Assembly (NCBI GenBank): GCA_965262715.1
Contig: OZ253553.1
Coordinates: 2,784,001-2,848,000, forward strand
DNA length: 64,000 nucleotides
From: Bdellovibrionales bacterium
GTDB lineage: Bacteria > Bdellovibrionota > Bdellovibrionia > Bdellovibrionales > JAUICD01
Direction of reading: 5' to 3'
In this document: piece after piece, positions 1 through 64,000 of the stretch
How the letters are laid out: every line of letters begins with the position of its first letter
Position numbering within the stretch: position 1 is the stretch's first letter
The notes under the pieces: generated by a model
Database searches by the model: none
What the model saw: the letters and a program-made list of their open reading frames with translations, nothing else
Told to the model about the DNA's origin: nothing
Position numbers and translations under genes: made by a program

Positions 1-138
1 CTTCTTCATCAAAGAGGCAAAAAATTATGTGTTATGAAAGTCATACTTTAAAAGAAATCAGAGACATTTTACTTCCTAAGTTTTTATCAGGAGAAATCAC
101 CGCCTCTAAGATCAAAATAGGTGAAGCTAGATGTTAAA
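1..138 (+). pseudogene. hsdS: 3' end of type I R-M specificity subunit (HsdS); partial at window edge
   Basis: Translates ...TLKEIRDILLPKFLSGEITASKIKIGEARC*, the typical HsdS C-terminal RDxLLPKLxSGEI motif; similar to 2590-2660. Confidence 0.7.
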
Positions 139-376
139 TATAAAAAGTGTAAAAAATGTAGATATATGGAATCCAGAGCAACAGTGCTGGACTAGTTATT
201 TGAATGAAGTGCCAGAAAATGGTAAAGTAGAAATTTCAGTAGAAGAAGGATTCCAATTTCAAATATTAAACAAGAACAGTGAAAAAATCAAATCTTCAAA
301 TCATACTTTCACTGCAAAGTTTTTTACATGGCTTATCAACAAAAAAAATACTCTCAATTGCTCACTGATGCATTGA
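131..376 (+). CDS. Hypothetical protein or fragment between hsdS and hsdR remnants
   Basis: 81 aa ORF overlapping the hsdS stop; no recognisable motif. Confidence 0.3.
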   Translation: MLNIKSVKNVDIWNPEQQCWTSYLNEVPENGKVEISVEEGFQFQILNKNSEKIKSSNHTFTAKFFTWLINKKNTLNCSLMH

Positions 377-765
377 ACAAGTATAGAAACCGCAGCATTG
401 AGACATCTCAAGTCATTGAGGAACTAATACAAATGGCTAAAGACTTTAGAACAGAAAAAGATAGAGGACAAAATCTTGGGTTGAACAATGATGAATTAGT
501 CTTTTACGATGCTCTTTCTGATAACGATTCTGCAAAAGAAGTCTTAGGAGATGAAATCCTTAAAAAAATGGCTCATGAACTTACAGAGCAATTGAGAAAA
601 AGTGTAACAATCGATTGGGCTAAAAGAGAAAGTGTGCGTGCTAATATTCGGCTCAAAATTAGAAGATTATTAAAAAAATATAAGTATCCACCTGACAAAG
701 AAGATGCTGCTGTAAAGTTAGTGCTTGAACAAGCAGAAACTTTATCCCAAAGCTGGATCCATTAA
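328..765 (+). pseudogene. hsdR: C-terminal fragment of type I R-M endonuclease HsdR (DUF3387-like)
   Basis: YRNRSI..LGLxxDELxFYDAL..SVTIDWxxRESVRAxIR..KYKYPPD motifs; only 145 aa of a ~1000 aa protein. Confidence 0.85.
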
Positions 766-823
766 TGAAAATAGGGTTGTATAAATGTATGTATTGTACA
801 AGTCATATAATGATACGAGTACA

Positions 824-997
824 TTATTGGCACTTGCTTTGAATTTGCAGAACTTCTTTTTCTGAAAGCCCTGTTGCTTTACTTATGGCTTGTATATCCA
901 TATCAGTTGTCTTTAAAAGATTTACAGCAACTTTCTGCAAACCTTCCTGTAGACCTTCTTGCCTTATACGATCTCTCATCATTTGTAATGGTGGCAT
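824..997 (-). CDS. Putative intragenic small protein (RpnS-like antitoxin), 57 aa
   Basis: Internal SD AAAGGAG 9 nt before in-frame ATG (MPPLQMMRD...); the same arrangement is in all three copies. Confidence 0.55.
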   Translation of the reverse strand: MPPLQMMRDRIRQEGLQEGLQKVAVNLLKTTDMDIQAISKATGLSEKEVLQIQSKCQ

Positions 998-1816
998 TGT
1001 TCTCTTCTCCTTTGATACATTCTTTTCTTCTATCTCTTGTAAAGTATTCCAAGTAAAGTTTGGATCACAAAGTCTCACACAATCAACTGCCCTGTCCATT
1101 AAAAAAATACGGTCTTCTTTACTGGCAAGCTTATTGGACAACTTAAACAAATCTCCAATGACCTGCTCATCTAAGTTCCACACACTCTTTAGTATAAACA
1201 AAATCGTCCCAGATAGCAAGTCCTTTGAGCTTAATTCCCTCATTCCTAAATCATTTAAGTTTAATAATCTATACTTATAATTTAAAACATTCTCACCGAA
1301 AGCCTTTTTAAGCTCTAAAGACTTAAAATTCAAGTAATCATGGAAGCTCAAAGGTAAATTCCATCCACTTTTACCAGAGTAAACCAATACAGGGATCACT
1401 ATGGATGGAGCTTTACGTTTTCCACTCTTAACATCTTTACTGTCTTTCTCATAAATACTTGCTTGATACTTAAGAAACTGTAAAAAAATATCTGAGTCAT
1501 TATAGGATTTATGCTCAAAAAGAAAAATAATTTCTACAATCTCTTCTGACTCTTTCATCTTCACTGAAAAAATCACATCAGCTCTCTGCTCCCTAAAAAC
1601 CTGATCTACAAAAACAGTCACCTTTGACTGTAGAGTCTTCCAATCAAAAAGATCAAACTCTGCAGGAGTTAAAACTAAACGAAACAAGTCTAAAACATAT
1701 CGCTCCTTGCTATAAACTTCATAAAATAAATGATTGAAAATATGAAAAACTTCACGTTTTAACTCCTGTTTGTTTTTTGGAAGCTTTACCTTTTTATACT
1801 TAGATCTGACCATCAC
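824..1816 (-). CDS. Rpn/YhgA-family PD-(D/E)XK nuclease (family 1, copy 1)
   Basis: RADVIF...LFEHKS motif, VIPVLVYSG, (EGLQ)n repeat, C-terminal IxKATGLS helix. Confidence 0.9.
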   Translation of the reverse strand: MMVRSKYKKVKLPKNKQELKREVFHIFNHLFYEVYSKERYVLDLFRLVLTPAEFDLFDWKTLQSKVTVFVDQVFREQRADVIFSVKMKESEEIVEIIFLFEHKSYNDSDIFLQFLKYQASIYEKDSKDVKSGKRKAPSIVIPVLVYSGKSGWNLPLSFHDYLNFKSLELKKAFGENVLNYKYRLLNLNDLGMRELSSKDLLSGTILFILKSVWNLDEQVIGDLFKLSNKLASKEDRIFLMDRAVDCVRLCDPNFTWNTLQEIEEKNVSKEKRTMPPLQMMRDRIRQEGLQEGLQKVAVNLLKTTDMDIQAISKATGLSEKEVLQIQSKCQ

Positions 1817-1844
1817 AAAACCCCTTAACTAGCTATGAACCTTA

Positions 1845-2000
1845 TTATAAAAAATGTGTGAGTAGTGATTTTAAAGCCTCTTCATTGCCTTTAAAATAGG
1901 TTTTAAAAGCTGCGTCATTTGTTAATTTTAAAAAATGAGTTTCTTTTAAAAATTCATTAATATCTGAGAACTGCTTTTTATCATTATGGTTAGATTTCAT
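1845..2000 (-). CDS. Unannotated 51-aa ORF upstream of Rpn (MKSNHND...LKLTNDAAFKTYFKGNEEALKSLLTHFL)
   Basis: Strong SD AGGAGG; homologues at 8417-8566 and split at 12306-12387/13727-13797; synonymous differences between copies. Confidence 0.65.
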   Translation of the reverse strand: MKSNHNDKKQFSDINEFLKETHFLKLTNDAAFKTYFKGNEEALKSLLTHFL

Positions 2001-2044
2001 ATCGCTTATACCCTCCTAAAATAAAAATATCTGATAGGAATACC

Positions 2045-2061
2045 AGCAAAACACATGCCAA
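2045..2061 (-). promoter_or_regulatory. Sigma-54 (-24/-12) promoter
   Basis: TTGGCATGTGTTTTGCT matches the TGGCA-N6-TTGC core with correct GG/GC spacing. Confidence 0.75.
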
Positions 2062-2108
2062 GCTAAAAGCAAGGATAAACAAGGTTTCAGACTTAAAACA
2101 CGAGATAT

Positions 2109-2146
2109 TGTCCAACAACTTAGACATCGAATCCGGATTTCATACA
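2109..2146. promoter_or_regulatory. Palindromic candidate enhancer site; marks the end of the conserved module
   Basis: TGTCCAACAACTTAGACA plus AATCCGGATT; conserved at 8672 and 13903, related at 34670 and 36073. Confidence 0.5.
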
Positions 2147-2410
2147 TTTATTTTATTTGTTTTTGTAAGGCATACTTATTTAAAGTTTTTATTTAATGTT
2201 GAAAGATTAACTCTTAAGAGGATTAAAAAGAGGCCTTTATTGTCAAAAGAACTTGCCAGAAAACTCACTAGCACGAAGCTAAATATTTAAAATTTATTTT
2301 TTATATCTTTGCGTAAAAATTTGAAATAAGTCCTAAGCTTTAGTATCTTTTATAAGGGTTTGTATTTTTTAAACAAAAGACAACAAGAAAGAAATTAGAC
2401 TAAGAGAATT

Positions 2411-2668
2411 ATGACAAAGGTGCAACCATTAACAGGCATAGAAAAAGAGCTATGGCAAGCAGCAGATATCTTACCTCAATATAAAATACCATTGGTAAGC
2501 ATTAAGATTTTAAGTAATTTCAATAGGGTAGTCACATCATTTTTTGAAAAAATAAAAAAGAATAGTGTTGAAAGTTCCTATCTTGAAGGTTGCCGAGACA
2601 TTTTACTTCCCAAGACTTTATCAGGGGAAATCGCCGTCTCCAAAATCAAAACAAAGGGGAAATTATGA
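2411..2668 (+). pseudogene. In-frame deletion fusion of HsdM N-terminus and HsdS C-terminus
   Basis: IEKELWQAADIL (HsdM start) joined to ...CRDILLPKTLSGEI (HsdS end). Confidence 0.75.
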
Positions 2669-3702
2669 ATACTCTTGAATATAGATGTCCAATATGGAGC
2701 AATTCAAATGAACAACAAACATTTGATGCTAAGTGTTCATATAATAAAAATAAAGGGTGGTATGAAGTGGATTCACCAAGAGCTGGAGGTAAATATCGCA
2801 TCTTATGTGAAACTGACAAGAAGCTTAATCCCTTACTTGGAGACTCAGGTAATATAGATGTTATTATGCGTCAAATAAGTAATGGTTTTAGAGCAAAGCT
2901 TACTACATGGCTCATTGAAAAAAGAAAACAAGTAGATGAAAGTCCTTTGATTGATGATGAAGTATTAGAACAGATTGATAATAAGAAATATCTTCCTATA
3001 CAAGAAAGAATTAATAATGTTTTAAAATATATCTACGAAAAAAATCAGGAACATAAAGACAAATATCCACATTTTTCTGAATTCCCCATAAATGTTGATC
3101 AGCTAAAAGCCTATTCAGAATGTGCCAATAATAATGATTGGCGGATTATATTCAATTATTTAAAACAAAACCAACTTGTCAACATAAATGGTAATCAACT
3201 TACGGAACAATTAGAGATTACATTGGATGTCAAAGGATTAGAAAGATTAGAATCTCTTGAAACTAATAAAGATAGCAGACAAGCCTTTGTTGCCATGTGG
3301 TTTGATGAAAGCATGAATGATATTTATGATGAAGCCATACAGCCAGCTATTGAAGAATTGGGTTATCAGGCAATGAGGATTGATAGAAAAGAGCATAACA
3401 ATAAAATTGATGATGAGATCATAGCAGAAATTAAAAGATCAAGGTTTTTAATTGCTGATTTTTCACATGGTGAGGATGGCATAAGAGGAGGTGTTTATTA
3501 TGAAGCTGGTTTTGCTCACGGCTTAGGTATTCCGGTTATTTTTACTTGTCGCAAAGACGATAAAGATAATTTGCATTTTGACACTCGTCAGTTCAATCAT
3601 ATTATTTGGAAAGATGCGGAAGATTTAAAAAAGCAGCTAAAAGATCGCATAGGAGCAACCCTTCGCAATGACCCCTTAAAACCAATAAATCACAAACTAT
3701 GA
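2665..3702 (+). CDS. Protein with C-terminal nucleoside 2-deoxyribosyltransferase/TIR-like domain; probable defence effector
   Basis: QAFVAMWF...IDDEIIAEIKRSRFLIADFS...GGVYYEAGFAHGLG motif; ATG at 2665 with SD, overlapping the hsdS stop (ATGA). Confidence 0.7.
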   Translation: MNTLEYRCPIWSNSNEQQTFDAKCSYNKNKGWYEVDSPRAGGKYRILCETDKKLNPLLGDSGNIDVIMRQISNGFRAKLTTWLIEKRKQVDESPLIDDEVLEQIDNKKYLPIQERINNVLKYIYEKNQEHKDKYPHFSEFPINVDQLKAYSECANNNDWRIIFNYLKQNQLVNINGNQLTEQLEITLDVKGLERLESLETNKDSRQAFVAMWFDESMNDIYDEAIQPAIEELGYQAMRIDRKEHNNKIDDEIIAEIKRSRFLIADFSHGEDGIRGGVYYEAGFAHGLGIPVIFTCRKDDKDNLHFDTRQFNHIIWKDAEDLKKQLKDRIGATLRNDPLKPINHKL

Positions 3703-4139
3703 TTAGAGAATTTAAAGTAATTGTCTTTTAATAATCTCTAAATATTTTTATAGAACATATCTAAGATTTTTGTACTAAATCTTTAGGGAATTCAACTTTA
3801 ACTAAAATCAAATATGAAAGTGAAACAAATAACTTTTTAGTATAATGGCATAATACTTTTCTTTATTACAATAAAGGAAAATATTCATTGTAAAATATGG
3901 TTTAAAGAAGGTCTACGTTGAAAATAGACTAGTTTTTCACTGCAAAGTGTAATAATATAATCAAAAAATATAAAGCATAAAAAACACTTATAATTAGAGA
4001 TAAATGCTTTAAAACAAACTTTGAAATTCTTTTTCTTTGTAGATAGTTTTATAGCTAAAACAAATTTGACATCTTGCAGTATGATTTAACTTAATATTGA
4101 TGTTAAAAACACAATATATAAAATAAAAAGGAGTAGAAC

Positions 4140-4670
4140 ATGATTAGTCAAGAAGATAAAAGAACAAATGCTCTTTTTGAGCATTTTATTGATCAGATCT
4201 TTTCATGGTACACAGATAAACACAAAAAAAATGATAATGACTTAAGTAAAATGAAAATTATTAAATTACATTTTTTTGTATGCAGCTTAAATAATATTTT
4301 GCTAGGAAAATATAAATTTCTTGCTATGAGATATGGTCCTGTTTGTGGAGAATTGCTAGAAGCTATAAATAGTGATTCATTAAATACCTTTAGAATTACA
4401 AATCTTAACTTAGAAAAAAAAGACTCTGAGCTTCTAATTATTAATAAAAAAGAAGACTTAGACGTAAAAGAGGCTTATAATCAAGCAATAGAAAAACTAA
4501 AAAATATCAATAATGATATTATCGATTTTAGTGCTTTTGACTTAGTTAAAATATCTCATGGATGGCATTCTTGGCAGATTGCTTGGGATATTGCTAAAGA
4601 TATTGGTAAAGAGGTTTATGAAATGAACTCTGATAAAATTAAAAGCGATCCGCTAAGATCCTATGCATAA
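4140..4670 (+). CDS. Panacea-domain (DUF4065/SocA-like) antitoxin
   Basis: KIIKLHFF, AMRYGPV, SAFDLVKISH..W motifs. Confidence 0.75.
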   Translation: MISQEDKRTNALFEHFIDQIFSWYTDKHKKNDNDLSKMKIIKLHFFVCSLNNILLGKYKFLAMRYGPVCGELLEAINSDSLNTFRITNLNLEKKDSELLIINKKEDLDVKEAYNQAIEKLKNINNDIIDFSAFDLVKISHGWHSWQIAWDIAKDIGKEVYEMNSDKIKSDPLRSYA

Positions 4671-4725
4671 ATTTTTCTAAGATTTTTACACTAAACTTGA
4701 AGAGTTTCATCAAGATCTAAACAAA

Positions 4726-6630
4726 GTGAAGATTCAAGATCTTGATGAGAAAAAATACACTGAACTGAAAGATAGTGCTTCAAGCTTATTTACTGATTTA
4801 TTTATTCTCTTAATTAAGTTCTTTTTAAAAGGTGTATTTACTAAGATCCCATCAGATAAACTAGAAAAAGATTTAGAAGATCTTAAAACATCTTTATTTT
4901 CTATTGAAACACCTTTTATCTCTTTAAGAGAAGATCGAGACCAGTATGCAAAAAAATGGCAAAAGACTATTTCAGACTATTTTGGATATATAAGCCATGC
5001 TTTTGAGGCTGCCTTATACTTTAATTCTCTTTGTCTTAATATACAAAATAAAAAGTATGTTAATCCAAATACAAACATAGAACAAGATTCAATTATTTCT
5101 AAAGAAGATAAAACTATGGATATGAAAAATGCTTTAAATAATGTTATAAGGCTTACTTACTATGATTTTGAATTTGCTATGAATGGAGGTTCAGAGTATT
5201 TAATTAAAAGACTATGTGAAATAATTTATTTGTTTCAAGATGGGAAAGAAGATTTTCATCAATTAACTTTAGAGAAGACTAGGTTTTTACTGAAGAAAGC
5301 TCTGCTTTTCCATAAAAGAGAAGGAAGAAAAGAGTTTCTTGTATTTATTAAAGATGAAAGTTTTAAGTGTGAAGATATTTTGAAGGAATCAGCTTTATCA
5401 AAAAAAACTAAAAATTTATGTGAGTTGATATCAATATATGAAAAAGATAAATTAGACAATGATAGCCTCAGTGATCTTAATGCTTTGAAAAATACCTTTG
5501 AAGGATTAAATTTAAAATCTATAGAAAACTACATAGAAGTAAAAATCTTAAAAGATTCAGCTTCTATGAAATCTGATATTGACACCATGATTGAATCGAT
5601 AAAAAGAATAAAAACTATAGGTGAAAATTTGCCTGAAAGGAATGAAAATTCTGAATTTGATACCATTGTCTTAAAAATAAATAAAATTTTTATTTTCAAC
5701 AACCTCATTTCTCTCTCTGATGAGCTTATGGAGCATATCAATAAAGGAGAGAGTGTTTTTTTTGAGAATATAGATAAAAGAATTAAAGAAGTATATGAGA
5801 TTGTAACAAATGTTATAAATCAAATTGAAAATAAATTAGAAAACAATGAAAACTATTTCACCTATTATAAATACTCAAAATTCCTATGTAATTATTATCA
5901 ATATCAACTTTTGAAAAAATCTCCTAAAGAAGTTAAAAATATTCATAATAAGATAGAAGTATTTACACATAAAGCTTCAGAGTTATTTTATAAGGTTCAT
6001 GATAAATTTCAGAAATATAGATTGAAGCAAAATGAGTCTTTTATTGGGGATCAAGATAAAAAAGTATTTGTCTACTCTTCAATAAATCTTCCATTTAATA
6101 ACTCTGAGCAACAGACATTGATTGATGTACAAAATGTCAAAGCAAATACTATTGATATTGATGTAAAAGCACGAAAACTTGATCAAAAAACAAAAGACTT
6201 TGATCGAAAAGCCAAAGACCTTGATCAAAAAACAAAAGAAGTGAAAAAAGATGTACAAGAAGTTAATAAAAGATCAACAGGAGTTTTTGCTTTTTTCTCT
6301 GTGATTGTCCTTTTTGCTGCAGGATCCTTTCAGTCATTAGCCCACCTAGATGACATTCATAAAGTTGTAATTATGTTAAGTCTTGTTGGTGTATTTGCAG
6401 GCCTGCTTTTTTTGTCGTTTTACTTTATTATTCAAGAGCGAGAGCCTATAAGCTGTTGGCGATTTTTTACTATACTTGTGATGTACATTCTCATCTATCT
6501 GGGTATTATTGCTTCTTCACAATTTCTGCCAAAATGGTTTGAAGCTCTTGTATCAAGCAACAAAGAAGAACAAGTACATAAACCTGTTTCTTCTCAAACA
6601 ACGATTAAATCAAAAAAGAATAATCTATAA
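4726..6630 (+). CDS. Hypothetical helical protein with C-terminal transmembrane segments; candidate Panacea partner
   Basis: 634 aa; short coiled repeat (LDQKTKD) then three hydrophobic segments. Confidence 0.7.
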   Translation: MKIQDLDEKKYTELKDSASSLFTDLFILLIKFFLKGVFTKIPSDKLEKDLEDLKTSLFSIETPFISLREDRDQYAKKWQKTISDYFGYISHAFEAALYFNSLCLNIQNKKYVNPNTNIEQDSIISKEDKTMDMKNALNNVIRLTYYDFEFAMNGGSEYLIKRLCEIIYLFQDGKEDFHQLTLEKTRFLLKKALLFHKREGRKEFLVFIKDESFKCEDILKESALSKKTKNLCELISIYEKDKLDNDSLSDLNALKNTFEGLNLKSIENYIEVKILKDSASMKSDIDTMIESIKRIKTIGENLPERNENSEFDTIVLKINKIFIFNNLISLSDELMEHINKGESVFFENIDKRIKEVYEIVTNVINQIENKLENNENYFTYYKYSKFLCNYYQYQLLKKSPKEVKNIHNKIEVFTHKASELFYKVHDKFQKYRLKQNESFIGDQDKKVFVYSSINLPFNNSEQQTLIDVQNVKANTIDIDVKARKLDQKTKDFDRKAKDLDQKTKEVKKDVQEVNKRSTGVFAFFSVIVLFAAGSFQSLAHLDDIHKVVIMLSLVGVFAGLLFLSFYFIIQEREPISCWRFFTILVMYILIYLGIIASSQFLPKWFEALVSSNKEEQVHKPVSSQTTIKSKKNNL

Positions 6631-6773
6631 CCTTATTAAAATACTCTAAAAAGATTGACTGGAAATAAAAGTGGTTTTATAAGTCAAGTCTTTCTTAACT
6701 CAAAGAAATAAAAGATATATTTGAAATACAATTTTATTAAAATGAATCAATAGAAATATAAGGATACTAAAAG

Positions 6774-6938
6774 ATGTCTGACCTTAAATTGTTTTGGAAA
6801 TATTTTAAAAATACAGCTTGGTTTTGGCAAATAATGGCAACTGCTGCTATTCCTTTCTATTTCATGTACAGAGATCAAAAACTTAAAAAAGCTCAACTGA
6901 AGCATATATCAGAAGTAGTCTCTAATTTTATTGAGTAG
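6774..6938 (+). CDS. Small putative membrane protein or fragment (54 aa)
   Basis: MSDLKLFWKYFKNTAWFWQIMATAAIPFYFMY...; weak SD. Confidence 0.3.
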   Translation: MSDLKLFWKYFKNTAWFWQIMATAAIPFYFMYRDQKLKKAQLKHISEVVSNFIE

Positions 6939-7008
6939 CATCAAATTTGATTAATAACTCAAGTGGTATTTTCTTAAGAACACTTATTTAATGAAATTTC
7001 TAATGTTC

Positions 7009-7104
7009 TGAGGTGTACCTTTTATTTGGAGGATCCGTTCCATAATTTACCCACTGCTGAGATTCCGATTGTTGTTAATTCTCCTGTTTTCCATTTAACT
7101 TCAA
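7009..7104 (-). mobile_element. Isolated terminal fragment of the IS3-family element
   Basis: Near-identical to 38003-38098 (TGAGGTGTACC...). Confidence 0.85.
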
Positions 7105-7309
7105 TAAAACGATGGCGCATGAACTTACAGAGCAATTGAGAAAAAGTGTAATAATCGATTGGGCTAAAAGAAAAAGCGTACGTGCAGGTATTCGACTTAA
7201 AATTAGAACATTATTAAAGAAATACAAATATCCACCTGACAAACGAGATACTGCTATACAACTGGTACTTGAGCAAGCAGAAACTTTATCACAAAGCTGG
7301 ATCCATTAA
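7105..7309 (+). pseudogene. hsdR: Second HsdR C-terminal fragment
   Basis: Diverged duplicate of ~562-765. Confidence 0.85.
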
Positions 7310-7367
7310 TGAAAATAGAGTTGTATAAATGTATGTATTGTACAAGTCATATAATGATACGAGTACA

Positions 7368-8388
7368 TTATTGGCACTTGCTTTGAATTTGCAAGACTTC
7401 TTTTTCTGAAAGCCCTGTTGCTTTACTTATGGCTTGTATATCCATATCAGTTGTCTTTAGAAGATTTATAGCAACTTTCTGCAACCCTTCTTGTAAACCT
7501 TCCTGCAACCCTTCCTGTAGACCTTCTTGCCTTATACGATCTCTCATCATTTGTAATGGTGGCATTGTTCTCTTCTCCTTTGATACATTCTTTTCTTCTA
7601 TCTCTTGTAAAGTATTCCAAGTAAAGTTTGGATCACAAAGTCTCACACAATCAACTGCCCTGTCCATTAAAAAAATACGGTCTTCTTTACTGGCAAGCTT
7701 ATTGGACAACTTAAACAAATCTGAAATGACCTGCTCATCTAAGTTCCATACACTCTTTAGTATAAGCAAAATCGTCCCAGATAGCAAGTCCTTTGAGCCT
7801 AATTCCGCCATTCCTAAATCATTTAAGTTTAATAATCTATACTTATAATTTAAAACATTCTCACCGAAAGCCTTTTTAAGCTCTAAAGACTTAAAATTCA
7901 AATAATCATGGAAGCTCAAAGGCAAATTCCATCCTCTTTTACCAGAGTAAACCAACACAGGGATCACTATGGATGGAGCTTTACGTTTTCCACTCTTAAC
8001 ATCCTATTTTACTGTCTTTCTCATAAATACTTGCTTGATACTTAAGAAGCTGTAAAAAAATATCTGAGTCATTATAGGATTTATGCTCAAAAAGAAAAAT
8101 AATTTCTACAATCTCTTCTGAATCTTTCATCTTCACTGAAAAAATCACATCAGCTCTCTGTTCCCTAAAAATCTGATCTACAAAAACAGTCACTTTTGAC
8201 TGTAGAGTCTTCCAATCAAAAAGATCAAACTCTTCAGGAGTTAAAACCAAACGAAACAAGTCTAAAACATACCGCTCCTTGCTATAAACTTCATAAAATA
8301 AATGATTGAAAATATGAAAAACTTCACGTTTTAACTCCTGTTTGTTTTTTGGAAATTTTGCCTTTTTATACTTAGAACTGACCATCAC
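7368..8388 (-). pseudogene. Rpn nuclease family 1 copy 2, frameshifted
   Basis: 4-bp insertion (CTAT, ~8004-8007) relative to copies 1 and 3 splits the ORF; internal small ORF 7368-7565 is intact. Confidence 0.9.
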
Positions 8389-8416
8389 AAAACCCCTTAA
8401 CTAGCTATGAACCTTA

Positions 8417-8566
8417 TTATAAAAAATGTGTGAGTAGTGATTTTAAAGCCTCTTCATTGCCTTTAAAGTAAGTTTTAAAAGCTGCGTCATTTGTTAATTT
8501 TAAAAAATGAGACTTTTTTAAAAATTCTTCAATATCTAATAAATGATGTTTATTACTTAAACCCAT
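8417..8566 (-). CDS. 49-aa upstream small ORF, copy 2
   Basis: MGLSNKHHLLDIEEFLKKSHFLKLTNDAAFKTYFKGNEEALKSLLTHFL; SD AGGAGG. Confidence 0.65.
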   Translation of the reverse strand: MGLSNKHHLLDIEEFLKKSHFLKLTNDAAFKTYFKGNEEALKSLLTHFL

Positions 8567-8607
8567 AATTTACGCCCTCCTAAAATGAAAAATCTAATAG
8601 GAATACC

Positions 8608-8624
8608 AGCAAAATACATGCCAA
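8608..8624 (-). promoter_or_regulatory. Sigma-54 promoter
   Basis: TTGGCATGTATTTTGCT. Confidence 0.75.
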
Positions 8625-8865
8625 GCTAAAAGCAAGGATAAACAAGGTTTCAGACTTAAAACACGAGATATTGTCCAACAACTTGGACATCGAATCCGGA
8701 TTTCATACATCAAAACTAAATTGAAATAAAATATTTAAATAAAAAAACTGACGCATTATTTCTTCACATTAATATTATTTAGAGACATCATCTAATAGCT
8801 TAAAATAGCTTGTTATATGGAAAGCTATTGTCGTCAATAAAAGTACTATAAATCGAGGAGTAAAA

Positions 8866-9000
8866 ATGACAGAGGATCAACATAGTTTAGAACCTACTAA
8901 TTCAAGTAAAATGAATAAAGAGAATTTAGCAAATAAAAAAATGACCTTTGAGGATTTTGATAAGTTAAATTTAAAGTTGTTTGGAGAAGACATTGTTAAA
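8866..9000 (+). pseudogene. 5' fragment of a KAP NTPase paralogue truncated by an IS30 derivative
   Basis: ~8761-9000 duplicates ~14070-14309, including the start MTEDQHSLE. Confidence 0.85.
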
Positions 9001-9001
9001 G

Positions 9002-9697
9002 CGTAACTTCAAATCACAAGGGAGCTTTAGTGACTCTTGTAGATAGATGCTCTAAGAAGACGAGGATCGTCAAAATGGGATCTAAGAGATCTGAAGCCGT
9101 TTTTCATGCTATTTCTAAAGCTCTTAAAGGAGAGATTGTTCATACGATCACATTAGACAATGGTAAAGAGTTTTCGTGTCATGAGAAGATCAGTGAATAT
9201 ACCGGATGTAAAGTTTATTTTGCACATCCTTACAATTCTTATGAGCGAGGTTTAAATGAGAACACAAATGGTTTAATCCGTCAGTATTTTCCAAAGAAGA
9301 CAGATTTCAGAAAGATCACTCAAAAGGATGTAAAAGAGTTGAAGTTCTTTTAAACCATCGTCCTCGAAAGAGTTTAGGATTTCTAAGTCCTAATGAGTTT
9401 CATAGACAGAAGATGGTTTGCTGAAGTCATTATTAATTCAACGTTATTTAATCCTATATAACAGTTTTTAGTAAGTAAAGCTTGATGTTTATGGCAAAGG
9501 ATCATTCTTCTGCAGAGCTTTAGCTCGAGGACTACGAGACTTTGCCATAAATATCAAAATACATTCATTCAAATTAAATAATTTACAATAATCTTTTATG
9601 ATAATTAAAACTTTGTTGGAATATTAATCCTAAAATGATACAACTTTTAAAAATATCTATAAACACAAAAGAGTTGCACTTACGATTTGAAGTTACA
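9002..9697 (+). mobile_element. Internally deleted IS30-family element
   Basis: Partial IR CGTAACTTCAAATCACAAG joined directly to the transposase C-terminal part (frameshifted); right IR 9671-9697; homologous to 12388-13080. Confidence 0.85.
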
Positions 9698-9716
9698 GTT
9701 AATGAAAATATAGAAA

Positions 9717-10358
9717 ATGAAGAAATATAACAGAAAAACCTTTTTTGAAAATAAAAAATGTCTTGAATATCTAAAACAATTTAGGCAAATAGTTGATGAC
9801 TATTCAAAAAATAGAAAACTAAGTCGATTTGAGTTAAATGAGTTGAGAAGAGAAAATCGGAAACAATATGAAGAATATAATATGAGAGAAACTGTTATAA
9901 ATGAGGATAATTTAAAAAATCTCTGTAAGCAAATCAATGAAAGGTTATCGCTCATTTGTCAAATTATTATTGATTCAGAAATAGATACTTCTATTACATA
10001 TTCATCCTCTTTCACCTCTGGTATGATTGATAAAAGAAGATTCCATCTTTTAGAAAATATCTTTAATTTAGGTACAAAAGGAATTCCATATGATTTTATT
10101 ATTGACAACATAGATTGATCAATAGGGGTTTATAAAAATGATCGAAGGGCATCTATAATAAGAACTTTTAATCCTATTTTTTGGATTAAAGAGCTTCTTG
10201 ACTTTATTGTTGGTATTCCTTTTTATTTCTTAAGAAAATCAGGCTTCAATAGTAGTTTGGAAGAAACTTTTCTAGCAAGAATCATAAAACTTATAATGTA
10301 TCTTGTTTCATTAATATCAGGAGTTTCGTTTATTGTAGATAAATTTTTGGGAATGTAA
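9717..10358 (+). pseudogene. Hypothetical membrane-anchored protein with premature TGA at 10116
   Basis: Frame stays open for another 80 codons (..IRTFNPIFWIKELLDFIVGIPFYFLRKSGF..) to TAA at 10358. Confidence 0.6.
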
Positions 10359-10469
10359 AAACAATTTATTGTAATTACTTTTTAATGATTATAAGAATAA
10401 TTAAAGTTTATTTTAAAGGCATATCAATATCACTTGCATGCTTTTTTGATTAAAGAAGGGATAATATTT

Positions 10470-11069
10470 ATGACTCAAGATCATCAAGACAATCCATTAA
10501 AGGGTTTCTTAAAAGAGCCTAGAAATGAACAAGAAAGAATATTGTTAAAAAAATATAGACGAACTTTTCAAGGCAAGGAACTTACTAAGAAGGGAATAGA
10601 ACTTATATATGTTAATATTCTTACTTTGTTGTATGAGAAGACTAGAACTACAGAAGAAATATCAGAAGAAACAAGTCTTAATCAATATAAGCATCAAACT
10701 TCGATAGCTAAAACTTTCCTTAAGAATTTAAAAGATCAAAATCATGTTAATGAAGGAAAAGAAGAAAATTTATGGGAAATTACAGATAAGGGCCATGAGT
10801 TTTTATCAAAACACAGACAAAAAAATGATCCATACAATAGCTATCAGTCTTATGTTAATTACTTCCTAAAGTTAGGTGAGCAAGAGCCGATACTTTTAAA
10901 TCCATCACGTGTAACCAATAAAAAATCTCAGATAAGTTCAAGTACTAAAAGTCGATATAGAAAAGGAGTCAAGGACTTTTTATTATTTTATGAGCATTAT
11001 AAAGACCCAAATAATAGCAAGAAAAAAGAAGTTTTTGAGAAAGCAAAGGAAAAAAGGAAAGGCTTTTAG
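10470..11069 (+). CDS. Hypothetical protein, possible winged-helix segment
   Basis: LKNLKDQNHV...WEITDKGHEFL resembles a wHTH wing; ATG at 10470. Confidence 0.55.
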   Translation: MTQDHQDNPLKGFLKEPRNEQERILLKKYRRTFQGKELTKKGIELIYVNILTLLYEKTRTTEEISEETSLNQYKHQTSIAKTFLKNLKDQNHVNEGKEENLWEITDKGHEFLSKHRQKNDPYNSYQSYVNYFLKLGEQEPILLNPSRVTNKKSQISSSTKSRYRKGVKDFLLFYEHYKDPNNSKKKEVFEKAKEKRKGF

Positions 11070-11212
11070 AATAAAGAACCACTTTGTTGTAAAATATTAG
11101 CTTTAATATTTTATTTTTATAAGTGTCGACTTAAAAAAAATGTAAAAGAAAATATGTGGCAAAAACAATTAAGTATCTATTATTTTACAAGGATAGCTTT
11201 TATATTCCGTCT

Positions 11213-12277
11213 TTATTGGCACTTGCTTTGAATTTGCAGGACTTCTTTTTCTGAAAGCCCTGTTGCTTTACTTATGGCTTGTATATCCATATCAGTTGTT
11301 TTTAGAAGATTTACAGCAACTTTCTGCAATCCTTCCTGTAAACCTTTCTGCAAACCTTTCTGTAAACCTTTCTGTAAACCTTCCTGCAATCCTTCCTGCA
11401 ACCCTTCCTGTAGACCTTCTTGCCTTATGCGATCTCTCATCATTTGTAATGGTGGCATTGTTCTCTTCTCCTTTGATACATTCTTTTCTTCTATCTCTTG
11501 TAAAGTATTCCAAGTAAAGTTTGGATCACAAAGTCTCACACAATCAACTGCCCTGTCCATTAAAAAAATACGGTCTTCTTTACTGGAAAGCTTATTGGAC
11601 AACTTAAACAAATCTGAAATGACCTGCTCATCTAAGTTCCATACACTCTTTAGTATAAGCAAAATCGTCCCAGATAGCAAGTCCTTTGAGCCTAATTCCG
11701 CCATTCCTAAATCATTTAAGTTTAATAATCTATACTTATAATTTAAAACATTCTCACCGAAAGCCTTTTTAAGATCTAAAGACTTAAAATTCAAGTAATC
11801 ATGGAAGCTCAAAGGTAAATTCCATCCACTTTTACCAGAATAAACCAACACAGGGATCACTATGGATGGAGCTTTACGTTTTCCACTCTTAACATCTTTA
11901 CTGTCTTTCTCATAAATACTTGCTTGATACTTGAGAAGCTGTAAAAAAATATCTGAGTCATTATAGGATTTATGCTCAAAAAGAAAAATAATTTCTACAA
12001 TCTCTTCTGAATCTTTCATCTTCACTGAAAAAATCACATCAGCTCTCTGCTCCCTAAACACCTGATCTACAAAAACAGTCACTTTTGACTGTAGAGTCTT
12101 CCAATCAAAAAGATCAAACTCTTCAGGAGTTAAAACCAAACGAAACAGGTCTAAAACATACCGCTCCTTGCTATAAATTTCATAAAACAAATGATTGAAA
12201 ATATGAAAAACTTCACGTTTTAACTCCTGTTTGTTTTTTGGGAATTTTGCCTTTTTATACTTAGATCTGACCATCAC
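11213..12277 (-). CDS. Rpn nuclease family 1 copy 3
   Basis: Near-identical to copy 1; 8 (E/K)GLQ units; internal small ORF 11213-11458. Confidence 0.9.
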   Translation of the reverse strand: MMVRSKYKKAKFPKNKQELKREVFHIFNHLFYEIYSKERYVLDLFRLVLTPEEFDLFDWKTLQSKVTVFVDQVFREQRADVIFSVKMKDSEEIVEIIFLFEHKSYNDSDIFLQLLKYQASIYEKDSKDVKSGKRKAPSIVIPVLVYSGKSGWNLPLSFHDYLNFKSLDLKKAFGENVLNYKYRLLNLNDLGMAELGSKDLLSGTILLILKSVWNLDEQVISDLFKLSNKLSSKEDRIFLMDRAVDCVRLCDPNFTWNTLQEIEEKNVSKEKRTMPPLQMMRDRIRQEGLQEGLQEGLQEGLQKGLQKGLQKGLQEGLQKVAVNLLKTTDMDIQAISKATGLSEKEVLQIQSKCQ

Positions 12278-12387
12278 AAAACCCTTTAACTAGCTATGAA
12301 CCTTATTATAAAAAATGTGTGAGTAGTGATTTTAAAGCCTCTTCATTGCCTTTAAAGTAAGTTTTAAAAGCTGCATCATTTGTTAAT

Positions 12388-13726
12388 CGTAACTTCAAAT
12401 CGCAAGTGCAACTCTTTTGTGTTTATAGATATTTTTAAAAGTTGTATCACTTTAGGATTAATATTCCAACAAAGTTTTAATTATCATGAAAGATTATAGT
12501 AAATTATTTAATTTGAATGAATGTATTTTGATGTTTATGGCAAAGCCAAAGTAGTCTTCGAGCTAAAGCTCTGCGGAAGAACGATCCTTTGCCATAAACA
12601 TCAAGCTGTCAAATAAGCATTTTCAGAAGTTATTATATATAAGTAAAATTAAATGGATAAACTATGAATAACTTCAGCAAACCATCTTTTGTCTATGAAA
12701 CTCATTAGGGGTTAGAAAACCTAAACTCTTTCGAGGGCGATGGTTTAAAAGAGACTCAACCTTTTTTACATCCTTAGAGGTGACTTCTCTAAAATCTGTC
12801 TTCTTTGGAAAATACTGACGGATTAAACCATTCGTGTTCTCATTTAAACCTCTCTCATAGGAACTGTAAGGATGTGCAAAATAAACTTTACATCCAGTAT
12901 ATTCACTGATCTTCTCATGACACGAAAATTCTTTACCATTATCCAAAGTCATTGTATGAACAACCTCTCCTTTAAGAGCTTTAGAAATAGCATGAAAAAC
13001 TGCCTCAGATCTCTTAGATTCTATTTTGACAATCCTCGTCTTCTTAGAACATCTATCTACCAGCGTGACTAAAGCTCCTTTATGATGTCTACCTATCATT
13101 AGATCACCTTCCCAGTCTCCTATCCGAAGCTTCTTATCTACTATCTTAGGCCTTTTATCAATGCTCACTCTATTCTTTATCTGACCCCTTTTATCAAATC
13201 TACTTGTACCATATCGCTTCTTGCGTTGCTTCTGACATCTTAAAAATTTGTAGAGATCTCCTCCTGATTGCTTATCTCCAAGAATATGCTGATAAATACT
13301 CTCATGACTTATAGACAAACCTTTTCGTTTAAGAAAACCGGATATCTGTTCCGGACTCAAACGATCACGAAGAAACCTCTCAAGCTTATTAATGACTTTT
13401 TGTGTTATCTTTATATGTCTATGAGAGTTTTGAAGACGATCGACTGCTTTTTCATGGGCTTGTTGAGGACGATAACCTCGCAAGCCTTTGTTACGATTCA
13501 ATTCCCTATATATGGTGCTTTTATCTCGACCTACCTGAGTAGCAATTGAACTTATTGATTTTCCACTTTGCAAAAAAGCTAAAATCTGGTATCTCTCATG
13601 TTGGGTTAGATGAGTGTAATTGCTCATGGAATACTCCTTTCATTATTTAAAGAGATTGATTAGAGTATTCCTCTAACCCGCTTTAAATAACTATGCAAGG
13701 AGTTGCACTTGCAACTTGAATCCACC
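12388..13726 (-). mobile_element. IS30-family insertion sequence, full length
   Basis: 27-bp imperfect IRs; 3-bp target duplication AAT, confirmed against uninterrupted module copies. Confidence 0.95.
12674..13627 (-). CDS. IS30-family transposase
   Basis: HTH N-terminus; GDWEGD, DNGKEF, ERGLNENTNGLIRQYFPK. Confidence 0.95.
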   Translation of the reverse strand: MSNYTHLTQHERYQILAFLQSGKSISSIATQVGRDKSTIYRELNRNKGLRGYRPQQAHEKAVDRLQNSHRHIKITQKVINKLERFLRDRLSPEQISGFLKRKGLSISHESIYQHILGDKQSGGDLYKFLRCQKQRKKRYGTSRFDKRGQIKNRVSIDKRPKIVDKKLRIGDWEGDLMIGRHHKGALVTLVDRCSKKTRIVKIESKRSEAVFHAISKALKGEVVHTMTLDNGKEFSCHEKISEYTGCKVYFAHPYSSYERGLNENTNGLIRQYFPKKTDFREVTSKDVKKVESLLNHRPRKSLGFLTPNEFHRQKMVC

Positions 13727-13838
13727 AATTTTAAAAAATGAGACTTTTTTAAAAATTCCTCAATATCTAATAACTTATGTTGATTACTTGAACCCATAAT
13801 TTATGCCCTCCTAAAATGAAAAATCTAATAGGAATACA

Positions 13839-13855
13839 AGCAAAATACATGCCAA
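13839..13855 (-). promoter_or_regulatory. Sigma-54 promoter, separated from Rpn copy 3 by IS30
   Basis: TTGGCATGTATTTTGCT. Confidence 0.75.
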
Positions 13856-14174
13856 GCTAAAAGCAGGAATAAACAAGGTTTGAGATTTAAAATACAAGAT
13901 ATTGTCCAACAACTTGGACATCGAATCCGGATTTCATACATCCTATCTTTATTTTTCATATATATTATTAAGATCAAAAATTATGAGACTTAAATCTTAT
14001 AAAGGTTTTTATCAAAAATATTTCATAAAAATAGAGGTTTTCCTATTGACAAGTAGTTTGTTGATCTTATCTTCATATTGATACTATCTAGCGATGTCAT
14101 CTAATAGCTTAAAATAGCTTGTTATATGGAAAGCTATTGTCGTCAATAAAAGTACTATAAATCGAGGAGTAAAA

Positions 14175-15716
14175 ATGACAGAGGATCAACATAGTTTAGA
14201 ATCTACCAATTCAAGTAAAGTGGATAAAGAGAATTTAGCAAATAAAAAAATGACCTTTGAGGATTTTGATAAGTTAAATTTAAAGTCATTTGGAAAAGAC
14301 ATTGTTAAAATTATAGAAAATGACAAAACTCTTTCTAATGATCAAAACTCTTGCACAATAAGTTTAAATGCAGATTTTGGACAAGGAAAAACTACTTTTC
14401 TAGAGATGTTAAAAGATTTTATTGAAAGGCAAAATAGTGGTAAATACACAGCTTTATTTATCGATGCTTGGAGAGGAGATTTTTTTAAAGAGCCTATTAT
14501 CACAATCCTTTCAGAATTTCTGGAATATTTAGAAAAAAACGGGAAAGTTGAAAATAAGCAAGATATTCTTAAAACAATAGGAAAAGTTATATACAGTTTA
14601 ACAAGGCAAGAAATTAAACAAGATATAGGCATTGATTTAAAAAATATCTTTAAAAGAATCCTGATATTCATCTTTAAAATAACCCCGATATTTATAAGGC
14701 AAATACTCAAAAAACATATAGGTATTGATTTAAAGGAAGCAAGAAAAGAAATCAAAGAGGAAAAGCTAGGAGAAGCTCTTTTTAGTAAGTTTAAACAGAG
14801 AAAACAGGTTTTACAAGAGATCAAAAACATTATTTCAAATTATACTAAAAATGGTAAAAAGTTAGTGGTTATTGTTGATGAATTAGATCGAGCAAGGCCT
14901 GATTATGCTGTTCATTTTCTTGAAGATATGAAGCACTTTTTTGATATTAAGAATGTGGTGTTTATCTTTGGGATTAATAAAAGACAAATAAAAGCTACTG
15001 TAGAAACCTTGTATGGACAGGACCTTGAATTTGAAGGCTATTATAAGAAGTTTTTTAAGCATGAAAGAAACCTTCCTGATCCTTATAAAGAAGCTATAAG
15101 TTTTATTAAGAGTTTATTAAAACAAACAAAAGTAACTTCAGAACTTAAGTCTGCAAACATTCATTTTTTATTTAAGTCATTCAAATTAACATTAAGGGAT
15201 TTGTCACGGTTTATAGAACTTTGTGATGTTATTCTTTCAAAAACAGCAGAAGATGATGAAAGAAATTACAAATATAGTAATAGTGTTTTATTTTTTATTT
15301 GTTTGCTTCTAAAGAAACAAGATATTTTTAATAAAGTTTTAAATAATGAATTTAATCTAGATGATTTTTTAAGTTTTATAGATGAAGCAAAAATACCTTA
15401 TCACAGTGATGAAGAAAAGATTTTTTTAGCTGAAGCAGCCTATTCCTTCTTATTAAAATCTCAATATGAGCGTAGTGATTTCATTAGTATTGGTACTAAG
15501 CCACAACAACAGATTGAAGACTTTGAATCTGGCGTAGAAAAAATAAAAACAAAATTTGAAGAAGAATACTCGATGCATAAAGTATTCTCATATCTATTTG
15601 ATTCTCAACGGTCTTATATTATAAAAAAGCAACCATGTTTAATCATTTGTAATGCCATACAACATGGTAAACCATTTTATGCAAATAAATCAGGGTTTCA
15701 AAAAATTACCCCTTGA
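14175..15716 (+). CDS. KAP-family P-loop NTPase
   Basis: LNADFGQGKTTF Walker A, IDAW, VDELDRARPD Walker B, YYKKFF. Confidence 0.9.
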   Translation: MTEDQHSLESTNSSKVDKENLANKKMTFEDFDKLNLKSFGKDIVKIIENDKTLSNDQNSCTISLNADFGQGKTTFLEMLKDFIERQNSGKYTALFIDAWRGDFFKEPIITILSEFLEYLEKNGKVENKQDILKTIGKVIYSLTRQEIKQDIGIDLKNIFKRILIFIFKITPIFIRQILKKHIGIDLKEARKEIKEEKLGEALFSKFKQRKQVLQEIKNIISNYTKNGKKLVVIVDELDRARPDYAVHFLEDMKHFFDIKNVVFIFGINKRQIKATVETLYGQDLEFEGYYKKFFKHERNLPDPYKEAISFIKSLLKQTKVTSELKSANIHFLFKSFKLTLRDLSRFIELCDVILSKTAEDDERNYKYSNSVLFFICLLLKKQDIFNKVLNNEFNLDDFLSFIDEAKIPYHSDEEKIFLAEAAYSFLLKSQYERSDFISIGTKPQQQIEDFESGVEKIKTKFEEEYSMHKVFSYLFDSQRSYIIKKQPCLIICNAIQHGKPFYANKSGFQKITP

Positions 15717-15965
15717 TACAATAACTACTAATAGCTAAGATTTTTCTTTTTTTACATCTTTAAAAAGTTCATCATCTGCTTTTTAGCTCATAAACCTACG
15801 AACCAGTTTGGAAACTTATAAATTAGGCTCATGACCTGCTGCATAAACCGTCGACTCTGTTAAAAACAGGGGTATCTGCCTATTTAATGTTACAAGTCTT
15901 TCTTATTATTTGTCCTTATTTATTTTTGTTTGTTATCGGCTTTATCTTATGTTAAAAAGGTCACC

Positions 15966-16532
15966 ATGAAGACTTTTGCAATATGTTTCTTAGCATTACT
16001 TATTTATCAAAGTGAGAGTTTAGGGTCTGTTAATGATTCCAATCTTTGGAGTGATTTTGAAGACTCAATACATGAATATACTGAAACTCAAAATATAATA
16101 GAGATATATCAAGTCAGTGAAATGAATGTAAAAAATGAAGCCTTGTTTTTCATTAGAATCTATGACAACAATACTGATGAAATCATATTTGAAGACGAAT
16201 TAGTATTGCCTTTGGAACTTGCTATAAACTTACAAGATGGAAATCCTGAAAGTATTCAATACTTGCTTGAGTGGGATGAGTTGATTATTAATGAGGCTAG
16301 ATCTTTAAATTCAATGTCTTCTGAGGGGCAAGAAAAAATGCAGTTTGCTTTTCTTAATCGTGAAGATAAAATAAAAAGAGAATGTGATGCTGGAAGATAT
16401 GAAGTTTGTAGTAGTGTATCGGGAGATGGAGAAGAAGCATATCGATATACTAAGAAAGGTTGTGAAAAAGGAAAACATCCTCATGCTTGTCAAGAACTTA
16501 AAATTCTAGAAGAACAAAGACAGCTAAAATAG
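15966..16532 (+). CDS. Secreted hypothetical protein with Sel1-like Cys pairs at the C-terminus
   Basis: Signal-like N-terminus; CDAG...C and KGCEKG.HPHAC. Confidence 0.55.
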   Translation: MKTFAICFLALLIYQSESLGSVNDSNLWSDFEDSIHEYTETQNIIEIYQVSEMNVKNEALFFIRIYDNNTDEIIFEDELVLPLELAINLQDGNPESIQYLLEWDELIINEARSLNSMSSEGQEKMQFAFLNREDKIKRECDAGRYEVCSSVSGDGEEAYRYTKKGCEKGKHPHACQELKILEEQRQLK

Positions 16533-16685
16533 TAAGTGAATATTATAACTAGATTGAGTTTACTTGGTTTCTTCAATCTTGTTTGTTATGTTTTAATTTC
16601 TACTTAGAAAAGTATCCAATAGTGTCTTTTATTCTATCTTACAGTCTATTTCTTAAATCATTAGCATTTTCATAATCAATCAAGC

Positions 16686-18620
16686 TCAAATATTCTGTTT
16701 TTTATCTGCTGATTGGAAAAAATAACAAAGCCTTATAGTCATTGCCCATAAAAAGTTTGACCATCCGTTAAAGAAATCACTATATTCTATTAAACCATGA
16801 GCAAGTTTGTTGCGATAATTTCCACCATATTTTTCAACTAAAAGTGCCTGCAAACAAAACACCATATCTTCTCCAAATATCGTAAATATCGTTTTGGCAT
16901 CAGGATAATAAAGTATTTTATTGAGATTGTGTTCTTCTTGGATAAAATCATTTTGATTTTGAATATAGCTTTGTTCTTTTTGCTCCTTGTGTTTCTTTCT
17001 TTCTTCTTTTAATTTTGGTAGTAATCCTTTTCGTTCTAAAATTATACGAATGGAATTTTCAATTTGAGGAATCAGTAGATGCGTACAAACTAAATACTCA
17101 CCTTTCAACCCTGCTTTAAAACCATCAATAAAGATTTGTTCTCTCCCAGTTGGTACAAATGGATTCTTTTCAACTAAACTTTTAAAAATATCTGAATCTG
17201 CCCGATTTTCTAATTTTTTTCTAGCTAATTCTATTGAAGATAGACCTCTAAGATTAATATGTTGTGAACAACGCATGATCATTTCAGATCTTATTCCTTC
17301 GTCTCTACCTTCTTTATCAGATGTGTTGATAGGCAATGATCTTGCAATAATACGATTTTTTTCATTAAGGATTTTTTTAGAAGTAAGATGTGAAAACCTA
17401 GACTCTTTAGCTACTTGTTCAACAGATCTACGCAAATCTTCTTTTTTAGGAGGTTCTGCCATTGCAGAGATTATCTCAATTATGTCTTTATCACTTTTAA
17501 CATTTTCTTGAACAAATTTTTGAGTTTTTTTCACTATAGGGGTTACATCCATCTTTATAGAATATTTTTTAAATTTAATATTTTTAGATATTTCATTCAT
17601 TTCTGAATGTAACTCATCAATCAACTTTTTTAATCCACCATGGTTTTTACATGCCTTTATTGCATTTTCATAAGGCTCAATAAGAACAATAGCATCAATA
17701 CCTGATTCTCTAAGATTTCTTGCTTGAGTCACATAAGAATCTACACACCTTCTTTTAAGCTCTTTAACACCTTCTTCATCATTTATAGATTTAGTCATTT
17801 CTATGGCTATTTCAAGATAATTTCTTGCTCTTTCAAATTTATTCTTAGAAATCAATTGAAATGAGAGCTTTTTACATTCAGATAGCCATGTTTTTTTCTC
17901 TTCCAAGCTCTCTATTGAGTCATATATATTATACTTTACAAAAATTTTCAAAAAATTAATACGAAAGATATATGGAGATTCTTCCATATTAAAATCAACA
18001 ATGTCTTTTAGAGATACAAAAATATCTTTAAATTGTTCTTTGGGTTTTCCTAACTGATTCCAAATTTGACAAGCACGTTCAAAAGATTCCTCTCCACTAG
18101 AATAAAGAAAAGCGTTGTCATTTGGTTTAGAGCTATCTACTTTTTTTCGAGCATTCAGTAGTTTTGTGACATGCTTTGTATGATTAATAAAATTATCAAA
18201 TGCTATGTCTGCAAACTCTCGCTTTCTATACCTTAACCAAAGGATGTCTGCAAAACGAGCATCTACAAAAGAGATATTTGATTTGCCAATAAGAGACTTG
18301 ATGACATTAAGATTTTTTTCTGTAAAATCAGTAATTATTGCAGTACGTCCTTTATTAAAATTCATCATAGCTGCATATGGCTGTTTTGGGTTATCTTTGA
18401 CAAAATAAATTAAAAAGATCTGGGTTAAAAACATGTAAAACTCTGAATTTTCTTTTTTACCTTCTTTTTTTGCTTGCTCTGCTTTTTTACAGAATGCATC
18501 ATATAAGTCGATATAATTAACTTTTCCTTGTTCATTTACAATTTTAACCCAATCATTTTTTTCTGCTACTTCAATTGTTATATTGGGAAAGAAATCTTTT
18601 ATTAAAATGTTATTTTGCAT
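16686..18620 (-). CDS. DUF4209-like HEPN-domain protein
   Basis: HLLIPQIENSIR and GNYRNKLAHG (Rx4H) motifs. Confidence 0.75.
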   Translation of the reverse strand: MQNNILIKDFFPNITIEVAEKNDWVKIVNEQGKVNYIDLYDAFCKKAEQAKKEGKKENSEFYMFLTQIFLIYFVKDNPKQPYAAMMNFNKGRTAIITDFTEKNLNVIKSLIGKSNISFVDARFADILWLRYRKREFADIAFDNFINHTKHVTKLLNARKKVDSSKPNDNAFLYSSGEESFERACQIWNQLGKPKEQFKDIFVSLKDIVDFNMEESPYIFRINFLKIFVKYNIYDSIESLEEKKTWLSECKKLSFQLISKNKFERARNYLEIAIEMTKSINDEEGVKELKRRCVDSYVTQARNLRESGIDAIVLIEPYENAIKACKNHGGLKKLIDELHSEMNEISKNIKFKKYSIKMDVTPIVKKTQKFVQENVKSDKDIIEIISAMAEPPKKEDLRRSVEQVAKESRFSHLTSKKILNEKNRIIARSLPINTSDKEGRDEGIRSEMIMRCSQHINLRGLSSIELARKKLENRADSDIFKSLVEKNPFVPTGREQIFIDGFKAGLKGEYLVCTHLLIPQIENSIRIILERKGLLPKLKEERKKHKEQKEQSYIQNQNDFIQEEHNLNKILYYPDAKTIFTIFGEDMVFCLQALLVEKYGGNYRNKLAHGLIEYSDFFNGWSNFLWAMTIRLCYFFQSADKKQNI

Positions 18621-19048
18621 TTTAATTCTCCTTGCCTGTATAAATTTTCTAAAGAAAAATGTAAATCTTTGATATTAGAAAAATCTTCTTCTTGGGAGAA
18701 GCTAGATATATCACATTGTAAACAATGTTCAACATCTTTTTGAGATAAATAATACTTTTGTATTAAGTTAAACTTTATTTGATCATTATTTTTTCTATAT
18801 TCCTGACCCCCTGCTAAAAAAGAAAAAAAATATTTTTAATAATTGGATTGAGATATTCCTGAATTTCATTAACTATTTTTTACAAGCTATTTAGGCAATA
18901 ATCATACTCAAAGAAGGCCTTGAGATAACCTTTTATAAAAAATCGAGAAGATATAATATTTTTTTATACATTTTTGTCTTGTTTTGAGTCTCTGTAATTT
19001 TAAGAATATTATGAAGTAACCCGATTTATGGTAAAAAGGAGTCGCTAG

Positions 19049-19791
19049 ATGGGTAAATTTGTTGATTCAACTCTTGGAAAAATTATTCTTTTCATAGTTA
19101 CCATTTTAGGTGCTTTTTATGATGTCTTTGATTTACGGTATCTTCTTGTTTGTATAGTAATTGGAACAGGAGTGTGGGTAATCTTAAAATTCAAAAATGT
19201 AATTAAAGAACATCCTATTTATACTTGCTCGACAATAGCTATTCTAACAGTTATAGTACATTTTACTTTTTACTACTCTTATTCTTTTTCTTTTAAAAAA
19301 CAAAATAGACCTCTGGTTTATGAGAAAGCGTCAACCATACCAATAAAATGTGAGGACAAGCCATGCCCTATAATAGATATCAATCAACTAATAAAATTGT
19401 GTCCAGATAATACAAACCATGAAAAATTTTCTAATTGTCTCGATCAATACCCTGACTAAAAGACTTAAGACAAAGAGCTTCTAAACATAAAAGCCCTTTC
19501 CAATATGAACATATTCCAGTGGCTATTAGCTTTCCAGATGATGAACCTTCTGAAGGTGTCTTTATTACTTGTAGCAATAGTCAGTTTTTAGGTAGAAAAA
19601 TACAAATATCAAATCCTGTTGATCTTTCTAAAAAAATAGCGAGAGAATATGGAGGCCATAGTGGACTGAGCTGTACAACAGAACCTCTTGAAATTCGACT
19701 TAATAAAGAAGATGGGTTAGAGCTTTTTGGAAAGCCTTTATTTAAAGATGGTAAGCCGATAAGAAAAGGATTAGCTGTACAAATTCAATAA
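19049..19791 (+). pseudogene. Membrane-anchored hypothetical gene, probably frameshifted near 19455
   Basis: The frame of ORF 19519-19791 is open back to ~19456, abutting the stop of 19049-19459. Confidence 0.45.
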
Positions 19792-19980
19792 CTCAAATGG
19801 TCTATTTTGAGATTCTATATATTTTAATTGATTTAATAAAATAATTCAAGAGCTTTCCATCTTAATCAAAAATTAAAACTTAAGAAATACTCTTAAAAAG
19901 TCGATTAATAATAATATTTCGATCTTACTTAATTTCAAAATATATCATTAAAAAAACACAAAATATAGGATTTTCAAGTT

Positions 19981-22134
19981 ATGAATTTTGTTGACGATAT
20001 TATACTTAATCCTATAGCTTTCAGTTTCAGTGTAATGATTATAATTTCGGCATTTTTTGGATACTTCAAACCAAGCAGAAGACTTCAAAGTATTAAAAAA
20101 AGGCTAGAAGAAGCTATTAAGCTACTTCCAAAAAAAGATCATAGAAATGAGTTTGCAAAAAATTACCAAAATATCATTAATGAAGATTTTAGCAGAGATG
20201 ATTCTATTTTCTCTTATCTTTGGAAGGAGTTTACAGAACAACTCATATATCCATCTCAAGAAGTTATTGTTTTTCAAAATAGTATTCGTCCAGAAAAGTT
20301 TTTCACTTTAAATCATATTCTTGGACAACATAAAATTAACTTAAGATGGCTTAATTCTTTGCCAGGAGTGTTGGTAGGATTAGGTGTATTGGGCACATTT
20401 GCAGGGCTGACTTGGTCACTCATATCTGTTGTTCCTGATCTGTCTGAAGGTGGAAAGAATCTCAATGATGCTGTTAAAACTCTTATCAAAGGATCAGGTA
20501 TAGCATTTGTTACTTCTATTGTAGGACTCTTTTCTAGTTTGATTTTTAATTTTTTCTCAGATCATAGAATGTCTAAAATACAAGGTTTAGTAGATGAATT
20601 CAATTCTAATTTAGAAAAGAGTTTAAAATTTATAACAGAAGAACATCTACTTACTTTGCATTTAAAAGAAATGTCTCAGCAAGGGAAATACTTAGAGAAT
20701 ATGGATGAGAAAATAGCTTTGAAGATAGGAGACATGACCAAACAAATAGGAATGGAAATTAAGAATGTTGTCTCAAAAAGTAACCAAAGTATGTCAGAAA
20801 ACTTTTTTACAGATATTGCTAATAAAATAGCAAACTCGATGGAGGGGTTTTCTAAACAACAAGCAGAAAATCTAAATAAAAACTTATCTATGTTGCAAGA
20901 TACTATTCCATCTTTAATAGAGCGTCTTGACAATTCTCAAAAACAAAATGAGCAAGCAACATCGGGTGCAATTAACAATCTGGCTTCTATAAGTACAGAT
21001 AATCAAAAACAATTAGATCAGAGAAATAAAGAGTTCTGTTTACATCTTGAAAAATCACAAAAACAAAGTGAAGAAAGTATGAAAGCTGTGATGCATAACA
21101 TGTTCTCTGCTCATCAGAATACTCAAAAACAGGCCATTGATACTATGCAGAGTATGAAGAGTGGTCTCGAGAGTGTTACATCGAACTTCAAACAGGGTAT
21201 GAATCAGACTTTCTTAAATTCATCAGAAGAACTTAAAAAACTTTTGGATAGCTCTAGCCAAGTGAATAGTAACATTTTAAAACAAACTAAGGATGCACAA
21301 ACAGTATATCAAACACATCTAGATCAAAAAAATAAAGAGTTCAATTTACATCTTGAAAAATCACAAAAACAAAATGAAGAAAATATGAAAGCTGTGATGC
21401 ATAACATGTTCTCTGCTCATCAGAATACTCAAAAACAGGTCATTGGATCTATTTTTAGCACTATGCAAGGTATGAGAGGTGATCTTGAAAATATCACATC
21501 AGATTTCAAGCAAGGCATGAATCAGACTCTTTCAAGCTCATCAGAAACACTTAAAAAGCTCTTAGATATTTCTATTCAAATTAATAGCAGTATTTTGAAA
21601 CAAACTAAAGATATACAAATAACTTACCAGAAACACTCAGATCAGTTTATAAGTAATTTGAACAAAGCAATAATAGAGGCTAAGGATATAACATCTAGTG
21701 TTAAAGCATCTGCTGAGGGTTTCTTTCAAGCTTCACATCAACAGGCTCAGGTTGCAGAAAAAAATGAACATCTTATTGATTCTTTTGATTCTCTATCTGA
21801 GCAACTTAGAAATATGTCAATTTCTGCATCTGATATGCTTCAAAAAACCCCTCAACTTATCACACAGATAGAGGCATCAAACCAATTTCTTAAAGATCTA
21901 TGGAATAGATATGAAAACAGATTTCAAGATGTTGATGAGTCTGCAAGTCATCTTTTTGAAAAAATCACTGAAGGATTGCAATTAGTTTCAAATCAAAGTG
22001 CTGAACATATTGAGCAGCTAAGTCAGCAATCTGCAAATGTTTCTAATCATTTTGCTCAGGCTGTTGAGCAGTTACAAGAAGCTATTGAGGAAATGAATGA
22101 CAGCAAAAACAGATCACCATTAAAAGCAAGTTAA
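19981..22134 (+). CDS. zorA: Zorya ZorA (MotA-like TM region plus long helical tail)
   Basis: PGVLVGLGVLGTFAGL and AFVTSIVG motifs; long coiled tail. Confidence 0.9.
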   Translation: MNFVDDIILNPIAFSFSVMIIISAFFGYFKPSRRLQSIKKRLEEAIKLLPKKDHRNEFAKNYQNIINEDFSRDDSIFSYLWKEFTEQLIYPSQEVIVFQNSIRPEKFFTLNHILGQHKINLRWLNSLPGVLVGLGVLGTFAGLTWSLISVVPDLSEGGKNLNDAVKTLIKGSGIAFVTSIVGLFSSLIFNFFSDHRMSKIQGLVDEFNSNLEKSLKFITEEHLLTLHLKEMSQQGKYLENMDEKIALKIGDMTKQIGMEIKNVVSKSNQSMSENFFTDIANKIANSMEGFSKQQAENLNKNLSMLQDTIPSLIERLDNSQKQNEQATSGAINNLASISTDNQKQLDQRNKEFCLHLEKSQKQSEESMKAVMHNMFSAHQNTQKQAIDTMQSMKSGLESVTSNFKQGMNQTFLNSSEELKKLLDSSSQVNSNILKQTKDAQTVYQTHLDQKNKEFNLHLEKSQKQNEENMKAVMHNMFSAHQNTQKQVIGSIFSTMQGMRGDLENITSDFKQGMNQTLSSSSETLKKLLDISIQINSSILKQTKDIQITYQKHSDQFISNLNKAIIEAKDITSSVKASAEGFFQASHQQAQVAEKNEHLIDSFDSLSEQLRNMSISASDMLQKTPQLITQIEASNQFLKDLWNRYENRFQDVDESASHLFEKITEGLQLVSNQSAEHIEQLSQQSANVSNHFAQAVEQLQEAIEEMNDSKNRSPLKAS
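21016..21640 (+). repeat. Internal tandem duplication (period 306 bp, 102 aa) in the ZorA tail
   Basis: LDQxNKEFxLHLEKSQKQxEExMKAVMHNMFSAHQNTQKQ at 21016 and 21322. Confidence 0.9.
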
Positions 22135-22158
22135 GTAAAGTCTATTTAGGAAATTTTT

Positions 22159-23031
22159 ATGGAGAAGGGTTCTCATTACAATCTTTGTATTAGTGATTTG
22201 ATTATGGGGCTTTTATTTATCTTTATCCTTGTTTTATTGAAATTTATGCTAGAATTTCAAAGTAAAAAAGATGACCTATCAAAACCTTTGGTAGAAAGAG
22301 GTCATATCATTAAAAATATTAAAAAAGAGCTTGAAAAAGAAGGTATCAAATCTGAAATTGATGTGAAAAATGGAGTCTTAAAATTATCAAATGTTCATTA
22401 TTTTGATAAAGGTCAATATGAGTTAAGTGAAAAAGGCCGAAAAGATTTTGAACAAATAAAAAAAATATTATTTGAAAATATTACATGTTATTCTCACTTA
22501 AATAGTCAAATCACAAAACAACAATGGCCTTCAGGTCTTGAAAATGAAGGACGATTAATTGAATGGCAAAGCCATTGTAGTAAAACTCATAAAAACAAGT
22601 ATGGATTAATTGATTCTATTTTAATTGAAGGTCATGCTGACAAAACACCTATATCTAAAACTGGCAGTTTATCGAAAATAGGTGTCAAAACGAATTTAGA
22701 TCTAGCAGTCAAGAGATCTATAATAGCTTTTCAAGCTTTATCCGATTACGAGGAAGTAAGTTCTGATGAAAAGATATCTGCTGGTAATTACCTTTTTGCA
22801 CTCACTAATAAAAAAGAAAAGCCATTATTTGGAGTGACTTCTTTTGGAAACTTAAGAAGTCATCATAATAAGAAAAGCCGCAATCCTGCACAAATAGAAA
22901 AAGATCAAGGCCAAGATAGGCGTATTGATATCCGTTTTGTAATGGGACAGCCAAAAAACCTTAAGAGCATATCAAATTTAAATAAGAAAAAACCAAAAGG
23001 ACCTTGCGAGGAAAAGCTCAATGGAAGATGA
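22159..23031 (+). CDS. zorB: Zorya ZorB (MotB/OmpA-like)
   Basis: ISDLIMGLLFIFIL TM with conserved Asp; IEGHAD, NLDLAVKRS, RRIDIRF. Confidence 0.9.
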   Translation: MEKGSHYNLCISDLIMGLLFIFILVLLKFMLEFQSKKDDLSKPLVERGHIIKNIKKELEKEGIKSEIDVKNGVLKLSNVHYFDKGQYELSEKGRKDFEQIKKILFENITCYSHLNSQITKQQWPSGLENEGRLIEWQSHCSKTHKNKYGLIDSILIEGHADKTPISKTGSLSKIGVKTNLDLAVKRSIIAFQALSDYEEVSSDEKISAGNYLFALTNKKEKPLFGVTSFGNLRSHHNKKSRNPAQIEKDQGQDRRIDIRFVMGQPKNLKSISNLNKKKPKGPCEEKLNGR

Positions 23032-24529
23032 AAAAAAAATAGAAGATCATCTTGGAAGAATAGATAGAAGTGAAACTTATCACTTAAAATCATTTTTTAA
23101 AAGAAATTATAACTTGAATTCATTAAATTCATGTATTGATAACCTTTGGGCTAAATTATCATCACCACTTAAAAAAAGTAGAAAAGAGATAGAAGGCAAT
23201 ATTAAAAGTATGGATAGAGTGGGTTGTTTTAATGAATCTAATAATTTTGAGGTTAAAAATTTAAGAGAAATTTATAATGAATATCTAAAGCATTTCAGGT
23301 TATACGGAACAATTAAAAATATAAGAAAACTAAGACCTTTACTTAGAATTTTATTTCCAAATAATAAAGAAGGGATTAGAAAAGGTTTATATAACAATCA
23401 AGATCAGTTTGAAGATTTTTTAGACACTTTAATTATAAAAAATAAACAGCTTCTATTAAAACATCTTATATCAGAACTTCTTTATCATTACCCTAAAGAT
23501 CAAACAGACTTGCTATTTAAACGTCTTAGAAAAATCTATTGTCATTTAGATCAAAATAAAAAGAGTCACCAAGTGTTTATTGAAGCTAACAGACAGTTTC
23601 AATTAATCGATGGAGAAGGTCCATCAAAGATTGCTAAAGAAGTAATGGATACAAATAAAAACTTGGATTTAACTTTAAGGAGTCTTTGGATAGGAGAAAG
23701 ACACTTATCTTGTGGTATTGGTCAAGAGATTGTTAAAGAGATTTGCTCATTAGCTCAATCTCAAAATTTGATTGAAGATAGTCAAAGCTTAGATCGTTTT
23801 TTAACATACTTTTCAGTCTCAGTTAAAACAGAGGTATATATAGTCAGGTATAAAGATGTTCGACCTATTGTAAAAACTCTTTTGGGTCCTTTTAAGTACA
23901 AAGTACCAAATAAGCTTCATAAAAAGAAAATCACAAAATTTTTAGATCAGCATGTGGGAGATCCTAGACACAAATCTGAAAAATGGATATCTATGCATGG
24001 AGAAAAAGAAATTTTCTTAAAGTGGAAAATAGATGAAACTATAAAAGATTTTTTAGAATTGCTTTCCTATACAGCGAAAAAAGATTTTGATGTTAATAGA
24101 ATGTGGAAATATAGAAAGGAATTTATTGAATACTATTGGAAGGAAAATCATATTAGTGATGCTTGGATTGTATTAGGTAGAAAGGATTATGAAAACAGAG
24201 ATAAATTTTTGAAAGAAGGGTTACATGAGTATGGACAATTGATTTCTGGAGGAACTTCTTCTCATTCTGCTCTACTTTTTCAAATAGGTGATCTAATTAT
24301 TTCTGAATGGAATTACAATGGAAAAGCAAGAATATGGAAAAGAAGCAATAGATCTGCACCAAAATTTTATAAGCAAGAATATCCCAAAGGAAATTTAGAA
24401 AAATATGCTAATAAAGAAGTTATCCATCATTATTCTGAAGAATATAGTTGGCAAAGAAAAATGAGTGACTATATAGAAAGTTACACTGGAATCACATGTC
24501 CTGAAGTTTTATCGAAAAAGTTTTATTAA
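23021..24529 (+). CDS. zorC: Zorya ZorC (EH-signature-like)
   Basis: Operon position; GDPR....W, MWKYRKEF, ISEWNYNGKARIW, HH...WQ motifs. Confidence 0.8.
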   Translation: MEDEKKIEDHLGRIDRSETYHLKSFFKRNYNLNSLNSCIDNLWAKLSSPLKKSRKEIEGNIKSMDRVGCFNESNNFEVKNLREIYNEYLKHFRLYGTIKNIRKLRPLLRILFPNNKEGIRKGLYNNQDQFEDFLDTLIIKNKQLLLKHLISELLYHYPKDQTDLLFKRLRKIYCHLDQNKKSHQVFIEANRQFQLIDGEGPSKIAKEVMDTNKNLDLTLRSLWIGERHLSCGIGQEIVKEICSLAQSQNLIEDSQSLDRFLTYFSVSVKTEVYIVRYKDVRPIVKTLLGPFKYKVPNKLHKKKITKFLDQHVGDPRHKSEKWISMHGEKEIFLKWKIDETIKDFLELLSYTAKKDFDVNRMWKYRKEFIEYYWKENHISDAWIVLGRKDYENRDKFLKEGLHEYGQLISGGTSSHSALLFQIGDLIISEWNYNGKARIWKRSNRSAPKFYKQEYPKGNLEKYANKEVIHHYSEEYSWQRKMSDYIESYTGITCPEVLSKKFY

Positions 24530-24538
24530 GGAGGATTT

Positions 24539-27500
24539 ATGGCATTTAAAATAGAAAATGGATTTATTTATTTTCAATTTCAAAAAGAAGAGCTTACAAA
24601 AGATATTGAGTGTATTTTAAGTATTGCTCAAGCAGGTAAATCAAGGAAAGAAAACATTATAACTGCTAAGATAAAAAATGAGCAAATAGCTGATTTGAAT
24701 ATTCATCAAATCAAAAAACTAGGACTACCTCCAGTTTATCCCTATCGTTTAAAGATCAGTACAAGGGGAAGGCCTACAACACCAGCTTTCTCTTATGAAA
24801 TAAAATTTTTAGGTGAAAGATCTAGGTCTTTTTTCCATTATAAAAGAAATGGCGTTTTCTTGGAGCTAGATGGTCAGTCATTTACATTAACAAACCCTCA
24901 TTTTAAATTTGTAGAAAACTTAGAAAAAATGTCCTCTAATATCAAGAATCCAGGAGAACGATTAAAACTTTGGTCACAAGTTATAAAAGATGTGCCAAAG
25001 GAAATTGCCTTAGATAATGTAAAACTTTTAGATTTTCAATTTGTCAAATCTGATCGTTTTTGCTTGGATAAGACCTCTGACTATGATTTTAAAATTGTTC
25101 CTCAATTAATTTATAAAAAAGAGAAAGATGAAGATGAGGAAAATCAAATATCCCAACAGCTTCCACAAGGCATATCCAGAGAATTCCAAGAGAACTTTTT
25201 AAACACAGAGAGTGTTGACCCTTACTATAAAGTTGGTAATTATTATATGCAGTTATCAGAACCTCTTAAAGAGTGTCTAAAGGTCATAAAGAAAATCAAT
25301 AAGCAGCCATTAGAAAAGAGATGGGCTTTTTACCAAAGCCCTATGGAAAAAATTAAAAAAGAAATACCAGAAAGTCTATCAGAAGACTTATTGGATGAAG
25401 TATTTTTTGAAACGGAGGAATTTAAAAGTGGTCGAATTTCCCATTTTGGAATTTGGATCCCAAAAATCGGTATTTATATTGATCCAGATGATAAAAACCC
25501 ATGGTTTCCAAAAGATGATTTTGGTATAGAAATAGAAGATAGCTTTTTTCACTTCAATCCAAATCAATTAGGTACCGTTATTGAACAGTTAGAACAGAAA
25601 AAACAAAATGGAGAAGATACTCTTATTTATGAAAATCAAGCCATTCCTGTCAATGATCAAGTGATTTCCAAGATAAAAGAAGTAAAAGATAAAATTACTC
25701 AAGAGATTGAAAAAATAAAATCTCAACAAGGTAAATCCACAAATAAATCTAAAAGAGAAGTTGCTATTATTAAGGATAATATTAAAGAGTTGGTATATGA
25801 AGATTGTAAAGAAAAACGTCCTTATCTCAAAAAACATGCGTGTATTCCTTCAGTATTAGAAACTAAGTTTATAAAATACCCTCATCAAAAACAGGGTTTA
25901 TTTTGGCTACAAGAATCTTTTATTCAAGGACTTCCTGGGAGCTTGCTAGCTGATGATATGGGACTTGGGAAAACCTTTCAGACTCTTGCTTTTTTGTATT
26001 GGTATAAAGAAAATGTTCGAAGTAAAAAGCCTATTCTTGTTGTTGCTCCTACAGGGCTTTTAAAAAATTGGCAAGATGAACATGATATGCATTTACATAA
26101 AGATAGAGGCTTAGGTCGAAAATATAAAGCCTATGGTGAGTCTTTTAGAAAAGACAGAAAAAACACTGATAGAGCAGTAATCAATGAAATACAAAGATCA
26201 GATTGGGTTTTAGCCACCTATGAGTCCATTAGAGATCATCATAAGGATTATTTTATTAAAATTTCTTGGGGAATTATTGTTTTTGATGAAATACAAAAAA
26301 TTAAAAGCCCTTATTCACTAGCAACAGATACATCAAAGGCTCTTGATAGTGAATTTTCTATAGGTTTAACGGGGACTCCTATTGAAAACAGCTTGACTGA
26401 TTTGTGGTGTATATCAGATTGTCTTCATCCTAAAATACTGGGCATATTAGAAGATTTTCATAAAAAATATATTAAAAATAAACATTCTATAAATGATATT
26501 CAAGATAGGCTTTCAAAGAATCCTGCATTTATGTTGAGAAGGTTAAAACGAGATATATTAAAGGATTTACCAGAAAGAAAAATCATTAAAGAAAAAGTAA
26601 ATATGACAAGTAAGCAACAGGAAATGTATGAAGAAGTGATGAGAGATGTAAAATGTAAAAAGTACTCCACTAGCCTAAAAGCTATTGTGTTTTTAAAGAA
26701 GTATTCAGTTTATACTCAAGATTCCATTGAAGATTCCAATGAAGAGTTTATTAATTCCAGTGCAAAACTTAAATTACTTTTTAAGTTTTTAGAAGAAATA
26801 AAAACTAAGAATGAAAAGGTGTTAATTTGCATTGAAAGTAAAAAACAACAAAAAAATATAAAGGGTATTTGTGATGCAAGATATGATCTTCAGGTCAATA
26901 TTATCAATGGTGATATAAGTGGAGAACGACGCAAACAATTTGTTGATGAGTTTGGAAATACTAAAGGCTTTAACATTATGATTATTTCACCTAGAGCAGG
27001 AGGAATTGGGCTTAATATTGTTTCAGCTAATCACATCATTCATTTGGAGAGATGGTGGAATCCTGCTGTTGAGGATCAATGCAATGATCGTATTTTTAGA
27101 ATAGGTCAAAAGCGTCCAGTTTCTATTTATTATCTCTTAGCTGTACATCCTCACTATGGAGAAAATAGCTTTGATATTGTCTTACATAATCTTTTAGATA
27201 AAAAAAGAAAGATGCGAGAACAGACTCTAATACCTTCTGAACCTAATAAATATGAGCAAAATGAATTTTGTAGAATGATCACACATGAAGAGCCTTATTA
27301 TAACAATGAAGGATCTTTTTATAACAGTGAAGAATGGAAAGCTTTGAGGCAGGAAGCATTTCGAGAATATGGCAGTCAATGCTTAAGGTGTGGAAATAAA
27401 AATAATCTTGATGTAGATCATGTAAAACCAAGATCAAAATACCCAGGATTAGAATTAGACTTAAATAATCTTCAAATTTTATGTAGAGAATGTAACTACT

Positions 27501-27571
27501 TAAAAGGTTGTAAAGATTCTCCTGAATGGGACTTTAGAAAAAGAGGGAAAGAAAAAAAGAAAGTAGCTTAA
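24539..27571 (+). CDS. zorD: Zorya ZorD-like SNF2 helicase with C-terminal HNH nuclease
   Basis: DDMGLGKT, DEIQ, TGTPIEN, WWNPAVEDQ; CLRCG..DVDHVKP..NLQILCRECN. Confidence 0.88.
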   Translation: MAFKIENGFIYFQFQKEELTKDIECILSIAQAGKSRKENIITAKIKNEQIADLNIHQIKKLGLPPVYPYRLKISTRGRPTTPAFSYEIKFLGERSRSFFHYKRNGVFLELDGQSFTLTNPHFKFVENLEKMSSNIKNPGERLKLWSQVIKDVPKEIALDNVKLLDFQFVKSDRFCLDKTSDYDFKIVPQLIYKKEKDEDEENQISQQLPQGISREFQENFLNTESVDPYYKVGNYYMQLSEPLKECLKVIKKINKQPLEKRWAFYQSPMEKIKKEIPESLSEDLLDEVFFETEEFKSGRISHFGIWIPKIGIYIDPDDKNPWFPKDDFGIEIEDSFFHFNPNQLGTVIEQLEQKKQNGEDTLIYENQAIPVNDQVISKIKEVKDKITQEIEKIKSQQGKSTNKSKREVAIIKDNIKELVYEDCKEKRPYLKKHACIPSVLETKFIKYPHQKQGLFWLQESFIQGLPGSLLADDMGLGKTFQTLAFLYWYKENVRSKKPILVVAPTGLLKNWQDEHDMHLHKDRGLGRKYKAYGESFRKDRKNTDRAVINEIQRSDWVLATYESIRDHHKDYFIKISWGIIVFDEIQKIKSPYSLATDTSKALDSEFSIGLTGTPIENSLTDLWCISDCLHPKILGILEDFHKKYIKNKHSINDIQDRLSKNPAFMLRRLKRDILKDLPERKIIKEKVNMTSKQQEMYEEVMRDVKCKKYSTSLKAIVFLKKYSVYTQDSIEDSNEEFINSSAKLKLLFKFLEEIKTKNEKVLICIESKKQQKNIKGICDARYDLQVNIINGDISGERRKQFVDEFGNTKGFNIMIISPRAGGIGLNIVSANHIIHLERWWNPAVEDQCNDRIFRIGQKRPVSIYYLLAVHPHYGENSFDIVLHNLLDKKRKMREQTLIPSEPNKYEQNEFCRMITHEEPYYNNEGSFYNSEEWKALRQEAFREYGSQCLRCGNKNNLDVDHVKPRSKYPGLELDLNNLQILCRECNYLKGCKDSPEWDFRKRGKEKKKVA

Positions 27572-27609
27572 CCTTACTTATTTTTTATAGAAATCTTTAT
27601 TTAAACAAG

Positions 27610-28500
27610 TTATTTTTTTGTTGATTTTTCCTTACTACATTCAAAATATTCTTCTATAGATTTTTTCAAATTCTTTTCTATAGCTAATTGATCTGTTCTA
27701 TTGAGTTTTGGTATATCAAGAGATATATCTGCCCTATATCCAGGAGCATACTGTTGTCTTAAACAGTTATGTATTCTAATAAATTTGATTATTGCTATTT
27801 TTTCAGGAATTGAAATTCGTTTATCTAAAAGGTTTCTTAAAAAAGTGTTTAATTTAACAGAAGAATAGTGATATCTATTTCTGTCAATGTTAAAATGAGA
27901 TGAGGTCTTCATAAAACCAACATCTATATAAGTATTATTAGCTCCTTGAATAAATTCACTTCTCCATGGGTGATCTTTGATGTACTCAAAATAAAGATCA
28001 TAAAGCTTTTTTACTTCATCTTTTTTAATATGACAACGAGCTGATTCTAATACTCCTATAAAAAAACTAGGATGAACTTTTATATCTGCTTTTTTGTAGT
28101 CATAGAAAAAGCTGAAAAAACATGAATGAGGCCATTCGCCATTTCCTCTTGGCATATTATCGGTATAAATTGGGGTGTAAGAATGTGAAAATTTTCTTTC
28201 ATCTTTAAAAGAGATAGATTTTTTTATAATTTGAATTATATCCTCTTTTGTGAACTTCTTTTTAAGAAGATTTCCATCTGAGAAATAACCTATAACAAAA
28301 AAAGGATGAAGTCCCTTTTTTATATTTGTTTTTTTTATAATCGAATTAAAGTCAAATTTTTCCATTGAGTCAGGATTTGGAACTTCAGTTGTGTAATCTT
28401 CTAAAAATCGGTTTATTCCATCAAAATCTTTTATAGGACGCTCTGCATGAGATGTAGAATAAGAAAATATCAAATATATTACAAGTAGAATTTTATACAT
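27610..28500 (-). CDS. Secreted hypothetical protein
   Basis: 296 aa with signal peptide-like N-terminus. Confidence 0.65.
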   Translation of the reverse strand: MYKILLVIYLIFSYSTSHAERPIKDFDGINRFLEDYTTEVPNPDSMEKFDFNSIIKKTNIKKGLHPFFVIGYFSDGNLLKKKFTKEDIIQIIKKSISFKDERKFSHSYTPIYTDNMPRGNGEWPHSCFFSFFYDYKKADIKVHPSFFIGVLESARCHIKKDEVKKLYDLYFEYIKDHPWRSEFIQGANNTYIDVGFMKTSSHFNIDRNRYHYSSVKLNTFLRNLLDKRISIPEKIAIIKFIRIHNCLRQQYAPGYRADISLDIPKLNRTDQLAIEKNLKKSIEEYFECSKEKSTKK

Positions 28501-28896
28501 AAATTAGCTTATCCATTAGTTATATAAACATCGACATTTCTTTAAGATATCATGAATAAAGTTTCTCTTTTATCATTAAAAAATTTTAAGTTTTAATATT
28601 GAATCATCCACCATTCGTACTGAAAATCTTGTTATGAAACAATTTTGTAATTTTATTTAAAGTCAATTTAAGAATTCTATTTGCCGATAAAATAAAAAAT
28701 TGGATCAATATAAAAGAGCACAATAAAAGACATTATTTAAAAATGTCATTCTAACCAAAATAAGAGTTATTTAATGATAGAAAAAGATTTAAAACAATAA
28801 TGAATTAATAAATTAAAGAGATTCACCTGATAATCAGTATATCCAAGAAAGTGTGATAAGGAATTTTTAAAGACCTAAATTTATTAAAGTTTGATT

Positions 28897-29109
28897 ATGG
28901 CTGAATATGATGAGCAAATGAAAAATCGACACACTTATACATCAACTGATTTAGTTAACTTTTTGGGATGTTATCATGCAATCTTTCTTGACCTTAAAAG
29001 TCTAATTGATAAAAAATTATTTAAATATCTGAAAACTTCTAAAAGCAATGACTCTATAAAACAGCTCTCCCAAAAAAAAGCTATCAAATATAAAAATGCC
29101 TGTCTTTAA
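28897..29109 (+). pseudogene. Truncated 5' duplicate of the TM0106 nuclease-helicase gene
   Basis: YTSTDLVNFLGC... matches 31264-31470. Confidence 0.85.
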
Positions 29110-29114
29110 AAGCT

Positions 29115-29443
29115 TATTAAAGTATTTGATACAGTGTCAGAGGCTGATCAGTTTGTTCTTGATGAAAAATACCGACCTGGAGAATTTCTTATTCAGGAAA
29201 TTGATGATACAATCCATTACATTTCAAGATTAGCTTAATATGGGTATTCAACTTGATCTTGCTATTTTCCCTTTTAAATATGAATTTAAAGGACAAATGA
29301 CAGAGCTTAAAATAAAGGGAAGCTTTTTAAATCCAGAAAATAAAGAACAAATAAAAGGAATGTTTTTATGGGATACAAGAGTTACTGTTTCTTGTATAAA
29401 CTCAAAAGTAGTTTTCCTCTTAAGGCTGAGTTTTCTGCACTAA
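29115..29443 (+). pseudogene. Possible remnant of a small protein plus retropepsin-like protease pair
   Basis: ..GEFLIQEI.. fragment followed by LWDTRVTVSCI (degenerate DTG motif). Confidence 0.3.
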
Positions 29444-29569
29444 TCCTATCTCTCTTTTATCAAACGCATCTATATATTCTTGTAAAGCCTCATCTTGAGA
29501 TAACTTTCAGAGATGTTTCTCTGTCTTTGACATATTGTCTCCTCAATCCTTAAAGCTCTCATATAAAGT

Positions 29570-29730
29570 CTATTGTTTAAGATTTATCTTGAAACTTACA
29601 AATTTTTCTTTTAAAAAACCGGTTGTAGATACTTTTTCTACACTCATACCAGCGTTTAGAAATTTCAATACAATTTTCTCTATTCCTTCCTGTCGTCCTC
29701 TCTCAATCTCTCTATCTAAATCCTTCTGCA
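29570..29730 (-). pseudogene. Rpn C-terminal-like remnant
   Basis: EIERGRQEGIEKIVLKFLNAGMSVEKVSTTG. Confidence 0.55.
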
Positions 29731-30033
29731 ACACAAGTCTGTTAAAGATTATAAGAGGGTTTCTTATCGATAGATTCCTATTTAGTTTGAGCAATATTAA
29801 ACCTTCATCACTGCCATGAAGTAAGTTCCAAATGACTACATAATAATACATAACAAAATGTTACTTAAAACACTTGACTTTTATTAATATCATATATATT
29901 TTCAAGCACTAGCTTAAACAGGACTTTTTTGATAAACTAAAGAATATAGAGTATTTCAAAAAAGGCCTACAAGTAACCTTGTTTATGCAATAAGTGTTAT
30001 TGGTAAATCGAAATAATTTTAGGTTTTTTTCAA

Positions 30034-30636
30034 ATGACATCAAAAAATAGTAAAAATCGTTTTAAAAATGGGAGATTAAAACAAGGCTTAAAGTTTGTTT
30101 TTAAGCCTTCTCATAAAGAATTTTTTCAAAACACTTCTGCCGAAAGAGAAGAAAATTTAGCTAATTATTATGTAGATAATCCTTATTTTCAAAGTGCTGT
30201 TGATTCGAAATCCAAAAAAGCTTTTTTTGTAGGCAGAACAGGAATTGGAAAAACTGCGATTTTAGAAAGTGTTCGAAGGCGAACATCTTCTCAGCAAAAT
30301 ATTATTTCTATTGATCCAGAAGATTTTGCATTTAAAATTATGGAAGGAAGTGAAGTTTTAAAACAGCTGACTTCTCATCAAATAAATTTAGATTTGTTTT
30401 ATAAAAGTATGTGGAAATATATTTTTGTGACAGAAATACTGAAAGAGATATATGGCAATAGGAAGAAAAACTGGTTTGAACAACAAATGTTGAAATGGAA
30501 TTCAGATTCTAATGCTATGAGAGCATATAAATTTTTACTAGACAATGATGAGTTAGATGCAGGGCTTTCTTTTAATAAAAAAATTGAAAGAATTGTTAAT
30601 AAGTTAGAAAAAACTATTATTGAAGCCAATTATTAA
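30034..30636 (+). pseudogene. Truncated P-loop ATPase (Sll1717-like)
   Basis: SAEREENLANYYV and VGRTGIGKTA; no Walker B before the stop. Confidence 0.6.
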
Positions 30637-30645
30637 GGATGTTTT

Positions 30646-31056
30646 ATGTCTTCAAAATATTGGATTAATCAAATAAAGATCAAGTTTTTAAGTATTTTTT
30701 CAAGCCGTTGGATACCAAGGGAATGGGGTACGAATAAAAGAGGTAAAGTATTCACACAAGATCAGATCCAACAAGTTTGGGAAAAAGCTCAACTCATTGA
30801 GGCTCATTCTAAAGATAAGTTTAGAAAAGATGTTTGTGGCGCTAAAATACAGCGAACAGATTATAAAAATGAATCATCTCACTATGGCTGGGAAATTGAC
30901 CATATCAAACCTGTTTCTGAAGGAGGTGGAGATCAATTAGAAAACCTTCAACCATTACAATGGAGAAATAATCGTTCTAAAGGTGATGAACATCCAGCAG
31001 ATCCTAAAAAATATTGTCGAGTCACTTCTGATAAGAATAAATTTACTTTAAAATAA
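30646..31056 (+). CDS. HNH endonuclease
   Basis: RKDVCG..YGWEIDHIKPVSEGG.D.LENLQPLQWRNNRSK. Confidence 0.9.
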   Translation: MSSKYWINQIKIKFLSIFSSRWIPREWGTNKRGKVFTQDQIQQVWEKAQLIEAHSKDKFRKDVCGAKIQRTDYKNESSHYGWEIDHIKPVSEGGGDQLENLQPLQWRNNRSKGDEHPADPKKYCRVTSDKNKFTLK

Positions 31057-31061
31057 AGCAA

Positions 31062-31099
31062 GTAAAATTAGTGCTTGAACAAGCAGAAACTTTATCCCA
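31062..31099 (+). repeat. 38-bp hsdR 3'-end remnant
   Basis: Matches 712-749 with one mismatch. Confidence 0.8.
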
Positions 31100-31263
31100 T
31101 AAAGAAGTAAAATATAAAAATTTTATCCCATCAAATAACTTAATGATGATTTTTATAATAATTAAAATCTCTATTGGAATTTTAATCTTAAAGTGATACA
31201 ACTCTTAAAAAGTATGCCTAAACTACTAAAAGCACCTACTGTTTGGAGTTAAAAGGTTTGATT

Positions 31264-34200
31264 ATGGTTCAATATGATGAGCAAAGAAAAAATCAATGTG
31301 TCTATACATCAACTGATTTGGTGAATTTTTTAGGGTGTCATCATGCAACCTTTCTCGATATTGAAAGCCTAACTGATAAAAAGCTATCTAAATATCTGAA
31401 AACTTCTAAAAGTAATGACTCCATAAAAGATCTATCGCAAAAAAAAGCTATCAAATATAAAAATGCCTATCTTCAAAAACTTAAAAGTAAAGGTAAAACT
31501 ATTCATCAAATCCCTGTTGATCTTAGCTTGAAAAAACGTCATGACTTAACAGTAAAGGCTATGAAATCAGGTCAAGAAATGATTTATCAAGCTGTCTTAC
31601 TAGAAAAGCCATGGCATGCTACTGTTGACTTTCTTATAAAAACTCAAAATCCGTCATCTCTAGGAGATTATAGCTATGAACCTTATAATATAAAACTAGG
31701 GCATGTAGCAAAACCTGAATATATCCTACAACTATGTACAGCCTCATATCTGCTAAAACAACAACAATCCAACCTGCCTAAATACATGCGATTAACCCTA
31801 GGTGATGGACAATCAGAGAGCTTTAAAACTTCTGATTTTTTTCATTATTATTTGTATAGCAAAAAACGCTTTGAAGATCATGTTCGAAGTTTACCCAGTG
31901 TATCTGAGCCAGAACCATGCAAACATTGTAAGTCCTGTGTGTGGAAGGAACACTGCACGCAACACTGGGAACAAAACAATCACCTCAGTCTTATTGCTAA
32001 TATTAGAAGGTCACAAACTAAAAAACTCAATAAGGCAAATATCTACACTGTAGAACAACTTGCCTCTACTACACAAAATCATGGTTTAAATCCAGATACA
32101 TTTGTAAGATTGCAATCACAAGCAAAACTGCAAACCTATAAAGCAAAAACAAATAAAGATAAATATGAAGTCATATCCTATGAAAAAGGCAAAGGCCTAG
32201 AGCGTATACCTGCTCCAAATGAAGGTGATCTGTTTTTTGATATAGAAGGAGATCCTTTTTATCCAGATGGGCTAGAATATTTATTAGGTGTATGTACTTA
32301 TAAAGAAAATAGCTTTAAACCTTTTTGGGGACATTGCCATAAAGAAGAAAAAGGATCTTTTTTAAAGTTTATGGCTTTCTTAGAAGATCACTTCCGTAAA
32401 TATCCAAATGCTTATCTGTATCACTATAATCACTATGAAACAACAGCACTCAAACGCCTTGCTTGCCGGTATGCTGTCTGTGAACAACAACTTGATAATC
32501 TTTTAAGAAAACAAAGGTTTATTGATCTGTATCTTGTGGTTCGTGAAAGTATACGTACATCACAACCAGGTTACTCTCTCAAAGATCTTGAAGCCTTTTA
32601 TACAGAACAACGAGATGATTCTGTTACTACAGCCATCGAGAGCATCTTTGTTTATCATCAATGGCAAGAATTGCGTGATGATAAATTGCTAAAAGAAATT
32701 GCTGATTATAATAAACAAGACTGTATATCTACTCATCTACTGAGAGACTGGCTTTTAAGCCTAAAAACTAACCTGTCCCCTTCTAAACAGACAGAATCTG
32801 TACGTTTAGTAAAAGAAATTAAGGAATGGGAAATTGAATATGCAGATTTTCAAATAGCTCTGAGTAGAAATTCTTCAAAAAAAAATGAACATATCACTGA
32901 CTTATTGGAATTTCACTATCGGGAAAGTAAACCGCAATGGTGGAGTCTTTTTGATAGACAAGATAAATTTGTATATGAATTGATCGAAGATCCAGAATGT
33001 CTTGGTGGATTAAAAGAAGTAAAAGATTTTCATGGAAAGAAATACCCTTCTGCTTCTACTTACAGGTTTCCACCACAAGACTATAAACTTAAAAAAGGTA
33101 GCAATATTGTTAATACATTTGATATACAATCTAAAGGGCGTATAATTGATTTAGATGATAATAATTGCATTGTAACAATTATAAAAACTAAAGGTGATTT
33201 TCCTAAAAGCTTTTCTATTGGTCCCTCAGGGCCTATAAATACCAATATCCTTCGTGAAGCTGTTTATCGATATGCAAGTCAAGCCATCAGAGGAGTAGAT
33301 CATCATCATGTTGCTACACAGCTACTTACAAATGCAATACCTAAAATAAAAGGAAAACAAAAAGGTCAATCTATTGTGTCTTCAAATGATCTGCAAACAG
33401 ATGTTTTGAAAGCTGTTATGAATCTAGATCATAGCTATTTATTTATTCAGGGACCACCCGGCACAGGCAAAACTTATACAAGTAGTCAAATTATCGTTGA
33501 TTTAATAAAAAGAGGTAAGAGAGTTGGAATCACTTCAAACTCGCATAAAGCTATTCATAATTTATTAAGATACATTGAAAAAATAGCTATAGAAAAAGGT
33601 GTGCATTTTAGAGGTGTTAAAAAAGCGAGCAATACTACAGGAGATAGTCATTTTAAAGATTCAAAGTTTATTGATAACAAAACCAATACTCAAAATATAT
33701 CAATGGAATATGACTTATATGCCGGTACGGCATGGCTTTTTTCTCATCCATATTTTGATAATTCACTGGATTATCTCTTTATTGATGAAGCAGGCCAAGT
33801 TTCTATCGCAAATGTTGTGGCAATGGCTGGTTGCTGTAAGAATTTGATTTTAGTCGGAGATCAAATGCAGCTAGGTCAGCCCATTCAAGGAATCCATCCA
33901 GGTCAATCAGGACTTTCTGTATTGGAGTTTCTACTTGGTGAAAATGCAACTGTTCCAAAAGAACAAGGTGTCCTTTTAGATAAAACATATAGATGTAAAC
34001 CTAGTATTTGTCAGTTCATTTCTAATACTTTCTATGATAGCCGCTTGATGGCCCACGAAAGCGCACAGCAACAAAGACTTGATCTTAAATCATCAAACTT
34101 GCCTAATGAAAGTATTGTAATGCTTGAGGTTCATCATGAAAATTGTCGTCAAAAAAGTGAAGAAGAAGGTCAGGTAGTAAAAGAAAAATATAATGAGCTT

Positions 34201-34587
34201 TTAGGTCAAACTTTTTATGATAAAAGTGGTCAAAAAAGATCTATTACGCAAGATGATATCCTTGTTATTAGCCCCTATAATGTTCAAGTAAATTACTTAA
34301 CTTCTTTGCTGCCAAAAGGAGTAAAAGTTGGAACTATTGATAAGTTTCAAGGACAAGAAGCACCTATTGTATTGATCTCAATGGTGACCTCTAGCATTGA
34401 AGATCTACCTCGACATATTGAGTTTCTCTATAGTAGAAATCGACTGAATGTAGCTATCTCTCGCGCTCAATGCCTAGCTGTGATCGTCATCAATCCAAAA
34501 CTGCTGGAAGTTCCCTGTCAAAATGTGCAACAAATGAAACTCATTAATACCTTTTGTCGCTTAAATGAATATGCTATCAAGCAATAA
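31264..34587 (+). CDS. TM0106-family RecB-like nuclease / RNase H-like / SF1 (DNA2/NAM7-like) helicase
   Basis: FFDIEGDP, YHYNHYE, YNKQDC, QGPPGTGKT, IDEAGQ, GDQMQL, TIDKFQGQE, RLNVAISRA. Confidence 0.9.
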   Translation: MVQYDEQRKNQCVYTSTDLVNFLGCHHATFLDIESLTDKKLSKYLKTSKSNDSIKDLSQKKAIKYKNAYLQKLKSKGKTIHQIPVDLSLKKRHDLTVKAMKSGQEMIYQAVLLEKPWHATVDFLIKTQNPSSLGDYSYEPYNIKLGHVAKPEYILQLCTASYLLKQQQSNLPKYMRLTLGDGQSESFKTSDFFHYYLYSKKRFEDHVRSLPSVSEPEPCKHCKSCVWKEHCTQHWEQNNHLSLIANIRRSQTKKLNKANIYTVEQLASTTQNHGLNPDTFVRLQSQAKLQTYKAKTNKDKYEVISYEKGKGLERIPAPNEGDLFFDIEGDPFYPDGLEYLLGVCTYKENSFKPFWGHCHKEEKGSFLKFMAFLEDHFRKYPNAYLYHYNHYETTALKRLACRYAVCEQQLDNLLRKQRFIDLYLVVRESIRTSQPGYSLKDLEAFYTEQRDDSVTTAIESIFVYHQWQELRDDKLLKEIADYNKQDCISTHLLRDWLLSLKTNLSPSKQTESVRLVKEIKEWEIEYADFQIALSRNSSKKNEHITDLLEFHYRESKPQWWSLFDRQDKFVYELIEDPECLGGLKEVKDFHGKKYPSASTYRFPPQDYKLKKGSNIVNTFDIQSKGRIIDLDDNNCIVTIIKTKGDFPKSFSIGPSGPINTNILREAVYRYASQAIRGVDHHHVATQLLTNAIPKIKGKQKGQSIVSSNDLQTDVLKAVMNLDHSYLFIQGPPGTGKTYTSSQIIVDLIKRGKRVGITSNSHKAIHNLLRYIEKIAIEKGVHFRGVKKASNTTGDSHFKDSKFIDNKTNTQNISMEYDLYAGTAWLFSHPYFDNSLDYLFIDEAGQVSIANVVAMAGCCKNLILVGDQMQLGQPIQGIHPGQSGLSVLEFLLGENATVPKEQGVLLDKTYRCKPSICQFISNTFYDSRLMAHESAQQQRLDLKSSNLPNESIVMLEVHHENCRQKSEEEGQVVKEKYNELLGQTFYDKSGQKRSITQDDILVISPYNVQVNYLTSLLPKGVKVGTIDKFQGQEAPIVLISMVTSSIEDLPRHIEFLYSRNRLNVAISRAQCLAVIVINPKLLEVPCQNVQQMKLINTFCRLNEYAIKQ

Positions 34588-34744
34588 CTGTCTTAAACTC
34601 TTATTGATTATATATTGAAATATCTTTCTTTAAAAAAACAAGCTTTCATGTCCGGATTTTAAGCATCAATATCCAACTCCTAAGACAAGTCTTCTCTTAA
34701 ATTCCCTTAAACCCTCTTAGAACTAACTTTTAACCAATATAAAG

Positions 34745-34761
34745 TTGGCATCGCTTTTGCT
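34745..34761 (+). promoter_or_regulatory. Sigma-54 promoter of a family-2 Rpn module
   Basis: TTGGCATCGCTTTTGCT. Confidence 0.75.
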
Positions 34762-34807
34762 GTTATAAATAGGCCTGAAACTTATTGTTAATTATTAATG
34801 AATAAAA

Positions 34808-34958
34808 AAGTTTTCCTTAACATTGTATAAAAAAATGAAAAGATCCTCCTTACTAAAAATAAACATACTTTTGAGGCAGTCAGCATTTTCTTGAAGGTGC
34901 AAACCTTCAGGCTGACTGCCCAAAAGTGATCAGAGATCAGTTTATTTTTAGTGAAACA
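34808..34958 (+). ncRNA. Structured stem-loop element, copy E1
   Basis: Nested stems CTAAAAATAAAC/GTTTATTTTTAG, GGCAGTCAGC/GCTGACTGCC, TGAAGGT-GCAA-ACCTTCA. Confidence 0.75.
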
Positions 34959-35174
34959 ATGCCTTCTGATTTACAATCCGTTTTTGGCTGGTCAGAGCGA
35001 TTAAAAGAGACTTTTGGTGCTGATAGTTTCAATTTTGGGCTAAATGTGGTAGATTTAAATCAGATATCTGATGAGGATATTAAAGATAAAGCTGGCGATA
35101 TAGCAAGTTTTTGTTTTGCATTCAAACATGTTTGGAATATGACACAAGCTAAGATCAGATCTGTGTTATTTTAA
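34956..35174 (+). pseudogene. Family-2 Rpn internal fragment
   Basis: Matches 36608-36820; aligns with the WNLPLSF...KKAFG region of family 1. Confidence 0.75.
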
Positions 35175-35347
35175 TTAACTCTGTCATGTCAGATAAATTC
35201 TATCAAGTTTTAACAGCCCTTGCTAATTTTCTGCCGATAGTTTCTATGTTCATAAACTATACTCTTTCCAAAAAGCTTATGCTAACTAGCAAGTAGTTAC
35301 ACAACTTAAATTATAGGAACTTATTGGAGTAGTATTAAATTAAAAAA

Positions 35348-35686
35348 TTAGGATGGCCAATGAATTATCTTTCCTTGAGTTGGAGAAATTGGATTGTCTT
35401 GCCAATGCTTAAGAAATTTTTCTACGTATCTTTTTCCTTTATATTGAGGAATTGTAATCAATACAATGGCCATACTAGAAAACTTCGTCATTTCTTTATG
35501 TGCGGATTTAGCAAAGAGGGTGTCTCTTGTAAGAATACAAGTAAAATCTGCATGACTTGCAGTAGATAAGAGTTCACCATTTTGCAATTCATTCCAACCT
35601 TGTTCATATGCCGTTTTGCATTCAATGCCCATTGATTTTAATGAGGAAACTAACTGTTGAGGAAGGTTATGATCAAGCAGCCACAT
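35348..35686 (-). CDS. DUF5615 PIN-like toxin
   Basis: MWLLDHNLP, GW..LQNGELL, ILTRD. Confidence 0.85.
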   Translation of the reverse strand: MWLLDHNLPQQLVSSLKSMGIECKTAYEQGWNELQNGELLSTASHADFTCILTRDTLFAKSAHKEMTKFSSMAIVLITIPQYKGKRYVEKFLKHWQDNPISPTQGKIIHWPS

Positions 35687-35909
35687 GATTTGCAGCAAAC
35701 TTTAGAAGTTCTGGTACACTTTCTTTAGGAAAGCCAGGGTAATCTTCAGAAATTTCTTCAGATGTCATTCCGATAGAAAGACATTCTAAAACTTGAGAAA
35801 CAGATATTCTAGTTCCTTTGACTGTTGGTTTACCACCAAGTAAGTCAGGATGGCAAACAACCCATTTGTATTCTGGATATGTTTTTATTAATTGTGTATT
35901 TTGGTCCAT
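35673..35909 (-). CDS. DUF433 antitoxin
   Basis: LLGGKPTVKGTRISV, EEISEDYP. Confidence 0.9.
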   Translation of the reverse strand: MDQNTQLIKTYPEYKWVVCHPDLLGGKPTVKGTRISVSQVLECLSIGMTSEEISEDYPGFPKESVPELLKFAANHVAA

Positions 35910-36147
35910 AGTTTATTCCATTTAGCTTTATTCATTACTTATAAGAGTACTAAAAAAAATGTGCTTTGTCAAAACCTAAAAACAATCAGAGACTTGTTTC
36001 GAGAGGGGGGGTTGTTTTTAGCCAAGCAATCTTTAAAAGAACAAGCTTTCATGTCCGGACTTTAAGCTTGACTGTCCAACTCTTAAGATAAAGTTTCTGT
36101 TAAATTTCCTTAAACTCTCTTAGAACCAACTTTTAATCAGTATAAAG

Positions 36148-36164
36148 TTGGCATTGCTTTTGCT
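36148..36164 (+). promoter_or_regulatory. Sigma-54 promoter of the second family-2 Rpn module
   Basis: TTGGCATTGCTTTTGCT; 36034-36361 duplicates 34630-34958. Confidence 0.75.
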
Positions 36165-36210
36165 ATTATAAATAGGCCTGAAACTTATTGTTAATTATTA
36201 ATGAATAAAA

Positions 36211-36361
36211 AAGATTTCCTTAACATTGTATAAAAAAATGAAAAGATCCTCCTTACTAAAAATAAACATACTTTTGAGGCAGTCAGCATTTTCTTGAAGG
36301 TGCAAACCTTCAGGCTGACTGCCCAAAAGTGATCAGAGATCAGTTTATTTTTAGGGAAACA
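36211..36361 (+). ncRNA. Structured stem-loop element, copy E2
   Basis: Near-identical to E1. Confidence 0.75.
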
Positions 36362-36444
36362 ACTAAATTAGCCTTTAAAAATAAAGATCGTTTTAGAAAG
36401 CTTTTAAAATTTGTATTAGGTTCTAAAAAGTAGAAAACTTAAAA

Positions 36445-36610
36445 AAGATTTCCTTAACATTGTATAAAAAAATGAAGAGATCCTCTTTACTAAAAATAAA
36501 CGGATTTTCTAGGCAATGACCTATTTGCTGATGGCGTAAGACCATCAGGGTCATTGCCAGAAAACTGCCAGAGGCTCGCCTCGAGAGGCAGGTTTACTTT
36601 TAGTGAAACA
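36445..36610 (+). ncRNA. Structured stem-loop element, copy E3 (variant with extra GAGGCTCGCCTC hairpin)
   Basis: GGCAATGACC/GGTCATTGCC and CTGATGG/CCATCAG stems. Confidence 0.75.
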
Positions 36611-37156
36611 ATATCCTCTGATTTACAATCCGCTTTTGGTTGGTCAGAGCGATTAAAAGAGATTTTTGGTGCTGATAGTTTCAATTTTGGGCTAAATGTG
36701 GTAGATTTAAATCAGATATCCGATGAGGATATTAAAGATAAAGCTGGCGATATAGCAAGTTTTTGTTTTGCATTCAAACATGTTTGGAATATGACACAAG
36801 CTAAGATCAGATCTGTGTTTGAGATGTGTTATCAAGATGGTAAGGATCCAAACTATCATGAGAATGCTGATATTTTAGGTAGATATATGCTTCAAGCTAC
36901 AAATTACCGAAGAGAGGAATTTGTAAAGATTGAAAATGAAGTTATTAAAGGTAAGGAGGATCAAATGATGAAAAGTACTTACGATCAATTGATTGATGAA
37001 GGGATGGAGAAAGGAATAGAAAAAGGGATGGAGAAAGGAATAGAGAAAGAGAAGGCAGAAGTAGCTTTGCGAATGTTAGAGCAAAATATGGAATTGCAAC
37101 TTATAGCCCAAACAACAAATCTTTCAATCCAACAACTTCAAAAACTTAGAAAGTGA
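36608..37156 (+). pseudogene. Family-2 Rpn C-terminal half; internal small ORF 36965-37156 intact
   Basis: (EKGM/I)n repeat, IAQTTNLS; SD AAGGAGG before ATGATG. Confidence 0.8.
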
Positions 37157-37169
37157 TTTTTTAAGATAC

Positions 37170-37605
37170 AGGCGATATAGCAAGTTTTTGTTTTGCATTC
37201 AAACATGTTTGGAATATGACACAAGCTAAGATCAGATCTGTGTTTGAGATGTGTTATAAAGATGGTAAGGATCCAAACTATCACGAGAATGCTAGTATTT
37301 TAGGAAGATATATGCTTCAAGCTACAAATTACCCAAGAGAGGAATTTGTAAAGATTGAAAATGAAGTTATTAAAAGTAAGGAGGATCAAATGATGAAAAG
37401 TACTTACGATCGATTGATTGATGAAGGGATAGAAAAAGGAATGGAGAAAGGAATAGAAAAAGGAATGGAGAAAGGGATAGAAAAAGGAATAGAAAAAGGG
37501 AAAACAGAAGTAGCTTTGCGAATGTTAGAGCAAAATATGGAATTGCAACTTATAGCCCAAACAACAAACCTTTCAATCCAACAACTTCAAAGACTTAGAA
37601 AGTGA
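37170..37605 (+). pseudogene. Tandem duplicate of the family-2 Rpn C-terminus; internal small ORF 37390-37605
   Basis: Duplicates ~36745-37160 with more EKG repeats. Confidence 0.8.
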
Positions 37606-37638
37606 TTTTTATAGAGTTTAGAGTGCAAGTGGTCTCAA

Positions 37639-37914
37639 GATGGTCGAGCAAGTGAGATAATAGACAAACTTACCCATAACTCCAACTATGTATCTATATT
37701 TATTACACATTTTCTTAACATTCCAGCAGAAAATTCTGGAGTTCTATGGAAACTTTATATCGATCTTAAGCTTTCAACTCGTGATATTGAGAAACTCACT
37801 CAATTTTCATGGTCAAAAGCCTCTATTTTAGAGGCTTTAAAAAAGCACAAAATCAAAAAAAATGTTTATACATCTACTTTTAAAAAAGGAAGAAAAAATG
37901 GAAACACTCATTAA
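37639..37914 (+). CDS. Start-less 91-codon open frame with an HTH-like segment, beginning at the att core
   Basis: DGRASEIIDK...VLWKLYIDLKLSTRDIEKLTQFSWSKASILEALKKHKI. Confidence 0.5.
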   Translation, partial: DGRASEIIDKLTHNSNYVSIFITHFLNIPAENSGVLWKLYIDLKLSTRDIEKLTQFSWSKASILEALKKHKIKKNVYTSTFKKGRKNGNTH

Positions 37915-38015
37915 AATCATTATAGCAATATCATTGCTGCTTGGATCAGGTTATTGTGCTAAAGAGATTTTATTCAATGTTGAAAAATTAACCACGGAGA
38001 GGTGAGGTGTACCCT

Positions 38016-38798
38016 TTATTTGGAGGATCCGTTCCATATTTTACTCACTTCTGAGATTCCCATTGTTGTTAATTCTCCTGTTTTCCATTTAGCTTCAAAT
38101 TCATTAGGTGATAAGTAACCTAATGAAGAATGTCGCCTTTTTTTATTATACATACCTTCGATAAACTTTGGAATACTTCTTAATACATCTTCAAAAGTTT
38201 TATACTCACACAGATGAACTTCTTCTCTTTTTAAAGAGCTAAAGAAAGATTCAACAAATGCATTATCCCAACAATTGGCTTTTCTCGACATGCTGATCTT
38301 AAAGCCTTTTTCTTTAAGCTTGTGGGTATAATCCTTACTGGTGTATTGGACACCTTGATCACTATGATGAATACATCCTTTAGCATTTGATCTCTGCTCT
38401 AAACTCATCTCTAAAGCTCCTAAACAAAGCTCTATGTTGATCTCTCTAGAAATAGCCCACCCTACAATCTTCCTTGAAAAAATATCTAAAATCACTGCTA
38501 AAAAAACAAAACCATCTTGAATCCTAATGTATGTGATATCTGTTACCCAAAGCTGGTTGGGTCTATTCACTTCAATGCCAAAAGTTAAATTCGGATAAAC
38601 TCGATTTGAATGTTTAGAATCCGTGGTTGAAACCTTAAAACCTTTGTAAATCAAAGCCTTTAAACCGTATTTCCGCATAATGCGAGCAATCCTCTTGTGG
38701 TTGGCTTTAATACTCTTCTCTTGCTCAAGTTCCAATTGAATACGACGTATTCCATACATCGGGTATTTACACTGTATCCTCTCAATCTGCTCTTTCAA
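38016..38798 (-). CDS. IS3 transposase OrfB (DDE)
   Basis: WVTDITY, HSDQGVQY, DNAFVESFF; frame is open upstream to the AAAAAAG motif at 38963-38969. Confidence 0.95.
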   Translation of the reverse strand: MKEQIERIQCKYPMYGIRRIQLELEQEKSIKANHKRIARIMRKYGLKALIYKGFKVSTTDSKHSNRVYPNLTFGIEVNRPNQLWVTDITYIRIQDGFVFLAVILDIFSRKIVGWAISREINIELCLGALEMSLEQRSNAKGCIHHSDQGVQYTSKDYTHKLKEKGFKISMSRKANCWDNAFVESFFSSLKREEVHLCEYKTFEDVLRSIPKFIEGMYNKKRRHSSLGYLSPNEFEAKWKTGELTTMGISEVSKIWNGSSK

Positions 38799-38869
38799 AT
38801 CAAAATCCTTTTGCTCTCGCTCTTGCTGCGAAAACTTCTTCTTGTAATAGTAGCTGCTTAAAGGTAATC

Positions 38870-39220
38870 CTAACGCTTTACACGTTTTTGAAATTGATCC
38901 AAATTCTTTCCAGTGATTACCGACGATCTCACGCTTTTCCTCTGCTGAAGCTCCTTTTTGGCCTTTTTTAAAAACTCGTTCTCTAGGCTCAGCTGTCCTA
39001 CCTTTGCCTGAAGAGCATATGCTTGTCTCTCTAGAGACCTCTCCCTTGATGAAGGGTTTCCCAAAGGTGTCCCTTGTTGATACTTCTTAAACCACTCTAA
39101 GATTGTCTGGCGATGAAGTTGATGCTCCCGGCAAATCTCTAACAAAGATCTGCCTTCATGCATCGATTTACAAATAGCTTCCTTAAATTCAACATTAAAT
39201 CGTCTTCTTACTTTGCCCAT
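38870..39220 (-). CDS. IS3 transposase OrfA
   Basis: RRRFNVEFK HTH; A-AAA-AAG -1 slippery site. Confidence 0.9.
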   Translation of the reverse strand: MGKVRRRFNVEFKEAICKSMHEGRSLLEICREHQLHRQTILEWFKKYQQGTPLGNPSSRERSLERQAYALQAKVGQLSLENEFLKKAKKELQQRKSVRSSVITGKNLDQFQKRVKR

Positions 39221-39319
39221 GATCTTCCTCCTGATCTTATAGCTTTTTATAGCTAAAATTCAGGAATCTCAAGTGAGTTACTTTATCACTTAACTCTCCA
39301 GTTTATGGGGTACAGACCA

Positions 39320-39928
39320 CAAACGTTTAAAACTCTTTCTGAAAGTTATCAAAGAAGAATTGAGAAACTCAAATTAGAAAACGAAAAGCTAGCCCATCTC
39401 ATAGCTAAAAATCCTTTAGCTGAGAAATTAGATAGTTTACTTTCTAAGATTAAAGATAATGAAGATCATCTCTCTCAATTAGAAGCTAAAAAGCAAGAAT
39501 TAGAAATAGGTTTACTCAACAAGATTACAAGTAAGAATATAGATTCTAACTTTATCTTGTCTGGTATTAAAAAGTTTCGCCAAGATAGTTTTCGTAAAGC
39601 CAAAGTTTCCAAGAAACGATCTATCATTCAAGAAGTTATCAAAGCTATTCATGTTCATCCAGAAAATGTCATTCAAGTTGATTTTTGGGGAAATGAACAC
39701 CAATCTAGAACCTCTAGAAAAAATTCCTTTCAGCCGGGAGTTGTATTACCTTTTCGTAAAATCGCAGGGCCTCTTGAAGCATCTTTCCATCAAAACAACT
39801 ATAAAAAAGATCGGTTTTCAGATATAAAAAAGGCTGCTGGACTTGGAACTTATGCCTTATGCCATAACGAAAATTTAATGGCCTTAGGTTCGTCCAATAT
39901 CAGAGATGGTCGGCACGACTGGATTTGA
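39320..39928 (+). pseudogene. C-terminal part of a probable large serine recombinase, truncated by IS3
   Basis: Coiled coil followed by KRSIIQEVIKAIHV...IQVDFW; reads antisense into the tRNA 3' end. Confidence 0.55.
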
Positions 39929-40093
39929 ACCAGCAAATCTCTTCCTCAAAATGGTCTCGCAAGCGACTTTCTGATTGTTAGCCAAGTGGGTTTTTATACA
40001 CCCTCTTTAAAAAGCTAACAATCTAGAAAGCATGACCATTTTGAGTATTTTATTATCATACGGATGTACGCTACCAAGCTGCGCCACGTGCCG
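39907..40093 (-). tRNA. tRNA-Pro-like gene (187 nt) with the anticodon region replaced by a ~110-nt hairpin element
   Basis: Acceptor CGGCACG/CGTGCCG-ACCA, D arm GCGC-AGCTTGGTA-GCGT, T arm GCTGG-TTCAAAT-CCAGT; no normal anticodon loop. Confidence 0.8.
39945..40059 (-). ncRNA. Structured stem-loop element, divergent copy E8 inside the tRNA
   Basis: CTCAAAATGGTC/GACCATTTTGAG, CTTTCT/AGAAAG, GATTGTTAGC/GCTAACAATC and side hairpin TCGC-TT-GCGA; same layout as E1-E7. Confidence 0.7.
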
Positions 40094-40101
40094 ATAACAT
40101 T

Positions 40102-41580
40102 CTAATCTTTTGATGTGTCTTTTACTCTCTGAGACTTATTATTAACTATTCTATCTATTTTAATAACTTGTTTTGCTCTTGCTATAGCTAAACTATTTGG
40201 AGGAACATCGTCTGTAATAGTAGATCCACTGCCTATAACAGATCCTTTACCTACCTTTATTGGAGCTATAAGTTGTACATCGCTACCTACAAAAACATTA
40301 TCTTCTATAAGAGTTTTATATTTTTTATGATCTTCCCGGTAATTGCAAGTGATTGTTCCGCAACCTATATTAACATTTGATCCTATTTCAACGTCACCTA
40401 AATAACTCAAATGAGAAGCTTTCACATGATCTGCAAAAATAGCTTTTTTTGTTTCTACAAAATTGCCTACTTTACAATGGTTTCCAATATGAGTTTCAGG
40501 TCGCAATCTAGCATAAGGACCAATCAAACTATGAGATTCAACAATAGCATTTTCCAAATAACTTCCTGCTTTGATTTTGACATAACAACCTATCTTAGAA
40601 TCACGAATAATAGAATTAGGCTCAACCTCACAGCCTTCAGCTATTTGGGAACCTCCTAAGATATAAGTGTTTGGATAAATAGTAGCTGTTGGCTTGATAT
40701 CAACATCATCTTCAATATAAGTACTTTCAGGATCAATAATCACCACACCCCTATCCATAAGTTGCATGGCCTTTTTATAAAACACTTTTTTTGTAGTTAC
40801 TGCAAGCTCTTGTTGCGATTCAATTGGATAAGAAATATCTTCGTTCAAAGAGAGATAAGAGGCTTTTTCTGGATTTTTTTGCAAAAACTTAAAAAATATA
40901 CCCGCTAAATAGCTTGTTAAATCATCTGCTTTATATGAATGAGATAGTGAAAATATATTATTAACAATTGTTTTTTTAAAGATATAAATATTCGATCTGA
41001 GCTTTTTAGAAAAACTGCTAAGCTTGTCACTCTTCGCTGCTTCTTCAATCTGATGCTTTAAGCCTGAGTTTTGAGTAGGTGCGGCTATTGTTAAATCCTT
41101 AGCAGACTTCTGAAAGCTTTTTATGATAGATATCAAATCATTGGTTTGTAGAAGAAAACTATCTGCACTCACAAATAAAATGATTTGACTATCACATTTG
41201 GTCGTTAATTCTGACTTTATGCTATCTACTACATTTTTTAAATGACTTTGTTGAGTATAAGAAACAAGGTATGATGATAAAGACTCTTTTATTTGTGAAT
41301 ATGTATCTTTTGTAGTGACAACATTTATATCTAAGTCAGTAGGTAGCTCCTGTTGGTCTGACAATCCTCTTAAAGCTTTGACAACCCTCAGGATCATTGG
41401 AATACCTGCAACAGGATGCATGTATTTTGAAAGAGGAGAATGCATGTTAGTATCCTGATCAAATGCTAATATAAATGCGGTAAGCTTTGTTTTTGAAAAA
41501 GAATTTGATGTTTTCATTGTGATTTTCCATCTATTTTTGGGTTTGTGCTTGTTTGTTGTATGGTAATCTATTATTTTCAT
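40102..41580 (-). CDS. glmU: GlmU-like protein (acetyltransferase domain intact, uridyltransferase domain divergent)
   Basis: IGPYARLRP, VGNFVETKK, SHLSYLGD, NIGCGTITCNY, hexapeptide repeats; start uncertain. Confidence 0.85.
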   Translation of the reverse strand: MKIIDYHTTNKHKPKNRWKITMKTSNSFSKTKLTAFILAFDQDTNMHSPLSKYMHPVAGIPMILRVVKALRGLSDQQELPTDLDINVVTTKDTYSQIKESLSSYLVSYTQQSHLKNVVDSIKSELTTKCDSQIILFVSADSFLLQTNDLISIIKSFQKSAKDLTIAAPTQNSGLKHQIEEAAKSDKLSSFSKKLRSNIYIFKKTIVNNIFSLSHSYKADDLTSYLAGIFFKFLQKNPEKASYLSLNEDISYPIESQQELAVTTKKVFYKKAMQLMDRGVVIIDPESTYIEDDVDIKPTATIYPNTYILGGSQIAEGCEVEPNSIIRDSKIGCYVKIKAGSYLENAIVESHSLIGPYARLRPETHIGNHCKVGNFVETKKAIFADHVKASHLSYLGDVEIGSNVNIGCGTITCNYREDHKKYKTLIEDNVFVGSDVQLIAPIKVGKGSVIGSGSTITDDVPPNSLAIARAKQVIKIDRIVNNKSQRVKDTSKD

Positions 41581-41671
41581 AAAGGAAATGTATTTTTGAA
41601 AACTCTTTTAAATAAGACAAACTTTAGAATAAACAGTCAATTTTTATAGATTTTTACTATGGGGGTTCTAC

Positions 41672-43513
41672 TTGCAATCAAGCGCGCTTATTATAACTGA
41701 CAATAAAGTTAATAATTTAACAATAGGAGTGGAAAGCATTTCAGATCCGAAGATGGCATTTCCTCTTGCTGTCAATCAATTTGAAACAATCATTGTTGAT
41801 TCTGATCTTTTTAAGTTTGAAGAACTTCAAGATTTATTAAGAAACATAGAAACTCAATCACCTCATATGCAAAAAATCATTTCAATGTCGTCTTTAAGTT
41901 CCGAGCAGCTTTTGCAATTAGTCAATCAATTTGAAATTTTTAAAATCTTAGAAACATTTGATAATAAGGAATTAGAAAAAGCTATCGTAGAGTCTAAGGA
42001 AGCATTTTACTATTTGAAGCAAAATGAAGATCTTATTAATCTCTATGATGAACAAAATAAAAAACTTCGAGACTCAAAAAAATCACTTGAAACTCGCATC
42101 AAAAAAAGACAAGAACACCTAGAGTCACTTAAACAAAAAGCCTTAGAAAGTAGTGAACAATTAAAAACTTTAGTACAAACAATTATACGTATTCAAACTG
42201 CTGATTCCTTTGAGGATATAGAGATTGGCATCACCCAAATGCTTTCGTCCTTTATGTATCTAAGGGAGGTTAAAATTATGTTCAACTTAAATAAATCAGA
42301 GTCTTTGAGAAAAGATGATCAAAAATTTAATCTACCAAAAGATCAATATATATTTGACTTGGAATTAGAGCCAGGTCTTCCAGGTCATATTTTATACTGT
42401 AAACAAGGAAACTTCAAATCATCTGAAAAAAAGATTCTCAGGCAAATAAGTGAAGCTGCTGCTTTAACTATCAATAAAATACTGGTAAGACAAAAAACAG
42501 AAACTCTAAAAAAGCAATGGGAAAGTACTTTCCAATCCATTATTTACCCTATTGCAATTATTGATGAAAACTTTAACCTTCTTCAATTCAACAAAAGTGT
42601 GCTTTCTACACATCAAGAGAAATGTTTTCAAATTTTATTTAATCGAGACTCTCCTTGTGAGAACTGCCAAATGAAAAAATCTGAAGGAAGTTTTAAAATC
42701 TCAGATTCCAATAAATATATTGAAGTTTTAAGTCGAAAGTTTTCAGATGTTCCTTTATCTTATGTAAATGTTTATAAAGATATTACAGAAGAGGTGCTTT
42801 TAGAAAATCAAATCTTAGAAAAAGCCAAAGTATCAGAGTTAGGTATTATTGGTAGTAGTATTGCGCATGAGCTAAATAATCCTTTATCTGGAATTATTGT
42901 GCTCTTACAGATGATTGACAACGAGGTTTCTAAAAATAGTAAATATAGAGAGGATATCTTGCAAATGAGAGATGCTGCAGAAAATTGTCGCAAAATTATT
43001 GATAACTTGCTCAACTTTTCTAGAGTGTCGCCTTTTACTCAAAGCTCATCTATAGATATTAAAGATCTAATTTATAAAACTATTCACTTAACAGAACTAA
43101 AAACCAAATCTCGAGGTATTCATATTATAGTAATAGACAAAGCCAGTCATCATGTTCTCACTTTACAAACAGAAATAATACAACAGGTTTTGACAAAATT
43201 TCTTACTGTTATTTCTGAGACAGTTATTAAAGATATTGAAATAGACTTTCCTAAGGTTTTAGAAACAAGTAAAAGTATAAAAAACAAAGAACAAATTGTT
43301 ATCTCACTAGTTACAAAAGACTCTTTTTATAAAGTCATGGCTGATGTTTTTTTAACTCATGATCAACCACTACTTTCTGATGTAGACATAAGCTACATTG
43401 CCAGTCTAGTGGCCTTTTTAGGAGGAAGCTTGACCTTAAGGCCTTATGATGGAGAAAAAGCCCAGGCTGAACTGAGCATTCCCTTTACCAAAGAACCAAA
43501 AAGCCTCAATTGA
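41672..43513 (+). CDS. Sensor histidine kinase (HisKA intact, ATPase domain degenerate)
   Basis: IAHELNNPLSG; WESTFQSI PAS-like segment; N and G boxes not evident. Confidence 0.75.
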   Translation: MQSSALIITDNKVNNLTIGVESISDPKMAFPLAVNQFETIIVDSDLFKFEELQDLLRNIETQSPHMQKIISMSSLSSEQLLQLVNQFEIFKILETFDNKELEKAIVESKEAFYYLKQNEDLINLYDEQNKKLRDSKKSLETRIKKRQEHLESLKQKALESSEQLKTLVQTIIRIQTADSFEDIEIGITQMLSSFMYLREVKIMFNLNKSESLRKDDQKFNLPKDQYIFDLELEPGLPGHILYCKQGNFKSSEKKILRQISEAAALTINKILVRQKTETLKKQWESTFQSIIYPIAIIDENFNLLQFNKSVLSTHQEKCFQILFNRDSPCENCQMKKSEGSFKISDSNKYIEVLSRKFSDVPLSYVNVYKDITEEVLLENQILEKAKVSELGIIGSSIAHELNNPLSGIIVLLQMIDNEVSKNSKYREDILQMRDAAENCRKIIDNLLNFSRVSPFTQSSSIDIKDLIYKTIHLTELKTKSRGIHIIVIDKASHHVLTLQTEIIQQVLTKFLTVISETVIKDIEIDFPKVLETSKSIKNKEQIVISLVTKDSFYKVMADVFLTHDQPLLSDVDISYIASLVAFLGGSLTLRPYDGEKAQAELSIPFTKEPKSLN

Positions 43514-43630
43514 AGTCCAAATCTTAAAGCGTCTAATCTTCTGTAAATTGACAAGAAAAGCAAAACGCTTTTACTCTGATTTAAGCCTCATAATTTTCTT
43601 AAATATATTTTAGGCTAGGAGATAAGCTAG

Positions 43631-44713
43631 ATGGATCAAATAAAAAAAGAAACAGTTCATGACTTTCAAAAAAATACTATCTCCAAATTACCTTCATCTA
43701 TACAAATCTCAAGTGTTCAACGATCATCATATAATAAATGTAATAAAAAATTAGTAAATATCATTGGACAGAGTTTAGAAATCATAAAGCTTCTAAACTT
43801 AATTGAACGTATAGCCAATGTTAGCTCTAATGTATTGATTACTGGTGAGACAGGAACAGGTAAAGAACTTGTTGCTCGTAGAATCCATAACCTTTCTTCA
43901 CGAGCAAATAAGCCATTAGTTTCTGTCAATTGTGGAGCCATTCCTAGAGAGATATTAGAAAGTGAGCTTTTTGGTCATGTTAAAGGAGCTTTCACTGGAG
44001 CTATTTTAGATCGAAAAGGTCGTTTTGAAATGGCAAATGGCAGTAGTATCTTTCTAGATGAAATAGGGGATATGAGTTGTCACCTGCAAGTTAAGTTATT
44101 GCGAGTTTTACAAGAAAAAGAATTTGAACCTGTAGGATCCGATAAAACTCTACGTGTAGATGTTAGAATTATTGCAGCTACAAATAAAAACTTGGAAAAA
44201 GCAGTTGCCGAATCTCAATTTAGAGAAGATCTTTTTTACCGTCTTAATGTTCTTCCTGTGCATGTGCCTTCTTTAAGTCAGAGACGTTCTGATATTCCTC
44301 TTTTGATTGAACACTTTATAGAAAAATTTAATCAACTCAATCAAAAGAAAATTGAAGAAGTTTCTACTGATGCTATGAATTTACTATACTGGTATGCTTG
44401 GCCAGGTAATGTTAGAGAACTAGAAAACCTTGTAGAAAGATTAGTTTTCTTAAAAGATGGAGGTCTCATTGATGTTCATGATATTCCACCACAATATCAA
44501 ATGACACCTAAATGTAATGATCCTGTATCTGCTGTTATATCTGATTTATCTAGAGGGATTGATTTGAACTCTGTTATAAACCAATATGAGAGCAGTTTGA
44601 TTTTAAAGGCTTTAGAAAAGACAGGATGGAATCGCAATCAAGCTGCCTTACTTCTTAATATTAATCGCACCACTCTTATTGAAAAAATGAAGAAAAAAGG
44701 ACTTAAAAATTAA
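43631..44713 (+). CDS. Sigma-54-dependent enhancer-binding protein (AAA+ and Fis HTH), no receiver domain
   Basis: GETGTGKE, ESELFGH, GAFTGA, WPGNVREL, C-terminal HTH. Confidence 0.95.
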   Translation: MDQIKKETVHDFQKNTISKLPSSIQISSVQRSSYNKCNKKLVNIIGQSLEIIKLLNLIERIANVSSNVLITGETGTGKELVARRIHNLSSRANKPLVSVNCGAIPREILESELFGHVKGAFTGAILDRKGRFEMANGSSIFLDEIGDMSCHLQVKLLRVLQEKEFEPVGSDKTLRVDVRIIAATNKNLEKAVAESQFREDLFYRLNVLPVHVPSLSQRRSDIPLLIEHFIEKFNQLNQKKIEEVSTDAMNLLYWYAWPGNVRELENLVERLVFLKDGGLIDVHDIPPQYQMTPKCNDPVSAVISDLSRGIDLNSVINQYESSLILKALEKTGWNRNQAALLLNINRTTLIEKMKKKGLKN

Positions 44714-44915
44714 AATATATTTTTAGGTTCATAACTAGTTAGGAAAAAACATATTCATCTTATGCCATATTAAAAGGAAAGACTTATGAGAAAATCAATT
44801 AAAAAACTCACCTTGCTACCTTTATTGATCATGCTAGTTGGATGTTCAGAAAGCTTGAGAAAATATGCAACTTTTAAAGAAAGAGGATCACAAACTCAAA
44901 CATTTGTAGACAATA

Positions 44916-45220
44916 TTCAAGATTTTCTTGGAAATGAAGTTATGGAGAGCGATAATATTCAATGTCAAATAGAGACAAATGATGCATTTAAAGATATGGA
45001 TATGAGAATATTTTTGGAAGAACTTCTTTTTAGCGTAGAGTTAAAAAGTGTTGTTAAAGCCTTACATAATGTAGTTGAAGGTGATGATATAACATCAATA
45101 GATATTGAGAAAATAACTACTGCGGAAGTTGATCCATCTATGTATGAAACTCAAGCCTTTCTTAGTTTTCTAGAAAGAACTTCAGAAGGAGATATCAATA
45201 ATTATAATTCGGAACTAAGT
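44916..45220 (+). repeat. 305-bp target-site duplication, left copy
   Basis: Matches 47174-47478. Confidence 0.95.
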
Positions 45221-47173
45221 CCTGAGTTTGACAGTTGCGAAAATAAAGTTGAGTTATTTTAGTTAGTTACAGTGGATGTGTGATTTTGTACCACTACATT
45301 TTGATTTTGTGGTAGAGATTTAAGAGATTGTTTGTAGGTTTAAGTAGATTCAATTTTAAGTTGTTTTGATGGGATCTTAACTCCTATAGCTTTAAATACA
45401 TCAGCGTTATTGCCATAAATATCTGTTCTTATCCAAATAGTTTTGTTTTTATATCTGACAGGTATAGCTCGTACTTCTTTCAGCTTTGACATAGCTTCCG
45501 CTACACTCAATGGCCTTGACTTTATTCTCTTGTCTGTGATCGCTTTATCTTTTAATGTGATGTTTCTTTGATGTAACTTCTTTGCAAAATAAGCCTCACA
45601 TAAGTAAGATAAAAAACACACAACTAAATGACCTAATATCCTCTTATCTGTCCAGTGGAACATAGGACGTGTCTTTAATGTACCCTTCAACTCTCTAAAT
45701 GAATTCTCTACCTTCCATAATTGCTTATAGTTCATTATAATCTCTTCAGAGCTTAAATCTGTGTTTGTAATTATTCCAAAAAAACCATCTGTCCTCTCTG
45801 ATTGTTCTATAGCTGACTTATTTAAAGTAGGCTTGCCTTTACTCTTAGGATGAACAATATACTTCTTATAATTACTATTAGATAAAAAAGATCTTGTGCT
45901 TATGGACTTCTTTGATAATTGAGCTTCTATCTTAGATAGAATATCTTCTCTTACTTTCTTATCTCGTTCTGCTCTCTTTCTCGACCAGGTAATTATACAA
46001 CGATCATTATTATAGCTTGTCTCGTATATAGCTAAATCTTCATTTATAAATTTAAAATTCTTTAAATTGTATATCTCTGCATGACGATCCTTTAATAAAC
46101 CTAGCTTTAATCCTACTATAAATTCATCTCCCTTTGCTTTTAATGATTGGAGATTCTCATTAGAAAATAAACCTCTATCTCCTACTAATATAAATCTTCT
46201 GATCTTAAACTTCTTTTTTAGCTTCGTCATAACTGAAGGTATTGTTTTACCTTCAAATGTATTCCCAGGATAAACATCAAAGCCTAAGGGCATACCTTCT
46301 GTATCTACTAAAAGTCCAAATACCACTTGTGTGCAATCACTCCTCTTCTCTTTGCTATAACCAAACCTTCGAAGATTATCTAAATCCTCACGGGTACTCT
46401 CAAATCTCAATGTCGTTAAATCATACAAAATAACATCACACTCATTGAAAAAACTTAATTGAGACTTACCTCGCATATAAAGAGTCTTCTCTATATCTTC
46501 TTTATGCTTACTTAGAATATCTAAAGAACGATAAATGTCTTGAAGATGAAGCTCCCCTTCTAAAAAATCAGGATAAAATAACTTCTGCCAGTGTGAAAAT
46601 ACTTTAAGCTTAGAACAAGGCTCTACAAAACGACTTATAACCAATGTAAAAATAATCTTAACAAAATCAAATTGCACTTTACGATGCTTCTGTTTTAAAT
46701 CTGTTAATAATCTATAGAGATTTAATTGTTTAAAAATAGTATCTATTATAAGCAAAGGACCTAAAATAAAAGTGTCTTTTACATCAATCTCTTTTAATAA
46801 CTTACTAGCAGGAATTATCTCTAACTCTTTAGATAATACTTCTAGAAGCTTCTTCAAGTTAACTTCCTTATCCGCGGCTTTACCTAAAGACATTAGAATC
46901 CTTTGCTTCACTTGAGAACCTAATCTGTAGCTCTCAACAAGATGATAATATATGTCTCCTCTCGGATTTCTTGTAGACCTTATGAACATAAAAATACATT
47001 ACAAGAAAAATATAAAAAATAAAAGAAAATAAGGTATATGACGCGTAGTGTATGATAAATAAGTACACTACACTTTTTGACCAAAATACAAACACAATAA
47101 CCGCTAATGACTATAAATACAACATTCCTTGAAAAAAATATCACGAAAATTCAAATTAAGTGTCAAACTCAGG
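45221..47173 (-). mobile_element. IS1634-family element
   Basis: IRs CCTGAGTTTGAC/GTCAAACTCAGG. Confidence 0.95.
45340..46989 (-). CDS. IS1634-family transposase
   Basis: YDLTTLRFE, GYSKEKRSD, VGDRG, LWKVENSFRELK, RPMFHW. Confidence 0.95.
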   Translation of the reverse strand: MFIRSTRNPRGDIYYHLVESYRLGSQVKQRILMSLGKAADKEVNLKKLLEVLSKELEIIPASKLLKEIDVKDTFILGPLLIIDTIFKQLNLYRLLTDLKQKHRKVQFDFVKIIFTLVISRFVEPCSKLKVFSHWQKLFYPDFLEGELHLQDIYRSLDILSKHKEDIEKTLYMRGKSQLSFFNECDVILYDLTTLRFESTREDLDNLRRFGYSKEKRSDCTQVVFGLLVDTEGMPLGFDVYPGNTFEGKTIPSVMTKLKKKFKIRRFILVGDRGLFSNENLQSLKAKGDEFIVGLKLGLLKDRHAEIYNLKNFKFINEDLAIYETSYNNDRCIITWSRKRAERDKKVREDILSKIEAQLSKKSISTRSFLSNSNYKKYIVHPKSKGKPTLNKSAIEQSERTDGFFGIITNTDLSSEEIIMNYKQLWKVENSFRELKGTLKTRPMFHWTDKRILGHLVVCFLSYLCEAYFAKKLHQRNITLKDKAITDKRIKSRPLSVAEAMSKLKEVRAIPVRYKNKTIWIRTDIYGNNADVFKAIGVKIPSKQLKIEST

Positions 47174-47478
47174 TTCAAGATTTTCTTGGAAATGAAGTTA
47201 TGGAGAGCGATAATATTCAATGTCAAATAGAGACAAATGATGCATTTAAAGATATGGATATGAGAATATTTTTGGAAGAACTTCTTTTTAGCGTAGAGTT
47301 AAAAAGTGTTGTTAAAGCCTTACATAATGTAGTTGAAGGTGATGATATAACATCAATAGATATTGAGAAAATAACTACTGCGGAAGTTGATCCATCTATG
47401 TATGAAACTCAAGCCTTTCTTAGTTTTCTAGAAAGAACTTCAGAAGGAGATATCAATAATTATAATTCGGAACTAAGT
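47174..47478 (+). repeat. 305-bp target-site duplication, right copy
   Basis: Matches 44916-45220. Confidence 0.95.
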
Positions 47479-48065
47479 GCATTGAAAAGTCTATGGTCTA
47501 ATTGTCAAGAAAACCCACAAACTTCCTTGTCACGTGAAGATCAGCTTATAAAAGATGTATTTATGTTTTGGAGAGACCACATGATATCTGTAAATCATAT
47601 TAACAATTGTCAGGAAGAGGTTAGAGCTTATGTATTTAATAATGATGAGTTATCTTTGTACATAGAAAGCTACATAAACCCTCTACAGACTGGCACTCAA
47701 CAAAATGCTGATCAAGTGATATTAGAATTTAATGATATAAAAGAAATACAAGATAACTGTACTGTGGATGAGGGTTTGGAGCTAACTGATCCTCAAAGAG
47801 AAGCTGAACAGCTTATAAGAGAGATGTTTGCATTTTGGATTGATAAAATGATACCTCTTAATAATAATGTTTGTCAACAGGGTGTGGTAGACTATATAGC
47901 TGGTAATGATGAGTTAATACTTTTTATAAATGATTTATTCAATGTTGCCCTTGATCCTCTTAATACTATATATGATGATATCAGTGAACCTGAGAGTCCA
48001 TTTCGAGATCGCATGAGGGGCCACTTGGATGAATTGGAGAGCAATTGGGATATGTGTATAAATGG

Positions 48066-48302
48066 CTAGGGGTTGCCTGCTGGTTTTAAGTTTTGTAGAT
48101 AATCCTCAAAAGGCAAGTCGCTATTGTCAAGTTCTTTGGAACAGAGTGCCTCGCCAATAAGGCTACCAGCCAAGCTTTCTAACTCATTGGCACTCAAATC
48201 TATTTTTAGCATTTGATACAGGGTAGATCCCGCAGCAATAACACGACCGATATAAGGTAGATTTTTCAAAGCCTTTCTTTTCAATTTGCCAAATCGGCTC
48301 AA
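48066..48302 (-). CDS. Small hypothetical protein
   Basis: 78 aa ORF with TTG start; no motif. Confidence 0.3.
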   Translation of the reverse strand: MSRFGKLKRKALKNLPYIGRVIAAGSTLYQMLKIDLSANELESLAGSLIGEALCSKELDNSDLPFEDYLQNLKPAGNP

Positions 48303-48800
48303 TAACCTTAGAGATTTTGTTTCATAACAATTTGAGCTGACTTTTAGGGTGTTTAACTTTGTGCCTATTCTTTTGATGGCTTATGATGCGCTCTTTCATA
48401 AGCTTTTACTATTATTATAATAGATGTCTGATCTTTGTATCTCGTCAATAACTTTAAATAAATGAGAAGATCTAACTTTTTATTAAGAAGCTTTATTTGA
48501 TCTTATGTATTTGAAATGTCTTCTTTGCCAAATATATAGCTAATGTGCTAGCTTCTCTTATGAGTTTGTCTTCGATGAGTTTCTTTTCTTAGATTCATTA
48601 TAAAGGGCATATTTGATGTTGATCGATGAATAGATGAGGTAGGTTTATCTATTGATCCAGAAAGAAATATTTTAAAAGAGACAATAACACTGTTGAGTGT
48701 AATGTAAAATGTAAAGTAGAGTTCATCAACAAAAATAAAACTTGTATGAGATAGTAAGGACAGCAAATTTAAAATAAAGTTCTGAAAAAGAGTAGCAGGA

Positions 48801-49637
48801 ATGAATAAAAAGCTAGCAATACCAGAATTATTAGAACAGGCGAACAAAAGTCGTATTTTGATTTTACGTATGCTTGAAAAGGCAGGCAGTGGTCATCCTG
48901 GAAGCTCCTTATCTGCTATTGATCTTATTACGGCACTTTTTTTTAGGCAGATGCATTTTAAACCTCAAAATCCGACTTGGCCAGATCGAGATCGCTTTAT
49001 TTTAAGTAAAGGGCATGCAGCTCCTGCTCTTTATGCCACCTTAGGTTACTGTGGATATTTTGACCCAGAAGATACATTGTCTTTACGCAAACTAAATAGT
49101 CCTTTTCAGGGTCATCCTGATCATATAAGAATCCCTGCTGTAGAGGCTTCTACAGGTTCTTTAGGTCAAGGTTTATCTGTATCTATCGGAATGTCCCTTT
49201 GCGCGCGTATGGATAAGAAGAGTCATCGTATTTACTGCCTTATAGGGGATGGTGAGATGCAGGAGGGGCAAGTATGGGAAGCTATTATGTCAGCTGGAAA
49301 TTTTTCTTTAGATAACTTATGTCTTATTATAGACTGCAACAAATATCAGATTGATGGTCGAGTAGATGACATCATGAGCTTATCTCCTCTTGTGGAAAAA
49401 CTTCAGGCTTTTAAATGGAATGTCTTACAAATTGATGGACATGATATGCCTCAAATTGTAAAAGCTTTTGAAGATGCTTCTTCTCATAAAGGGCAGCCTA
49501 CTGTGGTGGTTGCTCATACAATTAAGGGTAAAGGAGTAAGCTTTATGGAAAATGACAATCATTGGCATGGTGTGGCTCCCAACTCACAGGAATTAAAGCA
49601 AGCTCTTGATGAACTCAATTCACCATCTGCAAAATGA
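48801..49637 (+). CDS. Transketolase, N-terminal subunit
   Basis: GSGHPG, DRFILSKGHA, STGSLGQG, GDGEMQEG. Confidence 0.95.
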   Translation: MNKKLAIPELLEQANKSRILILRMLEKAGSGHPGSSLSAIDLITALFFRQMHFKPQNPTWPDRDRFILSKGHAAPALYATLGYCGYFDPEDTLSLRKLNSPFQGHPDHIRIPAVEASTGSLGQGLSVSIGMSLCARMDKKSHRIYCLIGDGEMQEGQVWEAIMSAGNFSLDNLCLIIDCNKYQIDGRVDDIMSLSPLVEKLQAFKWNVLQIDGHDMPQIVKAFEDASSHKGQPTVVVAHTIKGKGVSFMENDNHWHGVAPNSQELKQALDELNSPSAK

Positions 49638-49794
49638 TGAAAAGATGGCAATGCCAGAAGCCTTTTTTTGCAAAACTAAAGATATAATTTTAATAAGAGA
49701 AGGTACATATCAATAACGAAGATGAGGAGATACAAGTTTATCACATAACCTTTTTTTGGAAAATTAAAGATACAGTTTAAACGAGGAGGTACGT

Positions 49795-50736
49795 ATCGGT
49801 AACGAAAAAGCGACGAGGGTGAGTTTTGGGGAGTCTTTGTTAGAGTTGGGAGAGGAGTTTCCAGAGATTGTGGTTTTGGATGCAGATTTGTCTAAGAGCA
49901 CGCAGTCTGCCTTATTTGCTAGGAAGTTTCCTGAAAGATTTTTTCAGATGGGTATTCAGGAGGCCAATATGATTGGAGCGGCTTCTGGCATGGCCTTTGA
50001 TGGGAAAATTCCTTTTTTATGTTCTTTTGGGGCTTTTCTGACGGGTCGGTTTGACACTATACGTGTAACTGTTGGTTATGGTGAGGCAAATATTCGATTA
50101 GTGGGTACTCATGCTGGTATTGGCATTGGAGAAGATGGAACGACACAGATGGCTTTGGAGGACTTAGCTTGTATGCAGGTTATACCTGGAATGAGTGTAT
50201 TTTCTCCGGCAGATGATATAGAGACGAAGGCTCTTATGAGGTACTTGGTAGATCATAAAGGCCCTGTTTATTTAAGGTTAACTCGTCAAAAAGTTCCTCA
50301 AGTTTTTGAAAGTGGTTACCAATTTCGTTATGGAAAGTTCACAGAGGTTAAGGAAGGAAAGGACGCGCTCGTTTTGACCACGGGTCATCAGACGGGTTTA
50401 GGCCTGCAAGCGGCTAACTTATTAGAGAAAGAAGGAATAAGTCTTGCTGTTATGAATGTTTGTACTATTAAGCCTATTGATAGGAAAGCTATTGAATATT
50501 GGATAAATCGGGTTCCTTTTATTTTTACGGCAGAAGACCATAATGTGGTAGGAGGTATGGGCAGTGCTGTGGCAAATGTCATGGCAGAGAAGGCTTCACA
50601 AGCTAGGCTTGTTAAAATTGGAGTTCCTGACACTTTTGGAGAAAGCGGCCCACCTAATGCTCTTTATGAAAAGTATGCTTTAGATGCCACAGGTATAGCC
50701 CGCACTGTCAAAAGTCATCTTTCTTTGGTATCTTAA
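49795..50736 (+). CDS. Transketolase, C-terminal subunit (probable ATC start)
   Basis: KATR..FGE, DADLSKST, GIQEANM, GEDGTT; SD GGAGG before in-frame ATC. Confidence 0.9.
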   Translation: MGNEKATRVSFGESLLELGEEFPEIVVLDADLSKSTQSALFARKFPERFFQMGIQEANMIGAASGMAFDGKIPFLCSFGAFLTGRFDTIRVTVGYGEANIRLVGTHAGIGIGEDGTTQMALEDLACMQVIPGMSVFSPADDIETKALMRYLVDHKGPVYLRLTRQKVPQVFESGYQFRYGKFTEVKEGKDALVLTTGHQTGLGLQAANLLEKEGISLAVMNVCTIKPIDRKAIEYWINRVPFIFTAEDHNVVGGMGSAVANVMAEKASQARLVKIGVPDTFGESGPPNALYEKYALDATGIARTVKSHLSLVS

Positions 50737-50789
50737 GTTATTGGGTGTTTTTTTCAAAAAAGTTATTTATATTTAATAAGGAGGTCCCA

Positions 50790-51539
50790 ATGATAAAAAA
50801 AATTATTCAATTATTCATTCTTTTTATAATAGGCTTATTTGCAAATCCTTCTTATGCAAAGATAGACATAGCTATTTATGGAGGTATGAAACGGTTTAAT
50901 GGAACGACAGTGAATATGCCAAGTGAAGCTGGGCCAAAGACAGATTGGGAAAACCACTCATGGATTTTTAATACAGATGTTTTCTATAGGTTACCTGCGG
51001 GTTTTAGTATTGGTTTAAGGTATCAACATCTTTTATCGTCAGGTATGTATATCAAGGTACCAGATACACAGTCTTCTTCTAATGATACGCAGTCTAGTTC
51101 AGAGACAGAGGCTGTTGAAGCAGAATCAGGCCCATTACAAGAGTTTTATTCTAACGCTGGTCGGATAGCTCTTTTGGGACGCTATAGGTTTATCAATGGC
51201 TCAGATACAGAGGGGTTTTTTACGGGAGTGTTGGTTGCATTGGATGTGTTTAAATTTTTTATGTTTGATATGAACAAGACAGAGGATGAATTTTCTGTTG
51301 ATAAAACGATGACAAGTAACTCATGGTTGTGGGAAAAATTAACAGGTCAGGTTGGTTTTGAGGTGGGTTTTAGATGGTCTCATCTTTTTTTAAAGGCAGA
51401 AGTAGGTTATGATTTATTTTCTTTTAGTAATTTAAGTTGTAGTTCTCAAGTAGGTCAGTGCGCAACCCATACTCCGGAGGATTCGTTCAATTTAAATTCT
51501 TTTTACGGTATGTTAGGAATAGGCTATGCCTTCAAATAA
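50790..51539 (+). CDS. Outer-membrane beta-barrel-like protein
   Basis: Signal peptide; alternating strands; terminal LGIGYAF. Confidence 0.7.
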   Translation: MIKKIIQLFILFIIGLFANPSYAKIDIAIYGGMKRFNGTTVNMPSEAGPKTDWENHSWIFNTDVFYRLPAGFSIGLRYQHLLSSGMYIKVPDTQSSSNDTQSSSETEAVEAESGPLQEFYSNAGRIALLGRYRFINGSDTEGFFTGVLVALDVFKFFMFDMNKTEDEFSVDKTMTSNSWLWEKLTGQVGFEVGFRWSHLFLKAEVGYDLFSFSNLSCSSQVGQCATHTPEDSFNLNSFYGMLGIGYAFK

Positions 51540-51566
51540 ATGTCATAAAAGGTCATATAACGAACA

Positions 51567-52664
51567 ATGAAACCGACTATTTTGTGTGTTGATGATGAGA
51601 TTGACAATGTTGAAGTCTTAGAAAGGACTTTCCGCACATCTTATCATGTTATGACGGCTACTTCTGGTTTGGAGGCTCTTAAGTTATTAGAGCAAAAAGA
51701 AGTGGCTGTTATTATTAGTGACCAAAGAATGCCTCAAATGACAGGGGTGGAGTTTTTTCAGAAGTCTATTTCTTCACATCCTGACACCATACGTATATTA
51801 TTGACGGGCTATAGCGACATAAGCTCTGTTATTGATGCTATTAATACCGGTCAGGTTTATCGGTATATCACAAAGCCTTGGGACATCCATGATTTAAAGT
51901 CTACTGTTGCAAGGGCTGTAGAACGTTACTCTATGCACAAGGAACTTCAGCAAAAGACAGAAGACCTTAAAAAAGCATATGAAGATCTTAAAAGCTTAGA
52001 TCAAACTAAGTCTCATTTTATGTTATTGATTCATCACGAGTTGAGGACTCCGTTAACAATTATTTCCAACTTTTTAGAGTTGCTGGCACAATCTGGTTTA
52101 GGTGCGGATCAGGCTCTTTATTGTCAAAAGATCCAATCTGGAGCAGATCGTTTGAATGAGCTGATTTTCTCTGTTTTAGAGATTATGGAAGCTGAGACGG
52201 GGCGATTAAAACCTGTTAAAGGCTCTATTCATCTAAAACCTATTATAGAAGACCTTCTCTCAGAACTTCAGAGTTTTGCAAAGGATAGAAAGCAAGCTTT
52301 TGACCTCCAAATTTCAGAAGATTTTGTGTGTGCAGATCAAAAAATTATAAAAAAGGTACTTAAAAAGTTATTTCAAAATGCTATTAAATTTTCAGAACCT
52401 GATAGGACGATCTCTATTCGAGCTGCTCATAAGGAAGATCAAGATATAGAGGTTTCTATAACAAATACTGGTCCAACTCTTTCTGAAGAGACTATTAGGA
52501 GTATTTTAAAGCCGTTCACACTTAATGAAGACAGCATGAAGCATAGCAAGGGGCTTGGGCTTGGGCTTAGTCTTTGTCAATCTTTATTAAAGTGTCATGG
52601 CTCCAAATTACAGATTATCAGTCAGAACAACACTATAAAAGTTAGCTTTGTTCTTAAAAAATGA
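51567..52664 (+). CDS. Hybrid response regulator-histidine kinase
   Basis: VDDE, SDQRMP, TKPW, HELRTPL, NAIKF, GLGLGL. Confidence 0.95.
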   Translation: MKPTILCVDDEIDNVEVLERTFRTSYHVMTATSGLEALKLLEQKEVAVIISDQRMPQMTGVEFFQKSISSHPDTIRILLTGYSDISSVIDAINTGQVYRYITKPWDIHDLKSTVARAVERYSMHKELQQKTEDLKKAYEDLKSLDQTKSHFMLLIHHELRTPLTIISNFLELLAQSGLGADQALYCQKIQSGADRLNELIFSVLEIMEAETGRLKPVKGSIHLKPIIEDLLSELQSFAKDRKQAFDLQISEDFVCADQKIIKKVLKKLFQNAIKFSEPDRTISIRAAHKEDQDIEVSITNTGPTLSEETIRSILKPFTLNEDSMKHSKGLGLGLSLCQSLLKCHGSKLQIISQNNTIKVSFVLKK

Positions 52665-52802
52665 ATTTCAATCAATAGAATGATTGTCAGGACGTGATAT
52701 TCTCATTATAATAATAAAAATGCTTTACAAACACTAAAATTTAAATTTATATTCTTATAATTTTTTATGTGTAAAAAAGTTGAGGAAGAGGGAAAATAAT
52801 TT

Positions 52803-53135
52803 ATGGCAACTCAAAGTGTTCAAAGTCAAAAAATTCATATTCGTCTTAAGGCATTTGATTACAGACTACTTGATCAATCAACAAAGGAGATCATAGAAAC
52901 TGTTCGGAGGACAGGCGTAAAAGTTGCGGGACCTATACCACTTCCTACTAGAATTAATCGCTATACTGTTTTAACATCGCCGCATGTAGATAAAAAATCA
53001 CGTGAACAATTTGAAATTCGCACTCACAAGCGAGTTTTAGATATTTTAGACCCAACACAGCAAACTGTTGATCAGTTGATGAAGTTAGACCTTTCGGCGG
53101 GAGTAGATGTAGAGATCAAGTTATCGGTAGTTTAG
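52803..53135 (+). CDS. rpsJ: 30S ribosomal protein S10
   Basis: [20 protein letters not shown]. Confidence 0.98.
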
Positions 53136-53242
53136 ATAAAGAAGTGATTTGATAAGACTTTATAGTAGCTTAGAAAACTTGATGGACGTTTTTTTCAAAT
53201 AATGGGAATATAAATTTTCAATTAGAGGTTAGGGATAATATA

Positions 53243-54322
53243 ATGGCAAATGACAATCAGAAAGACAATAATTCGAAGACACCTTCTTTAGAGGATTCTC
53301 AAGGAAGCCATGTATCTGCAGGTTCTTCTACCAAAGATTCTGTACTAGAGGATAAGCAAACGGAGTCAGTTGAATCATCAAGTTTAGAGACCAGTTCGGA
53401 AAATGAGGTGAAGAAAGATGATCTAATAGAGCCAAAAGCTTCAACAGAGGGTTTGCAGGCTCAAGCAGATAGTCCTGATCAAGTAGCAGAGTCTTCTTCT
53501 CAAACTTCAGATCAAGTTGCCAAAACACAGGAGCAAACTGAGGCTGAAAGTTCAGATTTAATGGATGAGGGAGCTACTATATCTGAAGCAGAGGAGATTA
53601 TAGAAGAGACATTACCAGAGCTTTACTTAAATGGTTTCTATGCTATCAAGTTAGGCATGTCTTCTATTTACAATGATCAAGGGCAAATTGTTCCTGTGAC
53701 AGTTTTAAGATTTGATACTTGGAAGGTCACACAGATAAAAACAAAAGACAGAGATGGATATGTTGCTATTCAATTAGGATCGGGTCCAAAGTCTGAGAAA
53801 AAGTCGAATCTTCCTCAAAAAGGTCATTTAAAGCCTTCTGGGTTTCCAACTAATGTGACTTTTTTACGTGAGATTAGGGGAGAAGTTCCACATCAACCTT
53901 CCAAAGACAGTGAGAAGGAGGCTAGCGCAACTTCTCAAGATACTAAAGATGGCAAGTCTATCAATTGCCAGTTAGGTCAAGTTTTATCCATTCATAGCTT
54001 AGCAAAAGGTGATCGTGTACATCTTTCATCTATTTCAAAAGGACGTGGTTTTGCAGGCACAATAAAACGTTTAGGTTATAGCGGAGGCCCTGCTTCACAT
54101 GGGTCTCAATTTCACAGAAAGCCAGGTTCTATAGGAATGTGTGAAGAACCTGCACGCGTGCTTCCTGGAAAGGGCATGCCAGGTCATCATGGAAATCGGA
54201 ATGTGACTTTAAAGCATGTGGAAATCGTGGATGTGATTTCAGCAAAAAAGGTTTTATTAGTTAAAGGCAGTGTTCCTGGTGGGCGCAACAGCCTTGTTAA
54301 GTTAATGAAAGAGAGTGTCTAA
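53243..54322 (+). CDS. rplC: 50S ribosomal protein L3 with long acidic N-terminal extension
   Basis: KLGMS, DGYVAIQLG, SKGRGFAG, GSVPG. Confidence 0.95.
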   Translation: MANDNQKDNNSKTPSLEDSQGSHVSAGSSTKDSVLEDKQTESVESSSLETSSENEVKKDDLIEPKASTEGLQAQADSPDQVAESSSQTSDQVAKTQEQTEAESSDLMDEGATISEAEEIIEETLPELYLNGFYAIKLGMSSIYNDQGQIVPVTVLRFDTWKVTQIKTKDRDGYVAIQLGSGPKSEKKSNLPQKGHLKPSGFPTNVTFLREIRGEVPHQPSKDSEKEASATSQDTKDGKSINCQLGQVLSIHSLAKGDRVHLSSISKGRGFAGTIKRLGYSGGPASHGSQFHRKPGSIGMCEEPARVLPGKGMPGHHGNRNVTLKHVEIVDVISAKKVLLVKGSVPGGRNSLVKLMKESV

Positions 54323-54325
54323 ATC

Positions 54326-55057
54326 ATGCCTCAGATAGATGTATTACATTGGAACCGTCAAAAGATGAAAAGCATAGAGCTTCCTGATATTGTATTTGCA
54401 GGACCTATTAAAAAATATATTTTACACGAGGTTGTGAAATGGCAACTTGCTAAAAAACGTCAAGGAACTCACAAAGTAAAAACTCGTGGCGAAGTCTCTG
54501 GAGGAGGTAAAAAGCCTTTAAAACAAAAAGGTTCAGGGCGTGCGCGTCAAGGTTCTATACGCTCTCCTTTGATGAAGGGAGGAGGGGTGATATTTGGTCC
54601 TTCTCCAAGGAGTTACAATTACGCTCTTGGTAAAAAGGTTAAGAGAGCGGGTCTGCGATCAGCACTTTCTTATCTTTTTAAGGAAAAGCGTTTCTATGTT
54701 GTACCAGAGATGACATCTGAAGATGGAAAGGCAAAAGATCTTTTAAAAAAATTACAAGGTTTTGGTGTTTCCAAAGCAGTGTTGATTGACAATTTAGAAG
54801 TACCGCTTTTTAAAAGAGCAGCTAGAAACTTACCTTATTTCAGGTATTATTCTACAGAGGGTTTGAATGTATATGATCTTTTAAAATATGATACGGCTAT
54901 TGTTACAGAAGGTGCATTAAGTGGTATTATTGCAAGATGCGCGCCGCCTCATCATGAGGATGGACAAACTAATGAAGATGAAATGAGTCACCACGATGGA
55001 AACCACCACGATGAGAACCATCAAGACGGCAACCATCAAGATAAGCGGAGTGATTAA
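54326..55057 (+). CDS. rplD: 50S ribosomal protein L4 with His/Asp-rich tail
   Basis: RQGTH, QKGSGRARQGS. Confidence 0.97.
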   Translation: MPQIDVLHWNRQKMKSIELPDIVFAGPIKKYILHEVVKWQLAKKRQGTHKVKTRGEVSGGGKKPLKQKGSGRARQGSIRSPLMKGGGVIFGPSPRSYNYALGKKVKRAGLRSALSYLFKEKRFYVVPEMTSEDGKAKDLLKKLQGFGVSKAVLIDNLEVPLFKRAARNLPYFRYYSTEGLNVYDLLKYDTAIVTEGALSGIIARCAPPHHEDGQTNEDEMSHHDGNHHDENHQDGNHQDKRSD

Positions 55058-55059
55058 GT

Positions 55060-55353
55060 ATGTACCATATTATAAAAGAGCCTCTCACAACAGAGAAAAA
55101 TGCAAAGCACCAGGCACAAAACACTTATGTTTTTAAGGTAGATAAAACAGCAACTAAGCAACAAATCATGAAAGCTATTGAGCAGTTATTTGAGGTTAAA
55201 GTTATAGGTATTCGGACTCTTATTTCTAGGAGGCGTAGGCATAGGGGACGAGGACGACGTACGGGTAAAAATACGGATAAAATTCATTATTGGAAGAAGG
55301 CTTTTGTAAAACTATCGCCTAATAATAAGATTCGACTTTTTGAAGGAGCTTAA
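55060..55353 (+). CDS. rplW: 50S ribosomal protein L23
   Basis: PLTTEK, WKKAFVKL. Confidence 0.95.
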   Translation: MYHIIKEPLTTEKNAKHQAQNTYVFKVDKTATKQQIMKAIEQLFEVKVIGIRTLISRRRRHRGRGRRTGKNTDKIHYWKKAFVKLSPNNKIRLFEGA

Positions 55354-55378
55354 ATTAATTGTTTAAGGACATAGTACA

Positions 55379-56215
55379 ATGACTCTTAGAAACTACAAAC
55401 CATTCACATCTTCTCGAAGAACTATGACGAAGGCTGATTTTTCTCAAATCACCAAGGCATTTCCGGAAAAATCACTAGTTACAAAGAAAGATCAAAAAGC
55501 AGGCCGTAACAACCAAGGCCGTATCACTGTACGTTTTCGTGGATCTGGTCATAAAAAGCGTTATCGCATTATAGATTTTAAGCGATCTAAAGCAGACATT
55601 CCTGCAACTGTTTCTGCTATTGAATATGATCCAAATCGTTCTGCTTTTATAGCTCTTTTGTATTATAAGGATGGAGCAAAATCTTACATTGTTGCTCCCT
55701 TAAATTTAAAAGTTGGTGATACTGTTTTATCTTCTGAATCAGCGGATATCAAACCTGGTAATAATATGACTTTATCAAAGATCCCATTAGGAACAATGAT
55801 TCACAATATTGAAATCAAGCCAGGTAAAGGAGGACAGCTTGCTTTGTCTGCGGGTTCTTATGGCACATTGGTTGCGAAAGAGGAACGTTATGTTTTAGTG
55901 AAACTTCCTTCAGGAGAGGTCAGGAAGGTGCTTACTGTTTGTAGAGCTTCTATAGGTCAGGTGGGTAATATAGAAAATGAAAATATTAAGATAGGTAAAG
56001 CAGGTCGAACACGTTGGCTTGGTTGGCGGCCTCATGTTCGAGGTATGTGTCAAAATCCAATTGACCATCCTATGGGAGGGGGTGAAGGAAAAGGAAAAGG
56101 GAATCATCCTCAGACTCCTTGGGGTAAGCCTTGTAAAGGACATAAAACACGTCATAATAAGAGGGATGCTCACCTTATTGTAACTGCAAGAAAACCAAGA
56201 AAGAAAAAGAAATAA
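55379..56215 (+). CDS. rplB: 50S ribosomal protein L2
   Basis: [25 protein letters not shown]. Confidence 0.98.
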
Positions 56216-56227
56216 TAAGGAGGTTAT

Positions 56228-56509
56228 GTGGGACGTTCTATTAAAAAGGGGCCATTTATTGATGACCATTTATTAAAAAAAATACAAAAAGCTAAGTCTG
56301 AAGGAGATCGTAAGGTCATAAAAACTTGGTCAAGACGTTCGACGGTGATTCCAGATGCTGTGGGCTTGACATTTGCCATTCATAATGGCAAAAAGTTTAT
56401 TCCTGTTTATATAACAGAAAACATGATTGGTCATAAATTGGGAGAATTTGCTCCAACAAGAATTTTTAAGAGTCACTCTGGAGATAAGAAAATGAATGTG
56501 ACTCGATAA
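56228..56509 (+). CDS. rpsS: 30S ribosomal protein S19
   Basis: [18 protein letters not shown]. Confidence 0.98.
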
Positions 56510-56550
56510 GAGCTGGAGTTTAATTTTATTTTAAGAGAGAGGATAAGGTT

Positions 56551-56883
56551 ATGGAAGTGAAAGCTTCTTTAAAATTTGCAAAGATAGGGACACAAAAGAC
56601 TAGGCTTATTGCTAATTTAGTCAGGGGGCAGCATGTAGAAAAGGCATTGAAGCAGTTAGTTTTTTTAAACCGCAAGCCGGCAAAGGTTATAAAAAAACTT
56701 ATCTTATCCACGCTCGCAAATGCCAGGCAAAATAGTTATATTGACATAGACAATTTGTTTATTAAGACAATCACTGTAGATGAGGGGCCTCATTACAAAC
56801 GTCAGATTCCTAGGGCACAGGGACGAGCTGCTTTAATCAGAAAAAAGTCAAGCCATATCGATTTGGTGTTGGTTGAGAGGTAA
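56551..56883 (+). CDS. rplV: 50S ribosomal protein L22
   Basis: VDEGP..KR..PRAQGRA. Confidence 0.97.
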
Positions 56884-56890
56884 AATATTT

Positions 56891-57553
56891 ATGGGTCAAA
56901 AAGTAAATCCAATTGGATTGAGATTAGGTATTAATAGGACATGGGATTCTCGCTGGTACAGTAAGGGACCTAGTTTTGCTAAGAACTTACATGAAGATTT
57001 TAAATTACGCGAATATGTAAAAAAACAATTAAAACACGCTGGGATCTCAAAAATTGAAATTGAACGCATTGCAAGCAAGGTGAAGATTATTATTTTTTCT
57101 GCAAGGCCTGGTGTTGTGATTGGGAAAAAAGGAACAGGTATTGATGCTCTTAAAGCTGATGTGCAGCGTTTGACAAAGGACGAAGTCTTTATCAATATTC
57201 AGGAGATCAGAAAGCCTGATATCGATGCTCATTTAGTCGCTAAGAGTATCGCTATACAGTTAGAAAAACGTGTTTCTTGGCGCAGAGCACTTAAGAAAGC
57301 TTTGAAAGCTGCTGTTTTAGGTGGAGTTAAAGGGATTAAGGTACAAGTTGCAGGCCGACTGGATGGGGCGGAAATTGCAAGAACAGAATGGTACACTGAA
57401 AAAAGTGTACCACTTCACACCTTAAGAGCTCAGATTGACTATGCGACAGCAGAGGCGCTGACAACTTATGGGATCATTGGAGTGAAGGTATGGATTTACA
57501 AGGGGGATGTTATGTCACTTAAGGCATTACGTCAGGAGACACAACGTGCTTAG
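56891..57553 (+). CDS. rpsC: 30S ribosomal protein S3
   Basis: [25 protein letters not shown]. Confidence 0.98.
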
Positions 57554-57959
57554 TCCTAAGAAGATTAAATGGAGAAAGCAATTTCGACCTTACTTAAGTG
57601 GTAAGGCTCATTCAGGGAACAAAGTTTCCTTTGGTGATTTTGGGATGCAGGCTCTTACAGCAGGTAAATTAACCTCTCGTCAAATTGAGGCCAGCCGTAT
57701 TGCTATTAGTCGTTCTGTGAGAAGAGGCGGACGGGTTTGGATCCGTATATTTCCTCATATTCCTGTGACCAAGAAGCCAGCAGAAACGCGTATGGGAAGT
57801 GGTAAAGGGGCTCCAGAGTATTGGATTGCTCATATAAGACCTGGTACAATTCTTTTTGAAATGATTGGAGTGACTGTAGCGCAAGCAAAAAGAGCTTTTG
57901 AATTGGCTGGTCATAAACTACCTATTAAAACAAGATTTTTAGAAAGAGAGTCTTTATGA
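57546..57959 (+). CDS. rplP: 50S ribosomal protein L16
   Basis: GTG start; [13 protein letters not shown]. Confidence 0.97.
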
Positions 57960-58180
57960 AATACAAAAATATAAAAAACTTAGAACAAGAAGAGATTTTT
58001 AAAAAGATAACAGAGTGTTCAAACGAGCTTTTTCACTTAAGAATGACAAAAAAACTAAATCAGGTGACCAATCCTGTAAAGATTAGAACATTGAGGCGGG
58101 ATATTGCTCGTTTGAAAACAGTATTATCTCAAAGAAGGTTATCAAAAGATATAAACTTAGAAGCAATTGCAGGAAATTAA
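57956..58180 (+). CDS. rpmC: 50S ribosomal protein L29
   Basis: [16 protein letters not shown]. Confidence 0.95.
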
Positions 58181-58196
58181 TATTTGGAGATGAAAG

Positions 58197-58739
58197 ATGA
58201 CAGAGAATCAGGATGAAAAGAAAGAACAGAAGACAGATGATGTAGTAGATCAGACGACGTCAGATCAAGATCAGATTAAAGCAGATAGCGTGAAGTCTAA
58301 AGACAACAAAGATAGCGTGGAGTCTAAAGACAACAAAGATGTTGATGATAGCAAATCGCCTGATCAAGCACCTTTAAAAGCTGAGAAGAAAGAGGAACTT
58401 CGAAGACCAAAATTGAAGGCAGATATAAGAGTTCAGCAGGTGGGTCATCGAAGAAAGGTTATTGATACGGATAAAGCGAAGGAGCGTGGACGCAAGATTG
58501 AAGTTATTGGTGATGTGATCAGTGATAAGATGGACAAGACCATCACTGTGCAAATATATAGGAAGGTTCGTCACCCTCGTGTTGGCAAGTACATTAAAAG
58601 GAGTACAAAATTCAAGGCTCATGATGAAAAAAATGTAGCACATATAGGGGACAAGGTTTTAATTCACGCCACCCGCGCCCTTAGTAAGACAAAATATTGG
58701 AAGTTATCGAGGATTATAAAAGCTGGCGAAAGATTATGA
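58197..58739 (+). CDS. rpsQ: 30S ribosomal protein S17 with charged N-terminal extension
   Basis: SDKMDKTITV, KFKAHDE, TRALSKTKYW. Confidence 0.95.
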   Translation: MTENQDEKKEQKTDDVVDQTTSDQDQIKADSVKSKDNKDSVESKDNKDVDDSKSPDQAPLKAEKKEELRRPKLKADIRVQQVGHRRKVIDTDKAKERGRKIEVIGDVISDKMDKTITVQIYRKVRHPRVGKYIKRSTKFKAHDEKNVAHIGDKVLIHATRALSKTKYWKLSRIIKAGERL

Positions 58740-59519
58740 TGTTAAGGATAAGATTTCCTTAACATGAGGTAAAAAAATGAAGAGGGTCTCCCTCCTAAAA
58801 ATAGTCAGGCATTCTAGGCAATCAGCATTTTACTGATGGTGTTAACCATCATGCTGATTGCCAGAAAGTTGCCAGAGGCAAGACTATTTTTAGTGAGACA
58901 GCAGTTATCGAGGATTATAAAAGCTGGCGAAAGATTATGATGTTAAGGATAAGATTTCCTTAACATGAGGTAAAAAAATGAAGAGGGTCTCCCTCCTAAA
59001 AATAGTCAGGCATTCTAGGCAATCAGCATTTTACTGATGGTGTTAACCATCATGCTGATTGCCAGAAAGTTGCCAGAGGCAAGACTATTTTTAGTGAGAC
59101 AGCAGTTATCGAGGATTATAAAAGCTGGCGAAAGATTATAGGTGTTAAGGGTAAGATTTCCTTAACATGATGTTAAAAGATGAGGAGAGTCTTCTTACTA
59201 AAAATGAATGGATTTTTGAGTCAATGAGCATTTTACGAGGGTGTTAGTCGTCGTGCTCATTGACTCAAAAATGGTGAGAGGCTCGCCTCGAGAGGCCAGT
59301 TTATTTTTAGTGAGACAGCAGTTATCGAGGATTATAAAAGCTGGCGAAAGATTATAGGTGTTAAGGGTAAGATTTCCTTAACATGATGTAAAAAGATGAA
59401 GGGAGTCTCCCACCTAAAAATAGTCAGGCTTTCTAGGCAATCAGCATTTTACTGATGGTGTTAACCATCATGCTGATTGCCAGAAAGTTGCCAGAGGCAA
59501 GACTATTTTTAGGGAGACA
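58702..59519 (+). repeat. Four-unit tandem array (rpsQ 3' tail plus structured elements E4-E7)
   Basis: Tail copies start at 58702, 58903, 59104, 59320; elements at 58740-58900, 58941-59101, 59143-59317, 59359-59519. Confidence 0.95.
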
Positions 59520-59534
59520 GAAAGGTAATTTAAG

Positions 59535-59903
59535 ATGATACAGATGCAAACTTGGTTAAAAGTCGCAGATAATTCAGGTGCTAAAGAGGTACAGTGTATA
59601 AAAGTGCTTGGAGGTTCTAAAAGGATGATTGCCTCAGCAGGTGATATTATAGTTGTTTCTATAAAATCAGCAATTCCTAACTCCAAAGTTAAAAAAGGAG
59701 AGATGGCAAAGGCGGTGATTGTTAGAACGATACAAAAACAACGAAGACCGGATGGGAGTTATATAAGGTTTGATGAAAATGCTGTGGTTTTAGTCAATGC
59801 CAATAAAGAACCTATAGGCACACGTATTTTTGGCCCAGTTGTTCGAGAGCTAAGAGCTAAAAAATTTGTTAAAATTGTTTCTTTAGCTCCAGAAGTCTTA
59901 TAA
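59535..59903 (+). CDS. rplN: 50S ribosomal protein L14
   Basis: [23 protein letters not shown]. Confidence 0.98.
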
Positions 59904-60078
59904 AAAAACTTATTACACAGTGAAGCAGGAGCGCATGGAATGTTGTTCGTTTCTATATATGTTTCGTAGTGCTTTCAGCTAGATTAAGGACAATGCTTAG
60001 ACAAGTTCTTTCAAATTGGTTTTGTGCTACAAGGGACCGGTAACACTTTCTTCGCAATATAACACAGATAAGTTAAAT

Positions 60079-61956
60079 TTACCTACAACTCAATGGAAGG
60101 CCTAACATCTGGCATTCAGTTGCACTATTACAGGACACACAGCTACCATTTTGACAAACAGAACAAGAAGGGCAATCTGACCTTGAAGTGCATTGTGGTG
60201 TAGGAGTGACACATGTTCTAGTACATCCATTGGTTACAAGATTTTGGCCGCTTGGGCAACTACTAGGTCCACTGAGGGTGCTGCCACAGCTTCTAGTACA
60301 TCCATTTGTTTGTAATTCTTGACAGGTTCCACTACAGCTAGTAGGTCCACTGAGGGTACTGACGCAGCTTCTAGTACATCCATTTGTTTGTAACCTTTGA
60401 CAACTTCCACAGCGACTAGGTCCACTGGTGGTGCTGACACAACTTCTAGTACATCCATTTGTTTGTAACCTTTGACAACTTCCACAGCTACTAGGCCCAC
60501 TGGCGGTGCTGACACAACTTCTAGTACATCCATTTGTTTGTAACCTTTGACAACTTCCACAGCTACTAGGCCCACTGGCGGTGCTGACACAACTTCTAGT
60601 ACATCCATTTGTTTGTAACCTTTGACAACTTCCACAGCTACTAGGCCCACTGGCGGTGCTGACACAACTTCTAGTACATCCATTTGTTTGTAACCTTTGA
60701 CAACTTCCACAGCTACTAGGCCCACTGGCGGTGCTGACACAACTTCTAGTACATCCATTTGTTTGTAACCTTTGACAACTTCCACAGCTACTAGGCCCAC
60801 TGGCGGTGCTGACACAACTTCTAGTACATCCATTTGTTTGTAACCTTTGACAACTTCCACAGCTACTAGGCCCACTGGCGGTGCTGACACAACTTCTAGT
60901 ACATCCATTTGTTTGTAACCTTTGACAACTTCCACAGCGACTAGGTCCACTGGTGGTGCTGACACAACTTCTAGTACATCCATTTGTTTGTAACCTTTGA
61001 CAACTTCCACAGCTACTAGGCCCACTGGCGGTGCTGACACAACTTCTAGTACATCCATTTGTTTGTAACCTTTGACAAGTTCCACAGCTACTAGGCCCAC
61101 TGACTGTGCTGACACAGCTTGCACTACATCCACTACCTACTTTTCTTTCGCAACTGCCACATGTCACTGGTGTTGTACAAGCATTATTACATAATATTTG
61201 TCCAGTTGGGCAGACACAAGACCCATTACTACATTGTTTGCCACCGGTACATGTCACTCCAGCACAAGGGTCAGGCGTAACACATTGGCCACTCTTACAT
61301 TGTTTGCCACCGGTACATGTCACTCCAGCACAAGGGTCAGGCGTAACACATTGGCCACTCTTACATTGTTTGCCACCGGTACATCCAGGACAACATTGTC
61401 CAGTTGGGCAGACACAAGACCCATTACCACATTGTTTGCCATTGGTACATGTCACTCCATCACAAGGGTCAGGCGTAACGCACTGGCCATTACTACATTG
61501 TTTGCCATTAGTACACGTCACCCCAGCACAAGGGTCAGGCGTAACACATTGGCCATTACTACATTGTTTGCCACCGGTACATGTCACTCCAGCACAAGGG
61601 TCAGGCGTAACACATTGGCCACTCTTACATTGTTTGCCACCGGTACATCCAGGACAACATTGTCCAGTTGGGCAGACACAAGACCCATTACCACATTGTT
61701 TGCCATTGGTACATGTCACTCCATCACAAGGGTCAGGCGTAACGCACTGGCCATTACTACATTGTTTGCCATTAGTACACGTCACCCCAGCACAAGGGTC
61801 AGGCGTAACACATTGGCCATTACTACATTGTTTGCCACCGGTACATGTCACTCCAGCACAAGGGTCAGGCGTAACACATTGGCCACTCTTACATTGCTTG
61901 CCACCGGTACATCCAGGACAACATTGTCCAGCTGGGCAGACACAAGACCCATTACT
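60079..61956 (-). pseudogene. 3' part of a Cys-rich tandem-repeat protein gene interrupted by IS1634; 5' part resumes at 63906 and runs off the window
   Basis: ~12 x 25-aa units (75 bp) plus 22-aa units (66 bp) in a 264-bp higher-order repeat. Confidence 0.8.
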
Positions 61957-63905
61957 CCTGAGTTTGACACTTAATTCAAATTTTCGGAACATTTTCTTTA
62001 AAGAATGCTTTATTTATAGGTATTAGCGGTCAGTGAGTTTGAATTTTCGTCAAAAGTGTAGTGAAACAATTTATTAAATACACTGCATCATACGCTTATT
62101 TTTTCTTGATTTTTTAAATTTTTTATGTAGTCTAATTTCATGTTTATAAAAGAGACTAAAAACGGCAGAGGCCAGAAATATTATCATATTGTGGAAAGCT
62201 ATCGCAAAGATGGTAAGAGTCGACATAGGACACTTATGTCTTTAGGTCGAGTAAAAGATACTCGCTTAGAAGAGCTTCTTGATCTTATAGGCCGTCATTT
62301 AGATGTTGCATCTGCCAGTCAAATAGCTAAAGAGATTGATGTACAGAACACATTTATATTAGGTCCACTGCTTATTATAGACGCTATTTTTAAACAATTA
62401 AACCTCTATGAGTTATTAACAGATTTAAAACAGAAGCATCCTAAAGTACAATTTGATTTTGTTAAGATTATTTTTACATTGGTTATAAATCGCTTTGTAG
62501 AGCCTTGTTCTAAGCTTAAAGTATTTTCACATTGGCAGAAGTTATTTTATCCTGATTTTTTAGAAGGGGAGCTTCATCTTCAGGACATTTATCGTTCTTT
62601 AGATATTCTAAGTAAGCATAAGGAAGATATAGAGAAGACTCTTTATACACAAGGTAAGTCTCAGTTAAGTTTTTTCAATGAGTGTGATGTTATTTTGTAT
62701 GATTTAACGACATTGAGATTTGAGAGTACCCGAGAGGATTTAGATAATCTTCGAAGATTTGGTTATAGCAAAGAGAAGAGGAGTGATTGTACCCAGGTGG
62801 TATTTGGACTTTTAGTAGATAGAGAAGGTATGCCCTTAGGCTTTGATGTTTATCCTGGAAATACCTTTGAAGGTAAAACCATACCTTCAGTTATGGAGAA
62901 ACTAAAAAAGAAGTTTAAGATCAGAAGATTTATATTAGTAGGAGATAGAGGTTTATTTTCTAATGAGAATTTACAATCTGTAAAAGCAAAGGGAGATGAA
63001 TTTATAGTAGGATTAAAGCTAGGTTTATTAAAGGATCGTCATTCAGAGATATACAATTTAAAGAATTTTAAATTTATAAATGAAGATTTAGCTATATACG
63101 AGACGAGTTATAATGATAATCGTTGTATAATTACCTGGTCGAGAAAGAGAGCAGAACGAGATAAGAAAGTAAGAGAAGATATTCTATCTAAGTTAGAAGA
63201 TAAGCTTTCAAAATCGTCATCAAGCACAAAGGATTTTGTATCTAATAGCAATTATAAGAAGTATATTATTCATCCTAAGAGTACAGGCAAGCCTACATTA
63301 AATAAGTCAGCTATAGATCAATCAGAGAAGACAGATGGTTTTTTTGGAATAATTACAAATACAGATAATTTAAGTTCTGAAGAGATTATAATGAACTATA
63401 AGCAGTTATGGAAGATAGAGAATTCATTTAGAGAATTGAAGGGTACATTAAAGACACGTCCTATGTTTCATTGGACAGATAAGAGAATATTAGGACATTT
63501 AGTTATGTGTTTTTTATCTTACTTATGTGAGGCTTATTTTGCTAAGAAGTTACATCAAAGAAACATCAAATTAAAAGATAAAGCGATCACAGATAAGAGA
63601 ATAAGCTCAAGGCCATTGAGTGTAGCAGAAGCTATGTCAAAGCTGAAAGAGGTGCGAGCTATACCTGTCAGATATAAAGACAAAACTATTTGGATCAGAA
63701 CAGATATTAACGGTAACAATACTGATGTATTTAAAGCTATAGGAGCAAAGATACCCTCTAAACAACTTAAAATTGAGTCTACTTAATCTTAAAAAAAATC
63801 TCTCAAATTTCTACCACAAAATGAAAATGTAGTGGCACAAAATTCCAATACAGCTTTAAGTAATTAAAATTACTCAACTTTATTTTTTCAACTGTCAAAC
63901 TCAGG
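61957..63905 (+). mobile_element. IS1634-family element, second copy
   Basis: Same 12-bp IRs as 45221-47173. Confidence 0.95.
62140..63786 (+). CDS. IS1634-family transposase
   Basis: Highly similar to 45340-46989 except the N-terminal ~65 aa. Confidence 0.95.
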   Translation: MFIKETKNGRGQKYYHIVESYRKDGKSRHRTLMSLGRVKDTRLEELLDLIGRHLDVASASQIAKEIDVQNTFILGPLLIIDAIFKQLNLYELLTDLKQKHPKVQFDFVKIIFTLVINRFVEPCSKLKVFSHWQKLFYPDFLEGELHLQDIYRSLDILSKHKEDIEKTLYTQGKSQLSFFNECDVILYDLTTLRFESTREDLDNLRRFGYSKEKRSDCTQVVFGLLVDREGMPLGFDVYPGNTFEGKTIPSVMEKLKKKFKIRRFILVGDRGLFSNENLQSVKAKGDEFIVGLKLGLLKDRHSEIYNLKNFKFINEDLAIYETSYNDNRCIITWSRKRAERDKKVREDILSKLEDKLSKSSSSTKDFVSNSNYKKYIIHPKSTGKPTLNKSAIDQSEKTDGFFGIITNTDNLSSEEIIMNYKQLWKIENSFRELKGTLKTRPMFHWTDKRILGHLVMCFLSYLCEAYFAKKLHQRNIKLKDKAITDKRISSRPLSVAEAMSKLKEVRAIPVRYKDKTIWIRTDINGNNTDVFKAIGAKIPSKQLKIEST

Positions 63906-64000
63906 CATAATATTTGTCCAGTTGGGCAGACACAAGACCCATTACTACATTGTTTGCCATTGGTACATGTCACTCCAGTACAAGGGTTAGGTGTAACACA

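What the first reader, a model, noticed from the sequence alone, without database searches (positions are those of the whole stretch)
34808..59519. Dispersed family of covarying ~100-175 nt stem-loop elements, always sense to the host transcript (8 copies)
Seen: copies at 34808, 36211, 36445, 39945 (minus strand), 58740, 58941, 59143 and 59359 share one architecture. It is an A-rich leader (with GATTTCCTTAACAT or a close variant in 7 copies), a 12-bp outer stem, a TTCT/AGAA-type stem with a bulged A, a 10-13 bp stem, a T-rich bulge, an apical stem with a G-started loop (GCAA, GTAA, GTTA) and a small 3' side hairpin. Stem sequences change while pairing is kept: GGCAATCAGC/GCTGATTGCC, GGCAGTCAGC/GCTGACTGCC, GGCAATGACC/GGTCATTGCC, GAGTCAATGAGC/GCTCATTGACTC, GATTGTTAGC/GCTAACAATC. 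Junctions are imprecise: deletions in the Rpn genes and the tRNA, a duplication at rpsQ. There is no ORF and no classical TIR/TSD. Inference: a mobile structured RNA or ssDNA element spread by a non-DDE route (RNA-templated, HUH-type or nuclease-initiated repair). I cannot assign it to a named family.
Basis: partly seen in the sequence, partly recalled or inferred. Interest (0 to 1): 0.92.

Follow-up and report, generated by a model that had tools for sequence, protein, structure and literature searches.

The report
One-ended folded DNA repeat, no transposase
The eight hairpins are copies of a roughly 150-base, gene-free folded repeat present hundreds of times in one bacterial genus, which likely spreads as single-stranded DNA joined to new sites through one reactive end, leaving deletions or long duplications, with a mobilising enzyme that is not yet identified.

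Summary
The three-way-junction fold co-varies strongly (200 compensatory changes at 30 pairs; 0.13 per non-cognate pair). 'Always sense' is refuted: orientation is random except just before gene starts. The ends are unequal. The 3' end is retained, ragged (+5 to +13) and abuts tRNA ends and stop codons. The 5' side carries variable leader. Targets are duplicated (21-82 bp) or deleted (2-298 bp). Extra 3' fragments come from other copies. Loops (cGNNAg, 37% GNYA) and rare G-T pairs look like single-stranded DNA, not RNA. The sister genome has no detectable RT, Y1/RAYT, IS110, IS3/IS30 or TnpB; resident IS ends do not match. Best reading (0.45): a REPIN-like, RAYT-less ssDNA repeat inserted through its 3' end and finished by host repair; enzyme unknown, IS1634 transposase the best named suspect. 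The scan flagged this family before at other places in this genome; the junction polarity and DNA-versus-RNA evidence were tested here.

The parts
34812..34959 (+). Full copy; segmental duplicate of the 36211/36445 locus (body of the first, 3' flank of the second)
36215..36362 (+). Full copy replacing about 92 bp (RBS, start and first 15 codons) of an Rpn gene
36449..36611 (+). Full copy with extended side hairpin, replacing about 298 bp inside the same Rpn gene
39935..40066 (-). Short-type copy without the 5' motif, replacing the anticodon arm of tRNA-Pro(GGG)
39903..40094 (-). Broken tRNA-Pro(GGG) gene around that copy; intact in G001, and no intact Pro(GGG) among the 41 genes called in G000
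58754..58901 (+). Array copy 1 behind the intact rpsQ stop (58737-58739)
58955..59102 (+). Array copy 2, identical to copy 1
59157..59318 (+). Array copy 3 with a different interior and extended side hairpin
59373..59520 (+). Array copy 4, ending about 15 nt before the rplN start
58902..58954 (+). Duplicated upstream flank (3' end of rpsQ plus leader, 52 nt) joined 9 nt after the element's TAG; recurs before copies 3 and 4
59373..59391 (+). 5' sequence motif TTTCCYTAACAT-NN-TGTWAA (example copy): conserved in sequence, not in pairing; inferred protein-binding site
59506..59520 (+). 3' end TTTTKAG-KGAAACA (example copy): 3' arm of the outer stem plus a short single-stranded tail; the inferred reactive end

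Best explanation
It is a non-autonomous, genus-specific selfish repeat whose top strand folds into a conserved three-way junction and which likely moves as single-stranded DNA, joined to new sites through its 3' end by an unidentified enzyme acting in trans. Shown: fold and covariation, unequal ends, a ragged but always retained 3' end, variable 5' leader, targets duplicated or deleted, nested insertion, and fragments drawn from other copies. Inferred: (1) a protein recognises the 5' motif and the fold, and the top strand is cut or trimmed 5-13 nt past the stem; (2) that tail is joined at a nick or break, often through a CAG microhomology; (3) host replication or repair copies the element and some upstream flank and closes the second junction independently, giving a duplication or a deletion; (4) when the target is nearby, the result is a [flank+element]n array or erosion of downstream DNA until an essential tRNA end or stop codon is reached; (5) recombination between copies swaps interiors.
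For: Polarity: in G001, 5'-truncated copies mostly follow an intact 3' end at scattered positions; 154 distinct nested junctions resume at +5 (32) or +8 to +13 (103). 42 paralog empty-site rows (fewer independent events) show 3' junctions mostly at +3 to +13, target duplications up to 82 bp or deletions of 2-298 bp, and 0-59 extra 5' bases. Array junctions fall at +6 to +12. 3' ends lie within 10 nt of a convergent stop in 20 of 94 and 33 of 197 cases, 5' ends in 4 of 94 and 5 of 109. 8 of 39 and 7 of 38 ARAGORN genes are abutted by a 3' end. Trans origin: 22 of 30 and 91 of 100 distinct 3'-tail fragments differ by 2 or more nt from the adjacent copy, and 16 and 76 of those match other copies exactly. 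Strand and chemistry: G-T against A-C 40:18 and 76:40 distinct contexts, G-T only 1.7% and 0.9% of cells; 192 of 513 c-GNNA-g loops in G001 are GNYA; d(cGNNAg) is a stable DNA loop motif (reference title in PMC3201870). Mobility: sites are nearly independent between species (both flanked: 20 upstream and 23 downstream of 1,125 orthologues, about 11 and 18 expected). REPINs show the same arrays and nesting (PMC3116915).
Against: No enzyme was found: Y1, RAYT, Y2, Rep_trans and relaxase are not detected in G001 (the Y2 search rang in no control). No lagging-strand bias (108:76 leading in G000 with genes at 765:609; 51:49 in G001). GNRA loops are still the majority (321 of 513; 95 of 150 in G000). 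Top and bottom strands fold almost equally well. Isolated copies rarely show duplications (5 of 67 against 0 of 132 shuffled; 2 of 59 against 2 of 116). No general hairpin preference at targets. One-step compensatory changes could partly come from arm-to-arm copying rather than selection. No excised or single-stranded form was observed.
Confidence: 0.45

Rival explanations
1. SINE-like route: a processed read-through RNA is copied from its 3' end by target-primed reverse transcription, using an undetected RT or a host polymerase.
For: A 3'-anchored, 5'-variable insert with duplication or deletion is what target-primed copying gives (established knowledge of non-LTR elements). Ragged 3' end just past a stem, top-strand bias and GNRA majority, trans-derived 3' fragments.
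Against: G001 has 1,280 hits but no RT match by PF00078 (0 candidates) or by tblastn with the three G000 RTs. GNYA loops are 37% and G-U only 1-2% of cells. A-runs of 5 or more occur in only 6 of 155 and 52 of 490 junctions. No sense bias away from gene starts. tRNA abutment is matched by stop-codon abutment, so tRNA priming is not needed.
Confidence: 0.2
2. Atypical MITE or one-ended substrate of the resident IS1634-family DDE transposase.
For: IS1634 is in both element-bearing genomes and on G004:C11, and PF01609 finds nothing in G003. 21 of 32 G000 copies with located ends have 38-337 bp direct repeats and 9 have none. Long variable repeats are known for IS1634/IS1549 and unexplained (PMC2266710). 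One subfamily has TAGTGAAACAA, the element's 3' end, inside its left end (p about 0.006 per window, uncorrected).
Against: IS1634 ends (CCTGA...TCAGG) are precise and unlike the element's; the element HMM has no hit on 26 IS1634 ends. The G001 IS1634 carries TAGTGGCACAA instead, the 5' motif similarity is not significant, and about 50 windows were tested. Only 3 of 66 and 5 of 51 IS1634 ends lie within 100 nt of an element.
Confidence: 0.15
3. No dedicated enzyme: the fold stalls replication or is cut by host structure-specific nucleases, and break repair plus gene conversion spread it.
For: No candidate mobiliser in G001 in the family searches. Flanks are kept while interiors are swapped at orthologous sites. 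Imprecise junctions. Insertion at existing breaks has been proposed even for IS elements (PMC11708052 abstract).
Against: Does not explain the nearly invariant, non-pairing 5' motif, the one-sided reactive end, or the restriction to one genus.
Confidence: 0.15
4. Host-maintained RNA element (terminator or stabiliser) spread under selection.
For: Terminator-like patterns on both strands; frequent position at gene ends.
Against: It destroys a tRNA, Rpn genes and a CRISPR repeat. Positions are not conserved and orientation is random.
Confidence: 0.05

Closest known systems
REPINs / REP-BIME mobilised by RAYT (TnpA-REP) (PMC3116915, PMC8266576; passages read)
   Same: Hundreds of intergenic folded copies; tandem arrays that include flanking DNA; insertion into or next to existing copies; ssDNA recognition with bulges; cuts at variable distance from the hairpin.
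   Different: No RAYT in either genome; not a doublet of 20-40 bp palindromes; no GTAG guide; three-way junction with a separate 5' motif; one reactive end; long duplications and deletions.
IS91/ISCR rolling-circle elements (PMC13181058; passages read)
   Same: Two functionally different ends; capture of flank beyond one end; ssDNA intermediate.
   Different: No Y2 transposase found; ragged 3' end; no tetranucleotide target; duplications occur.
IS1634/IS1549 family (PMC2266710; passages read)
   Same: Long variable direct repeats or none; resident in both genomes; a shared TAGTG(AAACAA) word.
   Different: The IS ends are precise TIRs that the element lacks.
Bacterial MITEs: Correia/NEMIS, ERIC, RUP, RPE (PMC2229807; first third read)
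   Same: 100-200 bp, non-coding, stem-loops, occasional insertion into RNA genes.
   Different: No TA ends, no fixed target duplication, TIR only about 8 of 12 and matching no resident IS; essentially never inside intact ORFs.
Non-LTR/SINE target-primed insertion (recalled)
   Same: 3'-anchored, 5'-variable copies with duplication or deletion.
   Different: No RT in G001, no poly(A) tail, DNA-type loops.

Membership tests
Rfam RNA families | match at gathering score | tested here: not met
   0 in the window; E-value scans give 3 sub-threshold hits at 22-27 bits against cut-offs of 70-82
REPIN/RAYT | RAYT gene in the genome, flanked by the repeats | tested here: not met
   NF047646: 0 in G000 and G001; PF01797: one IS200-type TnpA in G000 with no element in its locus, 0 in G001
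REPIN/RAYT | doublet of short palindromes with a GTAG-type guide | tested here: not met
   consensus and fold
REPIN/RAYT | tandem arrays including flank; nested insertion | tested here: met
IS-mobilised MITE | TIRs matching a resident IS | tested here: not met
   ends of IS1634, IS30, IS5-like, IS256, IS3 and IS1595 inspected
IS-mobilised MITE | fixed short target duplication / TA ends | tested here: not met
IS-mobilised MITE | under 200 bp, no ORF, folded | tested here: met
IS1634 derivative | CCTGA...TCAGG termini | tested here: not met
IS1634 derivative | long variable direct repeats; transposase present | tested here: inconclusive
   duplications of 21-82 bp in a minority, deletions common; transposase in both genomes
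IS91/ISCR-type | Y2 transposase | tested here: inconclusive
   0 of 5 genomes, but 0 of 14 controls too
IS91/ISCR-type | precise ori end, tetranucleotide target, no duplication | tested here: not met
IS110/IS1111 | IS110 recombinase in the genome | tested here: not met
   PF02371: 0 in G000 and G001
Retroelement / SINE-like | reverse transcriptase available | tested here: not met
   3 in G000, none in G001 (90% complete)
Retroelement / SINE-like | RNA intermediate | not testable with these tools
   no RNA holder listed
RPE-type coding repeats | in-frame insertion in protein genes | tested here: not met
   0 of 225 and 1 of 365 loci inside ORFs of 150 aa or more

The most novel reading that the evidence does not exclude
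A gene-free replicator that needs no transposase, HUH enzyme or reverse transcriptase: a folded single strand whose free 3' tail is captured at chromosome breaks and copied by host or otherwise uncharacterised enzymes, reaching over a thousand copies and steadily eroding intergenic DNA. That would be a new class of bacterial mobile DNA, or would reveal a new family of mobilising enzyme.
Probability: 0.25. Interest if true: 0.85.

Novelty: new variant of a known kind. Interest (0 to 1): 0.58.

Why it matters
How short bacterial repeats multiply is shown for few families, and usually rests on a linked transposase. This family has 455 and 1,280 hits, abundant nested junctions and no matching enzyme among the families searched, so it gives a natural data set and a compact substrate for finding a missing mobiliser or a repair-only route. 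If IS1634 is responsible, it would also be a handle on that family's unexplained long variable duplications. It visibly reshapes its host: lost tRNA, broken genes, duplicated gene ends.

Tried and rejected
Viral contigs: a strict pattern gave 0; a looser one gave 8 loci, none with an HMM hit, so chance. Metagenome pattern 0; plasmids and phages 0. Rpn as mobiliser: 43 and 57 matches, but 20 in element-free G003. Four-helix-bundle (TIGR02436) cassette: 9 of 9 intact G001 copies have the element downstream, but G004's own contigs carry the cassette with no element in the 20 stretches fetched, so co-targeting. TnpB zinc-finger hit is a Cas12a-like CRISPR protein. Serine recombinase, tyrosine recombinases, GIY-YIG (one each, in a protein of over 600 aa), HNH, DUF559, LigD and IS630: no link. 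tRNA-primed copying: replaced by the general 3'-end rule. Hairpin target preference: none. Replication-strand bias: none beyond gene bias. Sigma-70 promoter in the rpsQ array: 0. dif, integron and parS likenesses (recalled) did not hold on inspection. No RNA holder listed. R-scape was not available; a parsimony test was used instead. Nine literature searches found no description of this family; subscription journals are not covered.
Full report
OBSERVATION. All eight copies are present; seven carry both end motifs and the tRNA copy lacks the 5' one. The five copies folded have z of -6.0 to -10.3 as DNA. An HMM iterated from the seven full copies gives 475 hits, 455 non-overlapping, in 225 loci of the 2.94-Mb genome, and 0 in the reversed genome. 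The sister species G001 has 1,280 hits, 697 full-length. A 5'-half pattern matches 3 of 301 genomes of the order. The third, G004, has it only on three contigs whose fetched stretches are about 85-92% identical and collinear to G000, probably stray contigs in that bin. The host is labelled Bdellovibrionales only through the title of a related record and earlier notes. Rfam has no match at gathering score, and plasmid and phage collections have none.

ANATOMY. From 5' to 3': a purine-rich leader of variable length; TTTCCYTAACAT-NN-TGTWAA; a small purine/pyrimidine hairpin; then a three-way junction (outer stem of about 13-15 bp, a long arm with a bulged A and a T-rich bulge ending in a G-started loop, a 5-bp side hairpin with an AGA loop); then a short tail, KGAAACA. 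On a tree of 158 copies less than 92% alike, 30 cognate pairs show 200 same-branch compensatory changes; 780 non-cognate pairs average 0.13 and reach at most 3. Recombination makes the tree approximate, and arm-to-arm copying could produce some double changes. The 5' motif is conserved as sequence, not as pairing: the central pair is A-A in 68 of 158. I infer a protein-binding site. The two ends form a weak 12-bp inverted repeat, median 8 of 12 in G000 and 7-8 in G001, and TG...CA termini are not conserved.

WHICH STRAND, WHICH POLYMER. G-T exceeds A-C on the top strand (40:18 and 76:40 distinct contexts, p 0.005 and 0.001), so the top strand is the one read. G-T pairs are only 48 of 2,846 and 133 of 14,314 cells. 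In G001, 192 of 513 c-GNNA-g loops are GNYA, which RNA GNRA loops do not favour (recalled) but which fit the stable DNA motif d(cGNNAg) (a reference title seen in PMC3201870). Against this, GNRA is still the majority and both strands fold almost equally. This favours ssDNA without proving it.

ORIENTATION. In co-directional gaps G000 has 74 sense, 47 antisense and 9 mixed loci; G001 has 69, 55 and 67. The excess lies within 100 nt of a gene start (34:8 and 28:7); farther away it is 40:39 and 41:49. The window's eight copies are at most four events, so 'always sense' was a small-sample effect. There is no replication-strand signal beyond gene bias.

JUNCTIONS. Paralogous empty sites (42 rows, several from one event) put the 3' junction mostly at +3 to +13 after the stem's TAG. 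The target is duplicated (up to 82 bp) or deleted (2-298 bp), and 0-59 extra bases precede the 5' motif, often shared with other copies. Arrays are [upstream flank + element]n joined at +6 to +12. Among isolated copies, duplications of 20 nt or more are seen in 5 of 67 against 0 of 132 shuffled pairs in G000, but 2 of 59 against 2 of 116 in G001. In G001, truncated copies are mostly nested insertions: an intact 3' end precedes the remnant at scattered positions, resuming at +5 in 32 and at +8 to +13 in 103 of 154 distinct cases. Short 3' tails of 19-27 nt start at a CAG in the side-hairpin region. They differ from the adjacent copy in 22 of 30 and 91 of 100 cases and are identical in 4 and 3, about the 8-10% of random pairs. 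They therefore involve two different copies, not local slippage. 3' ends abut tRNAs on either side: 5 antisense just after CCA and 3 sense just before the 5' end among 39 genes in G000, 4 and 3 among 38 in G001. They also abut convergent stop codons: within -10 to +30 nt, 29 of 94 and 62 of 197 3' ends against 14 of 94 and 7 of 109 5' ends. I read this as erosion from a reactive 3' end until something essential stops it. Sites are nearly independent between the two species, and at orthologous sites in the closer relative flanks persist while interiors differ.

MOBILISER. G001, with the most copies, shows no match for RT, Y1, RAYT, IS110, rve, IS630, Rep_trans, relaxase or LigD; the Y2 search is uninformative. 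It is 90% complete by markers, so absence is not proven. Gene families expanded in both genomes are Rpn nucleases and four-helix-bundle cassettes, both also found without the element. IS256 and IS1634 are shared; neither has matching ends. IS1634 stays a suspect: 21 of 32 G000 copies have 38-337 bp direct repeats, 2 have 3-4 bp and 9 none; such repeats are known and unexplained (PMC2266710, passages); and one subfamily carries the element's 3' word internally, a weak and uncorrected signal.

MECHANISM AND COMPARISON. Best reading (0.45): top-strand ssDNA with a free 3' tail is joined at a nick or break, then host synthesis copies the element plus some leader and closes the second junction independently. 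Rivals: RNA-templated 0.2, IS1634-driven 0.15, repair only 0.15, host function 0.05. It behaves like a REPIN (arrays with flank and nested insertion, PMC3116915 passages; variable cut distance, PMC8266576 passages) but fails membership. It has IS91-like end asymmetry (PMC13181058 passages) without the precise end or target. It fails the MITE criteria in PMC2229807 (first third read). PMC11708052 was seen as abstract and outline only. No supplements were read.

VERDICT. A real, undescribed (nine searches, listed under Tried and rejected) variant of the bacterial interspersed-repeat kind, with an unusually well documented one-ended insertion signature and no identified enzyme. Interest 0.58.

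Noticed in passing
G000:C1:2589828-2608500; G001:C1:235349-245700: CRISPR locus with a Cas12a-like gene plus a second 1,334/1,325-aa Cas12a-like protein (50% identical between the genomes), cas4 and cas1; element copies truncate the far end of the G000 array. Subtype not tested.
   Followed up: partly
G001, about 14 sites such as C1:960069, 1168381, 1599447, 2428092: Solitary Cas12a-type repeats, several behind a TATACTATAAT promoter-like word, away from the array: possible mini-arrays or regulatory guides.
   Followed up: no
G000 19 and G001 14 matches; L271-L286: Four-helix-bundle (TIGR02436) cassettes with 7-8-nt tandem repeats land just behind stop codons and tRNA ends; in G001 they are usually followed by the element.
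   Followed up: partly
window 45340-46989 and 62140-63786; genome-wide: IS1634-family elements with 38-337 bp direct repeats and a TAGTG word repeated in direct orientation inside both ends; G001 has 51 such ends but only 2-3 long copies.
   Followed up: partly
window 19981-27571 and 14175-15716: Zorya-like cluster (ZorA, ZorD with an HNH match) and a QatA-like ATPase.
   Followed up: no
window 824-1816, 7368-8388, 11213-12277, 34690-37605: Many Rpn genes and fragments, preceded by a sigma-54-like TGGCA-N-TTGC word (motif recalled).
   Followed up: no
window 58197-58739 and 53243-54322: uS17 has a roughly 100-aa N-terminal extension and uL3 is 359 aa.
   Followed up: no
L002:1870-2050; G000 for example C1:337470-337630: A second modular repeat of about 190 bp (GATTTGATATTTTAAGCC...GGCTTAAAACATCAAATC hairpin) is often fused to the element.
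   Followed up: no
G004:C1, C4, C11: The fetched stretches are 85-92% identical and collinear with G000, while G004's large contigs are about 70%: likely stray contigs in that bin.
   Followed up: partly
G001, 94 sites: The element's 3' end is joined head-to-head at the centre of another copy's 5' motif, creating perfect-looking terminal repeats.
   Followed up: partly

Follow-up and report, generated by a model that had tools for sequence, protein, structure and literature searches.

The closest described counterparts of the locus reported here are the TLRs of E. coli, which PMC8144298 describes as gene-less units, one or several in tandem, that lie downstream of a tRNA gene and close with a copy of that tRNA's 3' part. 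Our locus lies in a 64,000-nt stretch of a Bdellovibrionales genome (the window; genome G000, 2.94 Mb in a single contig). It is a chimera in which the front of a tRNA-Pro(GGG) gene is joined to a hairpin repeat unit and a duplicated tRNA tail. The unfused layout is seen in C11, a contig that was binned with genome G004 and probably represents a sister species of G000 (about 90% identical at the locus). Units of the TLR kind, ending in a copy of the tRNA 3' end, were found downstream of the tRNA gene in C11 and at the tRNA-Pro(TGG) locus of G000; at the chimera, the upstream gene is truncated. The present units differ from the TLRs as that report describes them. First, the copied tail is 28-31 nt long and covers the whole T arm, compared with 18-19 nt in E. 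coli. In addition, the unit body belongs to a genome-wide hairpin family. Finally, at the chimera the unit has become fused to the front of the tRNA, and no intact gene remains.

Partial tRNA genes are also left by integrative elements (PMC9897764; Islander, PMC4383910). Our locus resembles the cases described there in its tRNA-like 3' fragment, its integrase remnant, its defence island and its miscalling by tRNA finders. In those accounts, however, an intact gene has been restored in addition to a spare fragment, whereas here no intact tRNA-Pro(GGG) exists and the fragment has become attached to the true 5' end. A motif search of G000 found the GGG-type front and tail only at the chimera locus. 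The tail occurred once and there was no intact gene, so that the restored tRNA with a displaced fragment typical of an attR was not seen. The integrase at the tRNA end was represented only by the last third of a large serine recombinase.

The Rickettsia palindromic elements (RPEs) are known from the tmRNA and RNase P RNA genes (PMC2229807, PMC1458961). They resemble our unit as hairpin repeats of 100-150 bp that occur in hundreds of copies and inside a structural RNA gene. As presented in these papers, RPEs are insertions and may be neutral to the host RNA; in contrast, essential tRNA sequence is missing here and a deletion best explains the join. Hundreds of hairpin repeats per genome are also described for the Ssn nucleases with their NTS/SRM repeats (PMC11893778), but no single-domain GIY-YIG gene was found in the five genomes searched here. 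In the engineered tRNA scaffold of PMC3753655, the acceptor stem, D arm and T arm are kept and a long structured RNA replaces the anticodon stem-loop. Unlike that scaffold, the chimera is natural and accidental, has no closing anticodon stem, and its maturation is putative. Most likely, it is a young pseudogene that resembles the engineered scaffold by accident. The part of the literature covered by our search held no description of this hairpin family or of such a tRNA-repeat fusion.

Anatomy of the chimera

A sequence-only reading of the window had proposed a tRNA-Pro-like gene whose anticodon arm is replaced by a structured element. We confirmed that the tRNA-Pro-like shell is real (Table 1): the minus strand encodes a 7-bp acceptor stem with C1-G72, A73, an encoded CCA, and the sequences of both the D arm and the T arm. 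The 5-bp anticodon stem, the 7-nt loop with U33 and NGG, and the variable loop of a canonical tRNA-Pro are missing. The join had been placed after U33. We found instead that the tRNA sequence ends at nt 30 and that CCGT is the start of the repeat leader. Foreign sequence makes up 129 nt (nt 31-159) and stands in place of 19 tRNA nt, among them the variable loop. The duplicate tail (nt 160-187) comes from another copy than the tRNA front (nt 1-30).

Table 1. Features of the chimeric locus and its flanks (window coordinates)
Feature	Position	Strand	Remark
Whole chimera: tRNA-Pro(GGG) front, repeat unit and duplicated tRNA tail	39907..40093	-	187 nt
Original tRNA-Pro(GGG) nt 1-30: acceptor 5' strand, D arm, 3 anticodon-stem bases	40064..40093	-	28/30 identical to the intact C11 gene
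18-nt leader of the tRNA-Pro-type repeat unit	40046..40063	-	Fusion junction 40063/40064, 1 nt microhomology
101-nt long hairpin, divergent repeat-family member without the family 5' motif	39945..40045	-	RNA nt 49-149
10-nt repeat-unit tail, in place of the anticodon-stem 3' strand and variable loop	39935..39944	-	
Duplicated 28-nt tRNA tail: T arm, acceptor 3' strand, A73, CCA	39907..39934	-	Identical to the intact-gene tail and both duplicates in G004:C11
glmU, synteny anchor; stop codon 8 nt upstream of the chimera	40102..41580	-	
Large serine recombinase, C-terminal third (residues 369-590 of the 590-aa relative P0001)	39257..39928	+	Reads through the tRNA tail
IS3-type transposase ORFs adjoining the truncated recombinase	38016..39220	-	

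The predicted fold of the chimera has an energy of -68.1 kcal/mol (z = -6.46, 200 shuffles). Pair probabilities were predicted to be 0.82-1.0 in the acceptor stem and 0.78-0.88 in the T stem. The D stem reached about 0.4, and a hairpin made by the junction competes with it. The long hairpin hangs on 18 and 10 unpaired nt, with no continuous stem from position 27.

Probable ancestral layout and fusion junction

Comparison of the locus beside glmU with its ortholog in a relative had been proposed as a check, and C11 provided that ortholog. This contig is syntenic on the glmU side: identity is about 90.5% in the 5.2 kb that start at the junction and about 90% in another block of 8.4 kb. Next to glmU, C11 carries an intact 77-nt tRNA-Pro(GGG) gene followed by two identical tandem units. 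Each unit consists of a spacer, the leader and the hairpin and ends with the tRNA tail, copied from the T stem to CCA (28 nt). Removing 138 nt from this layout (47 nt of tRNA and 91 nt of spacer) yields the 187-nt sequence of G000, leaving over two D-loop changes, one substitution and a 2-nt insertion. A single nucleotide is common to both sides of the junction. The 90-nt C11 spacer had no real match in G000, and no displaced 3' tRNA half was found in that genome.

The ancestral layout is based on C11, which is probably a co-binned contig because a second, distant glmU is present in G004, where repeats are otherwise almost absent, and on one 271-nt contig of sequencing run X6. The latter comes from a third lineage, distinct from G000 and C11. 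In it, the leader is preceded by other sequence and a tRNA tail, not by a tRNA front, and the unit differs from that of G000 by 10 substitutions and 2 gaps in 154 nt. Contigs C11 and C1 of G004 both carried the repeat motif. When 41 genomes were queried with the 187 nt, the matches fell on ordinary tRNA-Pro genes of relatives, nearly all of them GGG, and covered their first 30 nt and last 28 nt. We inferred the direction from intact to fused because relatives, including G001 of the same genus (assembly 90% complete), have the intact gene. The repeat family is abundant in G001, and no such fused unit was found there.

In our assessment, the locus is most likely a former tRNA-Pro(GGG) gene whose first 30 nt became joined to a hairpin unit and a duplicate tail; a recent loss of about 138 nt is the likely cause, and a non-decoding pseudogene the likely outcome. 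The starting point would be the layout seen in the sister contig, an intact tRNA-Pro(GGG) beside glmU with tRNA-linked repeat units behind it. Next, tRNA nt 30 would have been joined to the leader in the G000 lineage with almost no homology, removing the 47 nt of tRNA and the 91 nt of spacer. The duplicate tail would have re-formed the acceptor stem and T arm by accident, and a tRNA-Pro(TGG) covering the four Pro codons would have made the loss tolerable. The RNA is probably co-transcribed with glmU and perhaps trimmed by tRNA-processing enzymes; it would have no anticodon loop and no selected job. The proposal that the element had inactivated the tRNA was thus supported as to the inactivation but not as to an insertion route, as the repeat already lay downstream of the intact gene with a duplicated tail. 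As a pseudogene, the locus matters little. It would be a clean, dated example of losing a dispensable isoacceptor, in which a tRNA-linked repeat gives a spare tail and one join removes the anticodon arm.

The position of the junction raises the question of a programmed breakpoint. The junction base is the base at which the leader starts in C11 and at the tRNA-Pro(TGG) locus of G000, a boundary identical in three contexts. This suggests an element-defined end, since a random deletion would rarely fall there. In a search of 384 order genomes, this leader subtype occurred in five copies in two genomes (3 in G000 and 2 in C11), all at tRNA-Pro loci. Furthermore, G000 and C11 are about 90% identical to the left of the junction but 98% identical to its right, where the unit's roughly 128 non-tRNA nt differ by 1 substitution and 1 indel. 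The non-coding divergence of the two is 9.5% (248/2614), against which the unit stands out with P about 3e-4. Windows of 128 nt had a mean of 10.8 differences, and 1 of the 123 windows had two or fewer. An ordinary orthologous repeat copy, counted by eye, differed at about 26 of 150 positions. As the simplest reading, recent lateral exchange may account for this high identity, and selection is also possible.

The recombinase beside the chimera has to be considered here as well. The remnant is 93% identical to the 590-aa protein and is cut off beside the IS3 element; its N-terminal part was not found in the G000 genome. The same serine-recombinase tail lies behind a tail duplicate at the tRNA-Pro(TGG) locus, so that it abuts a tRNA tail at both Pro loci, and relatives of the recombinase read through the 3' ends of tRNA and tmRNA genes. 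Ten metagenome loci of the recombinase family carried no hairpin unit.

Together with the shared boundary, the Pro-specific leader and the rise in identity, these tails favor an element-directed or integration-linked replacement. The unit would have been joined by its own mobilising enzyme, or C11-like donor DNA with a tRNA-Pro island would have arrived aberrantly. This is a variant of the mechanism proposed above and overlaps with it, and its product would still be a dead tRNA. We regard it as possible but unlikely. Just 1 nt is shared at the junction, the displaced 3' tRNA half is absent from the genome, and the recombinase at the locus is truncated. In addition, the repeat-rich G001 had no match to a Y1 transposase, a reverse transcriptase or a large serine recombinase. 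At the TGG locus, an 11-nt repeat bounds the island at the CCA end rather than at the anticodon stem. It was the CCA end that the island used, and the island does not account for the junction in the anticodon stem.

Decoding of proline codons

An ARAGORN check for other genes serving the Pro codons, proposed with the sequence-only reading, showed that among the 34 canonical tRNA genes of G000, the single tRNA-Pro has anticodon TGG. The Ala, Gly, Thr, Val, Ser and Leu boxes each keep a GNN and a TNN gene; the Pro box is without GGG. We then counted Pro isoacceptors in 151 order genomes, most of them drafts, by exact matches from the anticodon to the T loop. The Pro(GGG) pattern was present in 90 genomes (61 without) and the Pro(TGG) pattern in 130 (21 without). 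TGG without GGG was found in 53 of the 151, including G002, G003 and most members of genera g11, g12 and g22, a number to be read as an upper bound, given the draft state of most genomes and the variants that escape the GGG pattern (G102, G025). Several tRNA-Pro(GGG) genes of the order start with CTG rather than CGG, and in genus g31 the gene is patchy (8 of 22).

In E. coli, a modified UGG isoacceptor is reported to decode each of the four Pro codons (PMC4519876). Since the CmoB family had no match in G000, G002 or G003, the E. coli route to four-way decoding is at most putative in G000. A TrhO-family gene is present in all three genomes. By analogy, the loss of GGG may have been tolerated since tRNA-Pro(TGG) could read all four Pro codons. 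Among the 24,968 Pro codons in 1585 long ORFs of G000, CCC accounts for 7.2% and CCT for 56%. In 149 aligned Pro codons of G000 and C11, CCC occurred 3 against 5 times, numbers too small to tell.

Possible transcription and retention of the RNA

The gene begins 8 nt past the glmU stop codon, which makes transcription and maturation plausible. A promoter scan gave 13 promoter-like sites compared with 8.1 +/- 2.4 expected, none of them before the chimera, and a terminator scan found none. The intact arms and the single assembled form fit a young pseudogene, but they also fit a retained RNA. Such a tRNA-scaffold RNA would be co-transcribed with glmU, matured at its ends, shielded as a tRNA is, perhaps weakly prolylated via G72 and A73, and would act as a decoy or regulator. 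The predicted acceptor and T stems and the short distance to glmU are in line with this. According to PMC3753655, E. coli processing factors recognise engineered scaffolds with an insert in the anticodon stem. PMC11229370 reports one ProRS for which G72 and A73 outweigh G35 and G36, and some E. coli TLR RNAs are described as transcribed and bound by Hfq and CsrA (PMC8144298).

We nevertheless consider retention improbable. The fused form was found in 1 of 384 order genomes, that of G000, and the unit is unfused in C11 and X6. The D stem is weak and has the junction hairpin as a competitor, and the lack of a continuous stem from position 27 sets the RNA apart from engineered scaffolds. For the same ProRS, a single change of G35 or G36 already costs 8- to 54-fold as reported in PMC11229370. 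Moreover, the sole substitution in the G000 hairpin breaks the pair nt 90-107, which is A-T in C11 and C-G in X6. In the comparison made for this substitution, the unit fold was -46.1 against -51.6. The hairpin of the X6 lineage shows two double-sided changes, one of them at this pair. The pair-breaking substitution, a single event, points weakly to relaxed constraint.

A combined form of these ideas is that a Pro-specific repeat subtype with a defined 5' end joins the anticodon stem of its target tRNA, giving a stable, end-matured, possibly prolylated 187-nt RNA that replaces tRNA-Pro(GGG). This seems to us improbable. Should the RNA turn out to be both stable and charged, the engineered tRNA scaffold would have a counterpart in nature. 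If it were retained as a scaffold, the locus would be a snapshot of the birth of a tRNA-like RNA, as tmRNA-like molecules may have arisen.

The hairpin repeat family

The family was collected from G000 by iterated nhmmer, which gave 406 hits and 343 non-overlapping copies of at least 70 nt. A typical copy is about 145 nt long and consists of a conserved 5' motif and a long hairpin. The 5' motif occurs in 302 of 344 hits; it is present at the tRNA-Pro(TGG) units and absent from the chimera and C11. The homology of the central hairpin to the dispersed family, claimed from the sequence alone, was supported by a profile match at E 1.4e-7, with 32.9 bits against a family median of 68 (rank 326 of 343). 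Its closest other copy in G000 is 67% identical, compared with 81-100% for the non-local neighbours of 40 random copies. Repeat-motif matches numbered 698 in G001 versus 222 in G000.

These figures also bear on the proposal that the chimera is the expressed master copy that seeded the family. Transcription and protection by tRNA-like ends, both inferred, would speak for it. However, the low rank and identity, the missing 5' motif and the larger, fusion-free family in G001 largely refute this reading, and we give it hardly any credence.

The family is associated with tRNA genes. A repeat copy lies within 300 bp of 12 of the 34 tRNA genes versus 6.3% of 5000 random positions, a contrast that is overstated because the null positions are genome-wide and not intergenic. 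A duplicate of the upstream DNA comes after the last copy at 15 of 164 loci; the shifted controls gave 0 and 1. Behind tRNA-Pro(TGG) in G000, the same leader and hairpin precede a 30-nt copy of that gene's tail. Partial tRNA duplicates flank tRNA-Arg(TCT), tRNA-Ser(GCT) and tRNA-Trp in G000 and both Pro genes of G001. Because the TGG locus and the Arg, Ser and Trp genes show partial duplicates, such debris is routine in G000. In wider searches, the leader pattern had no match in metagenome contigs. The pattern of hairpin end plus T arm matched one locus in genome contigs (L038, on the same contig as C11) and none in viral contigs, and blastn against phages gave no match.

A mobilising enzyme of the family was not found among the candidates considered. 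For a Y1 transposase (REP/REPIN-RAYT) and a reverse transcriptase, G001 had no Y1_Tnp match and no RVT_1 match despite its 698 motif matches, nor was a large serine recombinase found in G001. Tyrosine recombinases number two per genome, and those of G000 have no repeat within 5 kb. IS1634 as the cognate IS of a MITE model was rejected because its ends are unlike the repeat. Ssn was not supported because no single-domain GIY-YIG was found; each of the five genomes had one match, in frames of 612-653 aa, and the G001 frame is UvrC-sized. The point of real interest is the repeat family itself.

Detection by tRNA and RNA finders, and assembly of the junction

The expectation that standard finders may miss the locus was borne out. 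ARAGORN without intron search did not call it in the window, and Rfam at gathering score gave no match on it. With the Rfam threshold relaxed to E up to 10 on 39700-40300, there was still no match on the locus and no intron family on the insert. ARAGORN with intron search on the genome miscalled the locus as tRNA-Lys(TTT) with a 109-nt intron. A perfect-looking tRNA shell thus remains that annotation tools miss or take for an intron-containing tRNA-Lys.

That ARAGORN can draw such a tRNA-Lys is the one point for an intron-containing tRNA whose insert is spliced out to give a working molecule. As had been noted from the sequence, no excision restores an NGG anticodon: among 696 single excisions leaving 72-95 nt, ARAGORN called 237 tRNAs, none with a Pro anticodon. 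In the Lys product, a Lys anticodon and a mismatched stem would go with a Pro acceptor, and the genome already has a normal tRNA-Lys(TTT). The insert folds as one hairpin without an Rfam intron match, the sister contig shows that the true anticodon arm was deleted, and this arm is absent from the G000 genome. Splicing is therefore very improbable. The chimera is neither a canonical nor an intron-containing tRNA, nor does it fit a standard attR fragment.

Contigs assembled from runs X1 (depth 2.8), X4 (10.2) and X5 (14.9) spanned 39884-41200 with no differing letter and no other joint. These runs represent two samples from two studies, X4 and X5 being from one sample, and one run is possibly the source of the assembly. 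The fused form was the sole form assembled in the two samples. A misassembly had been named as a possible refutation, and the repeat-rich neighbourhood and the tandem layout of the sister contig could suggest that an intact tRNA was collapsed with a repeat unit; this is scarcely tenable, because the contigs cross the junction without differences and 1 nt of microhomology gives an assembler nothing to collapse on.

Other features of the window and of related tRNA loci

Farther downstream of the locus lies a stretch of IS elements and defence-like genes. A putative Zorya-like four-gene cluster (window 19981-27571) was recognised from translations. It comprises a ZorA/ZorB-like pair, a third gene and an SNF2 helicase with a C-terminal HNH domain. 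Three hairpin-repeat copies lie over the starts of truncated Rpn-like transposase fragments (window 34853-37605). An IS1634-family element with long, variable target duplications occupies window 45221-47173 and about 20 other sites; the copy in the window splits a gene and duplicates more than 100 bp.

The tRNA-Pro(TGG) locus of G000 (G000:C1:937316-950900, outside the window) carries, behind the tRNA gene, two tail duplicates, a leader-type hairpin unit, the serine-recombinase tail, a 10.5-kb island and a second identical unit. The 11-nt repeat that bounds the island repeats the CCA end. In G001, tandem copies of the first 45-50 nt of the tRNA stand before both tRNA-Pro genes (L005, L023 and L058). 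Upstream of the intact tRNA-Ser(GCT) gene of G000, six copies of its nt 1-38 are spaced with a 431-bp period (G000:C1:858165-860841), and a repeat copy lies 17 bp from this gene. The intact tRNA-Trp gene comes after four near-copies of 89 bp in tandem, which lack CCA and have a changed anticodon loop (G000:C1:2198524-2198955).
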